DNA of 63,980 nt, counting the filler, from Bonamia ostreae (taxonomy: Eukaryota), in NCBI GenBank assembly GCA_040357525.1. It is 5 parts of 5 records of this genome, joined end to end, with 100 filler letters (N's around TTAATTAATTAA, not from the genome) between each part and the next. Parts side by side here need not be neighbours in the genome. Positions count along the whole stretch, not along the records: positions 1 to 14,214 come from JBDODL010000008.1; positions 14,315 to 28,330 come from JBDODL010000009.1; positions 28,431 to 42,028 come from JBDODL010000010.1; positions 42,129 to 55,181 come from JBDODL010000011.1; positions 55,282 to 63,980 come from JBDODL010000053.1. One strand, given 5' to 3'. Below the pieces are notes generated by a model. That model saw only the letters and a list, made by a program, of their open reading frames with translations, made no database searches and was not told where the DNA came from. This document shows, in pieces, positions 1 to 63,980 of this stretch; position 1 is the first letter of the stretch; the number at the start of each line of letters is the position of its first letter. Both the position numbers and the translations under genes were made by a program.

Positions 1-235
1 AAAAATGGTTAAAATGCTAAGACGACATAATTTTCTGTTAAAACAATATGCTCTTAAAAATATTATCCTGAAACTGGATTTAATAACAAGAATTTTTTAT
101 GATATACTTTTAAACACATTTTATAAAGATATTAAACTTTAATACTTTTAAAGGAATTGCATAAAATAGGTACTAACCCAAAAGCTTAAGTTTATTTATA
201 TAAAACAACAGAAAAACAAATATAATAAAACGTTA

Positions 236-3200
236 ATGGCGAGTAATCATATTAAAATCACAAAACCAGTCAGCGACTACAAAGACTACATTCTAGTTAG
301 AAAAGACAAAATTCCCGTTTTCCTTTTAAAAATCAGATCGTTCTCGTGCATGACCCTAAAGCGCAACTTAACGCAATGGCTATTTCAATAGGAGTTGGCT
401 CCATTTCTTGCAAAAAAATTAACGGGCTCGCTCACTTTATCGAACACGTTTTACGATTTTTATTTAAAAGTTGATATTTCAGGGCGGAAAGAAAAATCAG
501 AGTTTTCAGAAAACGACCTCGGAATTGGGCGGTCTAACAAATGCATTCACCGCCGGCTTACAAACAGTGTTCATGGCAAGCTTCAGAAGCGAAGAAACAG
601 AGAGAGCTATAAGAGAGTTTACAGAAATGTTGTTGGATCCAAAATTTGAAAGTTGTTCAAATTTTAATAGTCAAAATTTGCAGAAACGAAATATAAATTT
701 AAAAGTCGAAGAATCGGAGAAAGAAATAAAAGCGGTGAATAACGAATCGGTAATGGATAAAGACAAAGACGGATGGAGAACAATGCTCGTACTCAAAGAT
801 ATAATTAGAAACAAAACAGATCATCCGTACTCAATCTTCGGTTGTGGCAACTCTGAAACTCTCAAGTTTGCACATTTCCCAATTTCACTAACAATTTACA
901 TTTCTTATCGTAAATTTTCAAATTCAAAAGAGATGTAAAAAGAGAGGATATTGTCGATTTTTGGGAAAAACATTACGCCAAACATCCGATAAGAATAAGT
1001 TTGTATAAAGATTCTTCTATTAAAAACAATAAATTTTAATGACAAAAAACTTTAAAATAACAAATTTTAATATCAAAAAACTAAAAATTTTAATAACAAA
1101 AAACTTAAAAACTAATAATTTTAATAACAAAAAACAAATTTTAATAACGATAAATTGTCCAACAAAACTGTTAATTACAAAAAAAGCACTTTACACAAAA
1201 CAACCGTTCGATGAGGTCATACCTTTTCTGAAACCATTCCTACATCTCCAAACAGAAGACGAACGCATCGAAATCAGCGAAAACCCTTTCGAAGTTCTCC
1301 AAGGATTGCGCATCAACGTCTCTTCCCTCTGCGAAACAAACACTCTCTGCTTCAATTTCCCCATGAAGCCGGTCTACTTCAAACCCACCGCCGGCGACAT
1401 GTACCCTCTCCAACTGCTCATCCAAAACCCCGCGGACCTCGAGGCAGCGCTCGTCGACAAACAGCTGGCCTCTCAAGTCGTGGCCGGTCTCGACGAAAAC
1501 ACCCCGTTCGGCTGCGTCTTCTCGATCGAAGTGCAGTTGACCGAAAGAATGACAACAGAAGAGGGCGTTGCGTCGGTGACAGCGCTACTTTTCAGTTTCC
1601 TCGAGAATCTGAAAAATATGTACAGCGGCGACGAAGGTAAAGAGCGAACAGAGAGGCATTTGGAGTACGCCGCTTATCTGAAGCAATTCCATTTTGACCA
1701 GAGAGACTCTCATAGTGCATTCGACGAAGTAACCGAGATCGTTTTGAACACGGACCGAAATCTCCCAGACCTGAGAAATGTGTTGCAGAACAGCAGCAAA
1801 ATCGTTATAGAAGACGCTCGCGAGAGTTTTTTGGAAGGATTGGCCGCGCTGAATCCGCAGAACGTGTTCATGGTCTTCTCCCGCAAAAATCATCCTGAGG
1901 ATAAGGTTCCCAACGAAGAGAAATGGTTTGGGGCAAGATATGGAGTGGTAAAGATGAATATTCCAACTACTGAGAAATTTAATGTCGGGGCGACTGAATT
2001 GATTCATAAATACGTAGAGCCTACACTTTTCGAGGCACCGGATTACGAAAAACGAGAAAAGGGAGTCTCTGTGTTCATCAAGTTTTTAAAAACGATTTTA
2101 AATTTGCAAAAATTGGTTAAAAAATTTGCAAAAATCGATTAAAAATTTGCAAAAATCGTTTAAAGGAACCGAACGTCATTCAAAAAACTGCTAATTTACA
2201 TGAGAACAAATTTAGTTCTCAATAAAATTTCTTTTCCAGACGGAATGGATTTAAAAGACCTCTTCGTTTTCCACATCGTTGCAGATCTGTTAAACAAATC
2301 GATCTTGCGCGAAATGTCTCATTATTCTCGCATCGGAAGCGGCTTTTCTATCGGAGTTTCAATTGAAGGCTTTAGTCTAACAATGTCCACTTATCCAGAG
2401 CACTTTAGTGAAATGCTAGACAGTGCAGTTAATTATTTAAATCAATTTATACAAATGGATTTTGATGCTGATTTGCAAAAATACATTCGACATTGGTTTG
2501 AACACGCGAAGAAAGATTTGGTTTCTGGCATTGCCAACGAAAAGATCGTCCAGCCATATCAACAATGGTTTCCTATATTTTCATGGTCAAAAATTAATAA
2601 AATTACAAATAAAATTTAGTCAATATTTGTTGGATCAATTGATGCTCGACAATGAAAAGACAATCGAACAAAAATTACAAATCGCTGAAAATTTGAGCTT
2701 AAATGATCTGGAACGAATAAATAAAATCTTCGGTAATAAGGAAAATTCAAAATTTGGAGTCAGAATGCGTTTTGCGATTAAAAATATTATTAAAAATGGA
2801 AATTAGAATTTAAATTTGAAATATTTTAGTTTTACTCGGGAACACTTTTCCGGATTTGCAACATTATGTGGAAAAAGCCTTTCAAGAATATTTTGAAAAC
2901 TCGATTCCTGACGAACAATTATATGAAAGAAAAATAAACTCTTACGAGTCCGACGTTTATTTGCGACAAAAAGCGACTGCGCCTGGCACTAAAAATTCGG
3001 GAGTGATCGTAGCGCGCAGTCTTGGAAGTGCTGATGATGTTTTTAACAAAATTTTCATTTTCGGACTAATTTTGATTTTTTGTGATTAATTTGTAAAAAC
3101 AGTTTTTGCATTTTCGAACTAAAATTTTGATTTTTTGTTATTAATTTGTAAAAACAGTTTTATTTTTTGTAATTAATTTTCAAATACTGTAAAAGTTGCG

Positions 3201-3951
3201 CGAAATTTTGGTTGAACTACTAAAAGACAGAGAATCCGACCCTTTCTTCGCAGATTTGCGAACAAAACAATCATTGGGCTACATCGCTTCAATAACTTCT
3301 TTCAAACGGGGAAGTTTTAATTTGTCAAAGTAAAATTTCATTTTAAAGCTCAATTGTACTTGGGAGCAGTAATCCAATCCTCGGATAAAGGTCCTGATCT
3401 AGTGAAAAAGGCAATCGAAGATTTCTTCTCTAAATTCGAATCGGATTTGTTCAAAGGACCTATATTTATGGAAAGAATAACCAGTTTTAAATTCAGCTCT
3501 GTTTATTATTTCATAAACAATATTCAAAAAAGACCTCGAAAAGAAGCTGAAAGAACCGGACAAAAGTCTTTTGGAGTGTTTAGAGCGATATTGGAATGAA
3601 ATAGATTCTATGCGACTCGATTTTGAGCACAAAGAAAATCAATTGAGACTACTCCAATCAATCAAAAAAGACGAGAAGTTGGTCACCAAAAATTTACTCG
3701 AGTTTATGAAGACGAAAAATACGATATATGCGATGGTTTCAGGAGCCGATCACGTTGATGAAGTCAGAGTTCACGATGGTAGTACAAAACTGGACGATCA
3801 AGAATTAGCTATTAGAAAAGAGGCGGTCGTTTCGTTCAAGAACAAAGGCGGATCACCTCCAAGTGCAGCCAAATCGGTAATGAAAATTCAAACGATTTCT
3901 TCTTATGAGTTTTATAACAAGGGCATTAACAAATCAATCGAAGTACATTGA
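236..3951 (+). CDS. M16A metallopeptidase (insulinase/pitrilysin family), multi-exon
   Basis: Splicing 317-336 and 448-470 gives MASNHIKITKPVSDYKDY...IVLVHDPK...GVGS...NGLAHFIEHLIFQG (inverted HXXEH zinc motif), then GGLTNAFT, HPYSIFGCGNSETL, EKWFGARY and FADLRTKQSLGYIA. Internal exon boundaries only partly resolved. Confidence 0.9.
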
Positions 3952-3989
3952 GATTCTGTCTATATTAAATTAATTGATCTTTTTCAACT

Positions 3990-4186
3990 AAATCGCTCAT
4001 TCAATATTTTACAAAAAGTTATTATTATTTAATATTCTTATTAAATCGCTCATTCAATATTTCTCAAAAAGTCATTATTATTTAATATTCTTATTAAATC
4101 GCTCATTCAATATTTCTCAAAAAGTCATTATTATTTAATATTCTTATTTAATCGCTCATTCAATATTTTACAAAAAGTCATTATTA
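3990..4186. repeat. Tandem repeat, 53-bp unit, about 3.7 copies
   Basis: aatcgctcattcaatattt... recurs at 3991, 4044, 4097 and 4150, between convergent gene 3' ends. Confidence 0.95.
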
Positions 4187-4224
4187 AATAGTTTTTGATA
4201 GTTTTTCAAAGATTCATAATACAT

Positions 4225-4744
4225 TTAATCAGGAATGAGTCCCAAAATTATCGTAACAATCCATAGAAAGCACGAAACGTAAAAGTTTAGGCTCCTTGAT
4301 TTTTCGTATTCATCAATAATTGTCCGATAACATCCGAATTCGTATATAATAGGAATTATTATTGTAGCCAATGTCTGAATAAGATAAACAACACGGAAAA
4401 TTTTGTTAAATGCTTTCTTAAAGCAAAACAGAATTATTTTGACCACAATTACAGCTAAAACAACAGCGATCATTATTCCCAAGAACATTAACAATACTCT
4501 GTGCGTGTTTTTAAACTAAATAAATTTTAAAAACCTTTGTACAATGATTTCCGCAAAATCGTATCGGGTCTCTATATTTGTTTAATCCCCACAAATCGAT
4601 TCTTTCGTTTGAAGAGGTATATCCCCTTATACCAAGTTTGTATGTATACACATTTTTTGCTTTTGACCAGTTTTGATTGAAAATCAGAAGAAACAAAACA
4701 CCTATCAAAAAGATGTGCAGTGCCAAACTGATAATTTTGCACAT
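4225..4744 (-). CDS. Small 4-TM membrane protein (claudin/tetraspan-like topology)
   Basis: ORFs 4511-4744 and 4225-4494 join through a 19-nt intron (gtttttaaaatttatttag). The product has four hydrophobic segments and a first loop with W, WGL and a Cys pair. Confidence 0.6.
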
Positions 4745-5764
4745 TATAAATTATGCAAGGAAAATTGAATTGGAGTTAATGGAGCATTTTTATCCATTAT
4801 CCTATAAAATAAATGTTAAATAGCCGTCAAAGAGGCTTCTTTAGTGAAAATAATTTATTAAAAGAATAACGATGGATAATTTAATATTCTTTTGATGCCT
4901 GGAATTAATTTAATGTTTTAAGGCAATATTATAAAATGAAACAACAATGTATTATTCAGTTTTCTTTAAATTGACCATGTTAGAAACTCTATTTACACAT
5001 TTTCAAATTAAATGAAGAAATGAAATTTTATGTAATAAAAAAAAATTATATTTTTAATTTTTTAAAGACCAATCATAAAAAGTCATTTGTTTTTTAGTAG
5101 TCCATTTTATTACAAATTTAAATTAAGATCTTTGTATCAACGATTGATTTTTGTTAACCACAGGCGCTAAGCTCGTACTTCTCACCTTCGATCCCAAAAG
5201 GTTCGTTGTTGTAGCAAAGAACACCAAAATTTGGCTTGTTAGGAATTTCGTATTACAGTAAAAACAATTCTTTTGTATTGCAGATTTTATAAAACAAAAA
5301 TAAACAAGATTGCTACATTAGTTGCATTGGTCATTGTATAGGTATTTCAGTTATACAGTTATTAAGATGTTTATTTTTTGCAATATCTTAGGTATTTTTG
5401 GTTATCTTGCACGATATTTACTTCAAAAATAGCATAAGTATTCCTCAACAGTTTCAACTTGTATCTTTTCTTAACTTTAGAAGCAAGAATAGGTTAAAGA
5501 ATTTGCGAAAAAATGTTCATTTGTTTATCTTTTATGAATAAAATTCAAAACCGTCAAATCTTCGAAGACGTATAAAAGTAAAGCGAAAAGATGAAAAAGT
5601 GGAAAGATTAATTATTAATGAATTAAAAAATGATTGAAAATATTATTTAATCAAATTTAAAACCATTTTCGCAAAAAAAAAGAAAATGTCATATTAATTA
5701 GAGCACAAAAATTTCCCTCAATAAATTTGTTAGAATCGCTTTGAAAGATAAAGGATAAACTTAT

Positions 5765-7037
5765 TTACAATTTCCAAATAAGAAATAAAGCGAGCGCACC
5801 CATCTCGGCAACATCCAGGAAGCTCCAACTCGACTTAGTATTTATATTCTTCCAACCCGAAACCAATTTTTCTAATCTTCGTATTGCACTTTCAACTTTT
5901 TTCACGTGTGCCCTATCTTCACCCAATCTACTCCACTTCATTTTGGCCAAAAGCTTGTTACAACAAACAACAGCGATTTCCTGGAAGTCATCGTAGCTCA
6001 AAAGTTTTGTAAACACTTTGGCTGTGTAACCTCTACGCAATTTGACGCTCTTTTCGAACACTTCAGAATTGCTGTACATCAGTTCGAGAGTACTCAAGGC
6101 CATTATCTGCGGAATCGCGCAGAACCTAAACACTTTTCTATCTGAAAGCTTCGAAAGGTATTCACTGCAATCTGGAAAATGCGCGATCGCATCACACACC
6201 ATCTCGTTCAAACATTTCAAGCTTTCTGTCGAACCCGGTTTTTTGGCGAACTCTTCGAGTCGATCGAAGTGGCCGCCCCAGATTTCCTTTGGCCACCAGT
6301 TGCGGCCCTCCTCCAAATCTTCTTTGAAGTCTCTAATTATGTTCGTCTTTTGGAGAAAAAGTCCCATCGAATTCGACGTACTCTTGTAATCGCCGATTTG
6401 GAACCGGTTCTCAGAACCCGACAAGATGAAGAGCTTCGTCAGCCCTTCCCCCAAAATGCCAGCCACATAGTGAGTGTACTCGTTGTATTGAGCGATCGAC
6501 TCGACGTGGACCACATTCGAAAACTTGATCATCCCGGAGCCCATTTCTTCTGCGGTTTGTTTTATGACCATTCTGTAAGCGCGCGGCAGTTTATGGAACA
6601 CTCTCAGAACTTTGTCGAGATTCTCGCACAAGAAGCGTTCGTCTTCACTTCCGAATCCGTTGATAACAAACTCGCTGTCTTCGATCAGTCTGTGGAAATC
6701 TCCGAGCAGACGGAGTCTGCGTTTTTCGTCTCCGCAATCAGAGTCGTCCTCTAGTTGTTAGAAAATTATCTTTCATCTGCGAACCTACGGTGTCTAGTGC
6801 GCGCAGCAACAAATAGTACACGCCCACAGCGATGCGCAATTCCGGGCCCAGTGCGCCGATGACGATCGCAAAGCTGCGACTGGTTCTAGCAAGCGCGGCA
6901 AAGCAAAACTCCTCGTCGCTCATGTCCGCGGAGTCTGCCAGCGGCGCGCGTCGATGCCGGGAATGGTTCCAACGCAGACAGAGAAGAGCGATGAACTCGT
7001 CAAGGCGCAACTGTTTAGCGATCGATTCGATTATCAT
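5765..7037 (-). CDS. ERG9: Squalene synthase (farnesyl-diphosphate farnesyltransferase)
   Basis: RTSRSFAIVI; LRALDTVEDD after removing the 34-nt intron 6751-6784; YTHYVAGILG; MGLFLQKTNIIRDFKED..GRNWWP; FCAIPQIMA; C-terminal hydrophobic anchor. Confidence 0.95.
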
Positions 7038-7378
7038 CTAAAACCAATGGCGAGCTGCAAATATCTGAAATTTATGACTTTGTGCTAACGCGGCAATAAC
7101 AAAATTTCAACCTTCAAATTTTACTCTCGAGAAGTAAATTTTATTTATCAAATTTTTTACAATGACGAATTTCTCAGACGGATTTGATTTTTTTGGGACA
7201 TTTGATGAGTTTTTCAACATTAAATAAAAATCTAAACGCTTTACAACTTAAGAACTTACAAATCAAAAGTCTTAAAATAGTATCAAAATAGTATTTTTGA
7301 TAATCGTAAGAGGAGAAACAATGTGAAACTTAATAGTGTTAAAATAAAAAAATCTACACTTTATAAACAAACGATGGT

Positions 7379-8749
7379 TCAACTAATAAAAATTTGCTCA
7401 CGTTTCTTGTTGATATAAGTTAAAAATTTTAATGTGATCACACAAAAATGATAATTATCGTTTAATTTGAAGGGGACCCAGTGGATTTTCTCTGGATCAC
7501 AAAGAGAAACACTCGACAGACTCTTTTTGTGTATCTTTGAGCTGTCAATGCAAATCGTAAAGGGGCCATTAGGATTCGCGACTATCGCGTTGAATTTTTT
7601 CAGCGCATCGAGGATGTCTTGTTGCTTGATAAAGCTGAGCTTGCTTATTCGTTTGATCGTTATTGTTTCCGTGCTCGGCAAAGATTCGATCACTTCCGTC
7701 ACGCGGCGATACCAGTATTTAGTGTAAGTGGCCTCGCCGAGATCAGACAGCGGCCGCTCGGGAGTGCCGATCTTGTTTTCGATTTTGGAAAGTTCATAAG
7801 CTGGAATTAAAGCATAAAACAAAGCGAAATCAAAAAATTTCCGAATCCTCTTTTTTGATAACAAGGCAGCGTCATTATACAGGCCAGATTGTAGTCTAAA
7901 TCAGAGCGTTTCTCCTTCGAAAAGTAGCCCACGAAACGGCACCCGATGTCGGTTACTTCACAGAGAACGTAAAACAAAAACGGGACTTCCAATGTCGTGT
8001 TAGAAACTTGTGTCGTATTGCAACGTTTTGTGGTCTAGAAACAGCTTCGACAGATAGCAGATGTTCTTTGGCTCGATATAAATTACCTGTGAGTACTCTA
8101 TTTCCACGGCTCCGTCGACTTCGAACACGTTTATTGTGGTTTTCTCTTCTTCGGATCTGTAAATCTCATTGCCGGGAGGATGGCAGACGCGGCAGCGTTT
8201 CTTTAGTAAATTGAGTAAAACGCAATGTTCCGTCAGTTCTTTCGAACAGCAAAAGAAGCGCAGGCAGAAATCGCAAAAATAGACTATTTTCTCGCCGTTC
8301 ACTTCCCCGACAAACTGTGGCGAGATTGGACTGAAGTACCTAAAATCTGATATTCAAACCAAGCTTCCATCACATCCTCGCCGAAGATCACTTTGTCGAT
8401 GTTTTTGATTCGAGCGTGTTTGTGTCTGTGGCTTTGGACGAGACAGCTTTCCGAGGCATTCCGGGCGACCTCGGATTTCTTTGGCTGTTTTGGCTGTTTT
8501 TGAGCCGACTGTCTGGACTGCGCGAGCTGCGGAATGTTCTCCAGGCGCTCTGAAGTCACCCATTCGTCCATGCGTTTGTCGGTGTTTTCGTAGTGGACGT
8601 AATACATTGTGTTGCTCTTCCTAGACGTCTTTTTGTCGATGACATAGCACCGCTCTTGAGATTTTTTAAAAACAACTTCTGATTCCTTTTCTGTTAAGAC
8701 AATACACAAGCTTTCTCGATTCTTTTTTCTCTGGCGTCTCTACAGACAT
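7379..8749 (-). CDS. ESA1: MYST-family histone acetyltransferase (Esa1/Tip60-like) with chromo-barrel domain
   Basis: YYVHYENTDKRMDEWV, spliced EAWYFSP, C2HC FCDFC, HPPGNEIY, LSKLFLDHKTL, VGYFSKEK, NLACIMTLPCYQKRGFG, GTPERPLSDLG; several 20-22-nt introns. Confidence 0.93.
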
Positions 8750-8989
8750 TCTAAAGTTTAAAGATTTCGATATAATTCAAAAAACAGATCATTTCAATAA
8801 AGATTGAAAAAATATTTTTTAATTTAAATTCTCCGCTCCTTCCTCGTCGTATCCTCTTGCTCGTGGAGTCTTCTCTTGGAAGATTTCTCGAAAAAATAAC
8901 ATTTTGTCGTTCAATATTTTATATTTATTTCTCACAAAAATAATAAAGGATTCGAAAATTTATCAATTTTACCTTTTATACCAAGTTTT

Positions 8990-10230
8990 ATAAGTTTATT
9001 AAACAAGATTTTTCGATTTAATTAATTTATAATCTCATAAGCTTTTTTGATCATATATATCAACATTATTAATTGTTATACATCCTTTAATAATAATTAC
9101 TATCCTGCTCCCCTTCGATCTGTTGGAGGTCTTTTTTATCCCATTATAAGCGTTAATATTAATTGTTGGCGTATTTTTATTTATCCATGTTTCTTGAATA
9201 GTTATTATGTCAATCGATTTGTCAATTATAAATTGTTTTAATTCATCCAATTTATTAAATAGATTTCTGATACTCATAATTTTTGTATTTATTTTATTTT
9301 TTACAGATTTTCCTTTCAATTTAATGAAATAGTTTTTTCTCTCTAACTCTTTGTTTTAAATAATTTCAAGTTATTTTATTTACTAAAATTTTATGATTTT
9401 TCTTAATAAAATTTTTAAAAAATAGATGAAAAGATTTATGGGATTTGATATTTTCAGTGCTTCGATACTTTCATTTAAAATATTTTTTTGATAATTTTTC
9501 AAAAAATTTTTTGGTTTTGATTTTTCAGATTTGATTTTTTCGATTCTTGTATTTACAATTAACACATTATGTTCGATCTTTTATATTCTTTGAACAAACG
9601 TTACAATATTTAGAATTACTGCGGCATAATATTGTTGTGTGTTTATCTTAAAATTATCTTTAAGTTTATTTTTTTCATAATTTTTATCTCCAATCCAATC
9701 AAATGTAACGTAATTTTCAAAGTAAAAAATAAAGTATTTTCTAAAAATCTATCGGTATAGAAGTATGAACTCCTTTAAGGTCGCCAGAAAAAGTTTATTC
9801 AGACTTTTCGACAATCGTACAATTTTTAATATTTTTTTATTTTTGGCTGTGTTAATGGCAGCTTTAACATCGTTTTTGTCTTTAAAAGATATTTTAATGT
9901 CTCCAAAAATTGTTATTTTCACGTCTGTAACATTTTGCAATACTTTTTTTTTGAAATATTTATATATTTATATATTAAATTAGGCCTATCGGATTTTTTT
10001 GATTGACCAGTTTGTCTAACTGATATGTCTGTTTTATTTTCCCAAATCAGAGTCATCTTCATCGTATTTGAGGGGTTGAGTTTGTGTCAAATTTATATTT
10101 TCAGTCATAGCTTTTTTAAAAAATATAATCAAATAATGATCGAAAAATTTGTTTATAATCTTTGAAAATAGTTTTGCTTTTTATTGCACCACAAATCTAT
10201 ACAAAGAGAGCTGGCGTCACAGAATCTGAA
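8990..10230 (-). mobile_element. Degenerate non-LTR retrotransposon 5' part (ORF1 remnant and APE endonuclease)
   Basis: 9035-9319 encodes IMSIRNLFNKLDELKQFIIDKSIDIITIQETWIN, the N-terminus of an L1-like APE endonuclease. Broken Lys/Asn-rich ORF1-like pieces lie upstream. Boundaries approximate. Confidence 0.75.
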
Positions 10231-10420
10231 GATTTCATAAAGATTAATTTTTTAATCAACATAATATGCGTAATATCAACATTTTTGATGTCTAATTTAA
10301 CCGATTTTCGTTTAAATTGTATAAAACTTTAATTTAAAGATGCCGATTTTTGTTTAATTAGCAAAATATTCTAAATGCCAATCGCATAATTTTGAATGAA
10401 AAATAAAGAATGAAAGTGAT

Positions 10421-11653
10421 TTATTTATCGCTGCAAATTTCAAACCGAGCCATTATGGAGATGTGATCTGATCCGAGCGCGTCATTTGGCAAAGCAGTTT
10501 GAACGGAGACTTCTTCTAACGACGGAATCGAAAGAATTTCGCAACAAAACATGTTTTGGTCTTTCGGAATCAGAATGTAATCCAAAGTTCCTTTGAATCC
10601 TTTCACATAGTTTGTAAAGTTTGGTTCGCTCAAGTGTGAAAAATCTTCGTCTTCAAGTGCTTTGAACTTATTTTTCACACAAATCTGTTTGTAGCATCCA
10701 TACACACTCTTCAAATGAGCAAACTCGTATATTTTCGCAACTATTTCAATGGCTTCTTTTATTCTGTTTTCGTCGATCCCAGAAAGAACTTTTCTTCTTT
10801 CTGTTTCCATTCGCTGATACTTTCTTTTGGTATCTTCGTCCAGCACATCGGTTATCACAACACTCGGTTTGTCGTAATGGATCAAAGGCGTTAAAAACTT
10901 GAATGTGTAAATACAACCTCTGTCATGTCCAGTTCGTCTATCGGAGACCTCTCTACCAAAATATTATAAAGAATGTTCTCGGGCGTGACATTTAGATCTC
11001 CGGCGAAAAACAATGAGATGTTTTTTAGAGCTGGCCATGCTCTAACCGTGTCCAAAATTTTCTTATTTTGTAATTTTTGAAGAAACTTCTATTTGTCGAA
11101 GTCGAACGAACTGATAATAAGGATTCCAATATAGGTGCGTGTTAACGAAAGCAAACTTCTTGTCAAGACTTTTAGACTTCAAGACGACGATCTGCGCAAC
11201 TTGATGAGATCCGAACTCTCTTTGCTGATCTTCGTTTTCGTAGTCGTTTTTCATTCTGTTAAAGAAAATTTCTTTCTTTTCCACGACGCTAAATCTTTTA
11301 AATGTGTTAAACAACAGTTCTTTCTTCCAAAAAATAGCTATTCCGTGAGAATCCTCTTCGTGTGGTCTAGCGGGGACGTATCTTGAATTGTATGAATGTC
11401 CGAGTTCTTTATTCCAGAAGCTCTCGTATTTATATACTTCTTGCATGCAAATGATGTCTGGAGACAAGCTTTGTATTTCGTCCACCAAGAGTTTGTGTCT
11501 GAAACGGCTTTTCAGAGATTTCTTGCTGCAATAGGGATAAATCAGATCTCTCTTGATTTTTGACTGCGCAAGGACGTTGTAGCTCATCAAAGTGAAGTTT
11601 GCATCCTTACAACTTTTGTTTGTCAAAAGCCACTCTCGTTTTGGCCTTTTCAT
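10421..11653 (-). CDS. CCR4/Angel/nocturnin-family EEP nuclease
   Basis: MSYNVLAQ, DIICMQEV, FVNTHLYWNP, AGDLNVTP, GTLDYI, GSDHISIMARF; short introns. Confidence 0.92.
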
Positions 11654-11835
11654 TTCAGATATATCCTTTTAGATATCCTAAAATTTGTCTAACACTTAGC
11701 AATAATCTTTACAGTTTGATAATGTAGATATTAATATAACAAATAACAATAAAACGTTCATTTTTAGACAAAAGGATTAATTTCTAAACAAACAGAAATT
11801 TTATAAAACTGATAAATAACACAATACGCAAAATA

Positions 11836-14214
11836 ATGACAAATTCAAAATCGCTGTTCGACCTTCTATCTCTCGATAAAGAAATTAGAACTTGTCTCGA
11901 CAAAAATAAAAAAGTTGCGGAAAGAATGGAAAAATTGTTGACCGAATCAAAGTATTTACGAAGTGGAAGCAAAATCCCAGAGGATCAAAGCAAACTTCTT
12001 TACACTTTTGCCAAAAAGGGCTACAAATCAGATTCGGCCGAAATCCACTCATTCGTCGTGAGAGACTTAATCATTGATCAGTTCAAAGACTAATCTTAAA
12101 TTTCAAATATCAAAAATTGAATTTTAAAATTTCTAGAAAAATAACCAGCCAGGAGCAGTTGGATGCCGCTGAAAAATATTTTTCCAAAAACAGCAAAATA
12201 GACTTCGACGATTTCGAAAAGAACTGTGGAATCGGTGTTACGATAACGGACGACGAAATTCGTTATTGTGTCAGAGAAATTCTGGAAGAAAACATAGAGC
12301 TTCTCAAAAACCAAAAGTTTTATAGCACTTAAACCAGATGGGACATTTATCCAAAACTACGAAGCGGGCTTATGAAAAATCTGAGAAACAAATTGCCTTG
12401 GGCTGACGGCAAGAAACGATTAGAGATTTTCAATTCCGAAGTGGAAGCTATTATTGGACCAAAACCGAAAATATCAGTCAAAAAGAAGTCTCCTTCAAAG
12501 ATTAACTCCGAAGAAGGTTTTCTGCTCAACTCGTAAAGAACAAGTGAAAGGAGCGATCGGGTTGGATAAATACTTGAAGGGGCGTAAGATGAGCATTGTA
12601 TACAACACTAAAGAAATCTACGCGGAACATGTCGAACGCACCAAAGGCGTTTTTCATTCTCGCTTTCCACCCGAGCCAAATGGCTATCTCCGTTCATTAA
12701 ACTCGAATAAAAGATATTGGCCACGCGAAAGCGATAAACTTTGATTTTTCGCTCGCTAAAGCTAAAAACGGAGAGTGCATTCTGCGTTTCGACGACACGA
12801 ACCCGCTCGCAGAAGACATAGACTATATTGAAAATATAATCGATGTTTTAAATTTCAGCTCGAACAGAACGTAAAATGGCTCGGCTTCGAGCCTTCCCGT
12901 GTTACTTATTCCTCTGATTATTTTGACGAATTGTTTGCTTTTGCGGTCAAAATGATAAAAGATGGAAATGCTTACGTGTGCCACCAACCACAAGAAGAAA
13001 TAAAACGATCCAGATTTGCATTTTCATTTTTACAGATTTGCGCATCAAAACCGGAAAACCACAGCCGAGTCCTTTCAGAGATCGTCCGGTCAAAGAAAGT
13101 TTGAGACTTTTCTATGAAATGAGAGACGGTTTATGTTGGAAAAGTCAAAATAATTTTAGCTTTTCTGTTTAATCAAAATTGTAAACAGAAGCAAAAACCG
13201 CAATTCAGCTTTTGACATTTTAATATTCTGCTCAATAATTGTCTATATGTCTCAGTCCATTTTGATATTCTGCTCTACAATTCAATAATTTTAATTCCGA
13301 TTAAAGGAAAGTTTGAACCCGGAGAAGCTACATTGAGGATGAAGGGTGATTTGGAACACCCCAACCCAAACATGTGGGATCACATCGCTTATCGAATCAT
13401 TGATGCAACGCATCCGCACGTCGGAAATAAGTGGAGAGTGTACCCGAGCTACGATTTCACTCACTGCATCGTCGACAGTTTGGAGGACATCGACGCTTCC
13501 TGTTGCACTCTGGAGTTCGAAGTTTTGCCAAAATAATTTTCACTTGTTGAAAAATTAGAATCGAAGAGAAAGTTACTTTTGGTTGCTGGACAAATTGGGA
13601 TTGTTTAAACCGGTTGTGTGGGAATTTTCGCGGTTGAACATGGACCACAATGTCATGTCAAAGCGAATGCTCTCCGAATTAGTCGACCGCAAAATTGTGC
13701 GGGGGTGGGATGACCCAAGACTTTTAACGATAAATGGGATCAGAAGAAAAGGCGTTCCCGCTGAAGCGATCAATAATTTTTGTGAAAAAATTGGCGTTGG
13801 CTAAACTTAAATATACAAAAATTTATCAATTTAGTTTATTCACATTAACGTTCGACAATTCAAAGGTGACGAGAGCTCAAAACAGCATTTCGTCGACTTA
13901 TTTGGATGTCTTCACTATAAATGTGCTAGATTCAATTTGCAAAAGAAACATGGCTGTTCTGGATCCTCTTAAAATAATAATCACGGATTTTGACCAAAAC
14001 GAAACAAAAACAGATTTGTGTCCACTCTACCCAAACATAAAAAACAATGAAGAAAAATATGTAGTCACAATGAGAAAAACTCTGTTCATCGAAAAAACCG
14101 ATTTCAAACTGAAAGACGAAAAGGTTTAGAGATTTAATTAAATCAGAAATTTTTTGGACTTGCGCCGGGCAAAACAATCCGACTAAAATATGGAGTTAGA
14201 ATTCGATGCGACAA
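11836..14214 (+). CDS. QARS1: Glutaminyl-tRNA synthetase, 3'-truncated by scaffold end
   Basis: [18 protein letters not shown] after removing the 22-nt intron 12692-12713; [41 protein letters not shown]; eukaryotic N-terminal extension ([16 protein letters not shown]). Confidence 0.96.
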
Positions 14215-14314
14215 NNNNNNNNNNNNNNNNNNNNNNNNNNNNNNNNNNNNNNNNNNNNTTAATTAATTAANNNNNNNNNNNNNNNNNNNNNNNNNNNNNN
14301 NNNNNNNNNNNNNN
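14215..14314. other. Artificial scaffold-joining linker (N44-TTAATTAATTAA-N44)
   Basis: Six-frame-stop 12-mer inside N runs; identical constructs at 28331-28430, 42029-42128 and 55182-55281. Confidence 0.97.
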
Positions 14315-15570
14315 TAATAAATTTGTCGAATTTGCAAATTCTAAAATACGTTCCGAAAGTTCTTCCGTTTTTCCTAAAAGTTGTTTAGTCAAAATCTCAT
14401 TTTTTCGTTTTTCAAATTTTTTGCTATTTTCAAAATCCATTTTTCTTTCTTTCCATTTTTCTATCGCTTTCTCATTGTCCATTTCTGAATATTCCGTTCC
14501 GTCGGGCTAAACCAAAAAGCAAATTTTAAAAACCAATTTATAAAAACAATTCAAAACCAAAATATATCGCGGCCATTCTTTGTCCCATTTTTTGTATTCG
14601 TTCGTCGTTTCCGAACTTTTTACATCATTTTTCTCTTCAATGTACCGAACCATTTGTGCATACAAAAGTCTTTCCTTTAAGGTCAAATCGACCATTTCAA
14701 GTTCCTCATTATTCTCAGAAACTCTATTTTTCCTTTTATTCTCGTTGTCTTCCTTACCGCCCATATAATCATGCTCGATTCCAAAAAGTCCGGAATACCC
14801 AAAATTATTTTTGCCCATTTCATTAACGACCATTTTCTTAATTCCTGAAATTTCGACCCAATCTGTCTCCGCGGTTATCATCTATTTCAGTCGAAATTTT
14901 ATTGTTAAAACACAAAAGTACTTTTACTGTTACAAAAACCTGTTTCAGATTTTCCAGTTGCGACTTAACTTTGAGTTTGGCCAATTCCGGATAGTGCCAT
15001 TTATTCTCAAAATCGACAAATTTCGAGTGCCAATCGATCGTTTGGTTCTTTGTTGCCACGTTTTCGCCGATTTCTGTTACCAAATTTGGATTTTTGTTAA
15101 AGTATTTGACACTTTTCTGGCTCAAAATTTTATCGTAATTTTTTCTACTCGTCAAATTCACGTCAGAATCCACTGCATCAAATGAATTTTGCAAATATTC
15201 GATGTCATATTTTTCTCTCTGCAAATTTTTTTCGTCTTTTTCGCTCATTGTTTTCTCGTTCATTTCTTCCAGTTCTTGTCCGATTTGTCTCAGAGCTGAG
15301 TCTTTTTTGTCGATTTGGAGACTTTCAAGATCGATTTTTATTTTTTCGGTCGATTCTTTGTTGATTTTCGAGTTGTATTTTTCCAGGAAATCTTTTTTGT
15401 TTATTTTTATTGTGTTTTCAGTGCTCTTTAATTGGTAGTCCAGATATTCCCGTGGAAGCTCTTCTTGTTTTAGAATGGCGGTTTTGGGTTGTTTGGAGCA
15501 AAATTTTATGTTCGCGTTTTCTAAATTTGGCGCGTCTGAATTTTCAAATTTGTGATTTTTGTTAATTTTG
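14315..15570 (-). CDS. Hypothetical charged protein, multi-exon, 3'-truncated
   Basis: Consecutive minus-strand ORFs 14838-15263, 14507-14881 and 14267-14482 separated by GTT..AG-like spacers. No family recognised; start uncertain. Confidence 0.5.
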
Positions 15571-15620
15571 GTTATTGAAATTTGTTATTAAAAGGAGTCT
15601 AAAAAGAGTCCGATTTGACG

Positions 15621-16625
15621 ATGTTTAGCGAATATAAAGATTTGAAACTTAATTCTCTAAAATTGGAGAAAATTAATGAAAATGGATTTGATGATGACGA
15701 TCTTGTGAAAAAATTGCATTTTGGTAATCAAATCATTACAGTTTTTTGACGACAAAAATTCAAAAGTACTTTTATAACAATTACCATTACAGCAGTCAAA
15801 AGTACTTTTAAAACAATTACAGTTACAACAGTCAAAATTGTTATAAAATATTATTATCATCGTTATAAAAAATTTTATAAAAAGGGATTGTTATCTAAAA
15901 ACAAAGAAATGACAAAAACAAACATCCGTCAAAAAGAAAAAATATCAAAGCTTAAACGTTGTCTCAAAAGAAACAGAGAAAGCATTGAAATTTTCAAAAC
16001 GAAAATTCGGAAAAGAGAGGAGGAATATGGAAAGAAGATAAACTTTTTGAAGAAAAATTGCGCCAATTTGGAGAAAAGGATTGAAAACAAAAATTCGTTT
16101 AGCAAATTTGGAAATTTCAATGGCGAAAATTTTATAAGATTAATGGCGGATAATATATCTCTGGCGACAGATTCATTGCAGTTGCAGATAAAAGTTGAAG
16201 TTTTGGAAGAGCAACTTGGAAAATTGCTTGAAGAGAACAATGAGAAAAATAACGCTTTCAGCGATATTGTTGAAAAATTGGTGACAAAAATCAATTTTTT
16301 GAAAGATAAAAAAATTTAAAACAGTTTTCAAAATTGCAAAAAAATTAAAGCCGTTTTCGGAAACATTTGATATTGCAAAAAAATAAAAATTTGATATTGT
16401 TAAAAAATTAAAACCGTTTTCGAAAAAATTTGATATCGCTTTGTCATTCTTGAAGACCAAAAGACAAGAAAAAGTATCAAAATATTGGTCTTTTTTGAAT
16501 GTTGTGAGATCGTTTTCATATTTTTCGAACAAAAGTCCTAAATTTTAAAATCGGAACGGGCTTTTTCGTCTTTTATATTGGAAATGCGAATGGAGCGATT
16601 TGAGTTGGAACTGCCTTTGAACTAA
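15621..16625 (+). CDS. Hypothetical coiled-coil protein
   Basis: ATG at 15621 (MFSEYKDLKL), a repeat-containing intron, then the heptad-rich ORF 15888-16319. End approximate. Confidence 0.45.
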
Positions 16626-16900
16626 AAAATTAAAGTTTGAACCAAATTTTGACTGATCGAGTTAATTTTCTTCATGGCCACTGAAGTAGAAAACTGCTTT
16701 TTTTTGACGACAGTTCTTCGTTTTCCACAATTTTTTAAAACCTTTAACATTTTAAACTAATAATCTCGAAAATTGCTAAATATTTAAAAGCTGGTGATAT
16801 TGATTTTATTAGTTACCTTTTATATAATTATTATTTAAAAGCTGAAAGATGATATATTCGATATAACAATTTAAGATATAACAGATATTTAGTAATAAAA

Positions 16901-19900
16901 ATGGCAATCGAAGAGAGTCCAAAAATAGCATATTATAAGCTAATCGTTCAAGATTCCAATAACAAGAAATATTTCACAAAGTACATCGACTTGAAGCGGA
17001 TAACGTTAGGAAGAAAAAAAGCCCATTCCAAAAATCACGTTTGCTTGACCGGAAACAAAATGTTTACTCTAAAAATCTTTTTTAAAAAAGATCGCGAATC
17101 CACGCCAAAATCTTCTTCAGCGAACATAAAAGTTCCAAAATTAGAAATTTTATATATATTCCATTTTTAACGATTTTTAGACGCATAATTTAAGCCATTT
17201 TGTTCTCAAATTTCACATATTAAGCTAAATTTACAAAGAAAAATTCTTTATAAAATGCTTTTCGAAAAATGGCTTGTACGTCGGCGGAAATCTGATATCA
17301 CATGCCCACATTCCTGTTAAACTTGATTCCGCCAGTCTCGTCCAAATCAGTGGCATCTTGATTTATGTAATGTTTCCGAGCATAAAAAGAGATTTCTCCA
17401 AAATTTCTTTCGATCTTCTAAATTCTTTAAATCGCTTTAAAGATCCTTTTGTTAACTTAACTGACTCGGAACCTTCAATCAGTATCGATTCACTTGTGTC
17501 TGCTTCACAAGGCAGCAAAGAAATCGTGTACAAAATTCAAAATTTGAATGTCAAATTGAACGAAAAAATGATAAAGTTGTCAATCGAAGCTTTAAAAACA
17601 ATCGGATTTTTCAAATGGCAAAAAATTTTAGAATTTTTAAATTCGAAAAATGAAAATATTGTAATAAATGACGAAAGTCTGAAATATTGCAAAATTTTGG
17701 CTTTGTTAGTTATAAATGAGATCTGTAAAAAAGCTTTTAATAGCGGCGATTTTGACTTGTCGTCAAAATTGGCATTCATTTTGCGAACTGAAACGAATAA
17801 AGTTTTTTGCCAAATTTTAGAAATTGCTGTTGTCGAATATTGTGAATGAGAAGATTTTGTCCGATCTTTCAAAGTTTGTGGATTTTGATGATATTACTGC
17901 AAATGAGTTTTTATAACAATTTTTACAAATTTTTAATCGAATAATGAACGATTTTTACAAATTTCATAATAAAAAAATGAACAATTTTAGAATTTTTACA
18001 ATCGAATAATGGATAATTTTAAAATCTACTAAAACTAAAGAATTGTGATATTATACCATTTGAACAAATTCATGAAAACAGGAAAATTGACTGATATCAA
18101 AAACTACCAGAAAAATCCACAATTGTCCGTTCAAAACGATTGCGATCTTCTCAAAGGTGTAAAAACCCACAAAACGGAACATTTCGAAGCTATATTGTTT
18201 AATATAAAAACTAACTCAACAAAAGGAACGATAAAACTTTATCATTACAAACAGCGTCAAGAAACGATAAAAACATTAATAAAAACATGTTAAAAGAGCG
18301 ATTCTCAAACTTGTTGGCAATTATAATCAATTTTAACAAAATAAACAACAAAACTGGTTTCGAAGAAAACGAATGGTCAGTTTTAGAACATTATTATTTT
18401 CTGCACGCCCTCGCAAGTTTCGGAATGCCATCAGATAAAAACTGGAGCGATTTTGAAAAAAGCTTTCCAAATCTTTTCCGCAACAAAACGGCCAATTCAG
18501 TCCAAAAAAGAATAAAATTGCTAAAAGAGGAAATTGAAATATGTTTAAAATCGGACAAAAACGAAATAAAAGATTTTAAAAACGGAGATCTTTCCAATAA
18601 GAAAATAGTAAAATTAACTCAAAAAGGAGCACTCAATTTGAAAAGAAGATTTGATTTCTTCAAATTGTTAAGAGATAAAATAAAAACTTTGAACATTTCA
18701 AGTTTGAACTTCGAATGGAGAGAGCAGCCTCCTGTTTGGTGGGATAGTCCAAAAATGGATTTGGATCTTCTAAAAGGGTGTTTAAAATATGGAGTAGGTA
18801 ATTGGGTGAAAGTTTTTTATAAAGAAATTTTGTAAATAATTTTTCGATTATAAAATTTTTGTTGATCGATTAAAAATAAATTTTTGGACTTAAAAAGAAA
18901 ATTTTGTGATATTAAATTTTTCGATTATAAAATTTTTGTTGATCGATTAAAAATAAATTTTTGGACTTANNNNNNNNNNNNNNNNNNNNNNNNNNNNNNN
19001 NNNNNNNNNNNNNNNNNNNNNNNNNNNNNNNNNNNNNNNNNNNNNNNNNNNNNNNNNNNNNNNNNNNNNAAAAGAAAATTTTGTGATATTAAATTTTTCG
19101 ATTATAAAATTTTTGTTGAAAAAGCAAAATTTCAATTTGAAAAACAAAAAGTTGAAAGGAGATAAAAACTATCAATTCTCAAATTCACCCCAAATATCAT
19201 TTCGACACATCCAAAAACTCCTTCTAAACCGATTCATGTCGTTGGGACAATTCATAATCTCCGGAAAAAACAACCTTTCTTCAAATCCAATCAAAAACAA
19301 CTACAAAAACAATTTTTCTTTTTTCCTAAATAATCAATCGCCAAAAATCGCTTCGAAGATGCAAACTTTGACAAACCAAAATTCTCTTCTGAAAATTCAA
19401 AAAACGCCAAACAATAAAACCCAAATTCCTTTTAACTTCAATAACGGCAACAACAAAAAGGAAAATTTCTTATTAAAGCCAAACAAAATTTTTAAGTCGA
19501 TCGATATTCGACCAGTTCCTCAAAACAATTCAATGATTACCCCATCTTTGCTATTGCAATCAATTGGCAACATTGAATTTTTGCGTTCCAATTTTCACAA
19601 CAATTCGTTTTTTGTTCATAATACAAAAGTTATATATTTCCGATTGGCTACAAAACAGTGCGCAAGTACATATCCTTCGTAGATCCGACGAAAAACTGCA
19701 AATACGTAAATGAAATTTTGGATGGCAAGTCATGTCCCATTTTCTCGGTAACATGTGAACATGCGCCAAACAGTCCAATTCAACAAATCCACCCGACAAG
19801 TGCTTGGAAGTTGGTGAATTCAAAAATAAAGTTGGCAAATCCAAACAAAACTGTGTTGGTGCCAATTGACGGGTTGGAACGATTTGGATTGAACGAACCT

Positions 19901-20086
19901 AAAATTCGAAGTTTGATAGATCGACTTCCGAATGTTAGTAAATGCAAGCAATATGGCTCGCAATTTAAAGTCGGCTCTTTTGGATATCCGTTCAATTTGA
20001 ATCCTGTTTCTAATGTTGGCAACAATAGCAGAAGCAAAATGTTGCATAAAAAGAATAATGTTCCGCCGCCGCCCAAGAATTTTTGA
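16901..20086 (+). CDS. FHA + CHD-type SANT/SLIDE-like + FYRN/FYRC domain protein
   Basis: ITLGR...GNKISRIHAKI...SKNGLYVGG (FHA); WSVLEHYYFLHALASFG and WWDSPKMDLDLLKGCLKYGVGNW (resembles CHD C-terminal region); SIGNI...YIFPIGYKTVRKYISFVDPTKNCKYVNEILD and PIFSVT...PTSAW...DGLERFGL...LPNVSKCKQY (FYRN/FYRC). Confidence 0.8.
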
Positions 20087-20189
20087 GTAAATGCGATTTG
20101 TTTATTTGCAAATTTTTGAAATTATTGATTTATAAAAAATGATTTTTTTTTGAACAAATTGAAAACAAATTATTTAAAATTGAAATTGA

Positions 20190-20300
20190 CGTTTTTGAAC
20201 AAATTAATGAAAATAATGTTTTTTGAACAAATTAATGAAAATAATGTTTTTTTGAACAAATTAATTAAAATAATGTTTTTTGAACAAATTAATTAAAATT
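20190..20300. repeat. Tandem repeat, ~28-bp unit, about 4 copies
   Basis: ttttgaacaaattaat(g/t)aaaataatgtt repeated just downstream of the stop at 20086. Confidence 0.85.
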
Positions 20301-20443
20301 GATGTTTAATTAATTGAAAGTATTTAGTCAGATAAAAAATTGTAAAATCCCAAAATAACCAGAAATACGACAAGTTTAAATCCATAATCCGTTTTATAGG
20401 AAAAACTTAAAAATACCCTCGTTTAATAAATACCGTCAGAAAA

Positions 20444-23400
20444 ATGCTTGAAAATTCGGCTAACAGTCACAAATCATTGCTACATCGCTACGACGATGTT
20501 TACTAAAAAATTCACCTAAAAGCCTCTTAACCAAGACTTGAAGAATATTAGATCGACTACAAACACAGTAGAGCGCTCTTATTCAAGTACGACCAGTTTT
20601 GCAGGGGAAGAAATGACGACTTCAAAGGAAAAAACTGAAGAACCCGGTTGTTGTTGTTTGTTCGACTGTATCGTGGGTTATTGCAAAAAAACTAAATTCG
20701 GAACTTGGGATGGTGTCTATTTAAGTTGTCTTCTTTCGATGTTCGGTTTTTACTTTCAAGCTTTTTAAATTATATGAATAACAAATTTTGTTAGCGTTTG
20801 TCATATAACAAATATTTTTTGGCAAAAATGATTTAGTTTCGTTATTCAAAATTTAATAATTATAAACAATCCAAATTTTATTTGCAATTTTTTCGCAACT
20901 TGGCTAATTTTTGCTAAAATTTTTGATGACTATTTTTTGTTACCAAATTAAAATCGATAAGGTGTTATAATGTTTTTGAGATTGGGTTACATAATCGGAG
21001 AAGCTGGAGTCTGGCAAACATGGATAATAGAGTTTATTTCAGCAATAGTTGTCTTTGTCACAACCCTTTCGATGTCAGCTTTATGCACAAATGGCGAAGT
21101 CAGACATGGCGGCGCTTATTATTTAATATCAAGATCGCTCGGACCAGAAATCGGCGGTTCCATAGGAATACTATTTACTGTTTTATCGGAAAAACTTTGA
21201 AAATAACAAAGATCGGTAATTCAATCGCGGTGTCGATGCATATTCTCGGATTCGCCGAACCAATGGTAAATCAAATCGGGAAGATTGTAACGAATTCTGA
21301 AAAGAACGATTTGCGAGTTTACGGCACAATTTTACTTTTCGTTTTGCTGATTTTCGCCTTTATTGGAGTCGGATGGATGATAAAAATCCAATTTCTGATA
21401 GCTTTTGTGCTCATAGCAGCCATTATTTGCTTTTTTGTCGGTTGCTTTATAACTATTGATTTGAACTATCTCATTGTGAGCGTCGGCAACGGAGCATTCA
21501 TGGAGAATTTTAATAGTGCTTATACGGAAGGCACATCCTTTGTCACTATTTTCGGAGTGTTTTTTCCAGCAATGACTGGTATCATGGCTGGGGCAAATTT
21601 GTCTGGAGATCTTATCAATCCATCCAATTCTATTCCGACGGGTACTTTGACGTCTGTGATTACTGCTTGGGCTGTTTATATGGCTATGTCTACAATTATC
21701 GCTGACTCGACTTTAAGAGGAGGTTTTAATAAGTCATTTCATAACCGGCAAATTTTGTTGTCACAACCAAATTTTGGTGCATTTCAATAACTGTTGTCAC
21801 AACAAAATTTTTATAAATATTATTTTTAAAACAAAAAATATCATAATAAAAATTGACGACAAAAAAAGATCCGTCAATATGCTCATCCGAATATCCTTCG
21901 ACAGGATTATGCTACAATTTGATAATGGAAAAGATAGCGGTTCCGGGCGAAATAATTTACGCTGGAGTTTACGCAGCCACATTGTCTTCCGCTTTGGCTG
22001 CTTTAATAGGCGCTCCTCGCATTTTAACTGTTTTAAAAAAGTTTATTTTCTCAAAAGACTGTCGCGAACGATAAATTATTGTCCATTCTGAACATTTTTG
22101 CCATCAAAAGAAATAACGGAGAACCTCTTTTCGCTTATATCCCCGCAGCTCTTATATCATTCGGCTGCATCATGATAGCGAGCATCAACACGATCGCTAC
22201 TGTTGTGACAATCACTTATTTGATTACTTACGCATTGATAAACTTCGCGTGCTTTCAGTCAGTTTTTAATTTTTGTATTTTTTTTGAATTAGTCGATTTC
22301 GAAATCGCCGGGATGGCGTCCAAGATTCAAGTTTTATAATGCGTGGGTTGCTTTGACTGGCGGGATCGTTTGTTTTGTGCTCATCTTTGTTTTGAACTAT
22401 ATCATCGCTATCCCTGCTTCCATCGCAAGTTTCTAACGCTTTAAAAAATTGCAAATTAACGGAAAAGTTATTCAAAAAGTTAAAAACTAATGTAAAAAGC
22501 GTTATTGATTTATCTGTTAATTTATTGGAAACGTCCAAAAGTGAATTGGGGCTCAGCTACACAAGGAATAGCAATGATAACAGTGGTGAAACAATTGCAT
22601 CTTCAACATAGACAAAAAGAACATATCAAAAATTTTAGAGTTTTTAATTTTTTATATTCGTTACTTAAAATTTGTCGTTATAATATTTCAGTTAAAAATA
22701 ATAAAACAATTTTAGTGAAAAATCAGTCGTTAAAAAATAAATCGTTAAAACAATTTCAGTTAAAAAAATTAGTCGTTAAAATAATGTATAAAATAAGCCA
22801 AATATTATCGTGTTCACCGAGAATCCAAATAAAGATATCAAATTATTGTCTTTTCTGTATACCTTGAAACACAGCCATGGAGCAAATTTTCTTGGAATAG
22901 TTAAAGTTTAGAAACCAATTTTTAGGAATCTTATAGCCCTTCAGAAACAGATGAAGATTTTTACGAATGTCAAGTTTTCGAGAAGAAATTTTTATTGTTT
23001 AAACATCTCTACGTTTCATCTGATTTCTACAACGGCTGTGCTGTTCTTCTTAATGCTGTCGGTGTCGGTTTTTATTCGTAAAAAGTATTCCATTTTAGTA
23101 CTTTGCATAAACATTTTTTGGTAACAATGGCGCAAAAGTGTTTTAGTAAAAACGTCATCTGGCATCAATGTCAAAAACTTTTATTCTAAAGTACATTAAT
23201 GACAATAAAGGGCGGATTAAACCGAACACAATGTTTATAAAACATCCGCACAACTGGCGAGAACCAGAGACTCTGCGCCACAGCTACTTTTCTCTGCTCT
23301 GCGCTGCATCGGCCAGAGAAAACGGCATTATGATCGCGCTCAATTTTGATCAACTCGATCTTATCAACACCGATCCGTTTGGAACCATCGACGTCTGGTG

Positions 23401-23988
23401 GCTCTACGACGACGGCGGATTGTCCATTTTGCTACCGCACATTTTGACCAAAAGTTCGTTTTGGCGGAGGAACACCGAAGGAGGCAAAACGTTAGTACCT
23501 TTGCGACTCTTTATCATCTCGAAAGAAGGCGAACTCGAGCGAAAATCGATTTACGATTTATTGGCGTTTTATATTAAAAATTGCTCTTTGCATTTTTTGA
23601 AAGAAAATTTCGGTTGGACGATATTGATGTGAATTGCGTTTATCCGGATGAAAAAGATTTGGAAAACAATAATACGCGTTGGGATGTGGTTGCTAATCTA
23701 ATGTCGAGATATTCCAAAAAAGCTAAAATAATTTTCGTTTACAATTTTATTGTAAGAAATATTTTTATCAAACATTTTTGCAAGAATTGGCAATACAAAA
23801 AATATTTTTATAAATTATTTCATTTCCAAAACTTTACGAACTTTTTTAAAAAGTGTACTTTGCCACGCCCACAAATATTTTTGGGTCCAGACTATTATCT
23901 TGGAATATTTGATAAAATGTCAGAAGATATGCCGGCTACAATAATGATGAGAGGAGAACGTAGTGTTTTAACATGGAAACAAGAATGA
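20444..23988 (+). CDS. SLC12 cation-chloride cotransporter (NKCC/KCC-like), copy 1
   Basis: KFGTWDGV, MFLRLGYIIG, SALCTNGEVRHGGAYYLISRSLGPEIGGSIG, FFPAMTGIMAGANLSGDL, SPGWRP, VNWGS, EHIKNFRP, IDVWWLYDDGGLSILLPHIL. Confidence 0.95.
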
Positions 23989-24334
23989 TTAAATATCGTT
24001 TTTCTGATTTTGATACTTATTAAAAATGAACTGACTTTTATAATGTTAAAAAAGTCAAAACGTTAAAATGATGTTTGATAATTATAATAACATGAAGATG
24101 AGAATGCACAAAAAAGTACCAAATTAACAATTTTGACCTCTTAATAGATCAAATGTAAAATAAAACTGCTTCATTGACAATGTTGTCTAAAATATTTTTG
24201 GACAATAAAGTTTTCCGTGCGATAAGAAAAAACGGAGAATTTTATTAGTTTTAAAACTAATAAAAATGAAACCGTTCATTATTTCAAAAATTGTATATTA
24301 TAACAAACCTTTAGTTATTAATAAACCCTTTTTG

Positions 24335-27300
24335 ATGGATGAAAATTACCTGAATAGCCACAATTCGTTGATGCATCGCGTAGACGATGTTTTTAAATCA
24401 CATAAAAAGCCATTTAATCAAGACATCAAAAAAATGAAGAAAAGAAAAACCATTTTTGAGCAATCGATCTCGAGTTCCACCACGTTTTCGCAAAAAAGAA
24501 ACAGTCAAGATGATGCCGACTCAGTGTCTGAAAGAAATTGTTGTGGCTGCTTCTTCAGATACTGCAGAAAAACAAAATATGGCACATGGGATGGCGTGTT
24601 TTTGAGCTGTATTCTCTCGATAATTGGTGTCATCATGTTTTTAAGATTGGGATATATCGTTGGCCAAGCTGGGATATGGCAAACGTGGATCGTGGAATTT
24701 GTATCTGCCTTAGTTGTGTTTCTCACAACCCTGTCCATGTCTGCGCTTTGCAGCAACGGTGAAGTGAAGCATGGCGGCGCTTACTATTTGATATCGCGCT
24801 CTTTAGGCCCAGAGGTCGGAGGTTCAATCGGGATATTGTTTAGCGTTTTTTGAATAGGTCAATTGCAAAATTGAGATAATTAGACCATTCTTACAAAAAA
24901 TTATTTAAATGCCAAAATTTCCCCTAATTTTGCTGCCATTAAAAGCTCGGCAAATCGATTGCCGTTGCCATGCACACGCTTGGAATTGCAGAACCGATAG
25001 TAGACCAAATAGGTTTGCACATAACGAATTCCAAAGCAAACGAATTGCGTGTTTACGGTGCTATCATTTTAGCCGTTTTGGTCATTATCGCTTTTATTGG
25101 CGTGGGCTGGGTCATAAAAATACAATTTTTGATGGCACTGATTCTCGTCGTGACCATTATTTGCTTTATCGTGGGTTGCTTTGTAACGGTCAATCCAAGA
25201 GAATTGATTGTGGGCGTTGGGAAAGGAGCATTTAAACAGAATTTTAATAGCGAGTACACCAAAAACGTCGACATCATCGCCATTTTCGGTGTATTTTTCC
25301 CTTCGATGACAGGAATAATGGCCGGGGCCAACATCTCTGGCGATTTGGCCAACCCTTCGAAATCCATTCCAGTTGGCACTTTATCTGCTATAATCACATC
25401 TTGGGCATTGTACACTTTGATGTCCACATTTCTAGGGAGCACTGCTCTGCGGGGGAATTTGGGAGAGTGTGCCAAATCGACCCCGTTAACAGGGATTTGC
25501 CAAAATCTGATAATGGAGCGAATAGCGATACCGGGACAAATTATTTACGCGGGGATATACGCTGCGACGATTTCTTCAGCGCTGGCGAGTCTTGTCGGCA
25601 GTACAAGAATTTTAACTGTTCTCACCAAAAATTTTTGACAATTAAATTTAAAGAAGGTTGCGAATGATAAAATAGTGTCATTTTTGACTATTTTTTCTAA
25701 AAAACGCAAATCGGGCGAACCTTTGTTTGCGTACGCGCCTGTAACAATAATTTCTTTGGGATGCATAATGGTGGGCAGCATCAACCAAATCGCTACACTT
25801 GTTACAATCGCTTATCTAATTACTTACGCTTCGATCAATATCGCGTGTTTTCAATCAGTTTTTAAGTCATTGTAAACAATCTGGATTTAAATTATTGTTG
25901 CTATGTACATATTTAATATTGTCGCAATACAAAACATTATCTGTAAAGTCCTTTTCAAAATCGCCAGGATGGCGACCCACGTTCAAGTATTACAACAAAT
26001 GGGTCGCATTGATATCTGGACTGAGTTGTTTTGTGTTGATATTTGTGTTAAATTACATCATTGCTATCCCGGCCTCGATCGCAAGTTTGTTACAGTCAAA
26101 AAAAAGCATTTTTAATTTTTTTGATGATATTTCGGAACAGTCCAAATGTCGATTGGGGATCGGCGAATCAAGGCTTCGCAATTATGACGATCGTGAAGCA
26201 ACTTAAGCTATTAAACGGAAAGAAAGAACATGTCAAAAATTTTCGAGTTTTTAAAAAAAAACAATAATTGCTTTGAAACTTGATTTTTTTCTGATTATCC
26301 AAAAATCAATTTCAACAAATTTAAAATAGCCGAACATAATCGTTTTCAGTCAAAATCCAAACAACGACCACAAACTAATTTCTTTTTTGTACACTTTGAA
26401 ACACAGCCACGGAGCAAACTTCATTGGAATTGTTCAAGTTTTTAAATTGATGATAAAGAAACATTTGAGCATATCAGAAATCGACGAAGATTATTTCGAA
26501 TGTGAAGCTTTTGAAAAGAAATTTGTTTTGTTTAGGAATAATTTTGAAACAAATGATTTTTTCTTTGGATGCACCATTTTGCTCAAAACAGTTGGTGTCG
26601 GTTTTTATTAAAGTATTCAAAATCAGTACTTTCGTAAAAGCATTTTTTGGTAACAATGGCGCAAAAGTGTTTTAGTAAAAAAGCCATCTGGCAACAATAT
26701 CAAAAACTTTTATTCTAAAGTACATTAATGACAATAAAGGGCGGATTAAGCCGAACACAATGTTTATAAAACATCCGCACAACTGGCGAGAACCAGAGAC
26801 TCTGCNNNNNNNNNNNNNNNNNNNNNNNNNNNNNNNNNNNNNNNNNNNNNNNNNNNNNNNNNNNNNNNNNNNNNNNNNNNNNNNNNNNNNNNNNNNNNNN
26901 NNNNNACGGCGGATTGTCCATTTTGCTACCGCACATTTTGACCAAAAGTTCGTTTTGGCGCAGGAACACCGAAGGTGGTATGAACGCAGCACCTCTTCGG
27001 TTGTTCATTATTTCAAAGGAACACACGAACAAAAGTTCTGTTGACTCTTTAATGGAGTTTTTGTTATAAATTTCAAAGACGGCTTCGTCTTGAAGGAGTT
27101 GATGTTCATTCTGTTTATCCGACGGGAGATGTTGAAAACGAAAAAAAGTGGGAAAAGGTGGCTGAACTGATGCACAAATATTCAAAAAGAGCAAAAATCG
27201 TATTTGTTTTTTTGCAATTTTATAAAAAGTGTACTTTGCCGAAGCCGCAGGTTAAATTGGGTCCAGATCACTTTTTTGAGATAATGGATAAAATCAGTGA

Positions 27301-27364
27301 AGATATGCCGGCGATGATAATGTTGAGAGGAGAACGCAATGTTTTGACATATAAACAAGAATGA
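24335..27364 (+). CDS. SLC12 cation-chloride cotransporter, copy 2 (tandem paralog; internal N gap)
   Basis: Same motifs as copy 1 (KYGTWDGV, GGAYYLISRSLGPEVGG, FFPSMTGIMAGANISGDL, SPGWRPTF); ends LRGERNVLTYKQE*. Confidence 0.95.
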
Positions 27365-27543
27365 AATAAATTTATAACTGTTTCATCTTTTTCTCGCGGA
27401 CTAATTTTCATAAAATATTTTGTAAAGGGAAACTTAATTTAAAACATATTTATTATTGTTTTATATTCCACCGTTTGTTCAATTTTGAAAAGCTCAATCA
27501 TTTTCTTTGACGAAAAAAATTTCCACTGTTTTTTTTAATTTGT

Positions 27544-27682
27544 GAACCGATGGAAATCTCATGTACGATGCGGGTGATTAACCCAGCCTGTGTGGGACTC
27601 ACTAAGTGCCTACACATTATAACCATCGGTTCTCGTATCAATCCTTTAGAGTGAATCATGGACTATTGGGACCCTCACTTCC
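27544..27682. ncRNA. Candidate structured non-coding RNA (identity unknown)
   Basis: GC-balanced island in AT-rich intergenic DNA. 10-bp closing stem gaaccgatgg/ccatcggttc encloses hairpins gggt-gatta-accc and tgtgtggg...cctacaca. Confidence 0.4.
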
Positions 27683-28518
27683 ATTTTAATTTTTCCGTTT
27701 TTATTCATATGAAACTTATATTTTTTTCTTTTTTAGACTTTTACTAATAACTATTACTGTTTCAAATTAAATTTCTTTGACTTTTTTTCAACAAGATATT
27801 TTGTTTTAAATTCCAAAAGATGTTTTGCCCTTAACCATCTTTAAAATATGACACAGTCAATGTTTTAGTGTTTAACTCAAATTTTTTATGCGTGTAGTAT
27901 CTCAATGATCTCATTAAATGATCTCACTAATATCTAAAAAGACGGTTCCGCATTGTTTCCTGAAACTGGATTATATCTCTATTTTCTTGTTAGTAAATAT
28001 GTCCCCAGAATTCGTCATTTTTAGGAATAATGTAAAACAAGAAATTAAAATATTTGACGAAGATAAAATTAATTACAACGTATTTGAAAAGTACATTAAA
28101 ATATTAAAATGATGGTTACATTACGCCTTTACTTATTAGTTATATTTTGATAATTTGCATAGTTAATATTTGCTTCATTAATTAAAAATCGGCAAAACAA
28201 TTTTATCATCTTAAAAATTACTGAAAATGCTTTTCAAAATTACTATTTAGTTATTTCAAATAAAAACGATTCACTGTTTGTGGAACTATTGCAGCCACTC
28301 GAAGATAGATGCTTCAAGTGTTTTTATATANNNNNNNNNNNNNNNNNNNNNNNNNNNNNNNNNNNNNNNNNNNNTTAATTAATTAANNNNNNNNNNNNNN
28401 NNNNNNNNNNNNNNNNNNNNNNNNNNNNNNTTTAAATTTTATCTAACACAGATGCCAGGCCAATTGGTTTTAATTTATTTTTTTGCTCCATACGGAGTAT
28501 GGTCAGGGAGGAAGAGGG

Positions 28519-29925
28519 CGCTCCTGATTTTTTAATCGTAAATGCAGAACGGTAGAAATTTTAAACACATATCGCGCCTGTTAATATACAGCAAGTGCTA
28601 TATTTTCAAGAAGCGATCAGTTAAATTTATTTCTTAAAAAACAAAAACTCGTAATTTAGGAGTTTAAACATTATATAAAACATAAACCAAATAAAAAATT
28701 AATTTAATGAGTGGTTTTTATGAATATTAAATTTAATAAATTAATTTAATAATTGAAATATAGTTTTATATTTTATGAATATAGTTTCATAAATTAATTT
28801 AATTTAATAAATAAATGGGGAGTTACGTACCCCCCTAAACCGATTCTTTTGATTACAGCCTTGGATAGCCATTTTCGATAAAGATGTGACAAAATATAGC
28901 TAAAGATATGACAAAAAATTATTTCTATTGTAAAAGATTGAAATTGTTTGTTTCGGGTATGCTCTATCATTTTACATGGCGCAGAGAAGCTTCATTTAAA
29001 ACTAAGAATTTTTTAGCAGCATATTTTTTATCGTAATTTTTTAATTTTAAAGGAAGCAAATCCCCAGATGTTTAAAAAATATTTAAATGGGGATTTTAAA
29101 AATTACTGCAACGAGAAAAGAAAATTAGATTTTGTGAGGAGATAATATTGAAATCTCTGCCATATCTCATATTTTTAAAAGAACAATAAATATTTTTCAG
29201 ACAACCTAAGTTTGTTTTTTTAATTTCGAAGAAATTATTGCAAGGATCAACACTAAGTTAGCAACTCTGTTTCAATTATATAAAGAAATAACAATCGTTA
29301 TGACGTAATTTTAATTTAAGGTTGAAATATTAGATTCGATTATTTAATTAAATCTATGTTTTCTGGAGAAAAAGAAATATATAATCTCGTGTAGATTGAA
29401 AAAATTTGTAATTCTTATAGATTCCCATCGATTAATTATTCTTTATTATGAAGTAATTTGTATTTTTGCCAATAATATTTTAATGAATTGTTAAAAGTGT
29501 TTTTATTTTGCCAAAAATATTTTGAAATTTAAAATATTTCTATTTATATTGATAGTTTGTGATAGTTTTAAATTTATTTTTTTTAATTTTGTCTCCAAAA
29601 GGAGAATTATCGGGGGGGGGGGGGGGCTAAGTCCTCTAATGGAGGGATGTTTCAATTAAATATATTGGCACCGTTGAGTTTAGGAATGAACGAAGAAATC
29701 TATTATAAAAAACGGCTCACATCTTTTTATACATTTATTGTAAAATATTTGTGTTCTCAGGAGGAAACCAGATGTCGAAGAGTTGGCAATATTTTTATAA
29801 AACCTCCTACTGCCAAATAACAAACAACTAATTTTGCGACGCTCCTGATTTTTAATGGCGTAAATGCAGAACGGTAGAAATTTTAAACACATAACGTGCC
29901 TGTTAATATATTTTAAGGAAGCGAT
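28519..29925 (+). repeat. Pair of ~90-bp direct repeats (about 28519-28616 and 29840-29925)
   Basis: cgctcctgattttt..cgtaaatgcagaacggtagaaattttaaacacat..cg.gcctgttaatata occurs twice, about 1.3 kb apart. Confidence 0.9.
28930..29319 (+). pseudogene. OTU-family cysteine protease pseudogene
   Basis: KD*NCLFRVCSIILHGAEKLHLKLR (DGNCLFR with TGA at 28939), *GDNIEISAISHIFKRTINIF (TGA at the Trp of WG, 29135), NNRYDVI* (His of the NHY motif lost). Confidence 0.75.
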
Positions 29926-29995
29926 AACAATCAAATATGATTTATAGTAAATTTAACAGTTTACACGTTATTTAAAATACTTGAAATATTCTCGA

Positions 29996-31649
29996 ATGAG
30001 TGGTTTTTCTACAAACAATTTGTCGCCTATTGGAACAAAACCTAAAAAGAAAGAGACTGAACATTCGCAGTTTTTTCCGAATCAACCAGGACGAACCCAG
30101 AACTCTGTCGAAAGCACTTCCTTCGGATCTCATTTGTACGAACGACTCGCATCGCTATCTATTGAAGAGAATTCTTTGTATCCTAAAAATCCTTTGCCTC
30201 CTATTGGAACAAAACCCCCACAGTTGTATGCCGAATATTCGTTATTTAATCAGCCGGAAAGAACCCAGAGCTCTGCAGTAGGCACTTCCTTCGAATTTTC
30301 TTGGAGAAACCCACATGAAAATGACACCTCGCTTTCAGATTTTGATCTTAGCGAGCTAGAAGGCTCGCTGTTTACCGAAGAGAGTTCACAGAATGTTTTT
30401 TTTATTATTCTCAGGAGAATGAGTCCAAAGATTCTCACTCAGTGCATCCGCAATACATTATGAGCTCGGCGGAAACCAAATCCTTGAATTTTGGTTTGCG
30501 GAGTTCACGCGGCCAAGTTCCGACAAATCCAATTAATCACGAAAAGCAACTAAATCAGTGGTTAAGTTTATGTCGTGGACCACGGAAAACTGAATTGCTT
30601 ACTCTTAAAAATTATTTTGTGTTCGACGGAAAATTGTTTTTTATGGATACTTCAGATAGCATAGATATACCAGAATCAAAAAATATACCGGAAGTTAGAA
30701 AAATCATTGTAAACTTGACACATTTAAATATAAAAAACGAAGTGGCGAAAGATTTTAACAAAACAGCAGAGTTCTTAATAAACCAGTTAATGACTCAGGA
30801 ATTACTCAGTAAAGATTGTCACTTTTACAAAACGGATTTTTGTAATAATTACTCGATAGTTATAGTTCCGAGTACAAAATGGAATAGCATCAAATCTTTA
30901 CTCTATAATGTCATCTATTGTGGATTTTATGGTAACTTCGTCGGATGTTTTTTTTTCTGTGGACATTTTGTTCTCGCGTTTCAATACAACGGAATAAAAC
31001 AAAATAAAATATCCTTGAATTCTTTTACCTTGAGGCAAATCGTAGCGTTTCTATGTTTTCTGGAGAATAAGGGATTTAGATTAGTGAAAGAATTTCAATC
31101 TAATGGAATGTTTTTAGATGATCGTGAAAATATAACATTCAATCGATTAGACATAGATACATTGTATAAGGGCCCTGCATACAATGCTGCTATAATCACA
31201 CGATTTCTAACAGGAAATCAAACTATTAAATATGATCAATCAGCACTCCAAGGCGTAATTGATGATATAAACTATTGCGTTCGGGGAAAAAATCGATTTC
31301 TTGCATCGAATATAAAACTGTTAATGGAAAATTTGCTGAGAAGTCCTTTATATTTCTCTGAACCACAACTTCCAAATGTGTTTTTGGTTCAAGTCCGTGG
31401 TAATAATTTTTGTTTTGTTTTCACATTTTAGACATCTTTTTTAATGACGGATCGGTACGTTCAGGCCAAATCAAAGAAGGAAAATGTGAGAATTTTAGAA
31501 AATGGGCATATCACTATTTTGTAACGAAGCAAAACGTATTACCTGAATGGACTGCGCACTATTTAAAAGGGAACAAATTATATTATGTATTCGGAGCAAC
31601 ATATGGAAACATTAACTTCTACGCCTATACAGATGAATCACCATATTAA
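29996..31649 (+). CDS. Hypothetical protein with duplicated PIGTKP motif and a probable pseudokinase domain
   Basis: Two 20-nt introns (30395-30414, 31412-31431) join three ORFs in frame. GHFVLAFQY and LRQIVAFLCFLENKGFRLVKEFQSNGMFLDDRENITF resemble kinase subdomains V-VII without HRD or DFG. Confidence 0.65.
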
Positions 31650-31855
31650 ATCTTCATTGATCTTAATTTTGTTGTATTATTTTCGAATTTTTTCACAAAT
31701 TGAGACATCATTTTATCGATCCATAAATAAAAATTGTGATTTTGACAAATTATCGGATATTATCAAATCAAAAATTTTTCGTAATTATTTTTGTAAGGAA
31801 TTGAAATTTAAGTTTGTAAAGAATCGAAATTTAAGAAATAAAAATGTAAACAGAT

Positions 31856-34800
31856 TTAAATAGAATTGACTACTTTCCCCAACGAACGAGCAATCGTTTG
31901 CTTTTTGCTGCGAATGCGAACATTTCCTTCTATAAAGTTTTCAGCGATTTTTTCGATCGATATGTTCATCAAAACGTAATCTCCTTTTTAAATTTGCAAT
32001 GAATTTTTTTTGGACAAAAATTCAAATTTCCGACAAACCAAAAATGCTTTTGGCGCAAAAATTGGCCGACAGAAAGTTTCCAGAATCGTTAATTAGATAG
32101 TCAGGCGTCAGACATTTCATTCTCGTTGCTCTGACAAGCTTGCTGCGAAAGTCCGAAAGTTCAATGTCGCTGTTTTTCAAGTTTATCTTGTTTTCCCAAT
32201 CGAACTCTGCCCACATTTCCGCAAAATCTCCGTCCGAACATTCCGATGGCCTCAAGAAATCGACGATTTTTAGATCCAATCTTCAATTGAAATTTTGAGA
32301 AGATATTAAGTTTTAGCTCTAAAAATGATTTGCCTTTTCATCCACAAGACGCCAAGTTCCGAAGCGGTTTTGTTGTAAGTCAAACAAGCGAAGATCGCTC
32401 CGCCGTCCGTTGAGACGGCTTTCAATCTAAGAGCGATTTTAGAGCAATCGCCTGAAGCGATTTCAGCGCATTTTTGAGATTCCTCTGATCTCAATCCATC
32501 CGAGCAATAAATTTCTATTTCAATGTTCTTTAAATTTTTGAATTTTTTCCTCTTAAAATTGCAACAAAAACGAGAAAAATGTTAAAATTGTCTCCTAAAA
32601 TTGCAAAAAAATTGTTTTTTCTAATTCGCAAAAATATGTCAAAATTTTGCTTTTTAACTTTAATCGTATTTTCAGTTCGATTGTGAACAAAAAAGTCGAT
32701 AAAAATATCAAAATTCGACAATCTCGTCGTGCATTCAACATAAAGCGGATCTTGATATCCGGTCATTTGATGCACTAATCCACGTTTCAACCAGTTAAAA
32801 TTCTCGACGATTTCTAAAATTTTAAAATTTACTTTTGTTTTTCGAATTCAGAGAATAATCGTTCGTTATAAAGGGAATGTTTATCGGTTCGTCTATTTTT
32901 GACGTCTCCTAATTTTAAAATTTAGCTTTTTTAAAATTTTTTAAATATCGTCTAAACCAAAATTTATAAACTTTATCCAATTTTTTAGAAGATTTTACAT
33001 TCTTTTCTACTTTTTTCGTAAAAGCGTTTTTATATTTTTCTAACGATGTCATCATTAAAATACACTGTGTTATGTTCGAAAACAGATTTTTTTCGATATC
33101 TTTGTTAACTTTCAATATCTTGCACAAACACAAAACGCACTTTGTAAATTTTTGTTTTATTTAGATTTTAATTTTTCGTCGTTATAGCAAAATTATAATC
33201 TCAATTTTTATTTAAAAATCGCAATTTATTTTTTGCGAAATTATCAAAATTATCGTTAATTTTAAAATAAATCGACTTTTGCAGAAAACTCATTAATTAT
33301 TTTATTTTCTTTGTTGTCAAAATTATAAAGTCTCAGAACTAGCTTTGCAAGCGATTTCGCCAAACAAGCAGACATGAAACCATTTTTGTTTTTCATAATT
33401 TCGTTTCGCAAAAGAGTATTTTTGTCGTTCGCCACTTCCAGAAGTTTAACCAAAACGTTTTTAATGCTTTTCGGAGATTTTGAATGTTCGCCCAATATCC
33501 AAATCGACGTTCTTAACACGTTTTGTGTTTTTATTCTGGCCAAATTCGACTTAAAATGAGTTATTTTTAAGACCAAAATTTGCAAATTTTGTTCTAACAA
33601 TTTGCGAAAATTTATAAACGATAAATTTGTCGATAATTAACGGCAGGACATCTTTTCCATTCCCAACGACAGATTTAAGAAAGTTTGAAATATTTTTAGA
33701 ATTTTTGGCAAAACTTTCTCTGACGGCCAAATCAAAAGCGATGTCGATTACATCGGGAATAGCAGCATTTGTTTTCGTTCCGCACTGTTCATAATGAATA
33801 TTTAGTGATAAAATATTTATTTGAAAACTTCGAAAATGGAATTAATAACTAAATTCTTGTAATCTTCAGCCAAATTTTTTTCGAGTTCGCTTATCAAAAA
33901 TGATATTGTTTTTTTCTGATTAGAAGGTGTCATCAAATCCACCGCGATTTTCACCAAAATTTTTTTAGTTTCTTAATTTTGCACAAAATTTAGTTTTTTT
34001 TTAAAATAAACCAAAATCGTTTTTGTCGAAATTTCTGAAAAGTTCTGGGACACTGACAGCCATTTGAGACGGGAATTCGTTTTTATAATTGTCTAAAATT
34101 TCCAAAATGAATATTTTTGCGCTTGTATCGCTCGTTTGGTTCAAAATGTTAGTCATTTGGCTTTAAATAGCAAAAAATAACAGTAAATAGCTTTGAATTT
34201 CTGTCAACGAAGAATTGATTTTTTTGAATGACAACAATACGCGAAAAGCTTCAAATGCGATCGCTAAATTTTGCGACAAAGCTATTTTTTTTAAACATTT
34301 TTTGTAAAATTTGGCGCTTTCTTGAGTAATTTCGGTCTTTTAAAATTAGTAAAAATTGTCAAAGATCATTACAAAAAATATTTAGTAAAAATTTTCGAAA
34401 ATCATTACAAAAAATATTTAGTAAAAATTTTCGAAGATCATTGCAAATTTTTTTATTTTTATTAAACATTTTTAATAAATCGAATGATTTCAGATTGAAT
34501 TAAGTCGCTTTCGTTGTCCAAGTTTTGCCAAATTTTAGACAGAAAAGAATCAGCCATTTCTTCGTTTTTCTGTTTTAGAAAAACAAAATAATTTCTTTTG
34601 CAAGCATCGTCGCTTTCGGTCAACGCCTTTTCCAATAAAGCGTCATTAATTTCTTCAATCACACAGAAGCCGGTTTTTTCAGTTGAAATCAATGCCATTA
34701 ACGCGAATCGACGGCAAACGGCTTCTCCGTGTTCGAGATTTTGGATTAACTCTTGTTTGACCATTTCCAAAATTTGTGGATCCTGGAAAGAGCACAAAAG

Positions 34801-35166
34801 ACGAAGGGTCGCTGATCGTATGTATTCATTCGGATGTTTCAAATCTTGTAATAATCGGTTGCAGACGAGAAGTGTCTCGTCTTTGAAGTGCTCTTTGTCC
34901 GAAACAGTCCAAAAGACTTCCCAGAAATAGAGGCACAACAATTTGATGTCTCTTTCCGGAGACGAAAAACAGAATTTTATGACCGGAATGAGCACTTCTC
35001 GCAATTTGGAGGTATCTTTGATAACCTGCGCAATCAGTTTTTTGAGAGCTATTCTTTTTTTATCGACGTCGTTCGATTCAAGGAAAACAACAATCGAATC
35101 CAGTTTTTCGTTCTCTGAAAAGTTTTCAGAGTTTATCAGTAAAGGACATTTTTTAGCTTTAATCAT
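31856..35166 (-). CDS. COPB1: Coatomer subunit beta
   Basis: LVCNRLLQDLKHPNEYIRSATLRLLC, WILGEHS, QMTGYQDPLYVE, FAEMWAEFDWENKI, FLSANFCAKSIFG, IRSKKQTIARSLG. Confidence 0.95.
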
Positions 35167-35504
35167 TTCGGACTAATAAATTTTATAATATAATTTATTT
35201 GTTTTTGTTAATAAAGGAATGAAAAATTGATTGTTGATTGTCTTTGTTGATAAAGGAATGAAAAATTGATGATTACATTGTTAATAAAACTAAAAGTTAA
35301 ATTAATATAACAATATCTGATGTAATAAACTAGCAAAACATTTAGCCAAATCCTAAAAATAGCTGAACGGGTATATCCAATTTGTTTAAAATTGTTTTTT
35401 TCATTCATAGCTTCGTCTAGGATTATTGTCAAAATTTAATAGTTTGCTTATTATTGCCCTTCTACAGACCTTTTTAATTCCCCCTTTAAATCCCGATAGA
35501 CGAA

Positions 35505-38142
35505 ATGCAAGAAAGTGATTATAGCCTCTCTCGAGAGGCCTTTGTTTCTTCGGGTTATGGCTCCCACCAGAAAAGCGTTCAACATCAAATGAAGATCCTG
35601 ACTGACCATTACCTCCACCAATCCAAAAAACTAGTTTTGGTTTTGGACATCGACCACACTTTGCTCCACACCACAAAAAATCCGCACGCAGACATAGCCT
35701 TTAAGAGGAAAGAACTAAGTGACGACATTTTCATGGTTAGCCTAAACCAGTCAAATGGCGACGGCGATGTGACTTATTATGTAAAACTGCGGCCGCACTT
35801 AAAGTTGAATCAGCAAAATTAAAGGAATTTCCTGACCGTGTTGAAAAAGCAGTATTTCATCGTTCTGTATACAAAGGGACTCAGAATTTATTGCCGAAAA
35901 ATATTGGAGATAATCGACCCTGATAACAGCATTATCGAGGAGCGCATGGTTTGTAGAGAAGACCAACCTTCGATTGCCGACCTGAAAACGATTACGGGTC
36001 TTTTCCCTTGTTCAGAGAAAAACGTAATGGTTTGTTTTGTTTAGAGTAGATCGTCGACGATCGGGCCAGCATTTGGAGCAACCAGGGTAATGTCATCCAA
36101 TGCCACAAATTCCATTTTTGGCCGGCTGACCATGCCACTGTGGAAGACCCGGATTTTATACTGGACGAGTACATACAGCAGCAAAACGAGTTGCTTTCTT
36201 TGGGAGAGCGTCCCTTGGACGAAAAATTTTCTATCGATTTATTGTTGGAGCGCAATAAGGACAATGTTCTTAGAACTGTTCTTAACGGTTTTTATCCAAA
36301 TTTTATCAAAATTGCAATTCCAAAAATATTGTTAAATTCACAAAAATTCTGTTTTTATAAATTGCAATTTCAAAATATTGTTTTGATTCACAAAAATTCT
36401 GTTTTTATAAATTGCAATTTCAAAATATTGTTAAATTCACAAAAATTCTGTTTTTATAAATTGCAATTTCGAAAATATTGTTTTGATTCACAAAAATTTG
36501 TTCAAAACAAAATCTCGAAAACTATTAACTTCAAAACAGAACATCAAATTATAATATTCAAAGTTTTGAAAGCGGTGCACAGAATGTACTACAAAACAAA
36601 GAAGGATATGTCGCCTAGAATTCCTACAGACGCAGCGAAAATTCTTAAGTTGTTGAGAAAAAACGTTTTGAAGAACGTAAACGTTGTTTTCTCGGGACTC
36701 TTCCCAATCGATGAGACCCCTGAAAAGCAAAGCATCTGGAAACTCGCAAAAATGTTCGGCGCGCGTTGTTCGGATGTCATCGACTCATCGGTCACTCATT
36801 TGGTTGCGAGGAACCGCGCGACCGAAAAAGTCAATTTCGCCCTTTCTTTGCGCAAAATAAAAGTGGTCGAATCTGCTTGGCTTTTTGACTGCACAGCGCA
36901 TTTTAGGAAAGTCTCCGAAAAGAAGTTTGCTCTCGAACCTTCGAAATCGTCCAAGACTAAACACAAATACGTACGAAATTATGTGTCCAAATCAGTGTCA
37001 GTAAAACATCTTTGTTTCCCATTCACTGATTCGAATTGGGGCAAAAGCAAAATATTCAAATCAAGCGACGAATCAGAAACAAGCAATAAACTGAAGAAAA
37101 GAAAACTCGAGAGCGGCATTTTTGATCAAAAAATCCCAAAAATTGCAAAAAATCGCAATAACGCAAAACCCGAAAACGAGACTGAAAACAAATTTGCAAA
37201 ACATTTTTTGGCCAAAACAAACTTAACTGAGCAAAAAAACTTTGACCAAAACAAATTTTACTACAAAAGCAAAAATTTGGTCGATGAGCCATTCAAACCG
37301 AAAATAAGCGACATCGCCAAATTTGGAAAAAATAATTTTGGCAACTTTAGCCGAAATGTTAGAACAAATTTCGCCAAAAGCGATTTTCGAAATCCTCCTT
37401 CTGCAATAAATTTCTCTGAAGCTAAAACACAAAAAGTTTCAAAATCTTCATAAATTTAAAAGGAATTGCACTTGGAAAAGAACAATAGACAAAATTTCCA
37501 AGCGCCTTCAATATTGAACCAAAATATTCCATCTCTCTGGTTACCAAGAAATGTCTCGTCTTTGAGAAGACCGCCCATTCTCAACAATTTTCTGATTCCG
37601 CCAAATCGCTTTATTCGGCCGCCACTCAATTTTGTTCCCCGCAACGCAAATTTCCCGATAACAAATCGACCGCTGCAAATAAATAGTTTGGTCCGGTTAC
37701 CCCCAAATTTTGAATTGAATCCGAAGCTGAAAGTGTCGAAACAAAGCAGCGGCAACAGAATGGCCAACAAAAATTTTTTCAAAAATGAGCGAAATGAATA
37801 TATTACTACAGAACACCAAACGAAAAAGGAGAAAATAAAATTGACTGACAAATTTGACAATTTGCTATCAGAACATCTCAACGAATTGGACATTGCCAAA
37901 ACTTTTCCAAAACGTTTAGTTTTGAAATTTTTTTTTGCAGTTTAAATTTTCAAAATTTGGCCATTAAAGACAAAATTTGCAAATAAATTTTAGAGGACGA
38001 AACAAAGAAGAAAGAGAGCGAAGAAAAAATTTTGCCGGAAAAGGAAACTGAGTTGGAAGAAAAAGTGGAAACTTTTATTGAAGAGGGGGAAGTGATAGAA
38101 GAAGGAGAAGTGGTATCAGAGATTTCAATGAGAAGAAAATAA
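35505..38142 (+). CDS. FCP1: RNA Pol II CTD phosphatase FCP1 (FCPH + BRCT)
   Basis: LVLVLDIDHTLLHT (DxDxT), YVKLRP, IVDDRASIW, BRCT VVFSGLFP...FGARC...VTHLVA...VVESAWLFDC; acidic tail EEGEVIEEGEV. True start may lie further upstream. Confidence 0.92.
36311..36498. repeat. Intronic minisatellite, 50-bp unit, about 4 copies
   Basis: attgcaatttcaaaatattgtt...cacaaaaattctgtttttataa at 36361, 36411 etc., inside FCP1 intron 36288-36563. Confidence 0.9.
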
Positions 38143-38190
38143 ATTTTTAAATTTTGAAAATCCGTAAATTTTAAGTTATTTGTCAAAAAC

Positions 38191-39111
38191 ATGACTGATT
38201 TTTTAAGGAAAGAAGGGAATTTGAAATTGATTTCAAACGATAACAGATTTGTTATAGTTTCGAAGAAAATCGCTGTTATCAGCGATTTTATTAAAAGTAT
38301 GTTAAACTCAGGTTTAATGATAAAATTTTTATGTCAAATTTGTTTTCATAATTCAAATTTTGAGATTAAAAAGACAAAAAAATTTTACAAAAAAAATTAG
38401 ACAAAAATTGTATTGAAATCAAATTGGAAAAATTTGATTACAAAACTTTAGCAGCAGTCGCCGAATATATGGTTTTGTACGACAACGATCCACCAGAACA
38501 AATTTGCATTCCAGTCGCTTCAAACAATATCGACGAAAACGTTTCGAAGCGATGGGAAAGCGACTTCATTAGAGATCAAACAATTGAAGAAACTGTTCAA
38601 CTCATTAAAATCGCTAATTTCATCGCTCTCCGATCTCTACAAGATCTTGCTTGCGCTAGAATTGCAACTCTAATGATTGGTTTTAGCTTTTGGCAATTTT
38701 TGATTCTTAAATTTTTTAGTTTTGTTAAATTTTAAACTTTTTTATTGTAAAATCTTGTAGTTTTTTGTAAATTTTTTAGTTTTATTAAATTTTGAAGTTT
38801 TTTATTGTAAAATCTTGTAGTTTTTTGTAAATTTTTTAGTTTTATTAAATTTTGAAGTTTTTTATTGTAAAATCTTGTAGTTTTTTGTAAATTTTGAAGT
38901 TTTTTTTGTAAATTTTTTAGTTTTATTAAATTTTGAAGTTTTTTATTGTAAAATTTTTTAGTTTTATTAAATTTTGAAGTTTATTATTGTAAAATTTGAA
39001 AAAGGAAAAAGTTTGGGCCAAGTGAGAAGCCTGTTTAACATCGAAAAGGATTTCGACTTTAAAGAGGAAATGGAATTAAAGCGGCAATATCTGTGGGCCA
39101 TTTATAACTAA
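38191..39111 (+). CDS. SKP1: Skp1-family protein
   Basis: LISNDN...ISDFIKSML, WESDFI, LIKIANFIALRSLQDLACARIATLMIGKSLGQVRSLFNIEKDF...QYLWA. Confidence 0.88.
38735..39000. repeat. Intronic minisatellite, 60-bp unit
   Basis: 38761-38820 and 38821-38880 are identical; degenerate copies flank them, inside Skp1 intron 38680-39004. Confidence 0.95.
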
Positions 39112-39121
39112 ACTGAAAATT

Positions 39122-39704
39122 TTAATTTTGGCCATTTATTGCTTCGACCGGCTTCGTCGAAAGACCATTTCTGTTTTCATATGACATAAATCCTATCCAC
39201 GGCATCACGTTCCACCGCAAAGCAAGCCGGAATTTGCCTTCGTTCAACTTCTCGTCATATTCTTCTATTCTATATTTATTTCGGACTTTGAAAAGCTTCA
39301 AATTTGAATCTTTTTTCCTCTGAATAATTTTGTCCCAAATGACATATTCGGGGAAGTCCCCTTCTTCGGGGATTATCGCAACGTAAACAAAAATCTGTTT
39401 GACGTTCCAAGTGAACATTGACCGAAAATCTTTTTTAGCAATAAAAATTTGGCAAACCCGCTTTGAGGTTGAACCTCAAATTTCTGAGATATAATATTTT
39501 ATTGTTTGTAACGTAATTTTTCATTCCAGACCATTCCGGACTACTCTTTTTGCTAAGCCACAGTTTATGTGGGATTTCGGGCTCTGGAAATCTCTTATAA
39601 ATCGCCATATAGTTATCAGAAGCCCAGCTGCAAAATCCGAAGAACAGCAAAACTGAAATGTAAAAAGTAGTTATACTGCTTCCTCTTTTGAGAAAAGTGT
39701 TCAT
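39122..39704 (-). CDS. SPCS3: Signal peptidase complex subunit 3 (SPC22/23)
   Basis: MNTFLKR + TM segment; spliced FNLKADFRSMFTWNVKQIFVYV; VIWDKII; LRWNVMPWIG. Confidence 0.92.
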
Positions 39705-39771
39705 CTGATGTTGTCTAAATACGCTAAATAGTGACACAGTTTAATATAATTTAATTTAGGAATTTGGATTG

Positions 39772-40193
39772 ATGGTTGAAAGCATAAACAGTTATTATGA
39801 CGTTTTAAAAGTAAGTCGAAGTGCGACCAAATCTGAAATAAAAGATGGCTACAAAAAGTTAATGCTTTTGTACCATCCTGACAAATCGCCAAATTGCGAA
39901 AATGCCAAAATTTTGAAAATAATTGAAGCTTTTTCCATTTTGAACGATGATCAAAAACGGAAAGAATACAATGCTAGTTTAAAAATGGCGGAAAACAAAA
40001 ATTTGAAAAATCTCAGATTTAGCCAAAATTTAGAAAATTCGGAGAGAATGAAGTTTGAGCAAATTTGCCGGTTTTTTATTTTTCGAATTTTAAAACGGAA
40101 ATTTTTAGATGTGGTGACAAAGTAAAGATCGACAAAAATTTGGGCGAAATTTTTGAATGTCCTTCTTGTTCTTTATGTTTCTCAATAAATTAA
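39772..40193 (+). CDS. DPH4: J-domain protein with CSL zinc finger (DPH4/DNAJC24-like)
   Basis: YYDVL...LLYHPDK J domain; after one intron CRCGD...ECPSCSL. Confidence 0.85.
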
Positions 40194-40296
40194 TTGAAAT
40201 TTCTTTTTTGACGACATTTAATAAAATAAATTTTGACATTTGATAATTAATAAAATATCAGTCAAAAATGTTAAAAAGAGTAAAAAATTTAATCTT

Positions 40297-41130
40297 TCAT
40301 CTTATCTTCGACAAAATATTTTGTTTGATCACCGAATTGACATATTCGTCGTCAAACGCCATTAATTCATACGGCGGCATTCCATTAGTCTTTTTTTGCC
40401 ATTTTTCGCTCATTTTAAAATTTTGTTTCGAAACATATTCTTTCACGTAATCTGCGAGCATCATCAACGCGTAAGTTTCTTGCAATTTCGAAAACGTCTT
40501 AAAAGCTGGATTCGGTTGCGTTTTGTACCATTTGTTAAACTTAAACAGTCCTTTCTCTACTCCAAACGCTTCCATAATTTTTTTCGTTTCTTTGTACTTT
40601 CATTTCGAAAAAATTTCGTAAAAAAAAGTTTCAAAATTTGCAAAAGAAAATCAAAATTCGCAAAAATTTAATTGTCGAAATTTCGCAAAATAAAGTTTCA
40701 AAATTTGCAAAAATTTAATTGTCGAAATGAGCAAAAACATTATAATTAAGTTTTCTGAGCGAAGATTGTAATTTTTCTAAATCAGAAGATTTTGCCAAAT
40801 TTGGTTGTCTTTGCAAAACTTTATCGAGCATGAGATATCTGTCCTCTAAAGTTTCTCTTAAATCTCTGATTGCGGCATTGTCTTCTTTGGAATTCATCAT
40901 ATTTTCTCTAATTTCGTTTTGGATGGTTTTTGTGTGTTCTCTGTAATTTTCGAATGTCAGATTTCCGTCATATTTGCCGTACAATTTTAATAGTTTTTTT
41001 TCTAATTTTGGTGTCCAATTAATTGGTCTTTTTTAAAAAAAATATAACTTTAGAGATTGAAATAATTGTTTTGCTTTTTTGAGCATTCTGTCTAAATTCT
41101 TTATTTCTTCGTTGTATACTAAAAGTTTAA
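40297..41130 (-). CDS. Hypothetical protein, multi-exon
   Basis: ORFs 40715-40984 and 40297-40575 separated by a repeat-rich intron. No family recognised; start approximate. Confidence 0.5.
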
Positions 41131-41454
41131 TAAAATGTCCTTCATTCTGAAATTAGTTTCTGTAAACAATTTAATGGCTTTAAAATTATTACAATTAAGA
41201 CTGTAAAATTACAGTCGATCTTTAAATGTTTTCGACAAAAATATTTACAATTTTGTTCTTAATTTTATTTTTTAACAAAATTGACAAAAAAACAAAATTA
41301 ACAAAAATTAAAAAATTTACAAAAATCGGCAAAAATTATTATCTTCGAAAAGAAAGCATTATTGACTAAAAAAGTATTTTAGCTTTTGAAAGCTTACTTA
41401 CATATATCACATATAACAAGATAATAAAACAAAAAGAAATCAAAGCTTTAAAAA

Positions 41455-42028
41455 ATGAATCGTTTAATTAAATGCAATTTATACAAAACAAAACGATCAA
41501 TGACTAAAAATTTTCTTCATAAAAATCATCGCCGCTTTTTCTTCAAAGAAATTGACGAAAACACGATGGCGAAAAGAATAGTTTAATTAAAAAAAAATTA
41601 GGTTGTATTGACATTACTAAACAGTGCTCTGTTCACCTTTATTTACTACAGGTACATGAGCAACAAAAAAAATATGAATGAAGAAATGAAAAAAATAATT
41701 GACAAAAAAAATGTCGCAAACAACGGCGACAAACAACCTGCAATTGGTGGTAACTGGACATTGATCGACCAAAATGGCGATAAAGTTAGTAACTTTTCTT
41801 TTCGTGGAAAATATGTCTTATTATATTTTGGGTTTAGCAATTGTCCCGAAATCTGTCCACGCGAATTGAGAAAACTAGAAAAAGTATTAAAGAAAATAGG
41901 ACGGAAAAAAGATCAACTTCAGCCGATCTTTGTTTCTGTCGATCCGAATAGGGACAGCCCGGAAAGGTTAAAACAGTTTTTGGCCGATTATGATGAAAAG
42001 ATCATCGGTGTTACTGGTAATAATGAGG
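41455..42028 (+). CDS. SCO1: SCO1/SenC copper chaperone for cytochrome c oxidase, 3'-truncated
   Basis: Basic presequence-like N-terminus, TM segment, IGGNWTLIDQNG, LLYFGFSNCPEICPREL (CxxxC), PIFVSVDPNRD. Confidence 0.93.
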
Positions 42029-42714
42029 NNNNNNNNNNNNNNNNNNNNNNNNNNNNNNNNNNNNNNNNNNNNTTAATTAATTAANNNNNNNNNNNNNNNN
42101 NNNNNNNNNNNNNNNNNNNNNNNNNNNNTTATAGGAAATACTGCAGGGAATAATAGAATTCTGCGTTTTTGGTGGAATTGAGAGAAAACCAAAAAAAATC
42201 TGTAAAGTGGCTGATTCGAAACGCTAAACATTGAGATGCGTAATATGACGCCTCTTACTTCCAGGGAGTCATATAATGACTCATGTATCAGTTTTTAGAC
42301 TATCGATATTATAATGATCCTGATGTTCAAACAAGTCTAAGATGACCATTTATTATAAATTTCAGATCAAGGAATTCAGATATAATGAAAACCTATGAAA
42401 ATAATGCAAAATCAGATAAAAAAAATAGAACGATTTTACATATGATCATTTTATTTTGAACACATTTTTCAGATCCAGATTTTAATTCTTCTGTACAACT
42501 GGCCGTCATTTTCTCTTTCCATTTGCAATTTAGTCGAATATACTAGGGCAGTCTATTAATTTGGAAAGGAGCGTATTTACAAATGTGGGATGTCTCCAAC
42601 TGTATCCATGTGCATAAAACTTAATCCCATTAAAAATATCGCAACGGCGTTATAAACAACGAATGCTTAGTTATTAAACGAATTGTATATTATAAACTTT
42701 AAACTAACAGCAAA

Positions 42715-44813
42715 ATGCAAAAGTTGGTGCCGGTTACAAATAAACTGCAAGATATTTTCTCAACACTCCATTCAAGTCCGCTCCTTTTGGACTTGCCACA
42801 AATCGTTGTCGTCGGAAACCAAGTACTTTTATTCACCTTCGCCAGTCTTCCGGTAAAAGCTCGGTACTAGAAAGCTTTGTGGGGAGGGACTTTCTTCCCA
42901 GAAACAAAGGTATTTGCACAAGACGGCCGCTGATCCTGCAGCTGGTTTCCTCGAAGGAGGCAGTGCGCGAGTACGGGGTCTTCTTGCACCAGGAGGAAAA
43001 ACGCTACTCCGACTTTTCCAAGATAAGAGAGGAGATAATCGTTTTTCCCCTCATCAGCAGAACCTGACGGAAAAAGAGGCCGGCAAAGGCAAAGGCGTCA
43101 ACGAGAGGCCCATCGTCCTGAAGGTCTTCTCGGAAAAGTTCATCGACCTGACGCTAGTGGACCTGCCCGGCATAACGAAGGTGGCTGTGGGCGATCAGCC
43201 CACCGACATCGAGGAGAAGATCCGCGGCATCGTGAAGTCCTACGCGGAGAAGCCCAACACGCTAATCCTGGCGGTTATCCCCGCGAACGTGGACATCGCA
43301 ACCTCCGACGCGCTCAAGATCGCGAAGGAGCTGGACCCCCACAGCAAGCGCACGGTCGGAGTGCTCACGAAGGTTGACCTGATGGACAAGGGGGAGTCTG
43401 TCCGCGACATCTTGGGCGGAAAAGGTTTGCAGACACATCTTCAGTCTTCCCGCTCCGACACGGATACGTCGCCGTCAGGAACAGGTCGCAGTCTGAAATC
43501 GCGCTGAACGTCTCCGTGGCAGAAGGGCTGGAAAGAGAAAGGCGCTTCTTCGCAGACAACGCCCTATACAGGTTTCGCTCGCAACGCCAAGCGCCCTCGC
43601 GGAGCACACGGGCTCGGCGCGCCTCGCGGAGCGCCTCAGCCGGATCCTGGTGGCGCACATCAGAGCATTCCTTCCCGGGCTGCGGCTGCACGTCAGACGG
43701 ATGTCGGCAGAAGTGGAGAAGCGGCTCCGCAAAGTTAAGCTTTTTACGTCTTTGAAGTTCGGTGCAGACCCCTCCGACGGCAAAGGCGCCAAGCCGGCCA
43801 CGCTGCTCGCGGCGATCTCCAAGTACGCGAACAAGTTCAACGACGCGATCGAGGGGAAGGAGAAAGACGCCATCGCCAAGAAGGAGCTGTACGGCGGAGC
43901 GCGGATTTCAAAGATCTTCCACCAGGACTTCGCCGCGCAGGTGCTGCGGATCGACCCCTTCGACCAGCTGCGGAACGAGGAAATCAGCACCGCGATCCGA
44001 AACGCGAAGGTTGTCACCTCCACCTCAGGGCACCAAGCCGTCTCTCTTTGTGCCCGAGCTGTCCTTCGAGATCCTCTCGAAAAGCCAGATCGCGCGCCTG
44101 AGGGAGCCCGCGCAGCACTGCGTCGAAATGGTCTTCAACGAGCTCCAGAAAGTGTCCCTGAACTGCTCCGCGGCGGAGCTGCGGCGCTACTCGAAACTGA
44201 AGGAGAAAATTGCAGACTGCGTCGGCGACGTGCTCAGGGAGAATAAGAAGCCGGCGGTGGAGATGGTGGACCGCATCATCGATTGCGAACTGGCCTACGT
44301 GAACACCAACCACCCCGACTTTGTAGGTTTGATTTGACACCGAAGGCGGCAGCGAGGCGGTGCCCGTCGCGCTCGACAAAGCCAGGAGGGACGAAGCGCT
44401 CCGGGCGAAAAGCCTGGATGGCGCGGACGCGAAGGAGCAGAGGGGGAGCTCGCAGGCGCTGGAGAGGAAGTCGCTGAACAGACAGTCGATTGAGATCGAA
44501 ATAATAAGTTTCCATCGCAACTCCTAGAATCGCTGATCGCCTCCTACTTCCAGATCGTGAGGAAGAACGTGATGGACAGCGTCCCGAAAGCGATAATGAT
44601 GTTTCTGGTAAACAAGACGAAGGAAGACTTGCAGAGCAAGCTCGTCTCCGCGATGTACCGTGAAGAAATGGTTCGAATCTCTATTTAAAGATCGACGATC
44701 TTCTGGAAGAAGAAGCGGAGGTCTACGCCGAGAGGGCCCGGCAGAAAGAAATGCTCTCCGTTCTGCAGAAGGCGCTAAAGACTATCGAGGGAATCAGAGA
44801 GTTTAAAGTGTGA
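42715..44813 (+). CDS. Dynamin-related GTPase (Drp1/Vps1 type, no PH domain)
   Basis: [20 protein letters not shown] after intron 42823-42845; [54 protein letters not shown]; about 9 introns of 19-24 nt. Confidence 0.96.
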
Positions 44814-45149
44814 AGTTGTAAATTTTATCCCATCTCATTTTTTGTGTCAACTATTTTTGTGTCATCAGTCTCATTTTTGTACCATCAATCTCGGCTTGAA
44901 ATCTCTCTTCATTCAAAATCCACATTAACGGCGAAAAGAACATCAGGTCGCGAAACATGGACTGGCCCATTGCGCTAATGAATTGTACAAATTTATTTTT
45001 TATTTGTATCTCTTAGGGAATATTACAGTGTAACAAGAGGATAGAATAATTAGATAAAGATAAAATCTTTTTTTGGATTAAAAAAGATTTTCTTTTTTGA
45101 TCGGAAATTTTTTTCGATCTTCGTTTAATAAAATTTCAGTTTGTTGTTT

Positions 45150-45959
45150 TCATTAGAATTCTAGGACATTTATTTTTCTGAGTTTGTATCCTTTACATTC
45201 AATCATAAAGTGTCTGTTAGTTTCATTTTCGTTGCATTTTTAATTGGTTTTAATTTGTAAAAAAAGATCTGTTTGGTGGCAATACGCTTAGTCTGATTTT
45301 TAATTGATTCCATTTAAGTAGTGCTACAGGATTCGCACGGTATTTCAGAGTCATATTCTAAAAGAGGTCTTATTGTTGTTTTGTTGAAAGTAATTGGTAT
45401 GTCTGCGGAAATTTAATTTTCCAATCCATTTTACATCTTTCAGCAATCATTTTCCATGTTAATTTTTCGAAAAATGCACATAAATATTTTGCTTTTACTC
45501 TTCGATCTAGTTTGTTCCCTCCTATGATTATATCAGCTATTTAATTTACCCAAAGCCCAGACACTACTTGAACACTCCGGTATGCGTCTGGAAGCAAAGA
45601 CATTCAAAGGCGTATACATAGCCGGCACAATATAGACTTTTAAACTCAAGAGAGGCATTTCGAGTGGCAGGGTTGACACTCAAGCTTCGGACGACTTATT
45701 CGTTAAGTTTAGAATGGATCTAAGGTCTTTGTTTCTTCTATGGCTAAGATATCATCTGCATAAGAAATTTATCAATCAGGTTGAATTTAATTTATGTGGA
45801 AGTTGAACAGTGACAGACTTGAGCAAGCTCCTTGTGGGACCCATTGGAAATTTTGGTTCATCCGACAAAATATTTTAATCTCAGATATTTATGGGTCTTA
45901 GACATTTTCTTAATCTGTTAGTTGATATTCTGTAAAAAATCTTTATTAATGTTTGTTCA
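45150..45959 (-). mobile_element. Degenerate non-LTR retrotransposon reverse transcriptase remnant
   Basis: Minus-strand motifs VPQGACSSLSLFNFHIN (~45790-45842), SYADDIL (~45746-45766), AKYLCAFFEKLTWK, IRPLLEY, SIKNQTKRIAT, with stops and frameshifts. Confidence 0.85.
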
Positions 45960-46059
45960 NNNNNNNNNNNNNNNNNNNNNNNNNNNNNNNNNNNNNNNNN
46001 NNNNNNNNNNNNNNNNNNNNNNNNNNNNNNNNNNNNNNNNNNNNNNNNNNNNNNNNNNN

Positions 46060-47080
46060 GTAAAGTTCAAGGACCGATTATTCGTGTAAATGTGACCCCG
46101 CAATTGATTCGTTGCTGATTTTATCAGTCATCAATTTCGATGTCTCTGTTCATCAATTTGGTATTGATTGCTGTTGTTGGTTTATGCGAATTTTATTCAT
46201 CTTTTGTTGGTTTATGGACTACAGCAGACTGGAATCGAACATTATATTTTTGATATGAATAAATACAGTTAATGCTCCGATACTCAATCCGGACAAATCT
46301 AAGTAAAACTACAAAATTTGCAAAGAAAGCAAAAATAACATGGGAAAAGCTACTCACAGCCAACATAAATTGGATCCATCAACAATTTATTCATAGTTCA
46401 ACAAGAACAGGACAATAACCTGCAACCACAGTAATTGTACAGAATCAGGGAAATTTTTCAAGAAAGAAAAACCGTTCATCAAAAAATAGAAGACTTCAAA
46501 TTCTGATAATGTAAAAACGCAAAAAAAGATGAATCGTCGACAAAATATTTGTAACATGCTGTAAAGAACCACGAATATTTGTAAAGAAGCAAAAACTTTT
46601 TACGCAAAAGAAAAAAAGGAAATTTGTCACACATCGAATTCAAAAAACTACAAATGAACTAGAAACGAATGAAGAATTTGAAGGAAAATGTTCCAACTGA
46701 AAGAAAAGACCAATCTGATCAAAAATCTGAACAAGAAAGCCTCGACAACTTTTGTGAACTTGAAGATGCAGCATACGAATATTAGTTTTAAACTCCAAGA
46801 AAATTAAAGCAAATATTTGGACACTGCCAAAACTGGACACTTCAGCATCAAATGGGAAAACGAAGTAGTTTGTATAAAAAGCATCGAAAGACATAAAGCG
46901 CCATGTCTTTCACAAAGAAAGGAAAGAAAGATTTCAAAAAATGGATTATCAAGAAACTTGAAATTGTAAAGTAGTCACGGGGTCGACCGACGACAGCATA
47001 TTTTTTAAGTTTGACAAGAAAAACAGCAGAAGGAAGCCAAACAATAGTGACTCTGCAAAATTAGTCAAAACCAATACATT
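46060..47080 (+). mobile_element. Probable decayed retroelement sequence
   Basis: A-rich broken reading frames. NKKASTTFVNLKMQHTNI weakly recalls the RLRTGH region near the C-terminus of LINE ORF2. Confidence 0.3.
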
Positions 47081-47136
47081 TAGCCCAAAGTTAATATATC
47101 CCAAAACCTAAATTAGAAAACTAGTGCGCCTCGAAA

Positions 47137-49118
47137 ATGGTGCAATACAACTTTAAGGAGATCTGCATCATCCCGACTGCATCCGAGTTCATCGACATCG
47201 TCCTCTCCAAAACACAGCGGAAGACGCCCACCGTGGTGCACCGGCGCTACCGGATCAGCAGCATCCGGCAGTTCTACATGCGGAAGGTGAAGTTCTGCGC
47301 CGCGACGATAAAGGAGCGCCTCGGAGGACTGCTCTCCAGCTTCCCCCGCGTAGATGTTTCCTTCGTCACAAGCAGAGCATCCACCCCTTCTACGCGGACC
47401 TGATGCACGTGCTCTACGACAAGGACCACTACAAGCTGGCGCTTGGCCAGCTCAACGCCACCCGAAACGTCGTAGAGAAGATCTGCAAGGACTACATCAA
47501 GTTGCTCAAGTTCTCCGACTCCTTGTACCGCAGCAAGCAGCTGAAGCGAGCAGCGATGGGCCGCATGTGCACCGCGCTCAAAAAACTCGACATCTCGCTC
47601 AAGTACCTCGAGGAGGTGCGCCAGCACCTCTCGCGCCTGCCCTCGATCGACCCGGCCGCGCGCACGTTGATCCTGGCGGGCTACCCGAACGTGGGCAAGT
47701 CAAGCTTCGTCAACAAAGTGTCCAGGGCAGACGTGGAGGTGCAGCCCTACGCCTTCACGACCAAGTCGCTCTTCGTCGGGCACTTCTTCCACGAGTACCT
47801 GCGCTGGCAGGTCATCGACACCCCGGGCGTCCTGGACCACCCGCCGCAGGAGCTGTCCGGCTGCAACACCATCGAGATGCAGGCGGTGACCGCCATCGCC
47901 CACATCCAGGCGAGCGTGCTCTTCTTCGTGGACCTGTCGCCGAGCTGCGAGTACTCGGTGGAGCAGCAGTTGCGGCTGTTCGAGTTCCTCCGGCCGGTCT
48001 TCGTCGCGAAGCCGGTCGTCTTCGTCGCGAGCAAGAGCGACCTCGTTCTTCCATCTCAACTTTAGCGCACGTTCCGCGACCTTCCCCCACGGGAGAAAGG
48101 CTTGATCGAGCAGACCCTCGCCGCGCACAAGATCCCGCTGGTGGAGCTCAGCAACCTCTCCGAGGACGGCGTCATCGCCGCGCGGGACAAAGCATGCGCG
48201 TTGCTACTGGAGGCGCGACTCGCCCGGAAGCTCGATTCCGGGCGCGGCGCGGCGGTGAAGGCCAGGCTCGCCATCACGCGGCCCTCTCCGCGCGACCACA
48301 AGGCGCGACCGCCATCGATTCCCGTCTCCGTGGCCGCGGAGAAGCTGCAGCCGCGGCCGAAGAAGCCGACAGTGCACGAGATGCAGGAGAGGAACGGCGG
48401 AGGCGGAGTCTTCAGCGTCAGTCTGCGCGAGCACTGGGACCTGCGCGACCCAGCCTGGGCAACCCACTCGGTGCCGGAGATCTTCGAAGGGCAGAACGTT
48501 TCGGACTGGATGGACCCCGACATCGAGGCCAAACTGGACGTTTTGAACTAATCCGTAGAAACTAGAGCGGGAAGAACGCGCAGCCGAAGACGTCATGCGC
48601 GACGACTCAGCTGAGTTGGATTTGGACGAAGACCAGCAGGAACTGTACGCCGCCGTGTTCGCTAAAACAGGCGAGATCAAAGCGGAGGCGTTCGTGCGGA
48701 GGACGCAGAACAAGCCGCGTCCAAACAGAGCAAAGTCTGCGGTGAAGGACACGACCGGCGAGATGGCCAGAAAGCTCGCGGCGATCGGCTACCAACCCGC
48801 GAAAGCAGTGAGCCGCATTCAAAGAGACGGAAAACTGTTTTGACCAAAACGTTTTAGAGAAAAGCGCAAAAACAGAGTAAAAACCGACTTTGCGAGAGAG
48901 CGAAACGAGTTGGCGGCGCTGGCAGAAGAACACGGCCTGAGCTTCGAGGTTTTGAATTGCAATCGCAGGAGGAAACAAGGCAGAAGCGCATGAGCAACAG
49001 GGCTATCCGCAAGAGCGGCGCAGGCGCTCGATCCGGGGGCACCGGACGAGTTTTGACCAGCCGACCGAAACATCTTTTTAGCGGAAAGCGTAAGTTGGGC
49101 AAAACTAACCGTCGTTAA
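47137..49118 (+). CDS. NOG1: Nucleolar GTP-binding protein 1
   Basis: [86 protein letters not shown]; five 19-22-nt introns. Confidence 0.97.
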
Positions 49119-49141
49119 ATTTGTTTTGGGCACCATTTTAA

Positions 49142-49350
49142 AATTCTTAACATCGATTAAAATTCAATTCGACATTAATTGGAATTCTTAACATCGATTA
49201 AAATTCAATTCGACATTAATTGGAATTCTTAACATCGNNNNNNNNNNNNNNNNNNNNNNNNNNNNNNNNNNNNNNNNNNNNNNNNNNNNNNNNNNNNNNN
49301 NNNNNNNNNNNNNNNNNNNNNNNNNNNNNNNNNNNNNATTAAAATTCAAT
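49142..49350. repeat. Tandem repeat, 41-bp unit, spanning an N gap
   Basis: aattcttaacatcgattaaaattcaattcgacattaattgg repeated directly after the NOG1 stop. Confidence 0.9.
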
Positions 49351-49440
49351 TCCTCTTACTTTTAAAATGAAAATTTTGCAATTTAACTCGAACAAAAAAC
49401 GAAAATAAGTTTTTCTGCAGTTTTAAAAATGGCAAATTTT

Positions 49441-50122
49441 TTATTCGAATCGCGTGAACTCCTCAATGTACTTTTCTTTATCCGCGATCTTCTTTTCCCG
49501 GCTAGTCAAGTTCTTTTCTAACAAATTCAGTTCCTTTTCCCAGAGGTTTATCTGCTCCAGTTTCTCTCTAAGCGATTCATCCTCTTCTTTTAGTTCCCCC
49601 GCCTTTACCGCTTTGGGTGATTTTCGCACGGCTTCTTCCGGGTCTCTGTTCTCTTTCTTGTCTTCCAATTCGGTCTCTGCCAATTTTTGGACTAAAATCT
49701 CTATTTCGTCAGACTGGCTCTCGTTTCTTTCCTCCAACTCGCTGATCGCCCCTTTCAGGACGAGGTTTTGGTCCGTTAACCTATTTTGCAGAAAAAAACT
49801 TGGACAAGTCGTCTTCCAACTGTTGCATTCTCTCCGTCTCGGAACTCTGGCTCAGCGCTATCGTCAATCGATTTACCTCTCTTTCCGACATTTCCAGATT
49901 CCTGTTGTGCAAAAATTTACCTTTGCGCGGCGCGCAGCTTTTGGTGCAGAGCTTTGATGGCCCTGAGGTATTTCTGCTGTTGGATATCGAACTCTCTTTT
50001 GATCTCGGCGGCCGTCTGGCGCTTGGCGAACTTTTCCGCTGCGGTAACGCAAAACAACCTATTTCCAGCTCCGATTTTTCTTCGCCGAAAGTCGATTCTG
50101 AGGACGAATCGTGTTCAGACAT
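49441..50122 (-). CDS. Hypothetical coiled-coil protein
   Basis: ORFs 49781-50122 and 49441-49737 join through a 19-nt intron (gtttttttctgcaaaatag). May continue beyond 49441. Confidence 0.6.
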
Positions 50123-50661
50123 TTTACGTTTTTCTGCTAAATTATTTATTCAGAAAGAATTGCGTTTTGCACATTCAAAACATGCGCACTTTTATCGTTT
50201 TTTATTCCGGTAATACTTTTTTATCTTTTATTCTACCAACAACCAGTTTTTGCGACGAAGATCAAACTTTATTTTCGCAGTCGAGAAATTAGTGTTGGTT
50301 TTATATGATCTGCGCGATTAGTTTTATTTCCTCGTCGAAGCGTTTCTGCTGAAGTAGCAAAGTTTTGGGATATCAAATTTATTTTTCGACAGAGTGTGAT
50401 CAGATATTAAGATTTAGCGAATTCAGACGTTTGTAGGAGCAGATTTATAGCATCAACTTAGTTGACGTAAACCATCAGACTCTCTGGACCCAAAAAATTT
50501 TGTAAGAACGTCTGAACATCTTTGCAATGGGTCTGAAAACGTATTCGTTTTGAGCTCACCCATGATTGTTAAAATACAAAAGTGTGGAAAGATCGAACAT
50601 TCAATGAAGACGGGTTAATGCAAATACAATTAACACAAAGACAGAAAATTTTGTAAAAAAT

Positions 50662-51358
50662 TTATGTTAGACAAATAAAGTTGCTTTCGCTCTTGCTTCC
50701 GAAGCTGTCTTTCGGCTTCTCGGCTTCCCAGTTACCGCTTCGGGAAATTTGGATGTACTTCGTGGACGGGTCGCTTTCCTCCAAAACTCGCTTTATGTAG
50801 CCGTCCTCGACGAGCGAGTTTAGAGTCAACTTGCGCGCACACAAAGGGCATTTTGACCAGCGCTTGTTTTCATCTAATTACGACACGAACGTCTTAAGTT
50901 CAAAAGAAGCCAAATGAGAACATTTGGGACCCCGCACGGGCGTCTCGATTCTAAAAACGTTCTGCAATAAACCTCAGCAATGTTATCGAGTCGAAAAGCG
51001 GAACGCGCACCAAAGTCTGTTGGATTTCGCTCAACTGGCTGAACCCGAGTTTTATCTGTTTCTTGCGGTTTTCGAAAGAGATGAGTTTTGCTGCGATCTT
51101 GTCGCGACCCCCTTTCTTCTGGGAGTTTTTGAACACAAATTTTCTGTTTGGCTTGAAGCCGGGAGGCAGCCAAGGGTTCGGCTTGTCCGTCGTCAGGTCT
51201 ATCACTTTTGGCGGTTGCAGCAACTCGACTTCTTCCGATGCGTTCATTTTACGCCGTTTTTCGAGTCTTTCTAAAAATCGCTTTTTCGATATTTCGCAGA
51301 TTAGAGAAGAAGATCTCTTTTTGCTGTCTCCGAAAACCCGCCATTTCTTTTTGTTCAT
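50662..51358 (-). CDS. SP-RING (zf-MIZ) SUMO E3 ligase-like protein containing an in-frame TAA
   Basis: VPLFDSITLLRIETPVRGPKCSHLASFELKTFVS*LDENKRWSKCPLCARKLTLNSLVEDGYIKRVL...ISRSGNW after one 22-nt intron. Confidence 0.8.
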
Positions 51359-51566
51359 AAACAATATATTAAAATTCCTTAGTCCCCTAAGACCGGTTAA
51401 GATTCCTTTTTTGGAAACTAATAATTTAATTACATTCGACGATTAGTTTAATTTATCCTTAGTCCTCTTAAACCGTAAGCACCGTGAAATAATGTAACGA
51501 ATAACATCCGATTCTGCCGGTTTGGCTCCTCGAAATCTATTGCAAAACATAAGTGTAGTGCTCACT

Positions 51567-52385
51567 ATGCCGGGGATCGAATTTGTACAACGCTTCAAAG
51601 TCGTGTTGCTAGGAGATTCCTGTGTTGGCAAGTCCAACATCCTCTCCCGTTCGATTATTCTCAAACAAAGGGTTCGCGTATGAGCGCTTCGACAAAAAGA
51701 GCAAGTCCACGATCGGCGTCGAGTTTTCGAACAAATTAGTCCAAGTCAAAACCAACGACGAGAAGGATTCGCCCGACAAATCGGTCAAACTACAAGTTCC
51801 ATTCGCAGATTAACACTGAAGGTCTGGGACACTGTTTTTAGAGTTCACGAGTAGGCCGGACAAGAAAAGTTTTAAAAATAAACAAAAGATACGACGCGAT
51901 GACGGAAACGTACTTCAGAAACGTCGACGTAACTTTTCTAACTAAAGGCGGCGATTTTGGTTGTCGACCTGACGCTCCCAGCGATCGCTGCTTTTGAGCG
52001 GAGCGAACGATGGATTGAAAAGTTAAAGAAGCGCAACAGGGAGTTTTTACTTAATCTGTTTACAGCAGCGATGTGTACCCCATTTTGTTCCTCGCCGCGA
52101 ACAAAACAGATTTGAGGGTTGAACGCCGCCTCAAAGCAGAGGAGCTAAAAGTTGAATTGACGAGATGTATAGGAATTTTCGGTGAAGCACAACATGACAC
52201 TCTTCGAGACTTCTGCCCTGACTGGGGAAAGCATTTCTTTGATGTTCCAGACAGTGGCAGAACAACTGTACCACGCGAGCGGGATTTACAGCCCCGAGAA
52301 ACATCTCTCTAAGGCCAACAGTGAATTGCGAGTCCCTGCCGTCACAGACAAAGAGGATTCGTGGAATTGCTGTAGAGTCCAATAA
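51567..52385 (+). CDS. Rab GTPase (Rab11-like)
   Basis: KVVLLGDSCVGKSNILSRF, STIGVEF, spliced LQVWDTAGQEKY, NKTDL, FETSAL, C-terminal CC prenylation signal; seven mini-introns. Confidence 0.93.
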
Positions 52386-52404
52386 ATGCCAAAATATTCT
52401 GACG

Positions 52405-52550
52405 TTCAGTAAAGACAAAAGCTCAAACTTTGATTTTTTTGAGCGCCAAACAACAGCACTCAACATTGACTAATTTTGTATTTGCTCAAAAAATCAAAGT
52501 TTGAGCTTTTGTCTTTACTGAATATTAGTCAATGTTGAGTGCTGTCGTTT
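52405..52550. repeat. Interleaved double inverted repeat (A-B-A'-B')
   Basis: 52405-52444 is the reverse complement of 52484-52522 (one indel); 52448-52474 is the reverse complement of 52524-52550 (one mismatch). Confidence 0.95.
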
Positions 52551-52768
52551 CCAAACTGATGTCAAGACGGGAGAGTAGGTTCCTCATTTGGATGAGGTTG
52601 CCCTAAAAACTCCGGGCCTTGAATGTCTGCGCTAGACGATCGACTGTCAAGTCGGGGTTCTAAGCCAAATAAAATCTTTTTAAACAAAGTTGCCAAAAAA
52701 ATTTGTATAATCTTTTTTTTTGCAAGTGTATAACTTGTAACAAAGGCGTCCTTTGACGCGTTTGACAA

Positions 52769-54135
52769 TTATATTTGTGTATCCTCGTTTTTACTTTTGC
52801 TGGCACGTTTCTCAAGACAAAGCAAGTTGAAAATTTGACATTCCGCGGTTAAGTCAAAATCTTCGAGAACGAGCTTCGCCGTTAAAGCAAAAAGTGACGA
52901 ACTCGACGACCGCTCGTGGAAGAACGAGAAATAAAAGTTTATTAGGTCAAATGCTTTTTTAGGCGCTCGGAACTGGCCGAAGTGAGCCACATGGCCAAGA
53001 TGCCCTTGAGGAGAAGCAAGCAAACGATGGATTGGACCAGAAAAGCGAACCCTCCCACGGTGACGATTGCTCTGAACGTCATCCGCCAACCCTTTTGACT
53101 CAGTTCACTTTAAAAACCAGAGCCGCCATCGCTATCGCGGGAAACTGCATTCTCTCGTGCGCCGGAACCGCGCTCGGGAAGACACGCACCCCTTTCTTCA
53201 AATTGCGAAGAGAACCTTTTGGCTCAGGTAGTCAGAGCACAAGAGAGTGAACACCCGTTCGTAGAAAACGGGGTCCACACCGTTGGTGAGCGAGATGAAA
53301 GCGTGCTTCAAGTAGTCAACGCCGACTTCGAGCGCCAGGTACACCAAGGACAGAAGAGCAAATCTCCGCACCCACTCGGCGCCGAGCGAGAAATGGGAGA
53401 GGCTGTGCGCCAGGATCAGAGCCAAGTGGAAGAATACGCCGAAGCGCTCGACGACGTCCAAGAGAACGACTCGCCCCAGCCTCGCCGGACGCGCGTAGTT
53501 CTTGAACACGAAGGACTTGATCTCCGCCATGTTGTTGAGGAAGAACACGCCGAGGACGGCGTCGGTCTTCGAGTTGATGGCGGCGTTCAGCGTCACCAGC
53601 ATCGTCAGTTGCACTGTGGCGTGCACATCGACGTACAAAGCGGCTATGAACAGACTGCGCGCCACATCTCGACTCGGCCGGCGCGTCGGCGCGGCGAACA
53701 AGTCCTTCTGGAAGTACGCGCCGACTGAGCCGAGCAGCGTGTTGAACATCTGCAGGATGCCGATCAACACGTACAGTTTCAAAGTGGACTGTCCGCGCAC
53801 GAGATGGTACGCCTTGGAGACGTTCACATAAGTGAGGACCGCGAAGCCCTGCCAGACCAGCGCGATCGAAAACAAGTCGCGCCAGAAGTCGTCTGAGTCG
53901 AGCTTCAGTGCGAACACGCGGAACGTGCTGACCAAAGGCTCGAGGATGGCGTCGAGGCACAGGACCACTCCGAAGAGAATGGTCTTTTTTTGAAAAATGG
54001 CACCTTTTCGAGATAGACGAAGGTGTAGAAAAAGTCGTCTACTCGTTTTCTGACCCGGCTCATTTCTTCGGGCGAAGCTGGTTCGACGTGTCCCGAGACA
54101 AAGACACTTTCAAAGAAAAACTTGAATAGTGCCAT
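52769..54135 (-). CDS. TAPT1: TAPT1/Emp65 (DUF747) ER membrane protein
   Basis: LEK..LFGVVLCLD, YHLVRGQSTLKLYV, NNMAEIKSFVFK, DVVERF, EVGVDYLKHAFI. 3' end approximate. Confidence 0.88.
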
Positions 54136-54237
54136 TTAGAGCCCAGACGGATTTCTGCGTTATATGGGTTTAGTATAAACGTCAATGTAGTATTGTCATC
54201 TTTTAGCATTTCCGATTTATTGTTTAAAAGCAAGTTT

Positions 54238-54947
54238 ATGTTCCATAAAGGCTTGCTCGGCACAAACGTCCTGAAGGCGACACGAAGCATTTTCACGCCC
54301 TGGGGCAGAGTCCGACATGACAAAGTACTAATTAGTAAAATATAGCTCTGGAAGCCCAAACTCGTGGTGGGGCTAGGGAACCCCGGAATGGACGGTACTA
54401 GACACAACCTCGGCGCCATGTGGGTGCGACACATTGCGAAACAGTGTGAAGCACAGTTAGAGCCCCTTCCAAAGCTCAACTCTGCGGTGTGCCGGCTCGA
54501 CAATCCCGAAAAGACCGTTCTGATGGTTCCGACCACGTTTTGCGCGCGACTTTAAGGTACATGAACTTGAGTGGGGAAGCCGTCAAACAATGCATCACCG
54601 AACTTGGGATATCCCCGGACGACGTGGCAGTCGTGCACGATTGCCTCGAAGTCGAAGTCGGCGAAGTGAAAATCAGGAAAAAGGGCTCTCTCAACGGACA
54701 CCACGGGCTACTTAACATCGCCCGGGAGACGGGTCACAAAAAGCTGAAAAGACTGTCGATCGGAATAGGCCGCCCTGACAGCGTGGAAGAAGTGATCGAT
54801 TATGTCCTGGGCAAACCCGATTTGGAGGATTTTGCTAAAATTGAAGGCTTCGCCTTTAATTTTGTCGGAAATGAGTTTATAAAAGAGCTCTATGACGCCC
54901 CAGAAGATAAGATGATCGGAATCCCCGTTTTAGGACACGAAAATTAA
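54238..54947 (+). CDS. PTH1: Peptidyl-tRNA hydrolase, bacterial type, probably mitochondrial
   Basis: Presequence-like N-terminus, LVVGLGNPG..TRHNLG, PTTYMNLSG, VVHD, GHHGL, RLSIGIGRP, DYVL; two 20-21-nt introns. Confidence 0.93.
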
Positions 54948-55447
54948 ATTTTAATCTGTTCTGCAAATTTTTGTATTGCATGTTTATCTGTCATTGACAA
55001 TATCACCCGTACTTTATTTTTTTATCTTATTAATTTCACAATACTAATTGTTCTGTAAAATTACAAGAAATTTTCATTTGGATATCCGTGTAAAGTCTTG
55101 TGCGTGATAATTAACGTTACGGAAAATTTTTGGAAATATTGCACATCGTAAAATTATTAATATTCATATGGCCGCACTCACNNNNNNNNNNNNNNNNNNN
55201 NNNNNNNNNNNNNNNNNNNNNNNNNTTAATTAATTAANNNNNNNNNNNNNNNNNNNNNNNNNNNNNNNNNNNNNNNNNNNNAACATTTTGAAATATGTAC
55301 ATAAAAACAGTTACTAGACGAGGAACTTTTTCTCATCAAACTTTTGGAATTAACTAAAAAAAGAACACAGAACATTAAACCTCCGCTATATAACAAATCC
55401 CGTAAAGTTTATATAATCCAGAGCTTATATTATACCGTTATACTGGC

Positions 55448-58400
55448 ATGGCCACAACGCAACAACAAACAACTGACAGCCGACCAGTGCAAACCTTCTG
55501 GCACCCGCTCCCGCAGTCTTTCTGGGGCAGAAACAGAATCGCCGCGTGGCTCCTGCTCTCCGACTTCGCCTCCCCGCACGCTCACACCTTCCACGAAAAC
55601 GGCATCGACTACGCCGCTTTCGTCAAACTAGACGAAAACGCCCTCGTCGCTTTGAAAGTGCACAGCTCCCTCTGCCGAACGAAGCTCTCTAGGATAATCG
55701 CTCAAGTCCGCAATTTGCCGCCGACGAAGCCTCGCCTCGCGCGCAAGAACTCCGCCCCGATGTGGACGAAGGAAAACGTGCTGGACTGGCTCGACTCGCT
55801 GAGCTTCGGGTGGCGCTTCATCCCCCGCTTCCAGCAACTGGCCATCGACGGCAAAAAACTGGTGCGCCTCGGCCCCAAGTCGCTCGCGATCCTGATCGGC
55901 GTCGACTCGAGACCGCTCGCGAAGCGATATGTGCTCGCCATCAACAGCCTCAGCAAGTCGGGGAACTGGCGGCACATCGTCGACACAGATTTCGACATCG
56001 AGCTGAGCAGCCCGGACGCGTCGCTGGGCTTTTTTTCGACAGCGTACGTGGTTTCGGCGGGGTTGAAATCAGCCGGCGCGAAGTTGAACGAGGCGTTCTT
56101 CCCGTTCAACATGAAACAAATCAACTTGGCCATGTTCACGTACAAAGACGCATTTTTGCGGAAGAAGAAACGCAATTCGATGGAAGCGAAAGAAGTCGCT
56201 TTGTGGTTGAGGCACATGGGCTACGAAAACGAAGTGGTCGAAACTTTTCGGAGGAACGGAGTTGACGGCGTTCAGCTTTTCGATTTGGAGGAGGAGGATA
56301 TCAGAGGTGAACTTGGCATCAGAGACCCGCAAAATTGTCTAAGGCTTTTGTGCGACATCAATTTTTTGAGGTCGTTTTGAAATTTGGATGTGCGAGGAAA
56401 AGCACTTTTTGTTTCAAATTGTTTAAAAATTGTTTGTCATTTTTTGAATTGTCAAAAATTGTTTAAGAAATTGTCGTTTTTAAATTGTTGCCAAAAATTG
56501 CTTAAAAATTGTCGTTTTTGGATTGTTATTTAAAAAATGGTCGATTTTGATTTGCATGTTTAAAAAATTGTTGTTTTTGGATTGTTAAAAATGTCGTCGT
56601 TTTTGTTTAAATTGCTATAATTTGTTGCAAAATTTAAAACCACATTGAAATTAAATTTATCTGTCATTTTTGATTGAAACAACAACAAAAACAAAATCTA
56701 GAGAAGAAATGGGGAAATTGTTTAACATTTCGACGTTACTGAGATTGTACAAAGAAAACTACAAAAAAATATTAAAGAAACAACGCGCAAAACATTCGCA
56801 GCAAATCGCGATCTACAAAGAATCTGCTTTCGAGACAATGAAAGAATTTGAGCCATTTCTCGATATTCTCGGACTTTCTAAAACGTACCCCGATACGTTC
56901 CCAGATAAACACGGCGCCAAAGAAAATCGGCGCAGACGCTCAACTCGCCGCTCAACCGCGCCAAAGAAAAGGGGAAACGAGTTCCATCAGAGCAACGAAA
57001 GTGGTTCGACCGAAGAAAATCAAATTGCGAAAAACGAACATTTTTTTCGCAACATTTTGAAAAAGAACGCTTTCCGGAAAAACACAAATCGCTCTTTATT
57101 CAAAGACGCCTTCGTCCGCGAATGGGTCTCGAAAAACGAAATTTCGCGAGTGTACAAAGACTGCTTCGCGTCCTTTACAGAAAAAGATCTTCTGGAGTCA
57201 ACGGAGGATCAGTTGTCCAAGCGCTGCGGACTGCCCCCGACTGAGATGCGAGAAGTCATGGCGGCCGTGGACCAGTTCCGCATCGAAAACTTTAGGCGGA
57301 GATTGAAAGATTCCGCTTCAAAACCGAACGAGTTCCCGAAAAGGACCACAAAAAACAGTGCGCGAAATCGCAATTTTGCGGCCGAAGAAGCTTTTTATCC
57401 GTCAAAGAATGGCGGGTTCGGCAAGCCAGTTAAAAACGATAGATACAACGCGCTGAAAACGCCACTGCCGTTTTATCACGCAGACGAGTTCAGGGCCGGC
57501 GCGCGCAGCAGCAGTGCAAACATTCCGAACGCGGCAAGAAGCGGCTTCAGAAACATGGCGCAGAAGCGGTTTAAAAGAATGGGCACAGAAACGAAAAGAC
57601 TGTCGGACTTCCTGGCGGTCCAAAGGAAAGACAAAACGAACGGTTCGGCGAATGGCGCCGTTGCATCGCGAAGTTCCGAAAAGAACTTTGCTCGTTCGCC
57701 CGAAATCGCTAAATGGAATCCGCGAGCGCAAAGTTTGAAGAGCGAAGAGAAAGTGCCTCCGCCGCCGCCGAACGACCCGAGGCCGCCTTTCGATGTCGGA
57801 AAATGGTCTAATTCGCATGTTTTTTCGTATCTCAAAAGTTTTTTGCGATCAACGTTTAGACATTTCTGAACTGCGCCCGTTCCTCCAATCGCTGAGGAAC
57901 TTGAACGGCCGCTCTCTCCTCGACATCGCGGGACGAAAATCTTTCGGGGCTCAGAAAAATTTTGATTTGAAATGTCTTTCGGTGCTCAAAGGCGTTTCGA
58001 AAGCGCTTTCGTATCGCGATTTGCAGAACACGGCGGTGGAGACTTGGACCCCGTCGAACGTGCAAAGTTGGTTCGAAATCGACACTGATTTGCCTAAATA
58101 CGGCGAACTTTTCAGACAGAAAAACATCAGCGGTCGTCTGTTAGTGCAATTGACGCACGAAATGTTATTGGGAGATCTCGGCATCAATCTCGCTGAAAGG
58201 GAGCGCATTCTTGTGAGTGTTCAGAAATTGATGTTATTTTTTGCAAATATTATTTTTGCATTAAAATTGTTGTTCATTTTTTTTTGCATTAAATCCGACA
58301 TCAAATTAAGTTCCAAAGCAAAACCACAAATCAATCTGCCCCAAACTGGTTNNNNNNNNNNNNNNNNNNNNNNNNNNNNNNNNNNNNNNNNNNNNNNNNN

Positions 58401-59489
58401 NNNNNNNNNNNNNNNNNNNNNNNNNNNNNNNNNNNNNNNNNNNNNNNNNNNGACATCAAATTAAGTTCCAAAGCAAAACCACAAATCAATCTGCCCCAAA
58501 CTGGTTCAAACAACGAACACAATTTGCTGCCACTCTCGATGTGGACTCGAAACGAGGTGCAAAGTTGGTTGCTATCTCTGAAAAACTTTGGAAAATTATA
58601 TTTGGAAAATTTCGCAAAGAAAGCCGCCAACGGAAACAACTTGATGTTCGTCACCGACGCTACTTTGGCAGAAGAATATCTGGTTCCAATCGCAATTCAC
58701 CGAAGACAAATGTTGCAGTCGCTGAATAATTACAAGTTGCCCATTTCAATTGAATTTGTTCCACTTTTAAAACAACAGAACTGCTCCAGAAACAACAGAG
58801 GAAAATTGCAAAACAGACCAAAGCTATCCGATTCGTTCTCTGGAAAGCTTTTCAGAGTCTTTTGAAGATTATGACATGCACTTTCCGTTATCGAAGAGAA
58901 AGCCAATGCGAAGATTTGGAGCTAAGACGCCAGCTAAAACGCCTTCGACCAATGACGAAAACGACCAAAAAAATGTCAAAGAAAATGTTTTTAAAAATTC
59001 AGTTTTTGAAAAATTTGGCTATTTTGTAAATCTGTTTTGAAAATTTTTTAAAATTTAGACAAATCCAAATGAGATTTTGATAGAATGTTCATTTTGCAGA
59101 AAAAGGTTCGAAAACACCGATTTGTTAATTTCTCATCTTTCCATTCATGAAGTTTATAACCTTTCAATTTAACAAACCCCTTTCCCATTTTATGCACACA
59201 TTCGATAATATAAAAATCTGATTTAGAAAAGCTGCTCAATATGCGCAGAAAGTTTTGGTACCAACGAGCAATTGGACAAGCACATGGCCGTTCATTTTAA
59301 AAAAGATACAAAAGTTTTATTAAATCAAAAAAAGTTGAACGAATTTATCTTTGGAAATTCGAGTGAAATGAGCGAAAACAGATTGAGCAAGAACAAGTTG
59401 GTTGATAATTTATTCGGGGAAAAGAAAAAGTTCCATTTTTAAATTTTGCAGTGATCAAGTTGTGCAAGAAAGCGATGTTGGAGAATTAA
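55448..59489 (+). CDS. Large multi-SAM-domain protein
   Basis: Repeated SAM signatures: WTKENVLDWL..IDGKKL, EVALWL..VDGVQLFDL..ELGI, WTPSNVQSW..ISGRLL..DLGI, WTRNEVQSWL..NGNNL..HRRQML, plus degenerate copies. End approximate. Confidence 0.82.
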
Positions 59490-59692
59490 AAATTTGAAAT
59501 TATTACTTCGAAAAATTGATTTAGAAAATTTGCAAAACGATATTATTTTAAAATTACAAAAAATTAACTTTTAGAAAATTGATTAAAATTAACTTTTTTA
59601 TTTAGAAAATTTGAAAAATTACAAAAAGTTATGTTTTCCAATTTGCAAAAATTACAAAAAAATGATTTGAGAGTCGTAAATCGAAAATTTAT

Positions 59693-60536
59693 TTAAAAAT
59701 CGGCCAATTCGGCTTTGCGTTTAAGGTACCGCTCGCGGGCGGCGTTCAAATCCTTTTCACAGTTGCGCCTTGCGCCAAAATTCTCCTTCTTCCTATCGAA
59801 CGTTTTGATTTCGGGAAGACCATATTTTTCTTTCCATTGCGACTCCTTCGAACCCTTTCTTTCCTGATCCTTCGAAACCAGCTCCTCCGAAACCGGTTTT
59901 GCCTTCGCAGAAGCTTCCCGCTCGAAGTCTTTGTTTTCACTTTTATTTAATTTGGATTCGCCTAATTTTTCCGCGAAAAGAGCTTGTTTGAAGCGAAGTT
60001 CGCTCTCGACCGCGTTGTTCTTTTCGGTCAAGTTCTTTCGTTCCTCCTTTTCGATCTGACGCGCGAGTTTTCTGCGCTGTTCTAGGACATTGCGGTACGC
60101 GGGAGTGACCAAGACTGGCTTGTCTTTGAACAGGAAATCGTCTTTTCCTCGCTCTCGAATTTGCGACCTTTCGTAGGCCATGTCGTTTTCAGCTTTTCTG
60201 CGTTCGAGGTTTTTCTTTATTTTCGCAATGTACTTGGACTAAATTGCCAATCTCAACCTTTTTGGGGCCATTCTCTTTCTTGTCCAGCGCATTCGCGGTT
60301 CTTTTTCTTTCCAGCGACTCATAAACCTCGTCGTATTGGAACACAGTGCTGTCTTGTTCCAGCGCTTCGACGCAATTACGTCTCGCCTTTTGCAGCTTTT
60401 TGCCCGCAGTGCCGATTTTGCCGCCATCCGCCTTTCCGGACGAGCCGGACTTTCGTTTCAAAGCCGACTCGACGTTGGCCGCCGGTTCGGCGGTTTTCCG
60501 TTTGAAACTCATTCTGAAACCACCCGCTTTAGACAT
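59693..60536 (-). CDS. NSRP1: Nuclear speckle splicing regulatory protein 1 (CCDC55/DUF2040)
   Basis: ALEQDSTVFQYDEVYE, SKYIAKI, FKDKPVLVTPAY, AARERYLKRK; one 19-nt intron. Confidence 0.85.
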
Positions 60537-60617
60537 TCGACAAACTCTCAAAACTTGCAAATTTAGGCAAACTCGCTAAACACCAAAAGCCTAAAACAAA
60601 AACAAAACGAAAGTCCG

Positions 60618-63600
60618 ATGCACATAAAGAAAATAACCATCGAAGGCTTCAAATCGTACAAGGACAAGACCGAGCTCGTCTTGGACAAGGGCCACAACAT
60701 AATCGGTTCGATCGCAACTATTTTAGTCGGGAAGAACGGCTCCGGCAAGTCCAACATTTTCGCCGCGCTGCAGTTCGTCCTCGGCGACACCTTCACCAAT
60801 CTCTCCGCCGAAGAGAAGTACCGCCTCATTTACGTTTTCCCGCCAATTTTAGGAGGACAACGACAAGCGCCACTTGGCCGCCGCCGTCGAAGTCGTCTTC
60901 GACAACAGCGACAAGCGCTTCCCGCTCGCCTCCGACCAGCTCGAGATCAAGCGCGTCCTGGGCCCGAAGAAAGACGACTACTTCGTCAACCGCAAACACG
61001 CGACGTTTCCTCTCTCACCTAAAGCAAGTCCGCCGTCGACGGGCTGCTCGAGAGCGCCGGCGTCGCGCGCTCGAACGCCTATTTTGCCGTGCAACAAGGC
61101 AAGGTCGACCGCCTCATCCGCATGAACGACGCGCAGCGGCTGAGCCTGTTCAAGCAGATCGCCGGGACCAGCGTCTACGAGGCCAAGCGCGGCGAGAGCG
61201 TCCGGCTGATGCAAGACACCGCGCGCAAGAACGCCCAGATCGAGCAGATCGTCCGCGGCATCAGAGCGAGGCTGTCGGAGCTCGAGGGCGAGAAGAGCGA
61301 GTTGCTGGACTTCCAGCGCAAGGACGGCGCGCGGAGGACGATCGAGCGCAGTGTCTATCTGCGCGAGGTTTCGCTTCAAAATGGCAGAAAGAAAAATGCG
61401 CGGCGCGGTTGGAAGTCGCTTCGCGGAAGAGGCGGAGCGCGGAAGTAAATCTTGCCGAGAGCGTGTGCGAAGCCGAGGCGGCGGAGAAGGGTCGGAAGGA
61501 AGCGCGCGACGAACTCGGGCGGCTCGGCGCGGCGGGCGAAGGGCTGTCGCAGAAGATAAAGAGGAACGGCGCGCTCCGCAGAAGGCAGAGCGCCAGTCTG
61601 GTTCGGCTGGAGGCGAGGCGCGATTGGGCGAAGGAAGTGGTGTCGAAGAGCGAGAAGCGTCTGGCGGCGCTGGGAGAGTTTTTGGAGGTTGGAAAAGACA
61701 ATTTTAGTCGATGGAGAGGCGGATTGACGCAGGAGCGGAGAAGAGCAGAGAAATGGAGCGGTTTGTAGAAAAACTGGAAGACGAGAAAACAGCTTTGGCG
61801 AAAGAGCTTGGCCCTAAAAAACAAAAATTGGAGTTGCCAAATTTTATTTAATTGCAAAAAATTATCGAAAATTGCAAATTTATTTTAATTACCAAAAAAT
61901 TTATCGAAAATTGCAAATTTATTTTAATTACCAAAAAATTTATTTTAACTGAAAAAATTTATCGAAAATTGCATTTTTTAATTGCAAAAAAATTGTCGAA
62001 AATTGCAAATTTATTTTAATTATCAAAAAATTTATTGCAAATTTATTTTAACTGAAAAAATTTATCGAAAATTGCAAATTTATTTTAATTATCAAAAAAT
62101 TTATTTTAACTGAAAAAATTTATCGAAAATTGCAAATTTATTTTAATTATCNNNNNNNNNNNNNNNNNNNNNNNNNNNNNNNNNNNNNNNNNNNNNNNNN
62201 NNNNNNNNNNNNNNNNNNNNNNNNNNNNNNNNNNNNNNNNNNNNNNNNNNNAAAAAATTTATTTTAACTGAAAAAATTTATCGAAAATTGCATTTATTTA
62301 ATTGCTAAAAATTTATCGAAAATTGCAAATTTATTTTAATTATCAAAAAATTTATCGAAAATTGCAAATTTATTTTGATAAAAAAAAAGGTTTTTGCAAG
62401 CAAAATGTGGAAGAAAAGATATGTTTTCGACCAAATCGGAAAGAGACGAATTCTTGCTCAGACAAGTGAGCTCGAAAAAATTGTTGATTGAAAACGATAT
62501 CGCCAGAAAAGCATATCTGTCTAACCAACTGGACAAAATCGACTCAAATCGGATTGCGAAAAAAGGCGAAACAATCGAAAACGAAATAAAGCATCTTCAA
62601 AGCGCAATCGAAAAAGACGACGCAAAATATGTCAAAGATCTGAATTCGCGAAACAAATTTTCGTTGCAAAGAAAGTTTAACAATTTTCAATTTCAGGAAA
62701 ATTTGGAAAGAGTTGGACAAAGTGAACTCCGAAACATTAACAGTCCGCAACGTTCTTTCGAGAGCCGAATCGTCGTTGCGATATTCGATGGCCAAAGTTT
62801 TGAATCGCCACAATTTTAGGGCCAATACGATTCGATAAGGAAAATCAAAGAGTCCACCTCTGAGGGTTACAGAGGTTGTTTAAGCGAGTTGTTTACTCTC
62901 AAACACCCCAAATTCGCAAAATGCGTCGAGAAAACAGCCGGAAGCAGGCTGTTTTTTCATGTTGTCGACGACGACGAAATCGCCGCTCGACTTATCGCCA
63001 CAATCAATCGTCAAAAACTCGGAAGTTAAAACTTATTCGTGCAATTAATTGATTTAAAAATCTTTTTGTAATAAAATGCCAAAATTTTGTTTTGATAATC
63101 AAAAAAATGTTAACTTATTTTAAAATTCGAAAAATTGAAAAAAGGAACGACGGTAATGCCATTGAACAGATTGAATGCGCCGAAAGAACTAAAAATTGCC
63201 GAGGAAGACAAACAAGACGTCATCCCAATGTTGAAACAAATCGACTTCGAAGAAAAGTTCCGCCCGGCTATGGCGCAAATCTTTGGCAAAACCGTTATCG
63301 CCCGTTCTATCGACATTGCTTCTGCTTATTCCATTAAACATAACGTCGATGCCATCACTTTAGACGGTTATTCAAAATCTTATTTTCAATTTTTGACAAA
63401 ATTCGTCATTTCGATCAAATTTTTACCCAAATTTTACAAATTTGTCATTTCGATTAAATAATTTTAATATTGAAAGGCGACAGAGCGTCAAAAAGAGGTT
63501 ATTTGAGCGGCGGCTATAACGAAGGCAAAACCTCGAGATTGGAAGCGATTGCCGCGATTAAGAAAAACAGCGATGAATTGGAAACTTTGCTGAAAAAAGC

Positions 63601-63980
63601 GAATAATCTGGAGAAAGATAAAAACAGTTTTCAAACTTTTTCAAAAATTTAGCCGTCGAAATTTCCTTGGAAAGATTGACCGCAAGTCTTAATTTGCTCG
63701 AATCTGAAAAAGAACAGAGACAACGACAATTAAGAGCTGCGAAAGAAGCTCTTTTTTATTGCAAGAAAGAACTGCAAAACGCGGAAAAAGATGAATTGCG
63801 ACTCGTTTTGAAACAAAATCTGAATAAAAATAACAGAAAAAGACGATTTCTTTGTTGGAAACAACGATCGACGCTGCGAGAAAAGGAATTAAAGACGTTG
63901 AAAGCGAAATAAGTTTGCCGTTCGCCCCAAAACTCCCGAAAAACCAAATCGAAGAAATGAAAGATTTGTCGAAAATGGTC
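60618..63980 (+). CDS. SMC3: Cohesin subunit SMC3, runs off the window
   Basis: MHIKKITIEGFKSYKD, VGKNGSGKSNIFAALQFVL, FDNSDKRFP, QQGKV, KCGRKDMFSTKSERD, hinge TAGSRLFFHVVDDD, ITLDGDRASKRGYLSGGY. Confidence 0.96.
61833..62389. repeat. SMC3 intron filled with AT-rich minisatellite (contains N gap)
   Basis: tttatcgaaaattgcaaatttattttaatta(c/t)caaaaaa repeated many times between GT at 61833 and AG at 62389. Confidence 0.9.

Follow-up and report, generated by a model that had tools for sequence, protein, structure and literature searches.

The window, that is, the whole stretch of DNA that was analysed (63,980 nucleotides, ~64 kb), comes from Bonamia ostreae, an oyster parasite (Rhizaria, Haplosporida), and consists of five separate scaffolds joined by stop-codon linkers (N44-TTAATTAATTAA-N44 at 14215..14314, with the same joint at 28331-28430, 42029-42128 and 55182-55281); judgement is therefore limited to scales of up to ~14 kb. 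The gene models are approximate and were built in this analysis, and splice joints were taken from sequencing run X3, the RNA nature of which is presumed only. Over its full length the window shows no skew (C 11609, G 11597). Paired base counts below run from left to right.

Near the left end, a putative long AT-rich intron or spacer with an A/C-rich tandem repeat (966..1205; TRF arrays at 1022-1148) adjoins an internal coding block of an M16 (insulinase-like) gene on the plus strand (1202..2080; frame from the ORF at 1033-2139). The skew drops across this spacer, G-C being +10 in the left 300 nt and -51 in the right 300 nt, and the M16 block then shows a C-to-G gradient (all sites G93/C135 then G112/C87; four-fold sites G16/C32 then G14/C11). 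The coding block of a squalene/phytoene synthase on the minus strand (5787..7029; Pfam SQS_PSY, 1.9e-35) changes from G107/C168 to G153/C172 at all sites, the C-rich left of the top strand corresponding to a G-rich 3' side in the sense reading.

A further minus-strand gene has three RNA-supported exons with CT..AC joints in run X3 (14350..15535, comprising 14350-14506, 14558-14881 and 14940-15535). One unbroken gradient runs over these exons, with skew going from -0.50 to +0.29 (all sites G59/C135 then G105/C103), and there is no reset at the two short minus-strand introns, whose joints are also found in run X3 (14507..14557, 51 nt; 14882-14939, 58 nt); its four-fold sites are without a gradient (G8/C7 then G11/C19). 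The 879-nt AT-rich intron of the same gene (15536..16414, minus strand; joint 15535>16415, CT..AC) is G-rich on the top strand all along. This intron contains a plus-strand ORF of 189 aa, coiled-coil-like (15750-16316).

Three consecutive internal exons of a plus-strand FYRN/FYRC gene each carry a gradient of their own. The first (17229..17906; GT..AG joint 17906>18041) passes from G50/C66 to G61/C34 at all sites and from G6/C13 to G4/C1 at four-fold sites, and is followed by a 134-nt AT-rich intron (17907..18040, GTTTTT...CTAAAG, RNA joint) at which the skew resets (+0.29 on the left and -0.17 on the right, 200-nt flanks). The next exon (18041..18811; joints 17906>18041 and 18811>19152) is again C-rich then G-rich (all sites G51/C66 then G72/C48). 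It is bounded by a 340-nt AT-rich intron (18812..19151; joint 18811>19152) with a 77-nt tandem repeat (TRF array 18817-18969) and a 100-N gap (18970-19069), the strongest reset of the window (left +0.35, right -0.53). Beyond it, an exon pair with the FYRN/FYRC domains (19152..20083, Pfam matches), separated by a 23-nt intron (19607-19629), goes from G41/C106 to G91/C88 at all sites and from G6/C8 to G13/C7 at four-fold sites.

The plus-strand NOG1 gene (47123..49000; Pfam; 100% identity to Bonamia ostreae MHBO_000086) is GC-rich (0.55-0.72), with a weak all-site gradient (G255/C315 then G304/C268) and none at four-fold sites (G62/C65 then G53/C50). A clear gradient is seen in a plus-strand block of a SAM-domain gene (55406..56377, Pfam SAM_2; all sites G111/C169 then G144/C108; four-fold sites G25/C39 then G29/C17), to the right of which lies a G/T-rich AT spacer with tandem repeats (56406..56700; TRF arrays 56449-56587; G-C +35 on the left, -9 on the right). 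Finally, an NSRP1-like gene (59697..60567, minus strand, Pfam NSRP1_N) is divergent to a plus-strand SMC (SMC3-like) gene and shows no synonymous gradient, its third-position skew being flat (four-fold sites G21/C15 then G20/C20). The first coding block of the SMC gene (60567..61800, Pfam SMC_N) has the strongest gradient (third-position skew -0.59 to +0.62; four-fold sites G20/C58 then G45/C31), which begins at the gene start with no AT-rich trough on its left (left-flank GC 0.44). The long AT-rich intron that follows (61812..62430, plus strand, between SMC_N upstream and SMC_hinge downstream) contains minisatellites (TRF arrays) and a 100-N gap, and the skew resets there from +0.53 on the left to -0.01 on the right.

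A C-to-G gradient along segments of the window

AT-rich troughs, defined as 100-nt windows with GC <= 0.20 or containing N, number 56, and the segmentation based on them, which is blind to skew, yields 41 inter-trough segments of at least 300 nt. GC skew is higher in the right half than in the left half in 31 of these (binomial p=0.0015; Wilcoxon p=1.3e-5; mean difference +0.12). The C-rich-to-G-rich gradient along segments, as described in the initial annotation, is thus genuine, and all ten of the hand counts in 60-nt windows given there were reproduced exactly (10/10); those examples are extremes, the mean amplitude being modest (-0.08 to +0.11 over quintiles). The Spearman correlation between local GC-content slope and GC skew is -0.29 (w=300), a value reached by 0/1000 circular shifts, and in this parameter-free test rho is negative in all five scaffolds. 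Sign switches of the skew coincide with extremes of GC content, since upward switches lie at GC peaks and AT troughs hold the downward switches (rho 0.18-0.33; 0/1000 shifts). Periodicity relative to shuffled controls was likewise found, the G-C autocorrelation staying positive up to 300 nt, turning negative over 500-900 nt and returning to positive values at 2000-2200 nt, beyond the shuffle bounds. In raw G-C counts the rises are as steep as the drops, so that the 'abrupt reset' comes largely from the low G+C of the spacers.

The gradient is one of G versus C only. On the outward strand C exceeds G (3475 versus 2864, z=7.7) and A and T are balanced (3798 and 3773, z=0.3); every C-containing dinucleotide is enriched on this strand, and the effect is independent of sequence context. 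The earlier suggestion of a passage from A/C-rich on the left to T/G-rich on the right is only partly borne out: within segments AT skew has no gradient (16/41), and in 39 of 55 spacers T is commoner in the left half and A in the right half (p=0.0035).

This layout of the spacers, T-rich then A-rich, is reminiscent of AT-rich replication origins, and densely spaced origins had been among the causes proposed, with fork direction flipping every 1-2 kb and leading/lagging mutational asymmetry writing the skew. At the wavelength seen here (~2 kb), however, fixed and efficient origins would have to lie about ten times closer together than those of yeasts, and the local amplitude (0.1-0.5) is far above that of yeast replication skews. 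The yeast leading strand is enriched in A and C (PMC3459929), a polarity under which the AT spacers, G-rich on their left and C-rich on their right, would be origin-like, and the human upward skew jumps described in the same article are located at origins; with such jumps the present pattern shares composition sign switches at fixed sites, regardless of gene orientation. The replication jumps reported there nevertheless extend over tens of kb to Mb with small amplitude and involve GC as well as TA skews, in yeast and human alike, whereas here the scale is ~2 kb, A equals T, and the gradient tracks coding blocks and is missing from several of them. Dense origins rank as the least likely of the causes considered and appear barely tenable.

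Synonymous sites, coding blocks and flanks

Third positions carry the gradient in 22 of 30 segments, with a rise in 15 of 22 segments of plus-strand genes and 6 of 7 segments of minus-strand genes, and four-fold sites carry it in 17 of 22 coding blocks (left -0.136, right +0.115); the skew is therefore not an amino-acid artefact. In sense orientation, the four-fold skew by quintile is -0.17, -0.04, -0.04, +0.04 and +0.14 (n=2266 G/C sites, p=8e-5), and the Pfam- or RNA-validated subset gives G188/C238 in left halves and G301/C282 in right halves (p=0.022). At two-fold sites, C/(C+T) declines along blocks (0.60 to 0.49) and G/(G+A) climbs (0.31 to 0.42); an AT-skew gradient is absent at four-fold sites. 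Effect size is similar across codon positions, four-fold sites included, and the C-rich and G-rich halves are equal in size, with a mean near zero.

The gradient is bound to coding blocks more than to trough-bounded segments, for which four-fold skew goes from -0.125 to +0.036 only. It extends ~100 nt into the non-coding flanks (left -0.134, right +0.055; 22/32 blocks), also at strict no-ORF positions of the 100-nt flanks (-0.153 left, +0.135 right, p=0.016). Strictly non-coding positions within segments are flat (left G481/C474, right G368/C344, p=0.62; gradient in 2/7 segments). The four-fold gradient is also missing in the well-defined blocks of dynamin, NOG1, DUF747 and the minus-strand gene at 14350-15535, and the pooled four-fold signal depends on a handful of blocks.

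These flat blocks bear on a further reading, that no special process is involved and that protein amino-acid composition, for instance of purine-rich coiled coils or charged C-terminal-side tails, combined with windows picked by eye, produced the pattern. The strongest examples are indeed partly protein-driven, four-fold sites being flat in the minus-strand gene and NOG1, and in the SMC block the G-rich half has an excess of A as well (AT skew +0.2 to +0.3) and is hence purine-rich; this half comes after the N-terminal SMC domain, where a coiled coil is presumably to be expected. By shuffling, only 7 of 24 blocks are individually significant; none of the 24, however, is significantly reversed, the unbiased all-segment tests are significant, and four-fold sites and non-coding flanks carry the gradient. 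Composition and window picking had both been raised as worries at the outset, and the persistence of the gradient at four-fold sites (17/22) and in unbiased segments (31/41) answers them. A reading without any special process is largely refuted by the four-fold, flank and slope-versus-skew tests and is highly improbable.

The initial annotation further argued that the polarity is the same for plus- and minus-strand genes and so not simply transcription-coupled. This inference does not hold. Reverse complementation leaves a profile that goes from -x to +x unchanged, so that a rule by which the RNA-like strand is C-rich towards its 5' side and G-rich towards its 3' side automatically looks alike on the top strand whichever way the gene runs, and a transcript-linked cause stays compatible. 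In the sense orientation, the minus-strand example chosen there has C16/G7 on its 5' side and G11/C3 on its 3' side.

Long AT-rich introns and spacers as reset points

Resets had been placed at long AT-rich repeat introns, and the skew does fall across 11 of 12 validated introns of at least 100 nt (p=0.006). Among eight introns of 20-71 nt it falls across few, namely one, three and two with flanks of 150, 200 and 300 nt, respectively. The unit of the gradient is the stretch between long (at least 100 nt) AT-rich introns or spacers, not the gene. Validated introns start with GTTTTT and have an A-rich run before the terminal AG, and the spacers harbour tandem repeats and assembly gaps. Within AT troughs G/C polarity is absent (27/55), and G-richness to the left of a spacer is uncorrelated with C-richness to its right (rho 0.01-0.19). 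CT..AC joints occur within a plus-strand gene at the same AT spacers, and one such joint, read on the minus strand, shows the usual splice context of the organism; these joints are a hint of antisense transcription.

Selection at the RNA level might keep the 5' splice site of long introns G/U-rich and the 3' splice site A/C-rich for recognition or pairing, a G-rich exon end meeting a U-rich intron start and an A-rich intron end a C-rich exon start, with pairing over long introns or exons; alternatively, it might pace RNA polymerase past the long intron, a variant of the fungal CTP-limitation idea. The closer attachment of the gradient to coding blocks than to trough-bounded segments, its onset where the SMC block begins, with no AT trough there, the restriction of resets to long introns and the base composition of the intron ends are consistent with such selection, and an adaptive C-avoidance hypothesis has already been published for fungi (PMC3315797). 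The span of hundreds of nt, with third-position skews of 0.4-0.6, is however far for splicing enhancers, the effect is independent of sequence context, and equal halves around a near-zero mean are predicted by a symmetric process but not required by selection on sense RNA. Moreover, the first exon of SMC and the 3'-terminal exons of squalene synthase and of the minus-strand gene at 14350 are patterned though one splice site is absent, and many exons have no gradient, which makes RNA-level selection decidedly doubtful.

Break/resection hotspots or chromatin-phased mutation, both named in the initial annotation, may lie behind the skew. The AT-rich, minisatellite-bearing spacers would then be sites of recurrent double-strand breaks or fork collapse, where 5'->3' resection would expose the 3'-ending strand as single-stranded on both sides and damage bypass would turn C into G; it follows that the top strand would be G-rich on the left flank and C-rich on the right flank, fading over ~0.5-1 kb. 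Polarity and scale match those of human meiotic hotspots, in which the forward strand undergoes C>N and A>N changes left of the break and the complementary changes right of it, with a C>G peak 700-800 bp off centre (Hinch et al., Science 2023, PMC7615360). Both systems share point symmetry and changes on the 3'-tailed strand within 1-2 kb, and the G-rich left and C-rich right flanks predicted from the hotspots are the layout seen around AT spacers. Resets at long and not at short introns, tandem repeats and assembly gaps in spacers, the trends at two-fold sites and a mechanism that is strand-symmetric by construction fit this reading, as does the change from T-rich to A-rich along the spacers (39/55), the direction expected if the 3' tail also loses A. 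The human signal (PMC7615360), however, is one of de novo mutation, not of equilibrium composition, includes A>G and belongs to PRDM9-defined hotspots, and the spacers here lack internal G/C polarity (27/55). Strict non-coding sites within segments have no gradient, four-fold sites no AT-skew gradient, and the two sides of a spacer are uncorrelated. In addition, the strongest C-rich stretch (SMC, four-fold G20/C58) is 900-1400 nt from the closest trough, with the synonymously unskewed NSRP1 gene between, and no record of meiosis or recurrent breaks in Bonamia ostreae was found in the articles consulted. We regard a break and resection footprint as possible, if on the unlikely side.

Counterparts among known skew systems

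Skew switches at promoters and CpG islands share with the present pattern a GC-skew sign change on a GC-rich peak, the kb scale and point symmetry, and their C-biased type has the polarity needed if the AT spacers are putative bidirectional start sites. In that system, however, the switch lies at promoters, whereas the upward switches in Bonamia ostreae lie mid coding exon and the boundaries are AT-rich introns. Splicing-coupled strand asymmetries of exons and introns (Touchon 2004; Zhang 2008; via the review PMC10030826) are likewise placed relative to splice sites, with exon and intron skews that differ, but the cases covered in the review passages are of constant sign or short-range at intron ends, unlike the sign change over several hundred exon nt, at synonymous sites, seen here.

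The closest resemblance is to genes of unicellular fungi, for which McLean & Tirosh 2011 (PMC3315797) described 'opposite GC skews at the 5' and 3' ends of genes' and ascribed them to transcription. The coding strand there leans towards C at the 5' end and towards G at the 3' end, with only a minor A/T change; the bias is about equally large at four-fold and non-degenerate sites, with consequences for amino-acid usage, and spreads into non-coding flanks. All of these features are shared. Many but not all genes are involved (33% in C. albicans versus 7/24 blocks here, by the same kind of shuffle test). Apart from the lineage (fungi versus Rhizaria, Haplosporida), the two differ in their unit, which in the fungal article (PMC3315797) extends from ATG to stop over an entire gene, mostly without introns. 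That article does not take up reverse-complement symmetry, introns, antisense transcription or recombination, the terms orientation, reverse complement, antisense and recombination having 0 occurrences in it.

Most likely, the pattern reflects a neutral G/C substitution asymmetry anchored at AT-rich boundaries and linked either to transcription or to breaks and resection. To the fuller reading, that it is the Bonamia ostreae counterpart of the fungal intragenic GC-skew gradient, neutral, boundary-anchored and likeliest transcription-linked, we give an even chance. A strand-asymmetric bias of mutation or repair, rather than protein selection, would act from the AT-rich boundaries, such that the strand running 5'->3' away from a boundary would gain C over G, fading over ~0.5 kb. 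In fungi and invertebrates the non-template strand has a C bias close to promoters; here such a bias would act from both sides, provided that the long AT-rich spacers are open to RNA polymerase II in both the sense and the antisense direction, as promoter-like or pausing sites. Against this transcription-linked reading stand the flat strictly non-coding positions within segments (p=0.62; 2/7 segments), the missing G/C polarity in AT troughs (27/55), the blocks that are flat at four-fold sites (dynamin, NOG1, DUF747 and the minus-strand gene at 14350-15535) and the antisense joints, which cross spacers rather than start inside them; the fungal gene-end polymerase-phase model alone, moreover, does not foresee resets at internal introns. 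These resets are what is new with respect to the fungal case: in Bonamia ostreae the gradient restarts after a long AT-rich intron (11/12), and a single gene therefore passes through several cycles.

The GC-skew gradient and its genomic setting

Along coding stretches of the window the top strand passes from C-rich on the left to G-rich on the right, and this observation is confirmed. All ten of the hand counts made in 60-nt windows by the initial annotation were reproduced exactly, and in a 300-nt profile many stretches rise from about -0.4 to about +0.4. The annotation had itself raised the worry of selection bias, its windows having been picked by eye. We therefore avoided any such choice by defining a trough as any 100-nt window with a G+C of at most 0.20 or containing N, which yields 56 troughs and, between them, 41 segments 300 nt or longer. 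G-richness is higher in the right half than in the left half of 31 of the 41 segments (binomial p=0.0015, Wilcoxon p=1.3e-5), and the gradient thus survives a segmentation blind to skew. It also survives a test free of segmentation, in which GC skew correlates with the slope of local G+C (rho -0.29 at 300 nt); this value is reached by none of 1000 circular shifts, and the correlation is negative in all five scaffolds.

Upward sign switches fall on G+C peaks, and the G-C autocorrelation is negative at 500-900 nt and positive again at about 2.0-2.2 kb. The mean amplitude is modest (-0.08 to +0.11). Amplitude shows no significant correlation with GC content (rho -0.26). With 1000 shuffles per coding block, seven of 24 blocks lie in the top 5 % and none in the bottom 5 %. 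The resets described earlier exist but are not truly abrupt: rises and drops are equally steep in raw G-C counts, so that the layout is one of AT spacer, C-rich half, G-rich half and AT spacer, and no true sawtooth. These values come from 64 kb on five scaffolds, home-made gene models and one sequencing run (X3) presumed to be RNA, and genome-wide analysis could change the effect size.

The window is a chain of separate scaffolds of Bonamia ostreae, a haplosporidian oyster parasite, in arbitrary orientation, and neighbourhood across their joints is artificial. The pieces decrease in length (14.2, 14.0, 13.6, 13.1 and at least 8.7 kb) and are joined at 14215-14314, 28331-28430, 42029-42128 and 55182-55281 by N44-TTAATTAATTAA-N44, a linker with stops in all frames. 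One ORF on the fourth piece is 100 % identical to the Bonamia ostreae protein MHBO_000086. A published B. ostreae assembly comprises 12.24 Mb in 9705 scaffolds with 33.3 % G+C (PMC11069148); the word "skew" does not occur in the accessible part of that assembly-statistics paper. An assembly artefact was considered as a source of the gradient and rejected, since contigs of X4, a run on a different sample that has some depth in each of the 30 bins, match the scaffold apart from a few differences. Between X4 and the scaffold at 14315-28330, C>T and G>A predominate (5 each). X3 differs from the same scaffold at 12 single bases, including three C/G transversions (15266 and 15351, reference C and X3 G; 17528, reference G and X3 C). 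Both sets are few and unpolarised.

Genes recognised through Pfam encode, on the plus strand, an M16 peptidase, a glutaminyl/glutamyl-tRNA synthetase, a FYRN/FYRC protein, SLC12, dynamin, NOG1, SAM-domain proteins and an SMC protein, and, on the minus strand, squalene synthase, a MYST acetyltransferase, coatomer beta, SPC22, DUF747 and NSRP1. Amino-acid-permease/SLC12 matches form two plus-strand runs; the first (20930-23629) covers profile positions 85-247 and the SLC12 C-terminal part, and the second (24209-25635) restarts at position 1, so they may be tandem SLC12-type genes or a mis-join. A plus-strand open frame of 189 aa (15750-16316) lies in AT-rich DNA within the 879-nt intron 15536-16414 of a minus-strand gene, and its translation is lysine/glutamate-rich and coiled-coil-like. 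It has no Pfam hit at E<=1e-5, X3 contigs give no cover over 15719-16186, and it could be a nested gene.

Minisatellites with units of 21-103 nt occur in the long AT-rich introns and spacers, every array differing in sequence (1022-1148, 3989-4186, 18817-18969, 20192-20307, 36309-36502, 38697-38997, 49142-49237, 56449-56587 and 61838-62376). Some are strongly one-sided, either G/T or A/C, such as 38697-38997 with 0-3 C vs 10-13 G per 100 nt. Of the 100-N runs inside scaffolds, six in all, four break up AT-rich tandem repeats. G+C reaches 0.58-0.62 (windows up to 0.72) in the dynamin, NOG1, DUF747 and SMC blocks (42800-44700, 47100-49000, 53200-54100 and 60600-61750), whereas many other coding blocks, as in 14300-42000, have 0.28-0.40. 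This spread between genes suggests a second compositional process beyond the skew gradient.

Synonymous sites, flanks and the A/T component

A simple codon hidden-Markov caller alone misses AT-rich exons; instead, a hybrid coding map of 31.1 kb was drawn from Pfam-aligned stretches, exons of X3 spliced contigs, a codon hidden-Markov pass and long ORFs. The map is approximate, with codon-position composition that looks normal and no in-frame stops. Third positions move from -0.19 to +0.12 and rise in 22 of 30 segments, first positions rise in 20 of 31, and the effect at second positions of segments is almost nil. Between the left and right halves of blocks, skew changes from +0.03 to +0.13 at position 1, from -0.13 to -0.04 at position 2 and from -0.12 to +0.07 at position 3. 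At four-fold sites the quintiles in gene sense are -0.17, -0.04, -0.04, +0.04 and +0.14 (p=8e-5). Skew at these sites rises in 17 of 22 coding blocks (-0.136 to +0.115) and, less strongly, in 16 of 23 trough-bounded segments (-0.125 to +0.036), and the effect is kept in the subset validated by Pfam or RNA (p=0.022). Along blocks, two-fold sites show a drop in C/(C+T), 0.60 to 0.49, and a climb in G/(G+A), 0.31 to 0.42.

Amino-acid composition had been named as a possible artefact. It accounts for part of the amplitude in some of the flagship examples, which are partly protein composition, but the gradient stands at four-fold sites. These sites show it in the SMC (60567..61800), SAM (55406..56377) and M16 (1202..2080) blocks, and show no gradient in the three-exon minus-strand gene at 14350-15535 or in NOG1 (47123..49000). 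Just outside the blocks the polarity is the same: skew in the 100-nt flanks is -0.134 (left) vs +0.055 (right; p=2.4e-5), and flank positions belonging to no ORF have -0.153 and +0.135 (p=0.016). Strictly non-coding positions within segments show no gradient (p=0.62), which, like the lack of G/C polarity in the troughs, speaks against a process that is regional alone. Selection at the RNA level, for splice-site context or polymerase pacing, is a possible explanation.

The gradient is specific to G and C. AT skew rises along 16 of 41 segments and is not correlated with the G+C slope (rho +0.06), neither being significant. When the strand is read from the block edge inwards, C outnumbers G (3475 vs 2864), with A and T at 3798 vs 3773. 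C-to-T deamination as the sole cause is excluded, as AT skew is flat and does not mirror GC skew. The impression of A/C-rich DNA on the left and T/G-rich DNA on the right holds only in that the spacers carry a T/A layout of their own, with more T in the left half and more A in the right half of 39 of the 55, while segments have no AT-skew gradient. Validated introns start with GTTTTT and finish with an A-rich run before AG.

Dense replication origins, one of the causes put forward initially, are unlikely on these grounds. The polarity of yeast, whose leading strand is A/C-rich in the available part of the published account (PMC3459929), would render AT spacers origin-like; however, a joint switch of GC and TA skew is then expected and the T/A component is absent, origin skew jumps are expected tens of kb apart and the wavelength here is about 2 kb, and amplitudes of 0.1-0.5 fit poorly.

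Introns, orientation and the unit of the gradient

Introns were placed from X3 spliced joints, which have GT..AG or CT..AC ends consistent with gene strand and reading frame, the RNA status of X3 being a tool's guess. Twelve introns of at least 100 nt could be used, seven validated by X3 joints and five by Pfam domains of one gene on both sides. Resets at long AT-rich introns, as first described by eye, are borne out: skew falls across 11 of the 12 with 200-nt flanks (p=0.006) and across 10 of 12 with 300-nt flanks. Across X3-validated introns of 20-71 nt it falls in only one to three of eight. The minus-strand gene at 14350-15535 has a single continuous gradient over its three exons and introns of 51 and 58 nt, and in the plus-strand FYRN/FYRC gene (~17229-20083) three consecutive internal exons each have their own run from C-rich to G-rich. 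Since long introns reset the skew and short ones mostly do not, the unit is not the gene but the exon, or cluster of exons, that lies between long AT-rich introns.

Spliced X3 contigs also delimit very short spliceosomal introns of 20-31 nt (16537-16556, 19607-19629, 22030-22057, 22262-22292 and 22906-22925), typically starting with GTTT(T) and ending with an A-rich run before AG. Changes of frame within the ORFs of dynamin (43378-44334) and NOG1 (47125-47400) suggest further ones.

Genes on both strands share the polarity, as reported at the outset, third positions rising in 15 of 22 plus-strand and six of seven minus-strand segments. The step from there to an absence of transcription coupling is invalid. 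A profile that rises from -x to +x looks the same after reverse complementation, because the change of order and the change of sign cancel out; orientation is therefore unable to separate transcript-linked causes from strand-symmetric causes at the DNA level, and the arbitrary orientation of the scaffolds is harmless. We read every gene here as having, in its own sense, a C-rich start and a G-rich end.

The main rival explanation is that breaks and resection at the spacers with minisatellites leave single-stranded DNA that is then damaged. Such damage is expected to leave opposite strand bias on either side of a fixed site, with decay within 1-2 kb, and G-C is indeed higher in the 300 nt left of a trough than in the 300 nt right of it at 38 of 54 troughs, decaying over about 0.3-0.8 kb. 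Geometry and scale also match the strand-asymmetric C>G mutations beside human meiotic hotspots, as described in the accessible portion of PMC7615360. However, the spacers themselves are unskewed, with no G/C polarity (27 of 55), and the left and right flank amplitudes of one trough are uncorrelated (rho 0.01-0.19, n=51). Amplitude correlation did not discriminate anchoring at spacers from anchoring at exons, both correlations being near zero. The SMC block argues in the same direction: its C-rich phase begins at the gene start, beside the divergent NSRP1 (59697..60567), with no AT trough between the two genes, and NSRP1, which has no gradient at synonymous sites, sits unskewed between a trough and the SMC block.

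Fungal genes and possible sources of the gradient

A similar pattern is known from fungi. [quoted passage not shown] It is widespread without being universal among genes (33 % of them in Candida albicans) and correlates only very weakly with expression; as its source the authors proposed either mutational regimes of polymerase II phases or C-avoidance under CTP limitation. Bonamia shares the C-biased 5' side and G-biased 3' side of the coding strand, the minor position effects of A and T, the similar magnitude at four-fold and non-degenerate positions, and the presence in many but not all units (seven of 24 blocks vs 33 % of C. albicans genes). The fungal unit, however, is the gene from start to stop codon, whereas in Bonamia it is the stretch between long introns. 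The Bonamia gradient is thus an exon-scale, intron-reset version of a known but little-studied fungal pattern, in a rhizarian parasite. Our literature search found no exon-level version of a GC-skew gradient and nothing relevant among citing papers; on Bonamia and GC skew it returned, in the parts of the sources available, nothing beyond a database paper. Skew is not a subject of Ressayre 2015, which deals with intron-structured GC content. The available text of McLean & Tirosh mentions introns once, and orientation symmetry, antisense transcription and recombination not at all (PMC3315797).

The gradient is G/C-specific, context-independent and reverse-complement-symmetric, is present at synonymous sites and is reset by long AT-rich introns. 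From these properties we infer a substitution bias that is neutral, differs between the strands and has its anchor at AT-rich boundaries. We tentatively favour a transcription-linked origin, as a possible rather than a probable one. Its source would be a bias towards C on the non-template strand close to start sites, of a kind reported for fungi and invertebrates in the accessible text of PMC3315797. Such a bias would act from both sides, provided that long AT-rich spacers are open sites for sense and antisense polymerase. Within the plus-strand FYRN/FYRC gene, CT..AC joints of minus-strand splice type (17865-18108, 18189-18287 and 18769-19170) give a weak hint of spliced antisense transcripts, weak because the flanking matches are only ~30 nt. 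What these joints take out almost coincides with the AT-rich spacers removed by the GT..AG joints 17906>18041 and 18811>19152.

It seems doubtful, on the other hand, that the gradient is a strand-symmetric footprint at the DNA level, not specific to any transcription phase, on open, nucleosome-poor AT-rich sites, namely long introns here and promoters and terminators in fungi. The source of such a footprint could be single-stranded DNA at recurrent breaks and resection with C-to-G-biased repair. Orientation cannot separate transcription-linked from DNA-level causes in fungi either. If the DNA-level reading were true, the opposite skews at fungal gene ends would be the same orientation-independent process, and distance to the nearest open AT-rich site would shape exon composition, and thereby amino-acid usage, in both lineages.

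A little-studied compositional law of fungal genes recurs in a eukaryote far removed from fungi, an oyster-infecting rhizarian. The restart after long introns is a constraint that the published explanations (RNA polymerase II initiation and termination phases at gene ends, and CTP-limited pacing), as stated, do not predict. Should the bias be mutational, it would measurably shift which synonymous codons and which amino acids are used along exons, and models of codon usage and gene prediction in AT-rich parasite genomes of this kind should account for the gradient.

Follow-up and report, generated by a model that had tools for sequence, protein, structure and literature searches.

Miniaturised, probably U2-type introns in nuclear genes of Bonamia ostreae and their unusual GUUU 5' splice site

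The genes in the stretch of Bonamia ostreae (Haplosporida, Rhizaria) DNA analysed here are very probably cut, at high density, by miniaturised U2-type (major-spliceosome) introns whose 5' splice site, GUUU, is unusual. The stretch as a whole, hereafter the window, is nuclear scaffold sequence from a published assembly and comprises 63,980 nucleotides, filler included. Annotation, alignment to orthologues or alignment to solved structures validated 36 GT-AG introns and one AT-AC intron of 20 nt (37 in total; Table 1), and the long genes of the window carry 9-11 introns each. A tiny class of 19-24 nt, with its mode at 20, accounts for 23 of the 36 GT-AG introns, and the validated set contains none below 19 nt; the remaining 13, located mostly in AT-rich genes, measure 37-178 nt. 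The narrow length mode near the minimum, recurring in many genes, is that of an ultra-short-intron system. A first-pass annotation of this DNA had described dozens of spliceosomal introns of 19-24 nt. Their spliceosomal-type GT..AG ends and extreme shortness are borne out by the 36 GT-AG introns, and "dozens" is a fair estimate given the 37 validated and roughly 100-140 predicted by a gene finder across the window; the length range holds for the 23 and fails for the 13.

Table 1. Validated introns of the window (positions along the whole stretch; support as obtained for each intron).
Position	Strand	Length (nt)	Ends	Gene and feature	Support
317..336	+	20	GT-AG	M16 peptidase	restored frame from ATG; matrix-free gene finder pick
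448..470	+	23	GT-AG	M16 peptidase, 3' of HFIEH motif	insulin-degrading enzyme exons meet at HFLEH/MLF
8066..8086	-	21	GT-AG	MYST acetyltransferase, GTAATT donor	3n, stop-free; exactly 7 surplus residues vs Tip60
8201..8221	-	21	GT-AG	MYST acetyltransferase	3n, stop-free; exactly 7 surplus residues vs Tip60, GT..AG-bounded
12081..12136	+	56	GT-AG	GlnRS	exact MHBO_000069 map; orthologue alignment
12317..12337	+	21	GT-AG	GlnRS	exact MHBO_000069 map; orthologue alignment
12517..12538	+	22	GT-AG	GlnRS	annotated protein only; orthologue alignment prefers acceptor at 12553
12692..12713	+	22	GT-AG	GlnRS, splits HIGH	MHBO_000069 map; identical ends in dinucleotide-free alignment
12845..12867	+	23	GT-AG	GlnRS	MHBO_000069 map; exact in dinucleotide-free alignment
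13014..13033	+	20	AT-AC	GlnRS	MHBO_000069 map; same 20 nt removed by dinucleotide-free orthologue alignment
13129..13306	+	178	GT-AG	GlnRS	MHBO_000069 map; orthologue alignment
13522..13558	+	37	GT-AG	GlnRS	MHBO_000069 map; exact in dinucleotide-free alignment
13796..13865	+	70	GT-AG	GlnRS	MHBO_000069 map; exact in dinucleotide-free alignment
14124..14146	+	23	GT-AG	GlnRS, not in public annotation	exact in dinucleotide-free orthologue alignment
30395..30414	+	20	GT-AG	gene without assigned function	removed in GenBank protein MHBO_000076
31984..32038	-	55	GT-AG	beta-COP	gene finder; orthologue alignment; free alignment 55 nt, one base off
32281..32345	-	65	GT-AG	beta-COP	gene finder; orthologue alignment; moderate confidence
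32528..32658	-	131	GT-AG	beta-COP, gap in model	orthologue alignment; gene finder picked 32552-32571; low confidence
32814..32832	-	19	GT-AG	beta-COP, GTAAAT donor	gene finder; orthologue alignment
32909..32971	-	63	GT-AG	beta-COP	orthologue alignment; moderate confidence
33140..33276	-	137	GT-AG	beta-COP, gap in model	orthologue not alignable there; may conceal small exons; low confidence
33550..33619	-	70	GT-AG	beta-COP	orthologue alignment; moderate confidence
33785..33828	-	44	GT-AG	beta-COP	orthologue alignment; moderate confidence
33972..34011	-	40	GT-AG	beta-COP	orthologue alignment; free alignment 40 nt, one base off
34161..34181	-	21	GT-AG	beta-COP	GT-AG-constrained orthologue alignment; free alignment 21 nt, one base off
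34337..34467	-	131	GT-AG	beta-COP	orthologue alignment
42823..42845	+	23	GT-AG	dynamin, in P-loop, GTACTT donor	exact MHBO_000085 map; orthologue alignment
43041..43060	+	20	GT-AG	dynamin	MHBO_000085 map; orthologue alignment
43425..43444	+	20	GT-AG	dynamin	MHBO_000085 map; orthologue alignment
43572..43591	+	20	GT-AG	dynamin	MHBO_000085 map; orthologue alignment
43734..43757	+	24	GT-AG	dynamin	MHBO_000085 map; orthologue alignment
44010..44028	+	19	GT-AG	dynamin, not in public annotation	orthologue alignment
44327..44345	+	19	GT-AG	dynamin	gene finder; orthologue alignment
44508..44527	+	20	GT-AG	dynamin	exact in dinucleotide-free alignment
44671..44690	+	20	GT-AG	dynamin	gene finder; orthologue alignment
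47356..47375	+	20	GT-AG	NOG1	human GTPBP4: exon 1 to residue 73, exon 2 from 74
48045..48065	+	21	GT-AG	NOG1, terminal in-frame TAG	Nog1 chains: exon 2 to ~293, exon 3 from ~294

The gene finder worked with a flat length prior of 10-150 nt and no splice-site matrix, and despite this flat prior its predictions peak at 19-23 nt (35 of 91 introns; 32 of 104 after retraining). Its window-wide counts are rough because just 12 of 22 validated introns were recovered exactly. Lengths divisible by three (3n) occur in 12 of 57 tiny introns, and detection based on open reading frames is blind to 3n introns that are stop-free; the two in the MYST gene came to light only through alignment with Tip60. In two naive counts of joined reading frames, GT..AG showed no excess over control dinucleotide pairs. 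Among the short introns of Paramecium, 3n lengths are depleted, or the 3n introns contain stop codons.

All seven introns quoted individually in the first-pass annotation proved to be GT...AG intervals on the plus strand, and removal of each reopens the frame and restores the named motif. The least supported of them is the first peptidase intron, 317..336, whose downstream exon aligns with insulin-degrading enzyme; for the second, 448..470, the match to the same enzyme is weak upstream (E 0.18) and better downstream (E 4e-6). The second NOG1 intron was also called by the gene finder. Alignments free of any dinucleotide constraint, in which the uninterrupted proteins of two relatives were used (these could reflect an intron-poor relative's DNA rather than mRNA), deleted 23, 20, 20, 10+10, 24, 19, 19, 20 and 17 nt from dynamin, and in GlnRS placed 5 of 11 deletions exactly on GT..AG ends. 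When all 256 donor/acceptor pairs were scored, GT-AG ranked top for dynamin (1660 vs 1559 for the next; mean 1330, sd 133) and, by a narrow margin, for GlnRS (1757 vs 1750); for beta-COP it scored 951, below at least six AT-rich pairs (maximum 1064). Because the beta-COP orthologue is just ~30-43% identical, 11 of the 36 introns are held at moderate or low confidence.

Three GenBank proteins of B. ostreae match window exons at 100% identity. These annotated proteins map letter for letter; of the 14 junctions, 13 admit a single GT-AG solution and the remaining one takes AT-AC. The public gene models were built with funannotate and RNA reads; they remove 15 of the introns, and homologues are colinear without them. 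Splicing at the transcript level is thus suggested by RNA-informed public annotation together with homology. Three of the four public models checked are truncated where an intron was left unspliced, in two cases a tiny one (19 and 23 nt) and in one case an intron of 131 nt: the annotated GlnRS protein stops at 14124..14146, the dynamin protein is out of frame beyond 44010..44028, and the 234-aa beta-COP protein ends at 34337..34467. The accessible text of the genome paper (PMC11069148, Hiltunen Thoren et al. 2024) gives B. ostreae "canonical introns" at a mean of 2 per mRNA, compared with the 9-11 found here in long genes; it used the same assembly, and its models already contain tiny introns. 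Such introns are known in a few other reduced eukaryotes, and none seem to have been described for B. ostreae.

The splice sites themselves are distinctive. Among the 36 GT-AG introns, donors read GTT in 31 (GTTT in 22) and GTA in 3, and the first-pass statement that GTT replaces GTRAG is confirmed: T follows any GT of the window at a frequency of 0.43 (binomial p 1.1e-7), and GTRAG occurs in 0 of 36. The preference is independent of local composition, with GTT in 14 of 17 introns with AT-rich and 17 of 19 with GC-rich flanks, and T also stands at +3 in 38 of 56 matrix-free predicted introns from other genes. Acceptors are AAG (19), CAG (11) and TAG (6), never GAG, and AAAG is common, as had been noted (13 of 36). 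The reported lack of a CTRAY-like branch motif (0 of 23 tiny introns) and of a pyrimidine tract likewise stands: in tiny introns, the 3-8 nt from position 14 to -4 are 0.64 pyrimidine, and long introns have no T peak. The termini, 36 GT-AG and one AT-AC, are those of U2-type introns, in which GT..AG predominates and AT..AC is rare. The 5' consensus, which differs from the U1-complementary GTRAGT, and the missing pyrimidine tract deviate from the textbook U2-type intron. The long introns share the GTT donor, with a tendency to A at -8; in several cases a short intron has been swollen by AT-rich tandem repeats, and the beta-COP intron 34337..34467 consists mostly of a 36-nt tandem repeat (34346-34447). 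No Rfam match was obtained in the window, even at E <= 1.

The first-pass annotation saw no clear branch point, a view that the tiny introns do not support. In the first validated set, 16 of 20 have A at intron position 13 (p 9.4e-7), compared with 5 and 3 of 20 at the neighbouring positions, and independent matrix-free calls in other genes show it in 10 of 16 (p 0.009). The proportion fell to 16 of 23 when three more 21-nt introns were added; introns of this length have A13 in none of five cases and carry A at 14 or 15 instead. In 19-20-nt introns A13 lies 7-8 nt from the 3' end, frequently in the context C/A-A-C/T. Judged from this positional conservation, A13 is likely the branch point of the tiny introns. 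In the long introns, YTRAY is not enriched (4 vs 7.1 +/- 1.8; 11 vs 15.5 +/- 2.8).

These features would fit ordinary U2-type introns miniaturised to near the physical minimum, the tiny class carrying three signals. Two of these, G-U-U-(U) at the 5' end and (A/C/U)AG without G at -3 at the 3' end, are shown by the sequences; the third is a single conserved A at position 13, the putative branch point. A pyrimidine tract would have no room in the remaining 3-8 nt. The machinery would read sequence and spacing, not length alone, since longer introns share the GTT donor and tend to A at -8; a co-evolved change in U1 or U6 may accompany the unusual donor. It had been proposed instead that a reduced spliceosome with altered U1/U6/U2AF recognises introns mainly by their length, without a branch signal and with the 5' T-run pairing to the 3' A-run. 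The narrow size mode at 20 nt and the absence of GTRAG, CTRAY and a pyrimidine tract speak for such a machinery, which we nevertheless consider unlikely: the 13 introns of 37-178 nt use the same donors in the same genes, and A13 is position-specific. Pairing is not in excess either, with a fold energy of -0.45 vs -0.41 kcal/mol in shuffles (p 0.35) and arm complementarity of 2.05 vs 2.01 +/- 0.12 for arms taken from different introns. Moreover, according to the accessible text of PMC11069148, splicing genes were lost in the paramyxid-mikrocytid ancestor and among the mikrocytids rather than in Bonamia.

Two further explanations would take the segments out of RNA splicing altogether, as DNA elements eliminated from the genome in the manner of ciliate internal eliminated sequences (IES) or as assembly or sequencing insertions. 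Both together have hardly any probability. The boundaries are GT..AG (36) or AT..AC (1) rather than the TA..TA of ciliate elements, all segments lie inside coding frames with all three phases represented, and their lengths cluster tightly; a GTT start, A13 and an AG end would not recur across segments produced by sequencing errors. Nuclear dimorphism is not known in Bonamia.

The AT-AC intron of GlnRS deserves separate consideration, as the annotated protein is reproduced only by AT..AC (or by the same deletion read as TT..CA). U12-type introns carry an ATATCC or GTATCC donor and a TCCTTAAC branch box. The termini of this intron would suit the minor spliceosome, but it begins with ATTTGC, contains no TCCTTAAC-like box and copies the layout of the tiny GT-AG introns (TT at +3/+4, A13, 20 nt), so that a U12-type origin is very improbable. 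Its inner layout (ATTT start, A13), shared with the miniaturised U2-type introns of which it would be a rare variant, is what joint recognition of the first and last intron bases would predict.

The closest parallel within the same class, Ascetosporea, is offered by the mikrocytids Mikrocytos mackini and Paramikrocytos canceri, marine invertebrate parasites that, as here, have many ultra-short spliceosomal introns of narrow size range. According to the accessible part of PMC10245619, all their introns are 16-17 nt long and highly conserved in sequence, with only 224 in the genome and none in metabolic or transporter genes. Bonamia differs in its 20-nt mode, weak consensus with variable interiors, introns of 19 nt or more reaching 178 nt, and 9-11 introns per long gene, GlnRS and the peptidase included. 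The Bigelowiella natans nucleomorph, as cited in the same text, has more than 800 AT-rich introns of 18-21 nt in ~300 genes; the chlorarachniophyte nucleomorph is a relic algal nucleus, for which that text reports no long introns, whereas the Bonamia introns reside in the parasite's own nucleus. Ciliates (Stentor, 15-16 nt; Paramecium) resemble Bonamia in having very short and numerous introns, as cited in the accessible parts of PMC13644364 and PMC10245619, but are free-living, and the window genes read with the standard code, nothing in the window pointing to a ciliate one. In myxobolid myxozoans and Dicyema japonicum, the accessible part of PMC13644364 describes introns of median 22-27 nt with reduced logos, no pyrimidine tract and a small number of A residues, weakly conserved, whose distance from the AG grows with intron length. 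This spacing matches that in Bonamia, whose introns of 22-24 nt keep the A fixed at position 13, while the 5' site differs, being "GTa" there and GTT in 31 of 36 introns here (GTA in 3). Myxobolids and Dicyema are animals, and the origin of their tiny introns would therefore be independent.

All seven introns that the first-pass annotation had given as examples of tiny introns with GTT donors start with GT, end in AG and lie on the plus strand, and excising each of them restores the reading frame and the motifs that had been quoted. Four are spliced in public proteins, which were mapped letter for letter onto the DNA, and the basis for each of the others is given in the table. Public gene models and homology together show that the tiny introns (19-24 nt) and the GTT donor are real. 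The models MHBO_000085 (dynamin), MHBO_000069 (GlnRS) and MHBO_000076 (a further intron-bearing gene), deposited in GenBank for Bonamia ostreae (Rhizaria, Endomyxa, Ascetosporea, Haplosporida), are 100% identical to the exons of the window, a match that dismisses an animal source such as a dicyemid or myxozoan.

The window averages about 35% G+C (range 29%-47%) and includes 14 runs of N. Of its 166 open reading frames (ORFs) of at least 90 aa, the first 150, up to about 60.2 kb, were scanned with Pfam and showed ordinary eukaryotic nuclear genes split into short ORFs. Recognized were an M16 peptidase, squalene synthase, a MYST acetyltransferase, GlnRS, two SLC12 transporters, beta-COP, an FCP1-like phosphatase, SPC22, a DnaJ protein, dynamin, NOG1, a DUF747 protein, peptidyl-tRNA hydrolase, a SAM-domain protein, and an NSRP1-like protein. 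The SLC12 genes, of the cation-chloride cotransporter type, stand in tandem. For the NSRP1-like ORF, the sole splicing-related gene noticed in the window, the match is to the N-terminal domain of nuclear speckle splicing regulatory protein 1. Rfam found nothing in the window, whether at gathering scores or at E <= 1, and ARAGORN no tRNAs.

Introns, repeats and genes located in the window
Positions	Strand	Feature	Gene, support or remark
317-336	+	GT-AG intron	frame continuity from start codon; chosen by gene finder without splice matrix
448-470	+	GT-AG intron	pinned by insulin-degrading enzyme, between HFLEH and MLF; upstream exon by itself a weak match
12692-12713	+	GT-AG intron	spliced in public protein model
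30395-30414	+	GT-AG intron	spliced in public protein model (MHBO_000076)
42823-42845	+	GT-AG intron	spliced in public protein model
43041-43060	+	GT-AG intron	spliced in public protein model
47356-47375	+	GT-AG intron	pinned by human GTPBP4: residue 73 closes exon 1, residue 74 opens exon 2
13014-13033	+	AT-AC intron, 20 nt	GlnRS gene; in public gene model
8066-8086	-	21-nt intron, stop-free, in frame	MYST gene
8201-8221	-	21-nt intron, stop-free, in frame	MYST gene
34346-34447		tandem repeat	validated 131-nt beta-COP intron
40610-40737		tandem repeat	predicted intron
3052-3161		tandem repeat	predicted intron
2088-2164		tandem repeat	predicted intron
17915-18025		tandem repeat	predicted intron
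1020-1148	+	A-rich repeat, 54-nt period	inside open frame of M16 peptidase gene
42715-44813		region of the dynamin gene	intron at 44010 missed by public model
11836-14214		region of the GlnRS gene	intron at 14124 missed by public model
31856-35166		beta-COP
20930-23990	+	SLC12-type gene
24209-26200	+	SLC12-type gene
59696-60238	-	NSRP1-like ORF

Annotation, orthologues and solved structures pinned a validated set of 36 GT-AG introns and one AT-AC intron; 25 of the 36 are well supported, and the 11 from beta-COP are of moderate or low confidence. The tiny class accounts for 23 (three of 19 nt, eight of 20, five of 21, two of 22, four of 23 and one of 24), five introns measure 25-60 nt and eight exceed 60 nt. 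Donors read GTT in 31 of the 36 (GTTT in 22), GTA in three and GTRAG in none, while the acceptors are AAG (19), CAG (11) or TAG (6), never GAG, with AAAG in 13. Against a background in which T comes after 0.43 of all GTs in the window and 0.36 of those in predicted coding sequence, the GTT excess is highly significant (p 1.1e-7) and bears out the donor originally described. The preference is independent of local composition, being found in 14 of 17 introns with AT-rich flanks and 17 of 19 with flanks of at least 40% G+C, and T occupies position +3 in 38 of 56 predictions made in other genes without a splice matrix. Intron density is high in dynamin (9 in 632 codons), GlnRS (at least 11) and beta-COP (at least 11).

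Several analyses did not presuppose the splice ends. A protein-to-DNA aligner that deletes any stretch of at least 10 nt at a fixed cost, ignoring the end bases, was applied to dynamin with P0012, an uninterrupted 632-aa dynamin of a relative, and to GlnRS with the reference P0122. In dynamin it deleted 23, 20, 20, 10+10, 24, 19, 19, 20 and 17 nt, never more than a few bases away from a GT..AG solution; with GT..AG imposed, the score of 1670 dropped by only 10 units and nine introns resulted, all of 19-24 nt. Five of the 11 free deletions in GlnRS fell exactly on GT..AG ends. When each of the 256 donor/acceptor pairs was imposed in turn, GT-AG ranked top in dynamin (1660 vs 1559 for the next pair; mean 1330, sd 133) and, by a narrow margin, in GlnRS (1757 vs 1750 for TT-GA). 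In beta-COP it was outscored by AT-rich pairs (951 vs up to 1064), which have many more sites, and the orthologue there is distant.

A dynamic-programming gene finder with a flat length prior of 10-150 nt, requiring only GT and AG at intron ends, predicted 91 introns, 35 of them at 19-23 nt; once retrained it predicted 104, with 32 in that range. An initial single-background codon model favored GC-rich DNA on both strands and was replaced by frame-discriminating scores. The trained version recovers 12 of 22 validated introns, so that its window-wide total of about 100-140 introns is rough; it served solely to show how intron lengths are distributed and to supply an independent set drawn from other genes. 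Simple counting of GT..AG pairs that join open frames, first against 8 and then against 11 control dinucleotide pairs, gave no surplus; this test proved too permissive. Of the window's 31-mers, 0.70 lie wholly in predicted exons, and the 0.61 of words shared by one public sequencing run, the kind of which is guessed, fits RNA or partial DNA coverage alike; two other public runs share 0.05 and 0.00 of the window's words.

The statement that these introns carry no branch signal holds in part. The motif CT[AG]A[CT] occurs in none of the 23 tiny validated introns, but in the first validated set an A stands at intron position 13 (A13) in 16 of 20, against 5 and 3 of 20 at the neighboring positions (p 9.4e-7 vs an interior A frequency of 0.27). 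It is present in all eight validated 20-nt introns, all three of 19 nt and the AT-AC intron, with CAC, AAC, CAT and TAT as the most frequent triplets at positions 12-14. In other genes, A13 appears in 10 of 16 tiny introns called without a splice matrix (p 0.009), and in the trained set in 22 of 37. The count falls to 16 of 23 once three more 21-nt introns join the validated set: none of the five introns of this length has A13, each having an A at position 14 or 15 instead. Among the seven of 22-24 nt, counted by eye, A13 is found in five and an A at -8 (from the 3' end) in one. In long introns, an A is most often found at -8 (in 9 of the 13 validated and 23 of the 36 predicted), and near their 3' ends YTRAY shows no enrichment. 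From this pattern, this A is probably the branch point, placed 7-8 nt from the 3' end of most introns and kept at +13 in tiny introns of slightly greater length.

The absence of a pyrimidine tract, by comparison, was confirmed (0.64 pyrimidine over the 3-8 nt between position 14 and -4). Pairing of a 5' T-run with a 3' A-run into a hairpin, also suggested by the first-pass annotation, found no support: tiny introns fold at -0.45 vs -0.41 kcal/mol for shuffles (p 0.35), and 5' arms pair with the 3' arms of their own intron no better (2.05) than with those of other introns (2.01 +/- 0.12). The T-richness of positions 3-5 is thus a donor signal and not one side of a stem.

The AT-AC intron conforms to the same plan. 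The annotated GlnRS protein needs a 20-nt deletion with ends AT..AC (or, one base over, TT..CA), and no GT..AG solution at this site gives that protein. The same 20 nt are deleted by the dinucleotide-free orthologue alignment, which scores 1813 overall vs 1757 with GT-AG imposed. Given that it begins ATTTGC and carries A13, this intron has the common tiny layout with both terminal G's changed together; U12-type boxes are lacking.

Lengths divisible by three occur in 12 of 57 tiny introns, validated and predicted, a count biased against stop-free introns of such lengths because these leave the ORF unbroken. All three in the first validated set contain an in-frame stop. The two stop-free MYST introns were found only as exact 7-residue insertions relative to Tip60, bounded by GT..AG. 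Each, if retained, would add just 7 residues, and such introns are invisible to ORF-based methods.

Composition is sharply split along the window, with 29-35% G+C in 1-42000 vs 43-47% in 44000-56000; the GC-richer genes have mainly tiny introns and the AT-rich genes longer ones. Intron length declines with flanking G+C (Spearman rho -0.42, p 7e-6; 107 introns, 74 of them only predicted), and 6 of 17 validated introns in AT-rich flanks vs 17 of 19 in GC-rich flanks are of 24 nt or less. Five long introns, of which one is validated and four are predicted, consist mostly of AT-rich tandem repeats with periods of 21-55 nt and look like short introns inflated by minisatellites. The A-rich repeat in the M16 peptidase gene may be coding low-complexity sequence or an unrecognized intron. 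As long and tiny introns use the same donors within the same genes, recognition cannot depend on length alone, contrary to the original proposal of recognition mainly by length.

Three of the four public models examined stop early at an unspliced intron, two of these introns being tiny. The dynamin model misses one of 19 nt, acquires an out-of-frame tail and yields 474 aa instead of at least 632, and the GlnRS model ends at a missed intron of 23 nt. The public 234-aa beta-COP protein is exon 1 alone, out of about 880 aa, and ends where the 131-nt first intron starts. The B. ostreae genome paper describes canonical introns, puts their mean number per mRNA at 2, the mean CDS length at 658 bp and the share of conserved genes found at 65.9%, and infers gene losses (PMC11069148). 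In view of the early-ending models, the published introns per mRNA, CDS length, conserved-gene share and gene losses may partly be artefacts of intron-blind annotation, and the intron density and gene content of this parasite may be underestimates.

A joint reading of these features can be proposed, although as a whole we consider it rather unlikely. The 5' splice site would be a non-canonical GUUU, recognized by a co-evolved U1 or by none. The canonical U1 snRNA 5' end is ACUUACCUG; the Bonamia U1 would be predicted to carry ...AAAC at its 5' end instead of ...UUAC, unless splicing is U1-free. The branch A would be set by a ruler 12 nt from the 5' splice site, and the minimum intron would be fixed by this spacing and not by that between branch and 3' splice site. 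Together with the mikrocytid introns, miniaturization would have started in the ascetosporean ancestor, with Bonamia as a preserved intermediate at a still intron-rich stage.

Neither for Bonamia nor for any other haplosporidian did the literature search turn up intron sizes or splice logos, although subscription papers and supplements may hold some, and the word "intron" occurs nowhere in the transcriptome paper. Older actin-gene papers on haplosporidians may mention short introns. Ultra-short introns are a known kind; in the literature searched, this splice-site layout and this organism are new. Medians of 22-27 nt in myxobolids and similarly short introns in Dicyema japonicum are given in a 2026 paper, which also describes a 5' site reduced to GTa, the lack of a tract, and weak A's lying further from the AG as introns lengthen (PMC13644364). 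An intron-rich rhizarian parasite now joins the few organisms known to have introns close to the physical minimum, and its GUUU donor, A at +13 and AT-AC intron of the same layout make up a compact, testable set of minimal splicing signals. The mikrocytids, of the same class, are reported to have a reduced spliceosome and 224 introns, which are 16-17 nt long and conserved in sequence (PMC10245619); next to them, Bonamia can be compared as a stage of one process.

Follow-up and report, generated by a model that had tools for sequence, protein, structure and literature searches.

A probable 20-nt AT-AC intron in the glutaminyl-tRNA synthetase gene of Bonamia ostreae, apparently spliced like the ordinary introns of this parasite

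The haplosporidian Bonamia ostreae (Ascetosporea, Rhizaria) is a parasite of flat oysters. One of its housekeeping genes, encoding glutaminyl-tRNA synthetase (GlnRS), poses a question of splicing: the reading frame changes between two conserved blocks of the protein, and no GT lies between them. How, then, is a continuous message obtained, and which machinery could be responsible? The gene was analysed in a stretch of joined draft scaffolds of B. ostreae, here called the window, which covers 64 kb of a 12-Mb genome. The draft underlying the assembly is a low-coverage Illumina one. According to the text of the genome paper the assembly amounts to 12.24 Mb with an N50 of 1417 bp and 33.3% GC, and the coverage of the parasite was low (PMC11069148). 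The gene and the window are laid out as follows:

11836..14214, + strand: GlnRS (glutaminyl-tRNA synthetase) gene MHBO_000069, truncated by the scaffold end
12081-12136, 12317-12337, 12517-12538, 12692-12713 and 12845-12867, + strand: GT-AG introns of the GlnRS gene, first part
13129-13306 (alternative donor 13144), 13522-13558, 13796-13865 and 14124-14146, + strand: GT-AG introns of the GlnRS gene, second part
14215, 28331, 42029 and 55182: linkers of the form N44-TTAATTAATTAA-N44, between the scaffolds of the window
Within the scaffolds of the window: N100 gaps

The host gene is GlnRS, MHBO_000069. When the exon at 13306-13521 (72 residues) was used as a query, 313 of 322 candidates were relatives at E <= 0.001, and the top match was 'hypothetical protein MHBO_000069 [Bonamia ostreae]' (100%); three NCBI isoforms of one locus fall into its 90% cluster. 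The Pfam domains PF04558, PF00749 and PF03950 are found on successive ORF pieces, and the domain set is that of GlnRS, with a class Ic catalytic, an anticodon-binding and a eukaryotic N-terminal domain; the Pfam tRNA-synt_1c match falls on the ORF 12832-13101. Comparison of the downstream piece with human and bacterial GlnRS structures gave weak matches (best E = 0.025). With the proposed introns removed, 635 codons are open as far as the scaffold end, and the product shares 58% identity with its closest homologue over 622 aligned residues. Every intron of the gene except the one discussed here is GT-AG, and introns of 56-178 nt are present next to very short ones.

The frame break itself can be read off directly. 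The upstream frame (codons from 12970, position mod 3 = 1) runs into a stop at 13102-13104, whereas the side that encodes PSPFRDRP, downstream of the break, reads in frame mod 3 = 0. Since the frame differs across this site, an excision of 3n+2 nt is required. GT occurs within 12970-13075 at 12976, 12978 and 13069 only, which leaves none from 12979 to 13068 and thus none between the two conserved blocks. The initial annotation had described this change of frame, the lack of a GT and the need for 3n+2 nt, and had proposed the removal of a 20-nt AT-AC intron, ATTTGCATTTTCATTTTTAC; sequence and frames agree with all of this. Its two alternatives were also described correctly, in that a GC-AG excision of 18 nt (13018-13035) leaves the frame wrong and a GA-AG excision of 23 nt (13013-13035) restores it. 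The proposed structure is:

12868..13013, + strand: upstream GlnRS exon, ending with the first two bases of an Arg codon
13014..13033, + strand: probable intron of 20 nt with AT..AC termini, phase 2, placed by homology rank and by exact rebuilding of the isoforms
13034..13128, + strand: downstream GlnRS exon, starting with the last base of the Arg codon

The 20-nt stretch has AT as its first and AC as its last two bases, and it interrupts an Arg codon of which AG lies in the upstream and A in the downstream exon. As an A stands at both 13014 and 13034, excision of 13015-13034, which would have the termini TT...CA, yields an identical mRNA. The two placements are equivalent at the level of sequence, and the AT-AC placement is the one that we prefer.

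Which excision is favoured by homology was determined with termini disregarded. All frame-restoring, stop-free excisions of 8-99 nt within 12965-13080 (n = 1892) were translated, and each product was aligned to the corresponding segment in the 8 closest homologues carrying the flanking motifs; still shorter excisions, which would be a proxy for indels, fall outside the scored range. The two equivalent 20-nt placements, 13014-13033 and 13015-13034, took ranks 1 and 2 with a score of 1197, followed by excisions scoring 1166 and 1163. The 23-nt GA-AG excision scored 1123 (rank 100), the best GC-AG excision ranked 385 and the best GT-AG excision 1152. When the comparison was extended to all 72 homologue segments, in the majority of which the loop is shorter, a slight advantage (9760 vs 9659) went to excisions that were somewhat longer, none of them with recognised termini. 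Homology distinguishes a 20-nt excision from one of 17 or 23 nt to a moderate degree only. The preference for the 20-nt excision exceeds chance; with random termini at this base composition, we estimate that AT-AC would be expected in well under 1% of junctions. The GT-AG excisions 12978-12994, 12978-12997 and 12976-13013 are compatible with the frame, but were rejected with ranks of 1152-1192 as the conserved block is lost. Since this block is deleted by the frame-compatible GT-AG excisions, it is homology alone that decides at 13014-13033. MAFFT alignment of the product and 11 homologues shows no gap across the junction for 8 of the 11; the Arg whose codon is split is kept in 11/11, and the following residue is Asp or Glu in 9/11.

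A second line of evidence comes from the public gene models. The three isoforms of MHBO_000069, P0001 (614 aa), P0121 (529 aa) and P0122 (640 aa), all contain KRSRDLRIK, and each could be rebuilt letter for letter from the window by removing GT-AG introns together with 13014-13033. Exact rebuilding succeeds only when the 20 nt are removed; if they are retained, the first stop is encountered at residue 375 (of 614). The junction 13013|13034 is in this sense already implicit in the GenBank records. The isoforms differ in the use of the alternative donor 13144 in one and the retention of 13796-13865 in another.

As to how this junction came into the models, PASA is run inside the update step of funannotate. 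The annotation of B. ostreae is described as having used funannotate train/predict/update with published RNA-seq reads (PMC11069148). In the published description of the two programs, EVM accepts as valid only GT-AG and GC-AG introns, and PASA additionally admits AT-AC (PMC2395244). Since an AT-AC junction is accepted by PASA and rejected by EVM, it most likely entered the models via transcript alignments. The behaviour of EVM may differ in later versions. On the basis of this pipeline behaviour, the 13013|13034 junction probably rests on RNA-seq transcripts, and the occurrence of isoforms with an alternative donor and a retained intron fits with a transcript origin. Three GenBank isoforms need its removal, and 13014-13033 is probably taken out of the mRNA in vivo.

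The third line is the likeness to the other introns in the window. The comparison set consisted of 33 GT-AG introns, of which 14 (nine in GlnRS and five in dynamin) are fixed by exact rebuilding of annotated proteins; the remaining 19, spread over 12 genes, are our own placements at junctions where the Pfam coordinates of neighbouring ORF pieces follow on from each other. A frame-compatible GT-AG intron was available at 22 of 22 such junctions, and at 21 of them the best one takes out at most 18 Pfam-aligned bases. At the 22nd, in a peptidyl-tRNA hydrolase gene, the Pfam alignments overlap and the intron was set by eye at 54537-54556. With these placed, AT-AC is found in 1 of 34 introns in the window, the other 33 all being GT-AG. 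Two elements of the candidate can be compared with this set:

13014..13021, + strand: 5' splice site ATTTGCAT, following the local G-T-T-T consensus save for position +1
13025..13026, + strand: CA at -9/-8, putative branch site, in keeping with local intron composition

The lengths of the local introns are approximate, since alternative acceptors (e.g. giving 17 or 20 nt) were picked by eye; the mode is 20 nt (8/33), 19-24 nt is found in 21/33, and 56-178 nt in 7/33. Their 5' consensus reads G, T, T (31/33 at +3) and T (21/33 at +4), and towards the 3' end 19 of the 33 have A at -8 and 13 have C at -9. In the candidate, T occupies +3 and +4, CA is found at -9/-8, and the length is the modal one, as the initial annotation had remarked. 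Scored with a matrix of the local U2-type 5' sites in which the termini were skipped, it reaches 4.24 bits as compared to a local mean of 2.45, which is more than 24 of the 33 local introns and is equalled by 1.4% of 10529 background AT sites; this matrix is built from few introns, 19 of the 33 being our own placements. The 3' score is 1.9, the local mean being 2.17. A dynamin intron at 43425 starts with GTTTGC, identical to the candidate hexamer ATTTGC save for position +1; the initial annotation had likewise seen ATTTGC as a mirror of the local GTTT donor. Given the A at -8 and C at -9 in many local introns, CA at 13025-13026 may be the branch site.

Since AT-AC termini are the classic mark by which the first U12-type introns were found, removal by the minor spliceosome deserves consideration. 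The U12 class is described as being defined by its 5' site and its branch motif, with an optimal distance of 11-13 nt between branch and 3' site (PMC3584512). Both defining elements are absent from 13014-13033, in agreement with the original statement that the donor does not match the U12 consensus. Instead of ATCC, as in the 5' site (A/G)TATCCTT, the candidate ATTTGCAT has TTGC at +3..+6, and from +3 to +8 it matches the consensus string ATCCTT at 3 of 6 positions, local GT-AG introns giving 0-5. The best agreement with the branch motif is 4 of 8 and ends 8 nt from the 3' site; the best matches in local GT-AG introns are 3-6 of 8. Judged against these consensus strings, the intron has the U2-type character of lacking a U12 5' site or branch motif. 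Furthermore, 20 bases are too few to accommodate a 5' site and a branch motif of 8 nt each together with a spacing of 11-13 nt. In the part of a survey that deals with Rhizaria, minor-spliceosome snRNAs were not found in the rhizarians analysed, Bonamia not being among those named (PMC11347168). A search with Rfam of the 64-kb window of this 12-Mb genome gave no match and no snRNA. A U12-type intron is a very improbable reading, and the likeness to local introns, together with the rhizarian survey (PMC11347168), suggests that it would be the major spliceosome that acts on 13014-13033.

A peculiarity of the site, which had been noticed from the start as a cagatttgc direct repeat, is that each junction lies in a copy of the same 9-mer:

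13011..13019, + strand: direct repeat CAGATTTGC, copy 1, spanning the 5' junction and including the first intron base, A 13014
13033..13041, + strand: direct repeat CAGATTTGC, copy 2, spanning the 3' junction and beginning with the last intron base, C 13033

In the other 33 introns, the longest junction-spanning repeat measures 3-6 nt, and only 0.175% of 20000 shuffles of the 50-nt context reach a repeat of at least 9 nt (P = 0.00175). A third occurrence of the 9-mer in the window is at 3251. The 20-mer 13014-13033 itself, when searched for as a repeated element with up to 3 mismatches allowed, has a single occurrence in the window. Target-site duplication, reverse transcriptase (RT) template switching and ribosome hopping between the copies were each considered and rejected: the copies have a period of 22 nt, not 20, and because of this any of the three would remove 22 nt and produce the wrong frame. 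As for the origin of the repeat, one may speculate that it arose by copying between two near-identical 9-mers.

The reading that has to be weighed most seriously against an intron with AT-AC ends is an error in the assembly. Since the draft has low coverage, base errors at 13014 and 13033 are possible, and the true sequence could be GTTTGC...TTTTAG, with G at both positions, which would make 13014-13033 a perfectly ordinary local intron; alternatively, there could be no intron at all and an indel that restores the frame. The substitutions would, however, have to be two in number, hit exactly both terminal bases, and together form the one known compensating pair, which is unlikely, and it is exactly 20 nt that are excised in all three annotated isoforms. 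With an indel, about seven hydrophobic residues (FAFSFL or ICIFIFT) would be put into a charged loop that has kept its length in 8 of 11 homologues. Sequence error in one form or the other is thus improbable. Still less can be said for the 23-nt GA-AG intron at 13013-13035, which leads to ...KRSNLRIK... in the product. It restores the frame and makes use of a canonical CAG acceptor, and elsewhere in the window a GA-AG excision gives the best fit of a beta-COP junction to its single homologue. At the GlnRS site, on the other hand, 99 of the 1892 excisions rank above it, the loop loses one residue relative to the 8 homologues of equal length, and the Arg that is invariant in 11/11 is changed to Asn. 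It is missing from all three annotated isoforms, and such an alignment would be rejected by PASA according to the published description (PMC2395244). Its use in the cell would be surprising.

Even less probable is that the gene is a decaying pseudogene with a real frame break. Parasite genomes do lose genes, and a single scaffold is seen here, but a run of 635 open codons with the proposed introns, 58% identity to the closest homologue over 622 residues, GlnRS domains throughout and an intron-like 20-mer that mends the break exactly all argue against decay, which we find scarcely credible. Short unconventional introns of 3n+2 nt are known from XBP1 and HAC1, and RT-switch artefacts and hop sites are flanked by direct repeats. 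A non-spliceosomal event, be it cleavage of the IRE1/HAC1 type, a translational hop, or RT template switching that misled the annotation, could therefore be envisaged from the size of the excision and from the 9-nt repeat CAGATTTGC at the junctions. The 22-nt period of the repeat nevertheless gives the wrong frame, and the frame requirement comes from DNA and homologues, with no cDNA involved. The twin stem-loops of IRE1/HAC1 substrates are absent from the predicted fold of 12990-13060, which at -6.4 kcal/mol is no better than shuffled sequence (z = -0.10; equalled by 77 of 200 shuffles) and makes an IRE1-type intron unlikely. All three non-spliceosomal routes have, in our opinion, next to no likelihood.

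The preferred reading remains a genuine spliceosomal intron with AT-AC ends in the GlnRS gene of B. ostreae. The U2-type spliceosome would remove 13014-13033 in the same way as the ordinary 19-24-nt GTT...AG introns, with ATTTGC being read as a GTTT-type donor in which A replaces G at +1, and CA at -9/-8 acting as the branch site. Together with the final C, the A at +1 would form the compensating pair of end bases by which rare U2-type AT-AC introns can be spliced in animals, fungi and yeast mutants, and excision would join AG|A into an Arg codon by which the frame is restored. Homology, the public annotation and the likeness to local introns are three independent lines that support the 20-nt AT-AC intron as initially proposed, and on this combined basis we consider it likely that the intron is real and is spliced by the U2-type machinery like the ordinary introns of the parasite.

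Whether more introns without GT-AG termini exist in the window was explored in several ways. A codon-usage dynamic-programming parser, in which any termini were allowed at a penalty, proposed 147-148 introns and was discarded as too crude since known GlnRS junctions were mis-set; the AT-AC site was bypassed, even at low penalty, via read-through to a 213-nt GT-AG intron. When ORFs were joined over all 256 terminal pairs, the proportion for GT-AG was 56 out of 195 matrix-passing sites (0.29). For AT-AC it was 43 of 440 (0.10), which is no excess over arbitrary pairs (0.05-0.17), the scan being powerless either to detect or to rule out a few further AT-AC introns. At the beta-COP junction, a 64-nt GA-AG excision (33657-33594) scores 88 against the single, 43%-identical homologue, and a 70-nt canonical GT-AG intron (33619-33550) that also keeps the spacing scores 76; after tblastn, excision ranking, PDB searches and a relaxed Pfam scan both stand. 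Among Bonamia models there is one for dynamin, spoiled in the assembly by a missed 19-nt intron. For beta-COP only the unnamed 43%-identical homologue was found, and the search of representatives gave a garbled 112-aa fragment. It is conceivable, though rather doubtful, that the major spliceosome of B. ostreae, acting on introns of some 20 nt, tolerates non-GT 5' ends at a percent rate and that the repeat records the origin of the termini. If so, 13014-13033 would be the first example to come to light of a class to which the beta-COP GA-AG excision 33657-33594 might belong, the rate would be in the order of percents as compared to thousandths of a percent in model organisms, and the minor spliceosome would probably be missing. 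The repeat, which holds both odd end bases, would then show how they originated, e.g. by copying between the 9-mers at the junctions.

U2-type AT-AC introns ('type II') have been defined operationally by a match to the U2 5' matrix of the species with the G at +1 replaced by A, and a count over five species gave 24 of them in 610,067 introns, human SCN4A and SCN5A being examples (Sheth et al. 2006, PMC1557818). The frequency of 1/34 found here is far above the reported 0.003% (PMC1557818), in a window that was chosen for this intron. The intron of B. ostreae shares with SCN4A and SCN5A the termini, a U2 5' consensus save for +1 and the lack of U12 motifs, and is, like those, a single and rare case among GT-AG introns; by its sequence it fits with this class. 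It differs in its host, a rhizarian parasite, and in its length of 20 nt, which is at the lower limit of intron size. To our knowledge, the U2-type AT-AC introns known so far are of ordinary size. With U12-type AT-AC introns, as characterized in PMC3584512, it has only the terminal dinucleotides in common, since the 5' site and branch motif are lacking and it is too short. In yeast intron mutants, a change of the first base from G to A was rescued by a change of the last base from G to C (cited in PMC1557818), a pairing of first and last base which explains the tolerance of the major spliceosome for A...C. The same pair of bases is involved in both cases, with the difference that the yeast introns were engineered and the B. 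ostreae one is natural and resides in a housekeeping gene.

Ultra-short introns have been described from mikrocytids (16-17 nt), the chlorarachniophyte nucleomorph (18-21 nt) and heterotrich ciliates (15-16 nt) (PMC10245619). The introns of that description and those of B. ostreae have in common a narrow size class near 20 nt and a constrained sequence, and mikrocytids are ascetosporeans like Bonamia; AT-AC termini go unmentioned in the passages concerned (PMC10245619), and Bonamia also possesses introns of 56-178 nt. Where it deals with introns, the B. ostreae genome paper speaks only of 'canonical introns', and four of its supplementary files mention neither introns nor AT-AC nor the locus tag (PMC11069148). 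'Bonamia' and 'AT-AC' occurred together in no paper of the literature searched, and when the search was widened to Ascetosporea, splice sites and short introns, nothing relevant was listed besides the genome paper (PMC11069148).

In an intron of 20 nt, nearly every base belongs to the 5' site, the branch site or the 3' site. The present case suggests that the compensating A...C for the G...G pair also works in such an extremely reduced rhizarian intron system, and among the described AT-AC introns known to us 13014-13033 would be the shortest. A gene finder restricted to GT-AG and GC-AG introns would break the GlnRS housekeeping gene at this point. No new mechanism is called for; the intron would extend a known rare intron class to a new lineage and a new size range.

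Five scaffolds, their sizes descending along the stretch, make up the window, and the end of the first at 14214 truncates the GlnRS gene. The features concerned are as follows.

13011-13019 and 13033-13041, plus strand: two copies of a 9-nt direct repeat
13129-13306 and 13796-13865, plus strand: GlnRS introns that vary among isoforms
20930-23985 and 24209-26600, plus strand: two paralogous SLC12-type cation-chloride transporter genes
32025-35172, minus strand: beta-COP gene, junction region 33550-33660
42715-44800, plus strand: dynamin gene
44010-44028, plus strand: 19-nt GT-AG intron, GTTGTCACCTCCACCTCAG, absent from the annotated dynamin model P0123 (MHBO_000085)
14215-14314, 28331-28430, 42029-42128 and 55182-55281: linkers N44-TTAATTAATTAA-N44 between scaffolds
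18970, 26806, 45960, 49238, 58352 and 62152: N100 runs

Among the three GenBank isoforms of GlnRS, P0122 is spliced from an alternative donor, 13144, and thereby gains five residues found in none of the 11 aligned homologues, and P0121 keeps the 70-nt intron 13796-13865 and ends early; the transcripts behind both are probably minor or unproductive. The AT-AC intron of this gene has its non-canonical first and last bases within the two copies of the repeat, whose period of 22 nt differs from the intron length of 20 nt.

At the beta-COP junction, a 64-nt GA-AG excision (33657-33594) gave the best fit to P0124, the single homologue compared (43% identity), and a canonical 70-nt GT-AG intron (33619-33550) fits almost equally well. 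The GA-AG excision is a possible second non-canonical intron of the window. In the dynamin model, the 19-nt intron is left unspliced, which leads to out-of-frame read-through and a false C-terminus; unlike this model, the Pfam Dynamin_M match goes on in the other frame beyond the intron.

The GC content per 2-kb window is 25-43%, mostly about 30%, in the first three scaffolds (1-42028) and 34-52%, mostly above 41%, in the last two (42129-63980), one of which bears an annotated Bonamia gene. GTT...AG introns of 19-24 nt are common to both groups of scaffolds, with G+C-rich interiors in the last two. Short as well as long GT-AG introns interrupt each of the SLC12-type genes, which adjoin on a single scaffold.

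Among the 33 GT-AG introns placed in the whole window, 19 have A at -8 and 13 have C at -9. This bias suggests that the putative branch site in these tiny introns is held at a fixed distance of some 8 nt from the 3' splice site.
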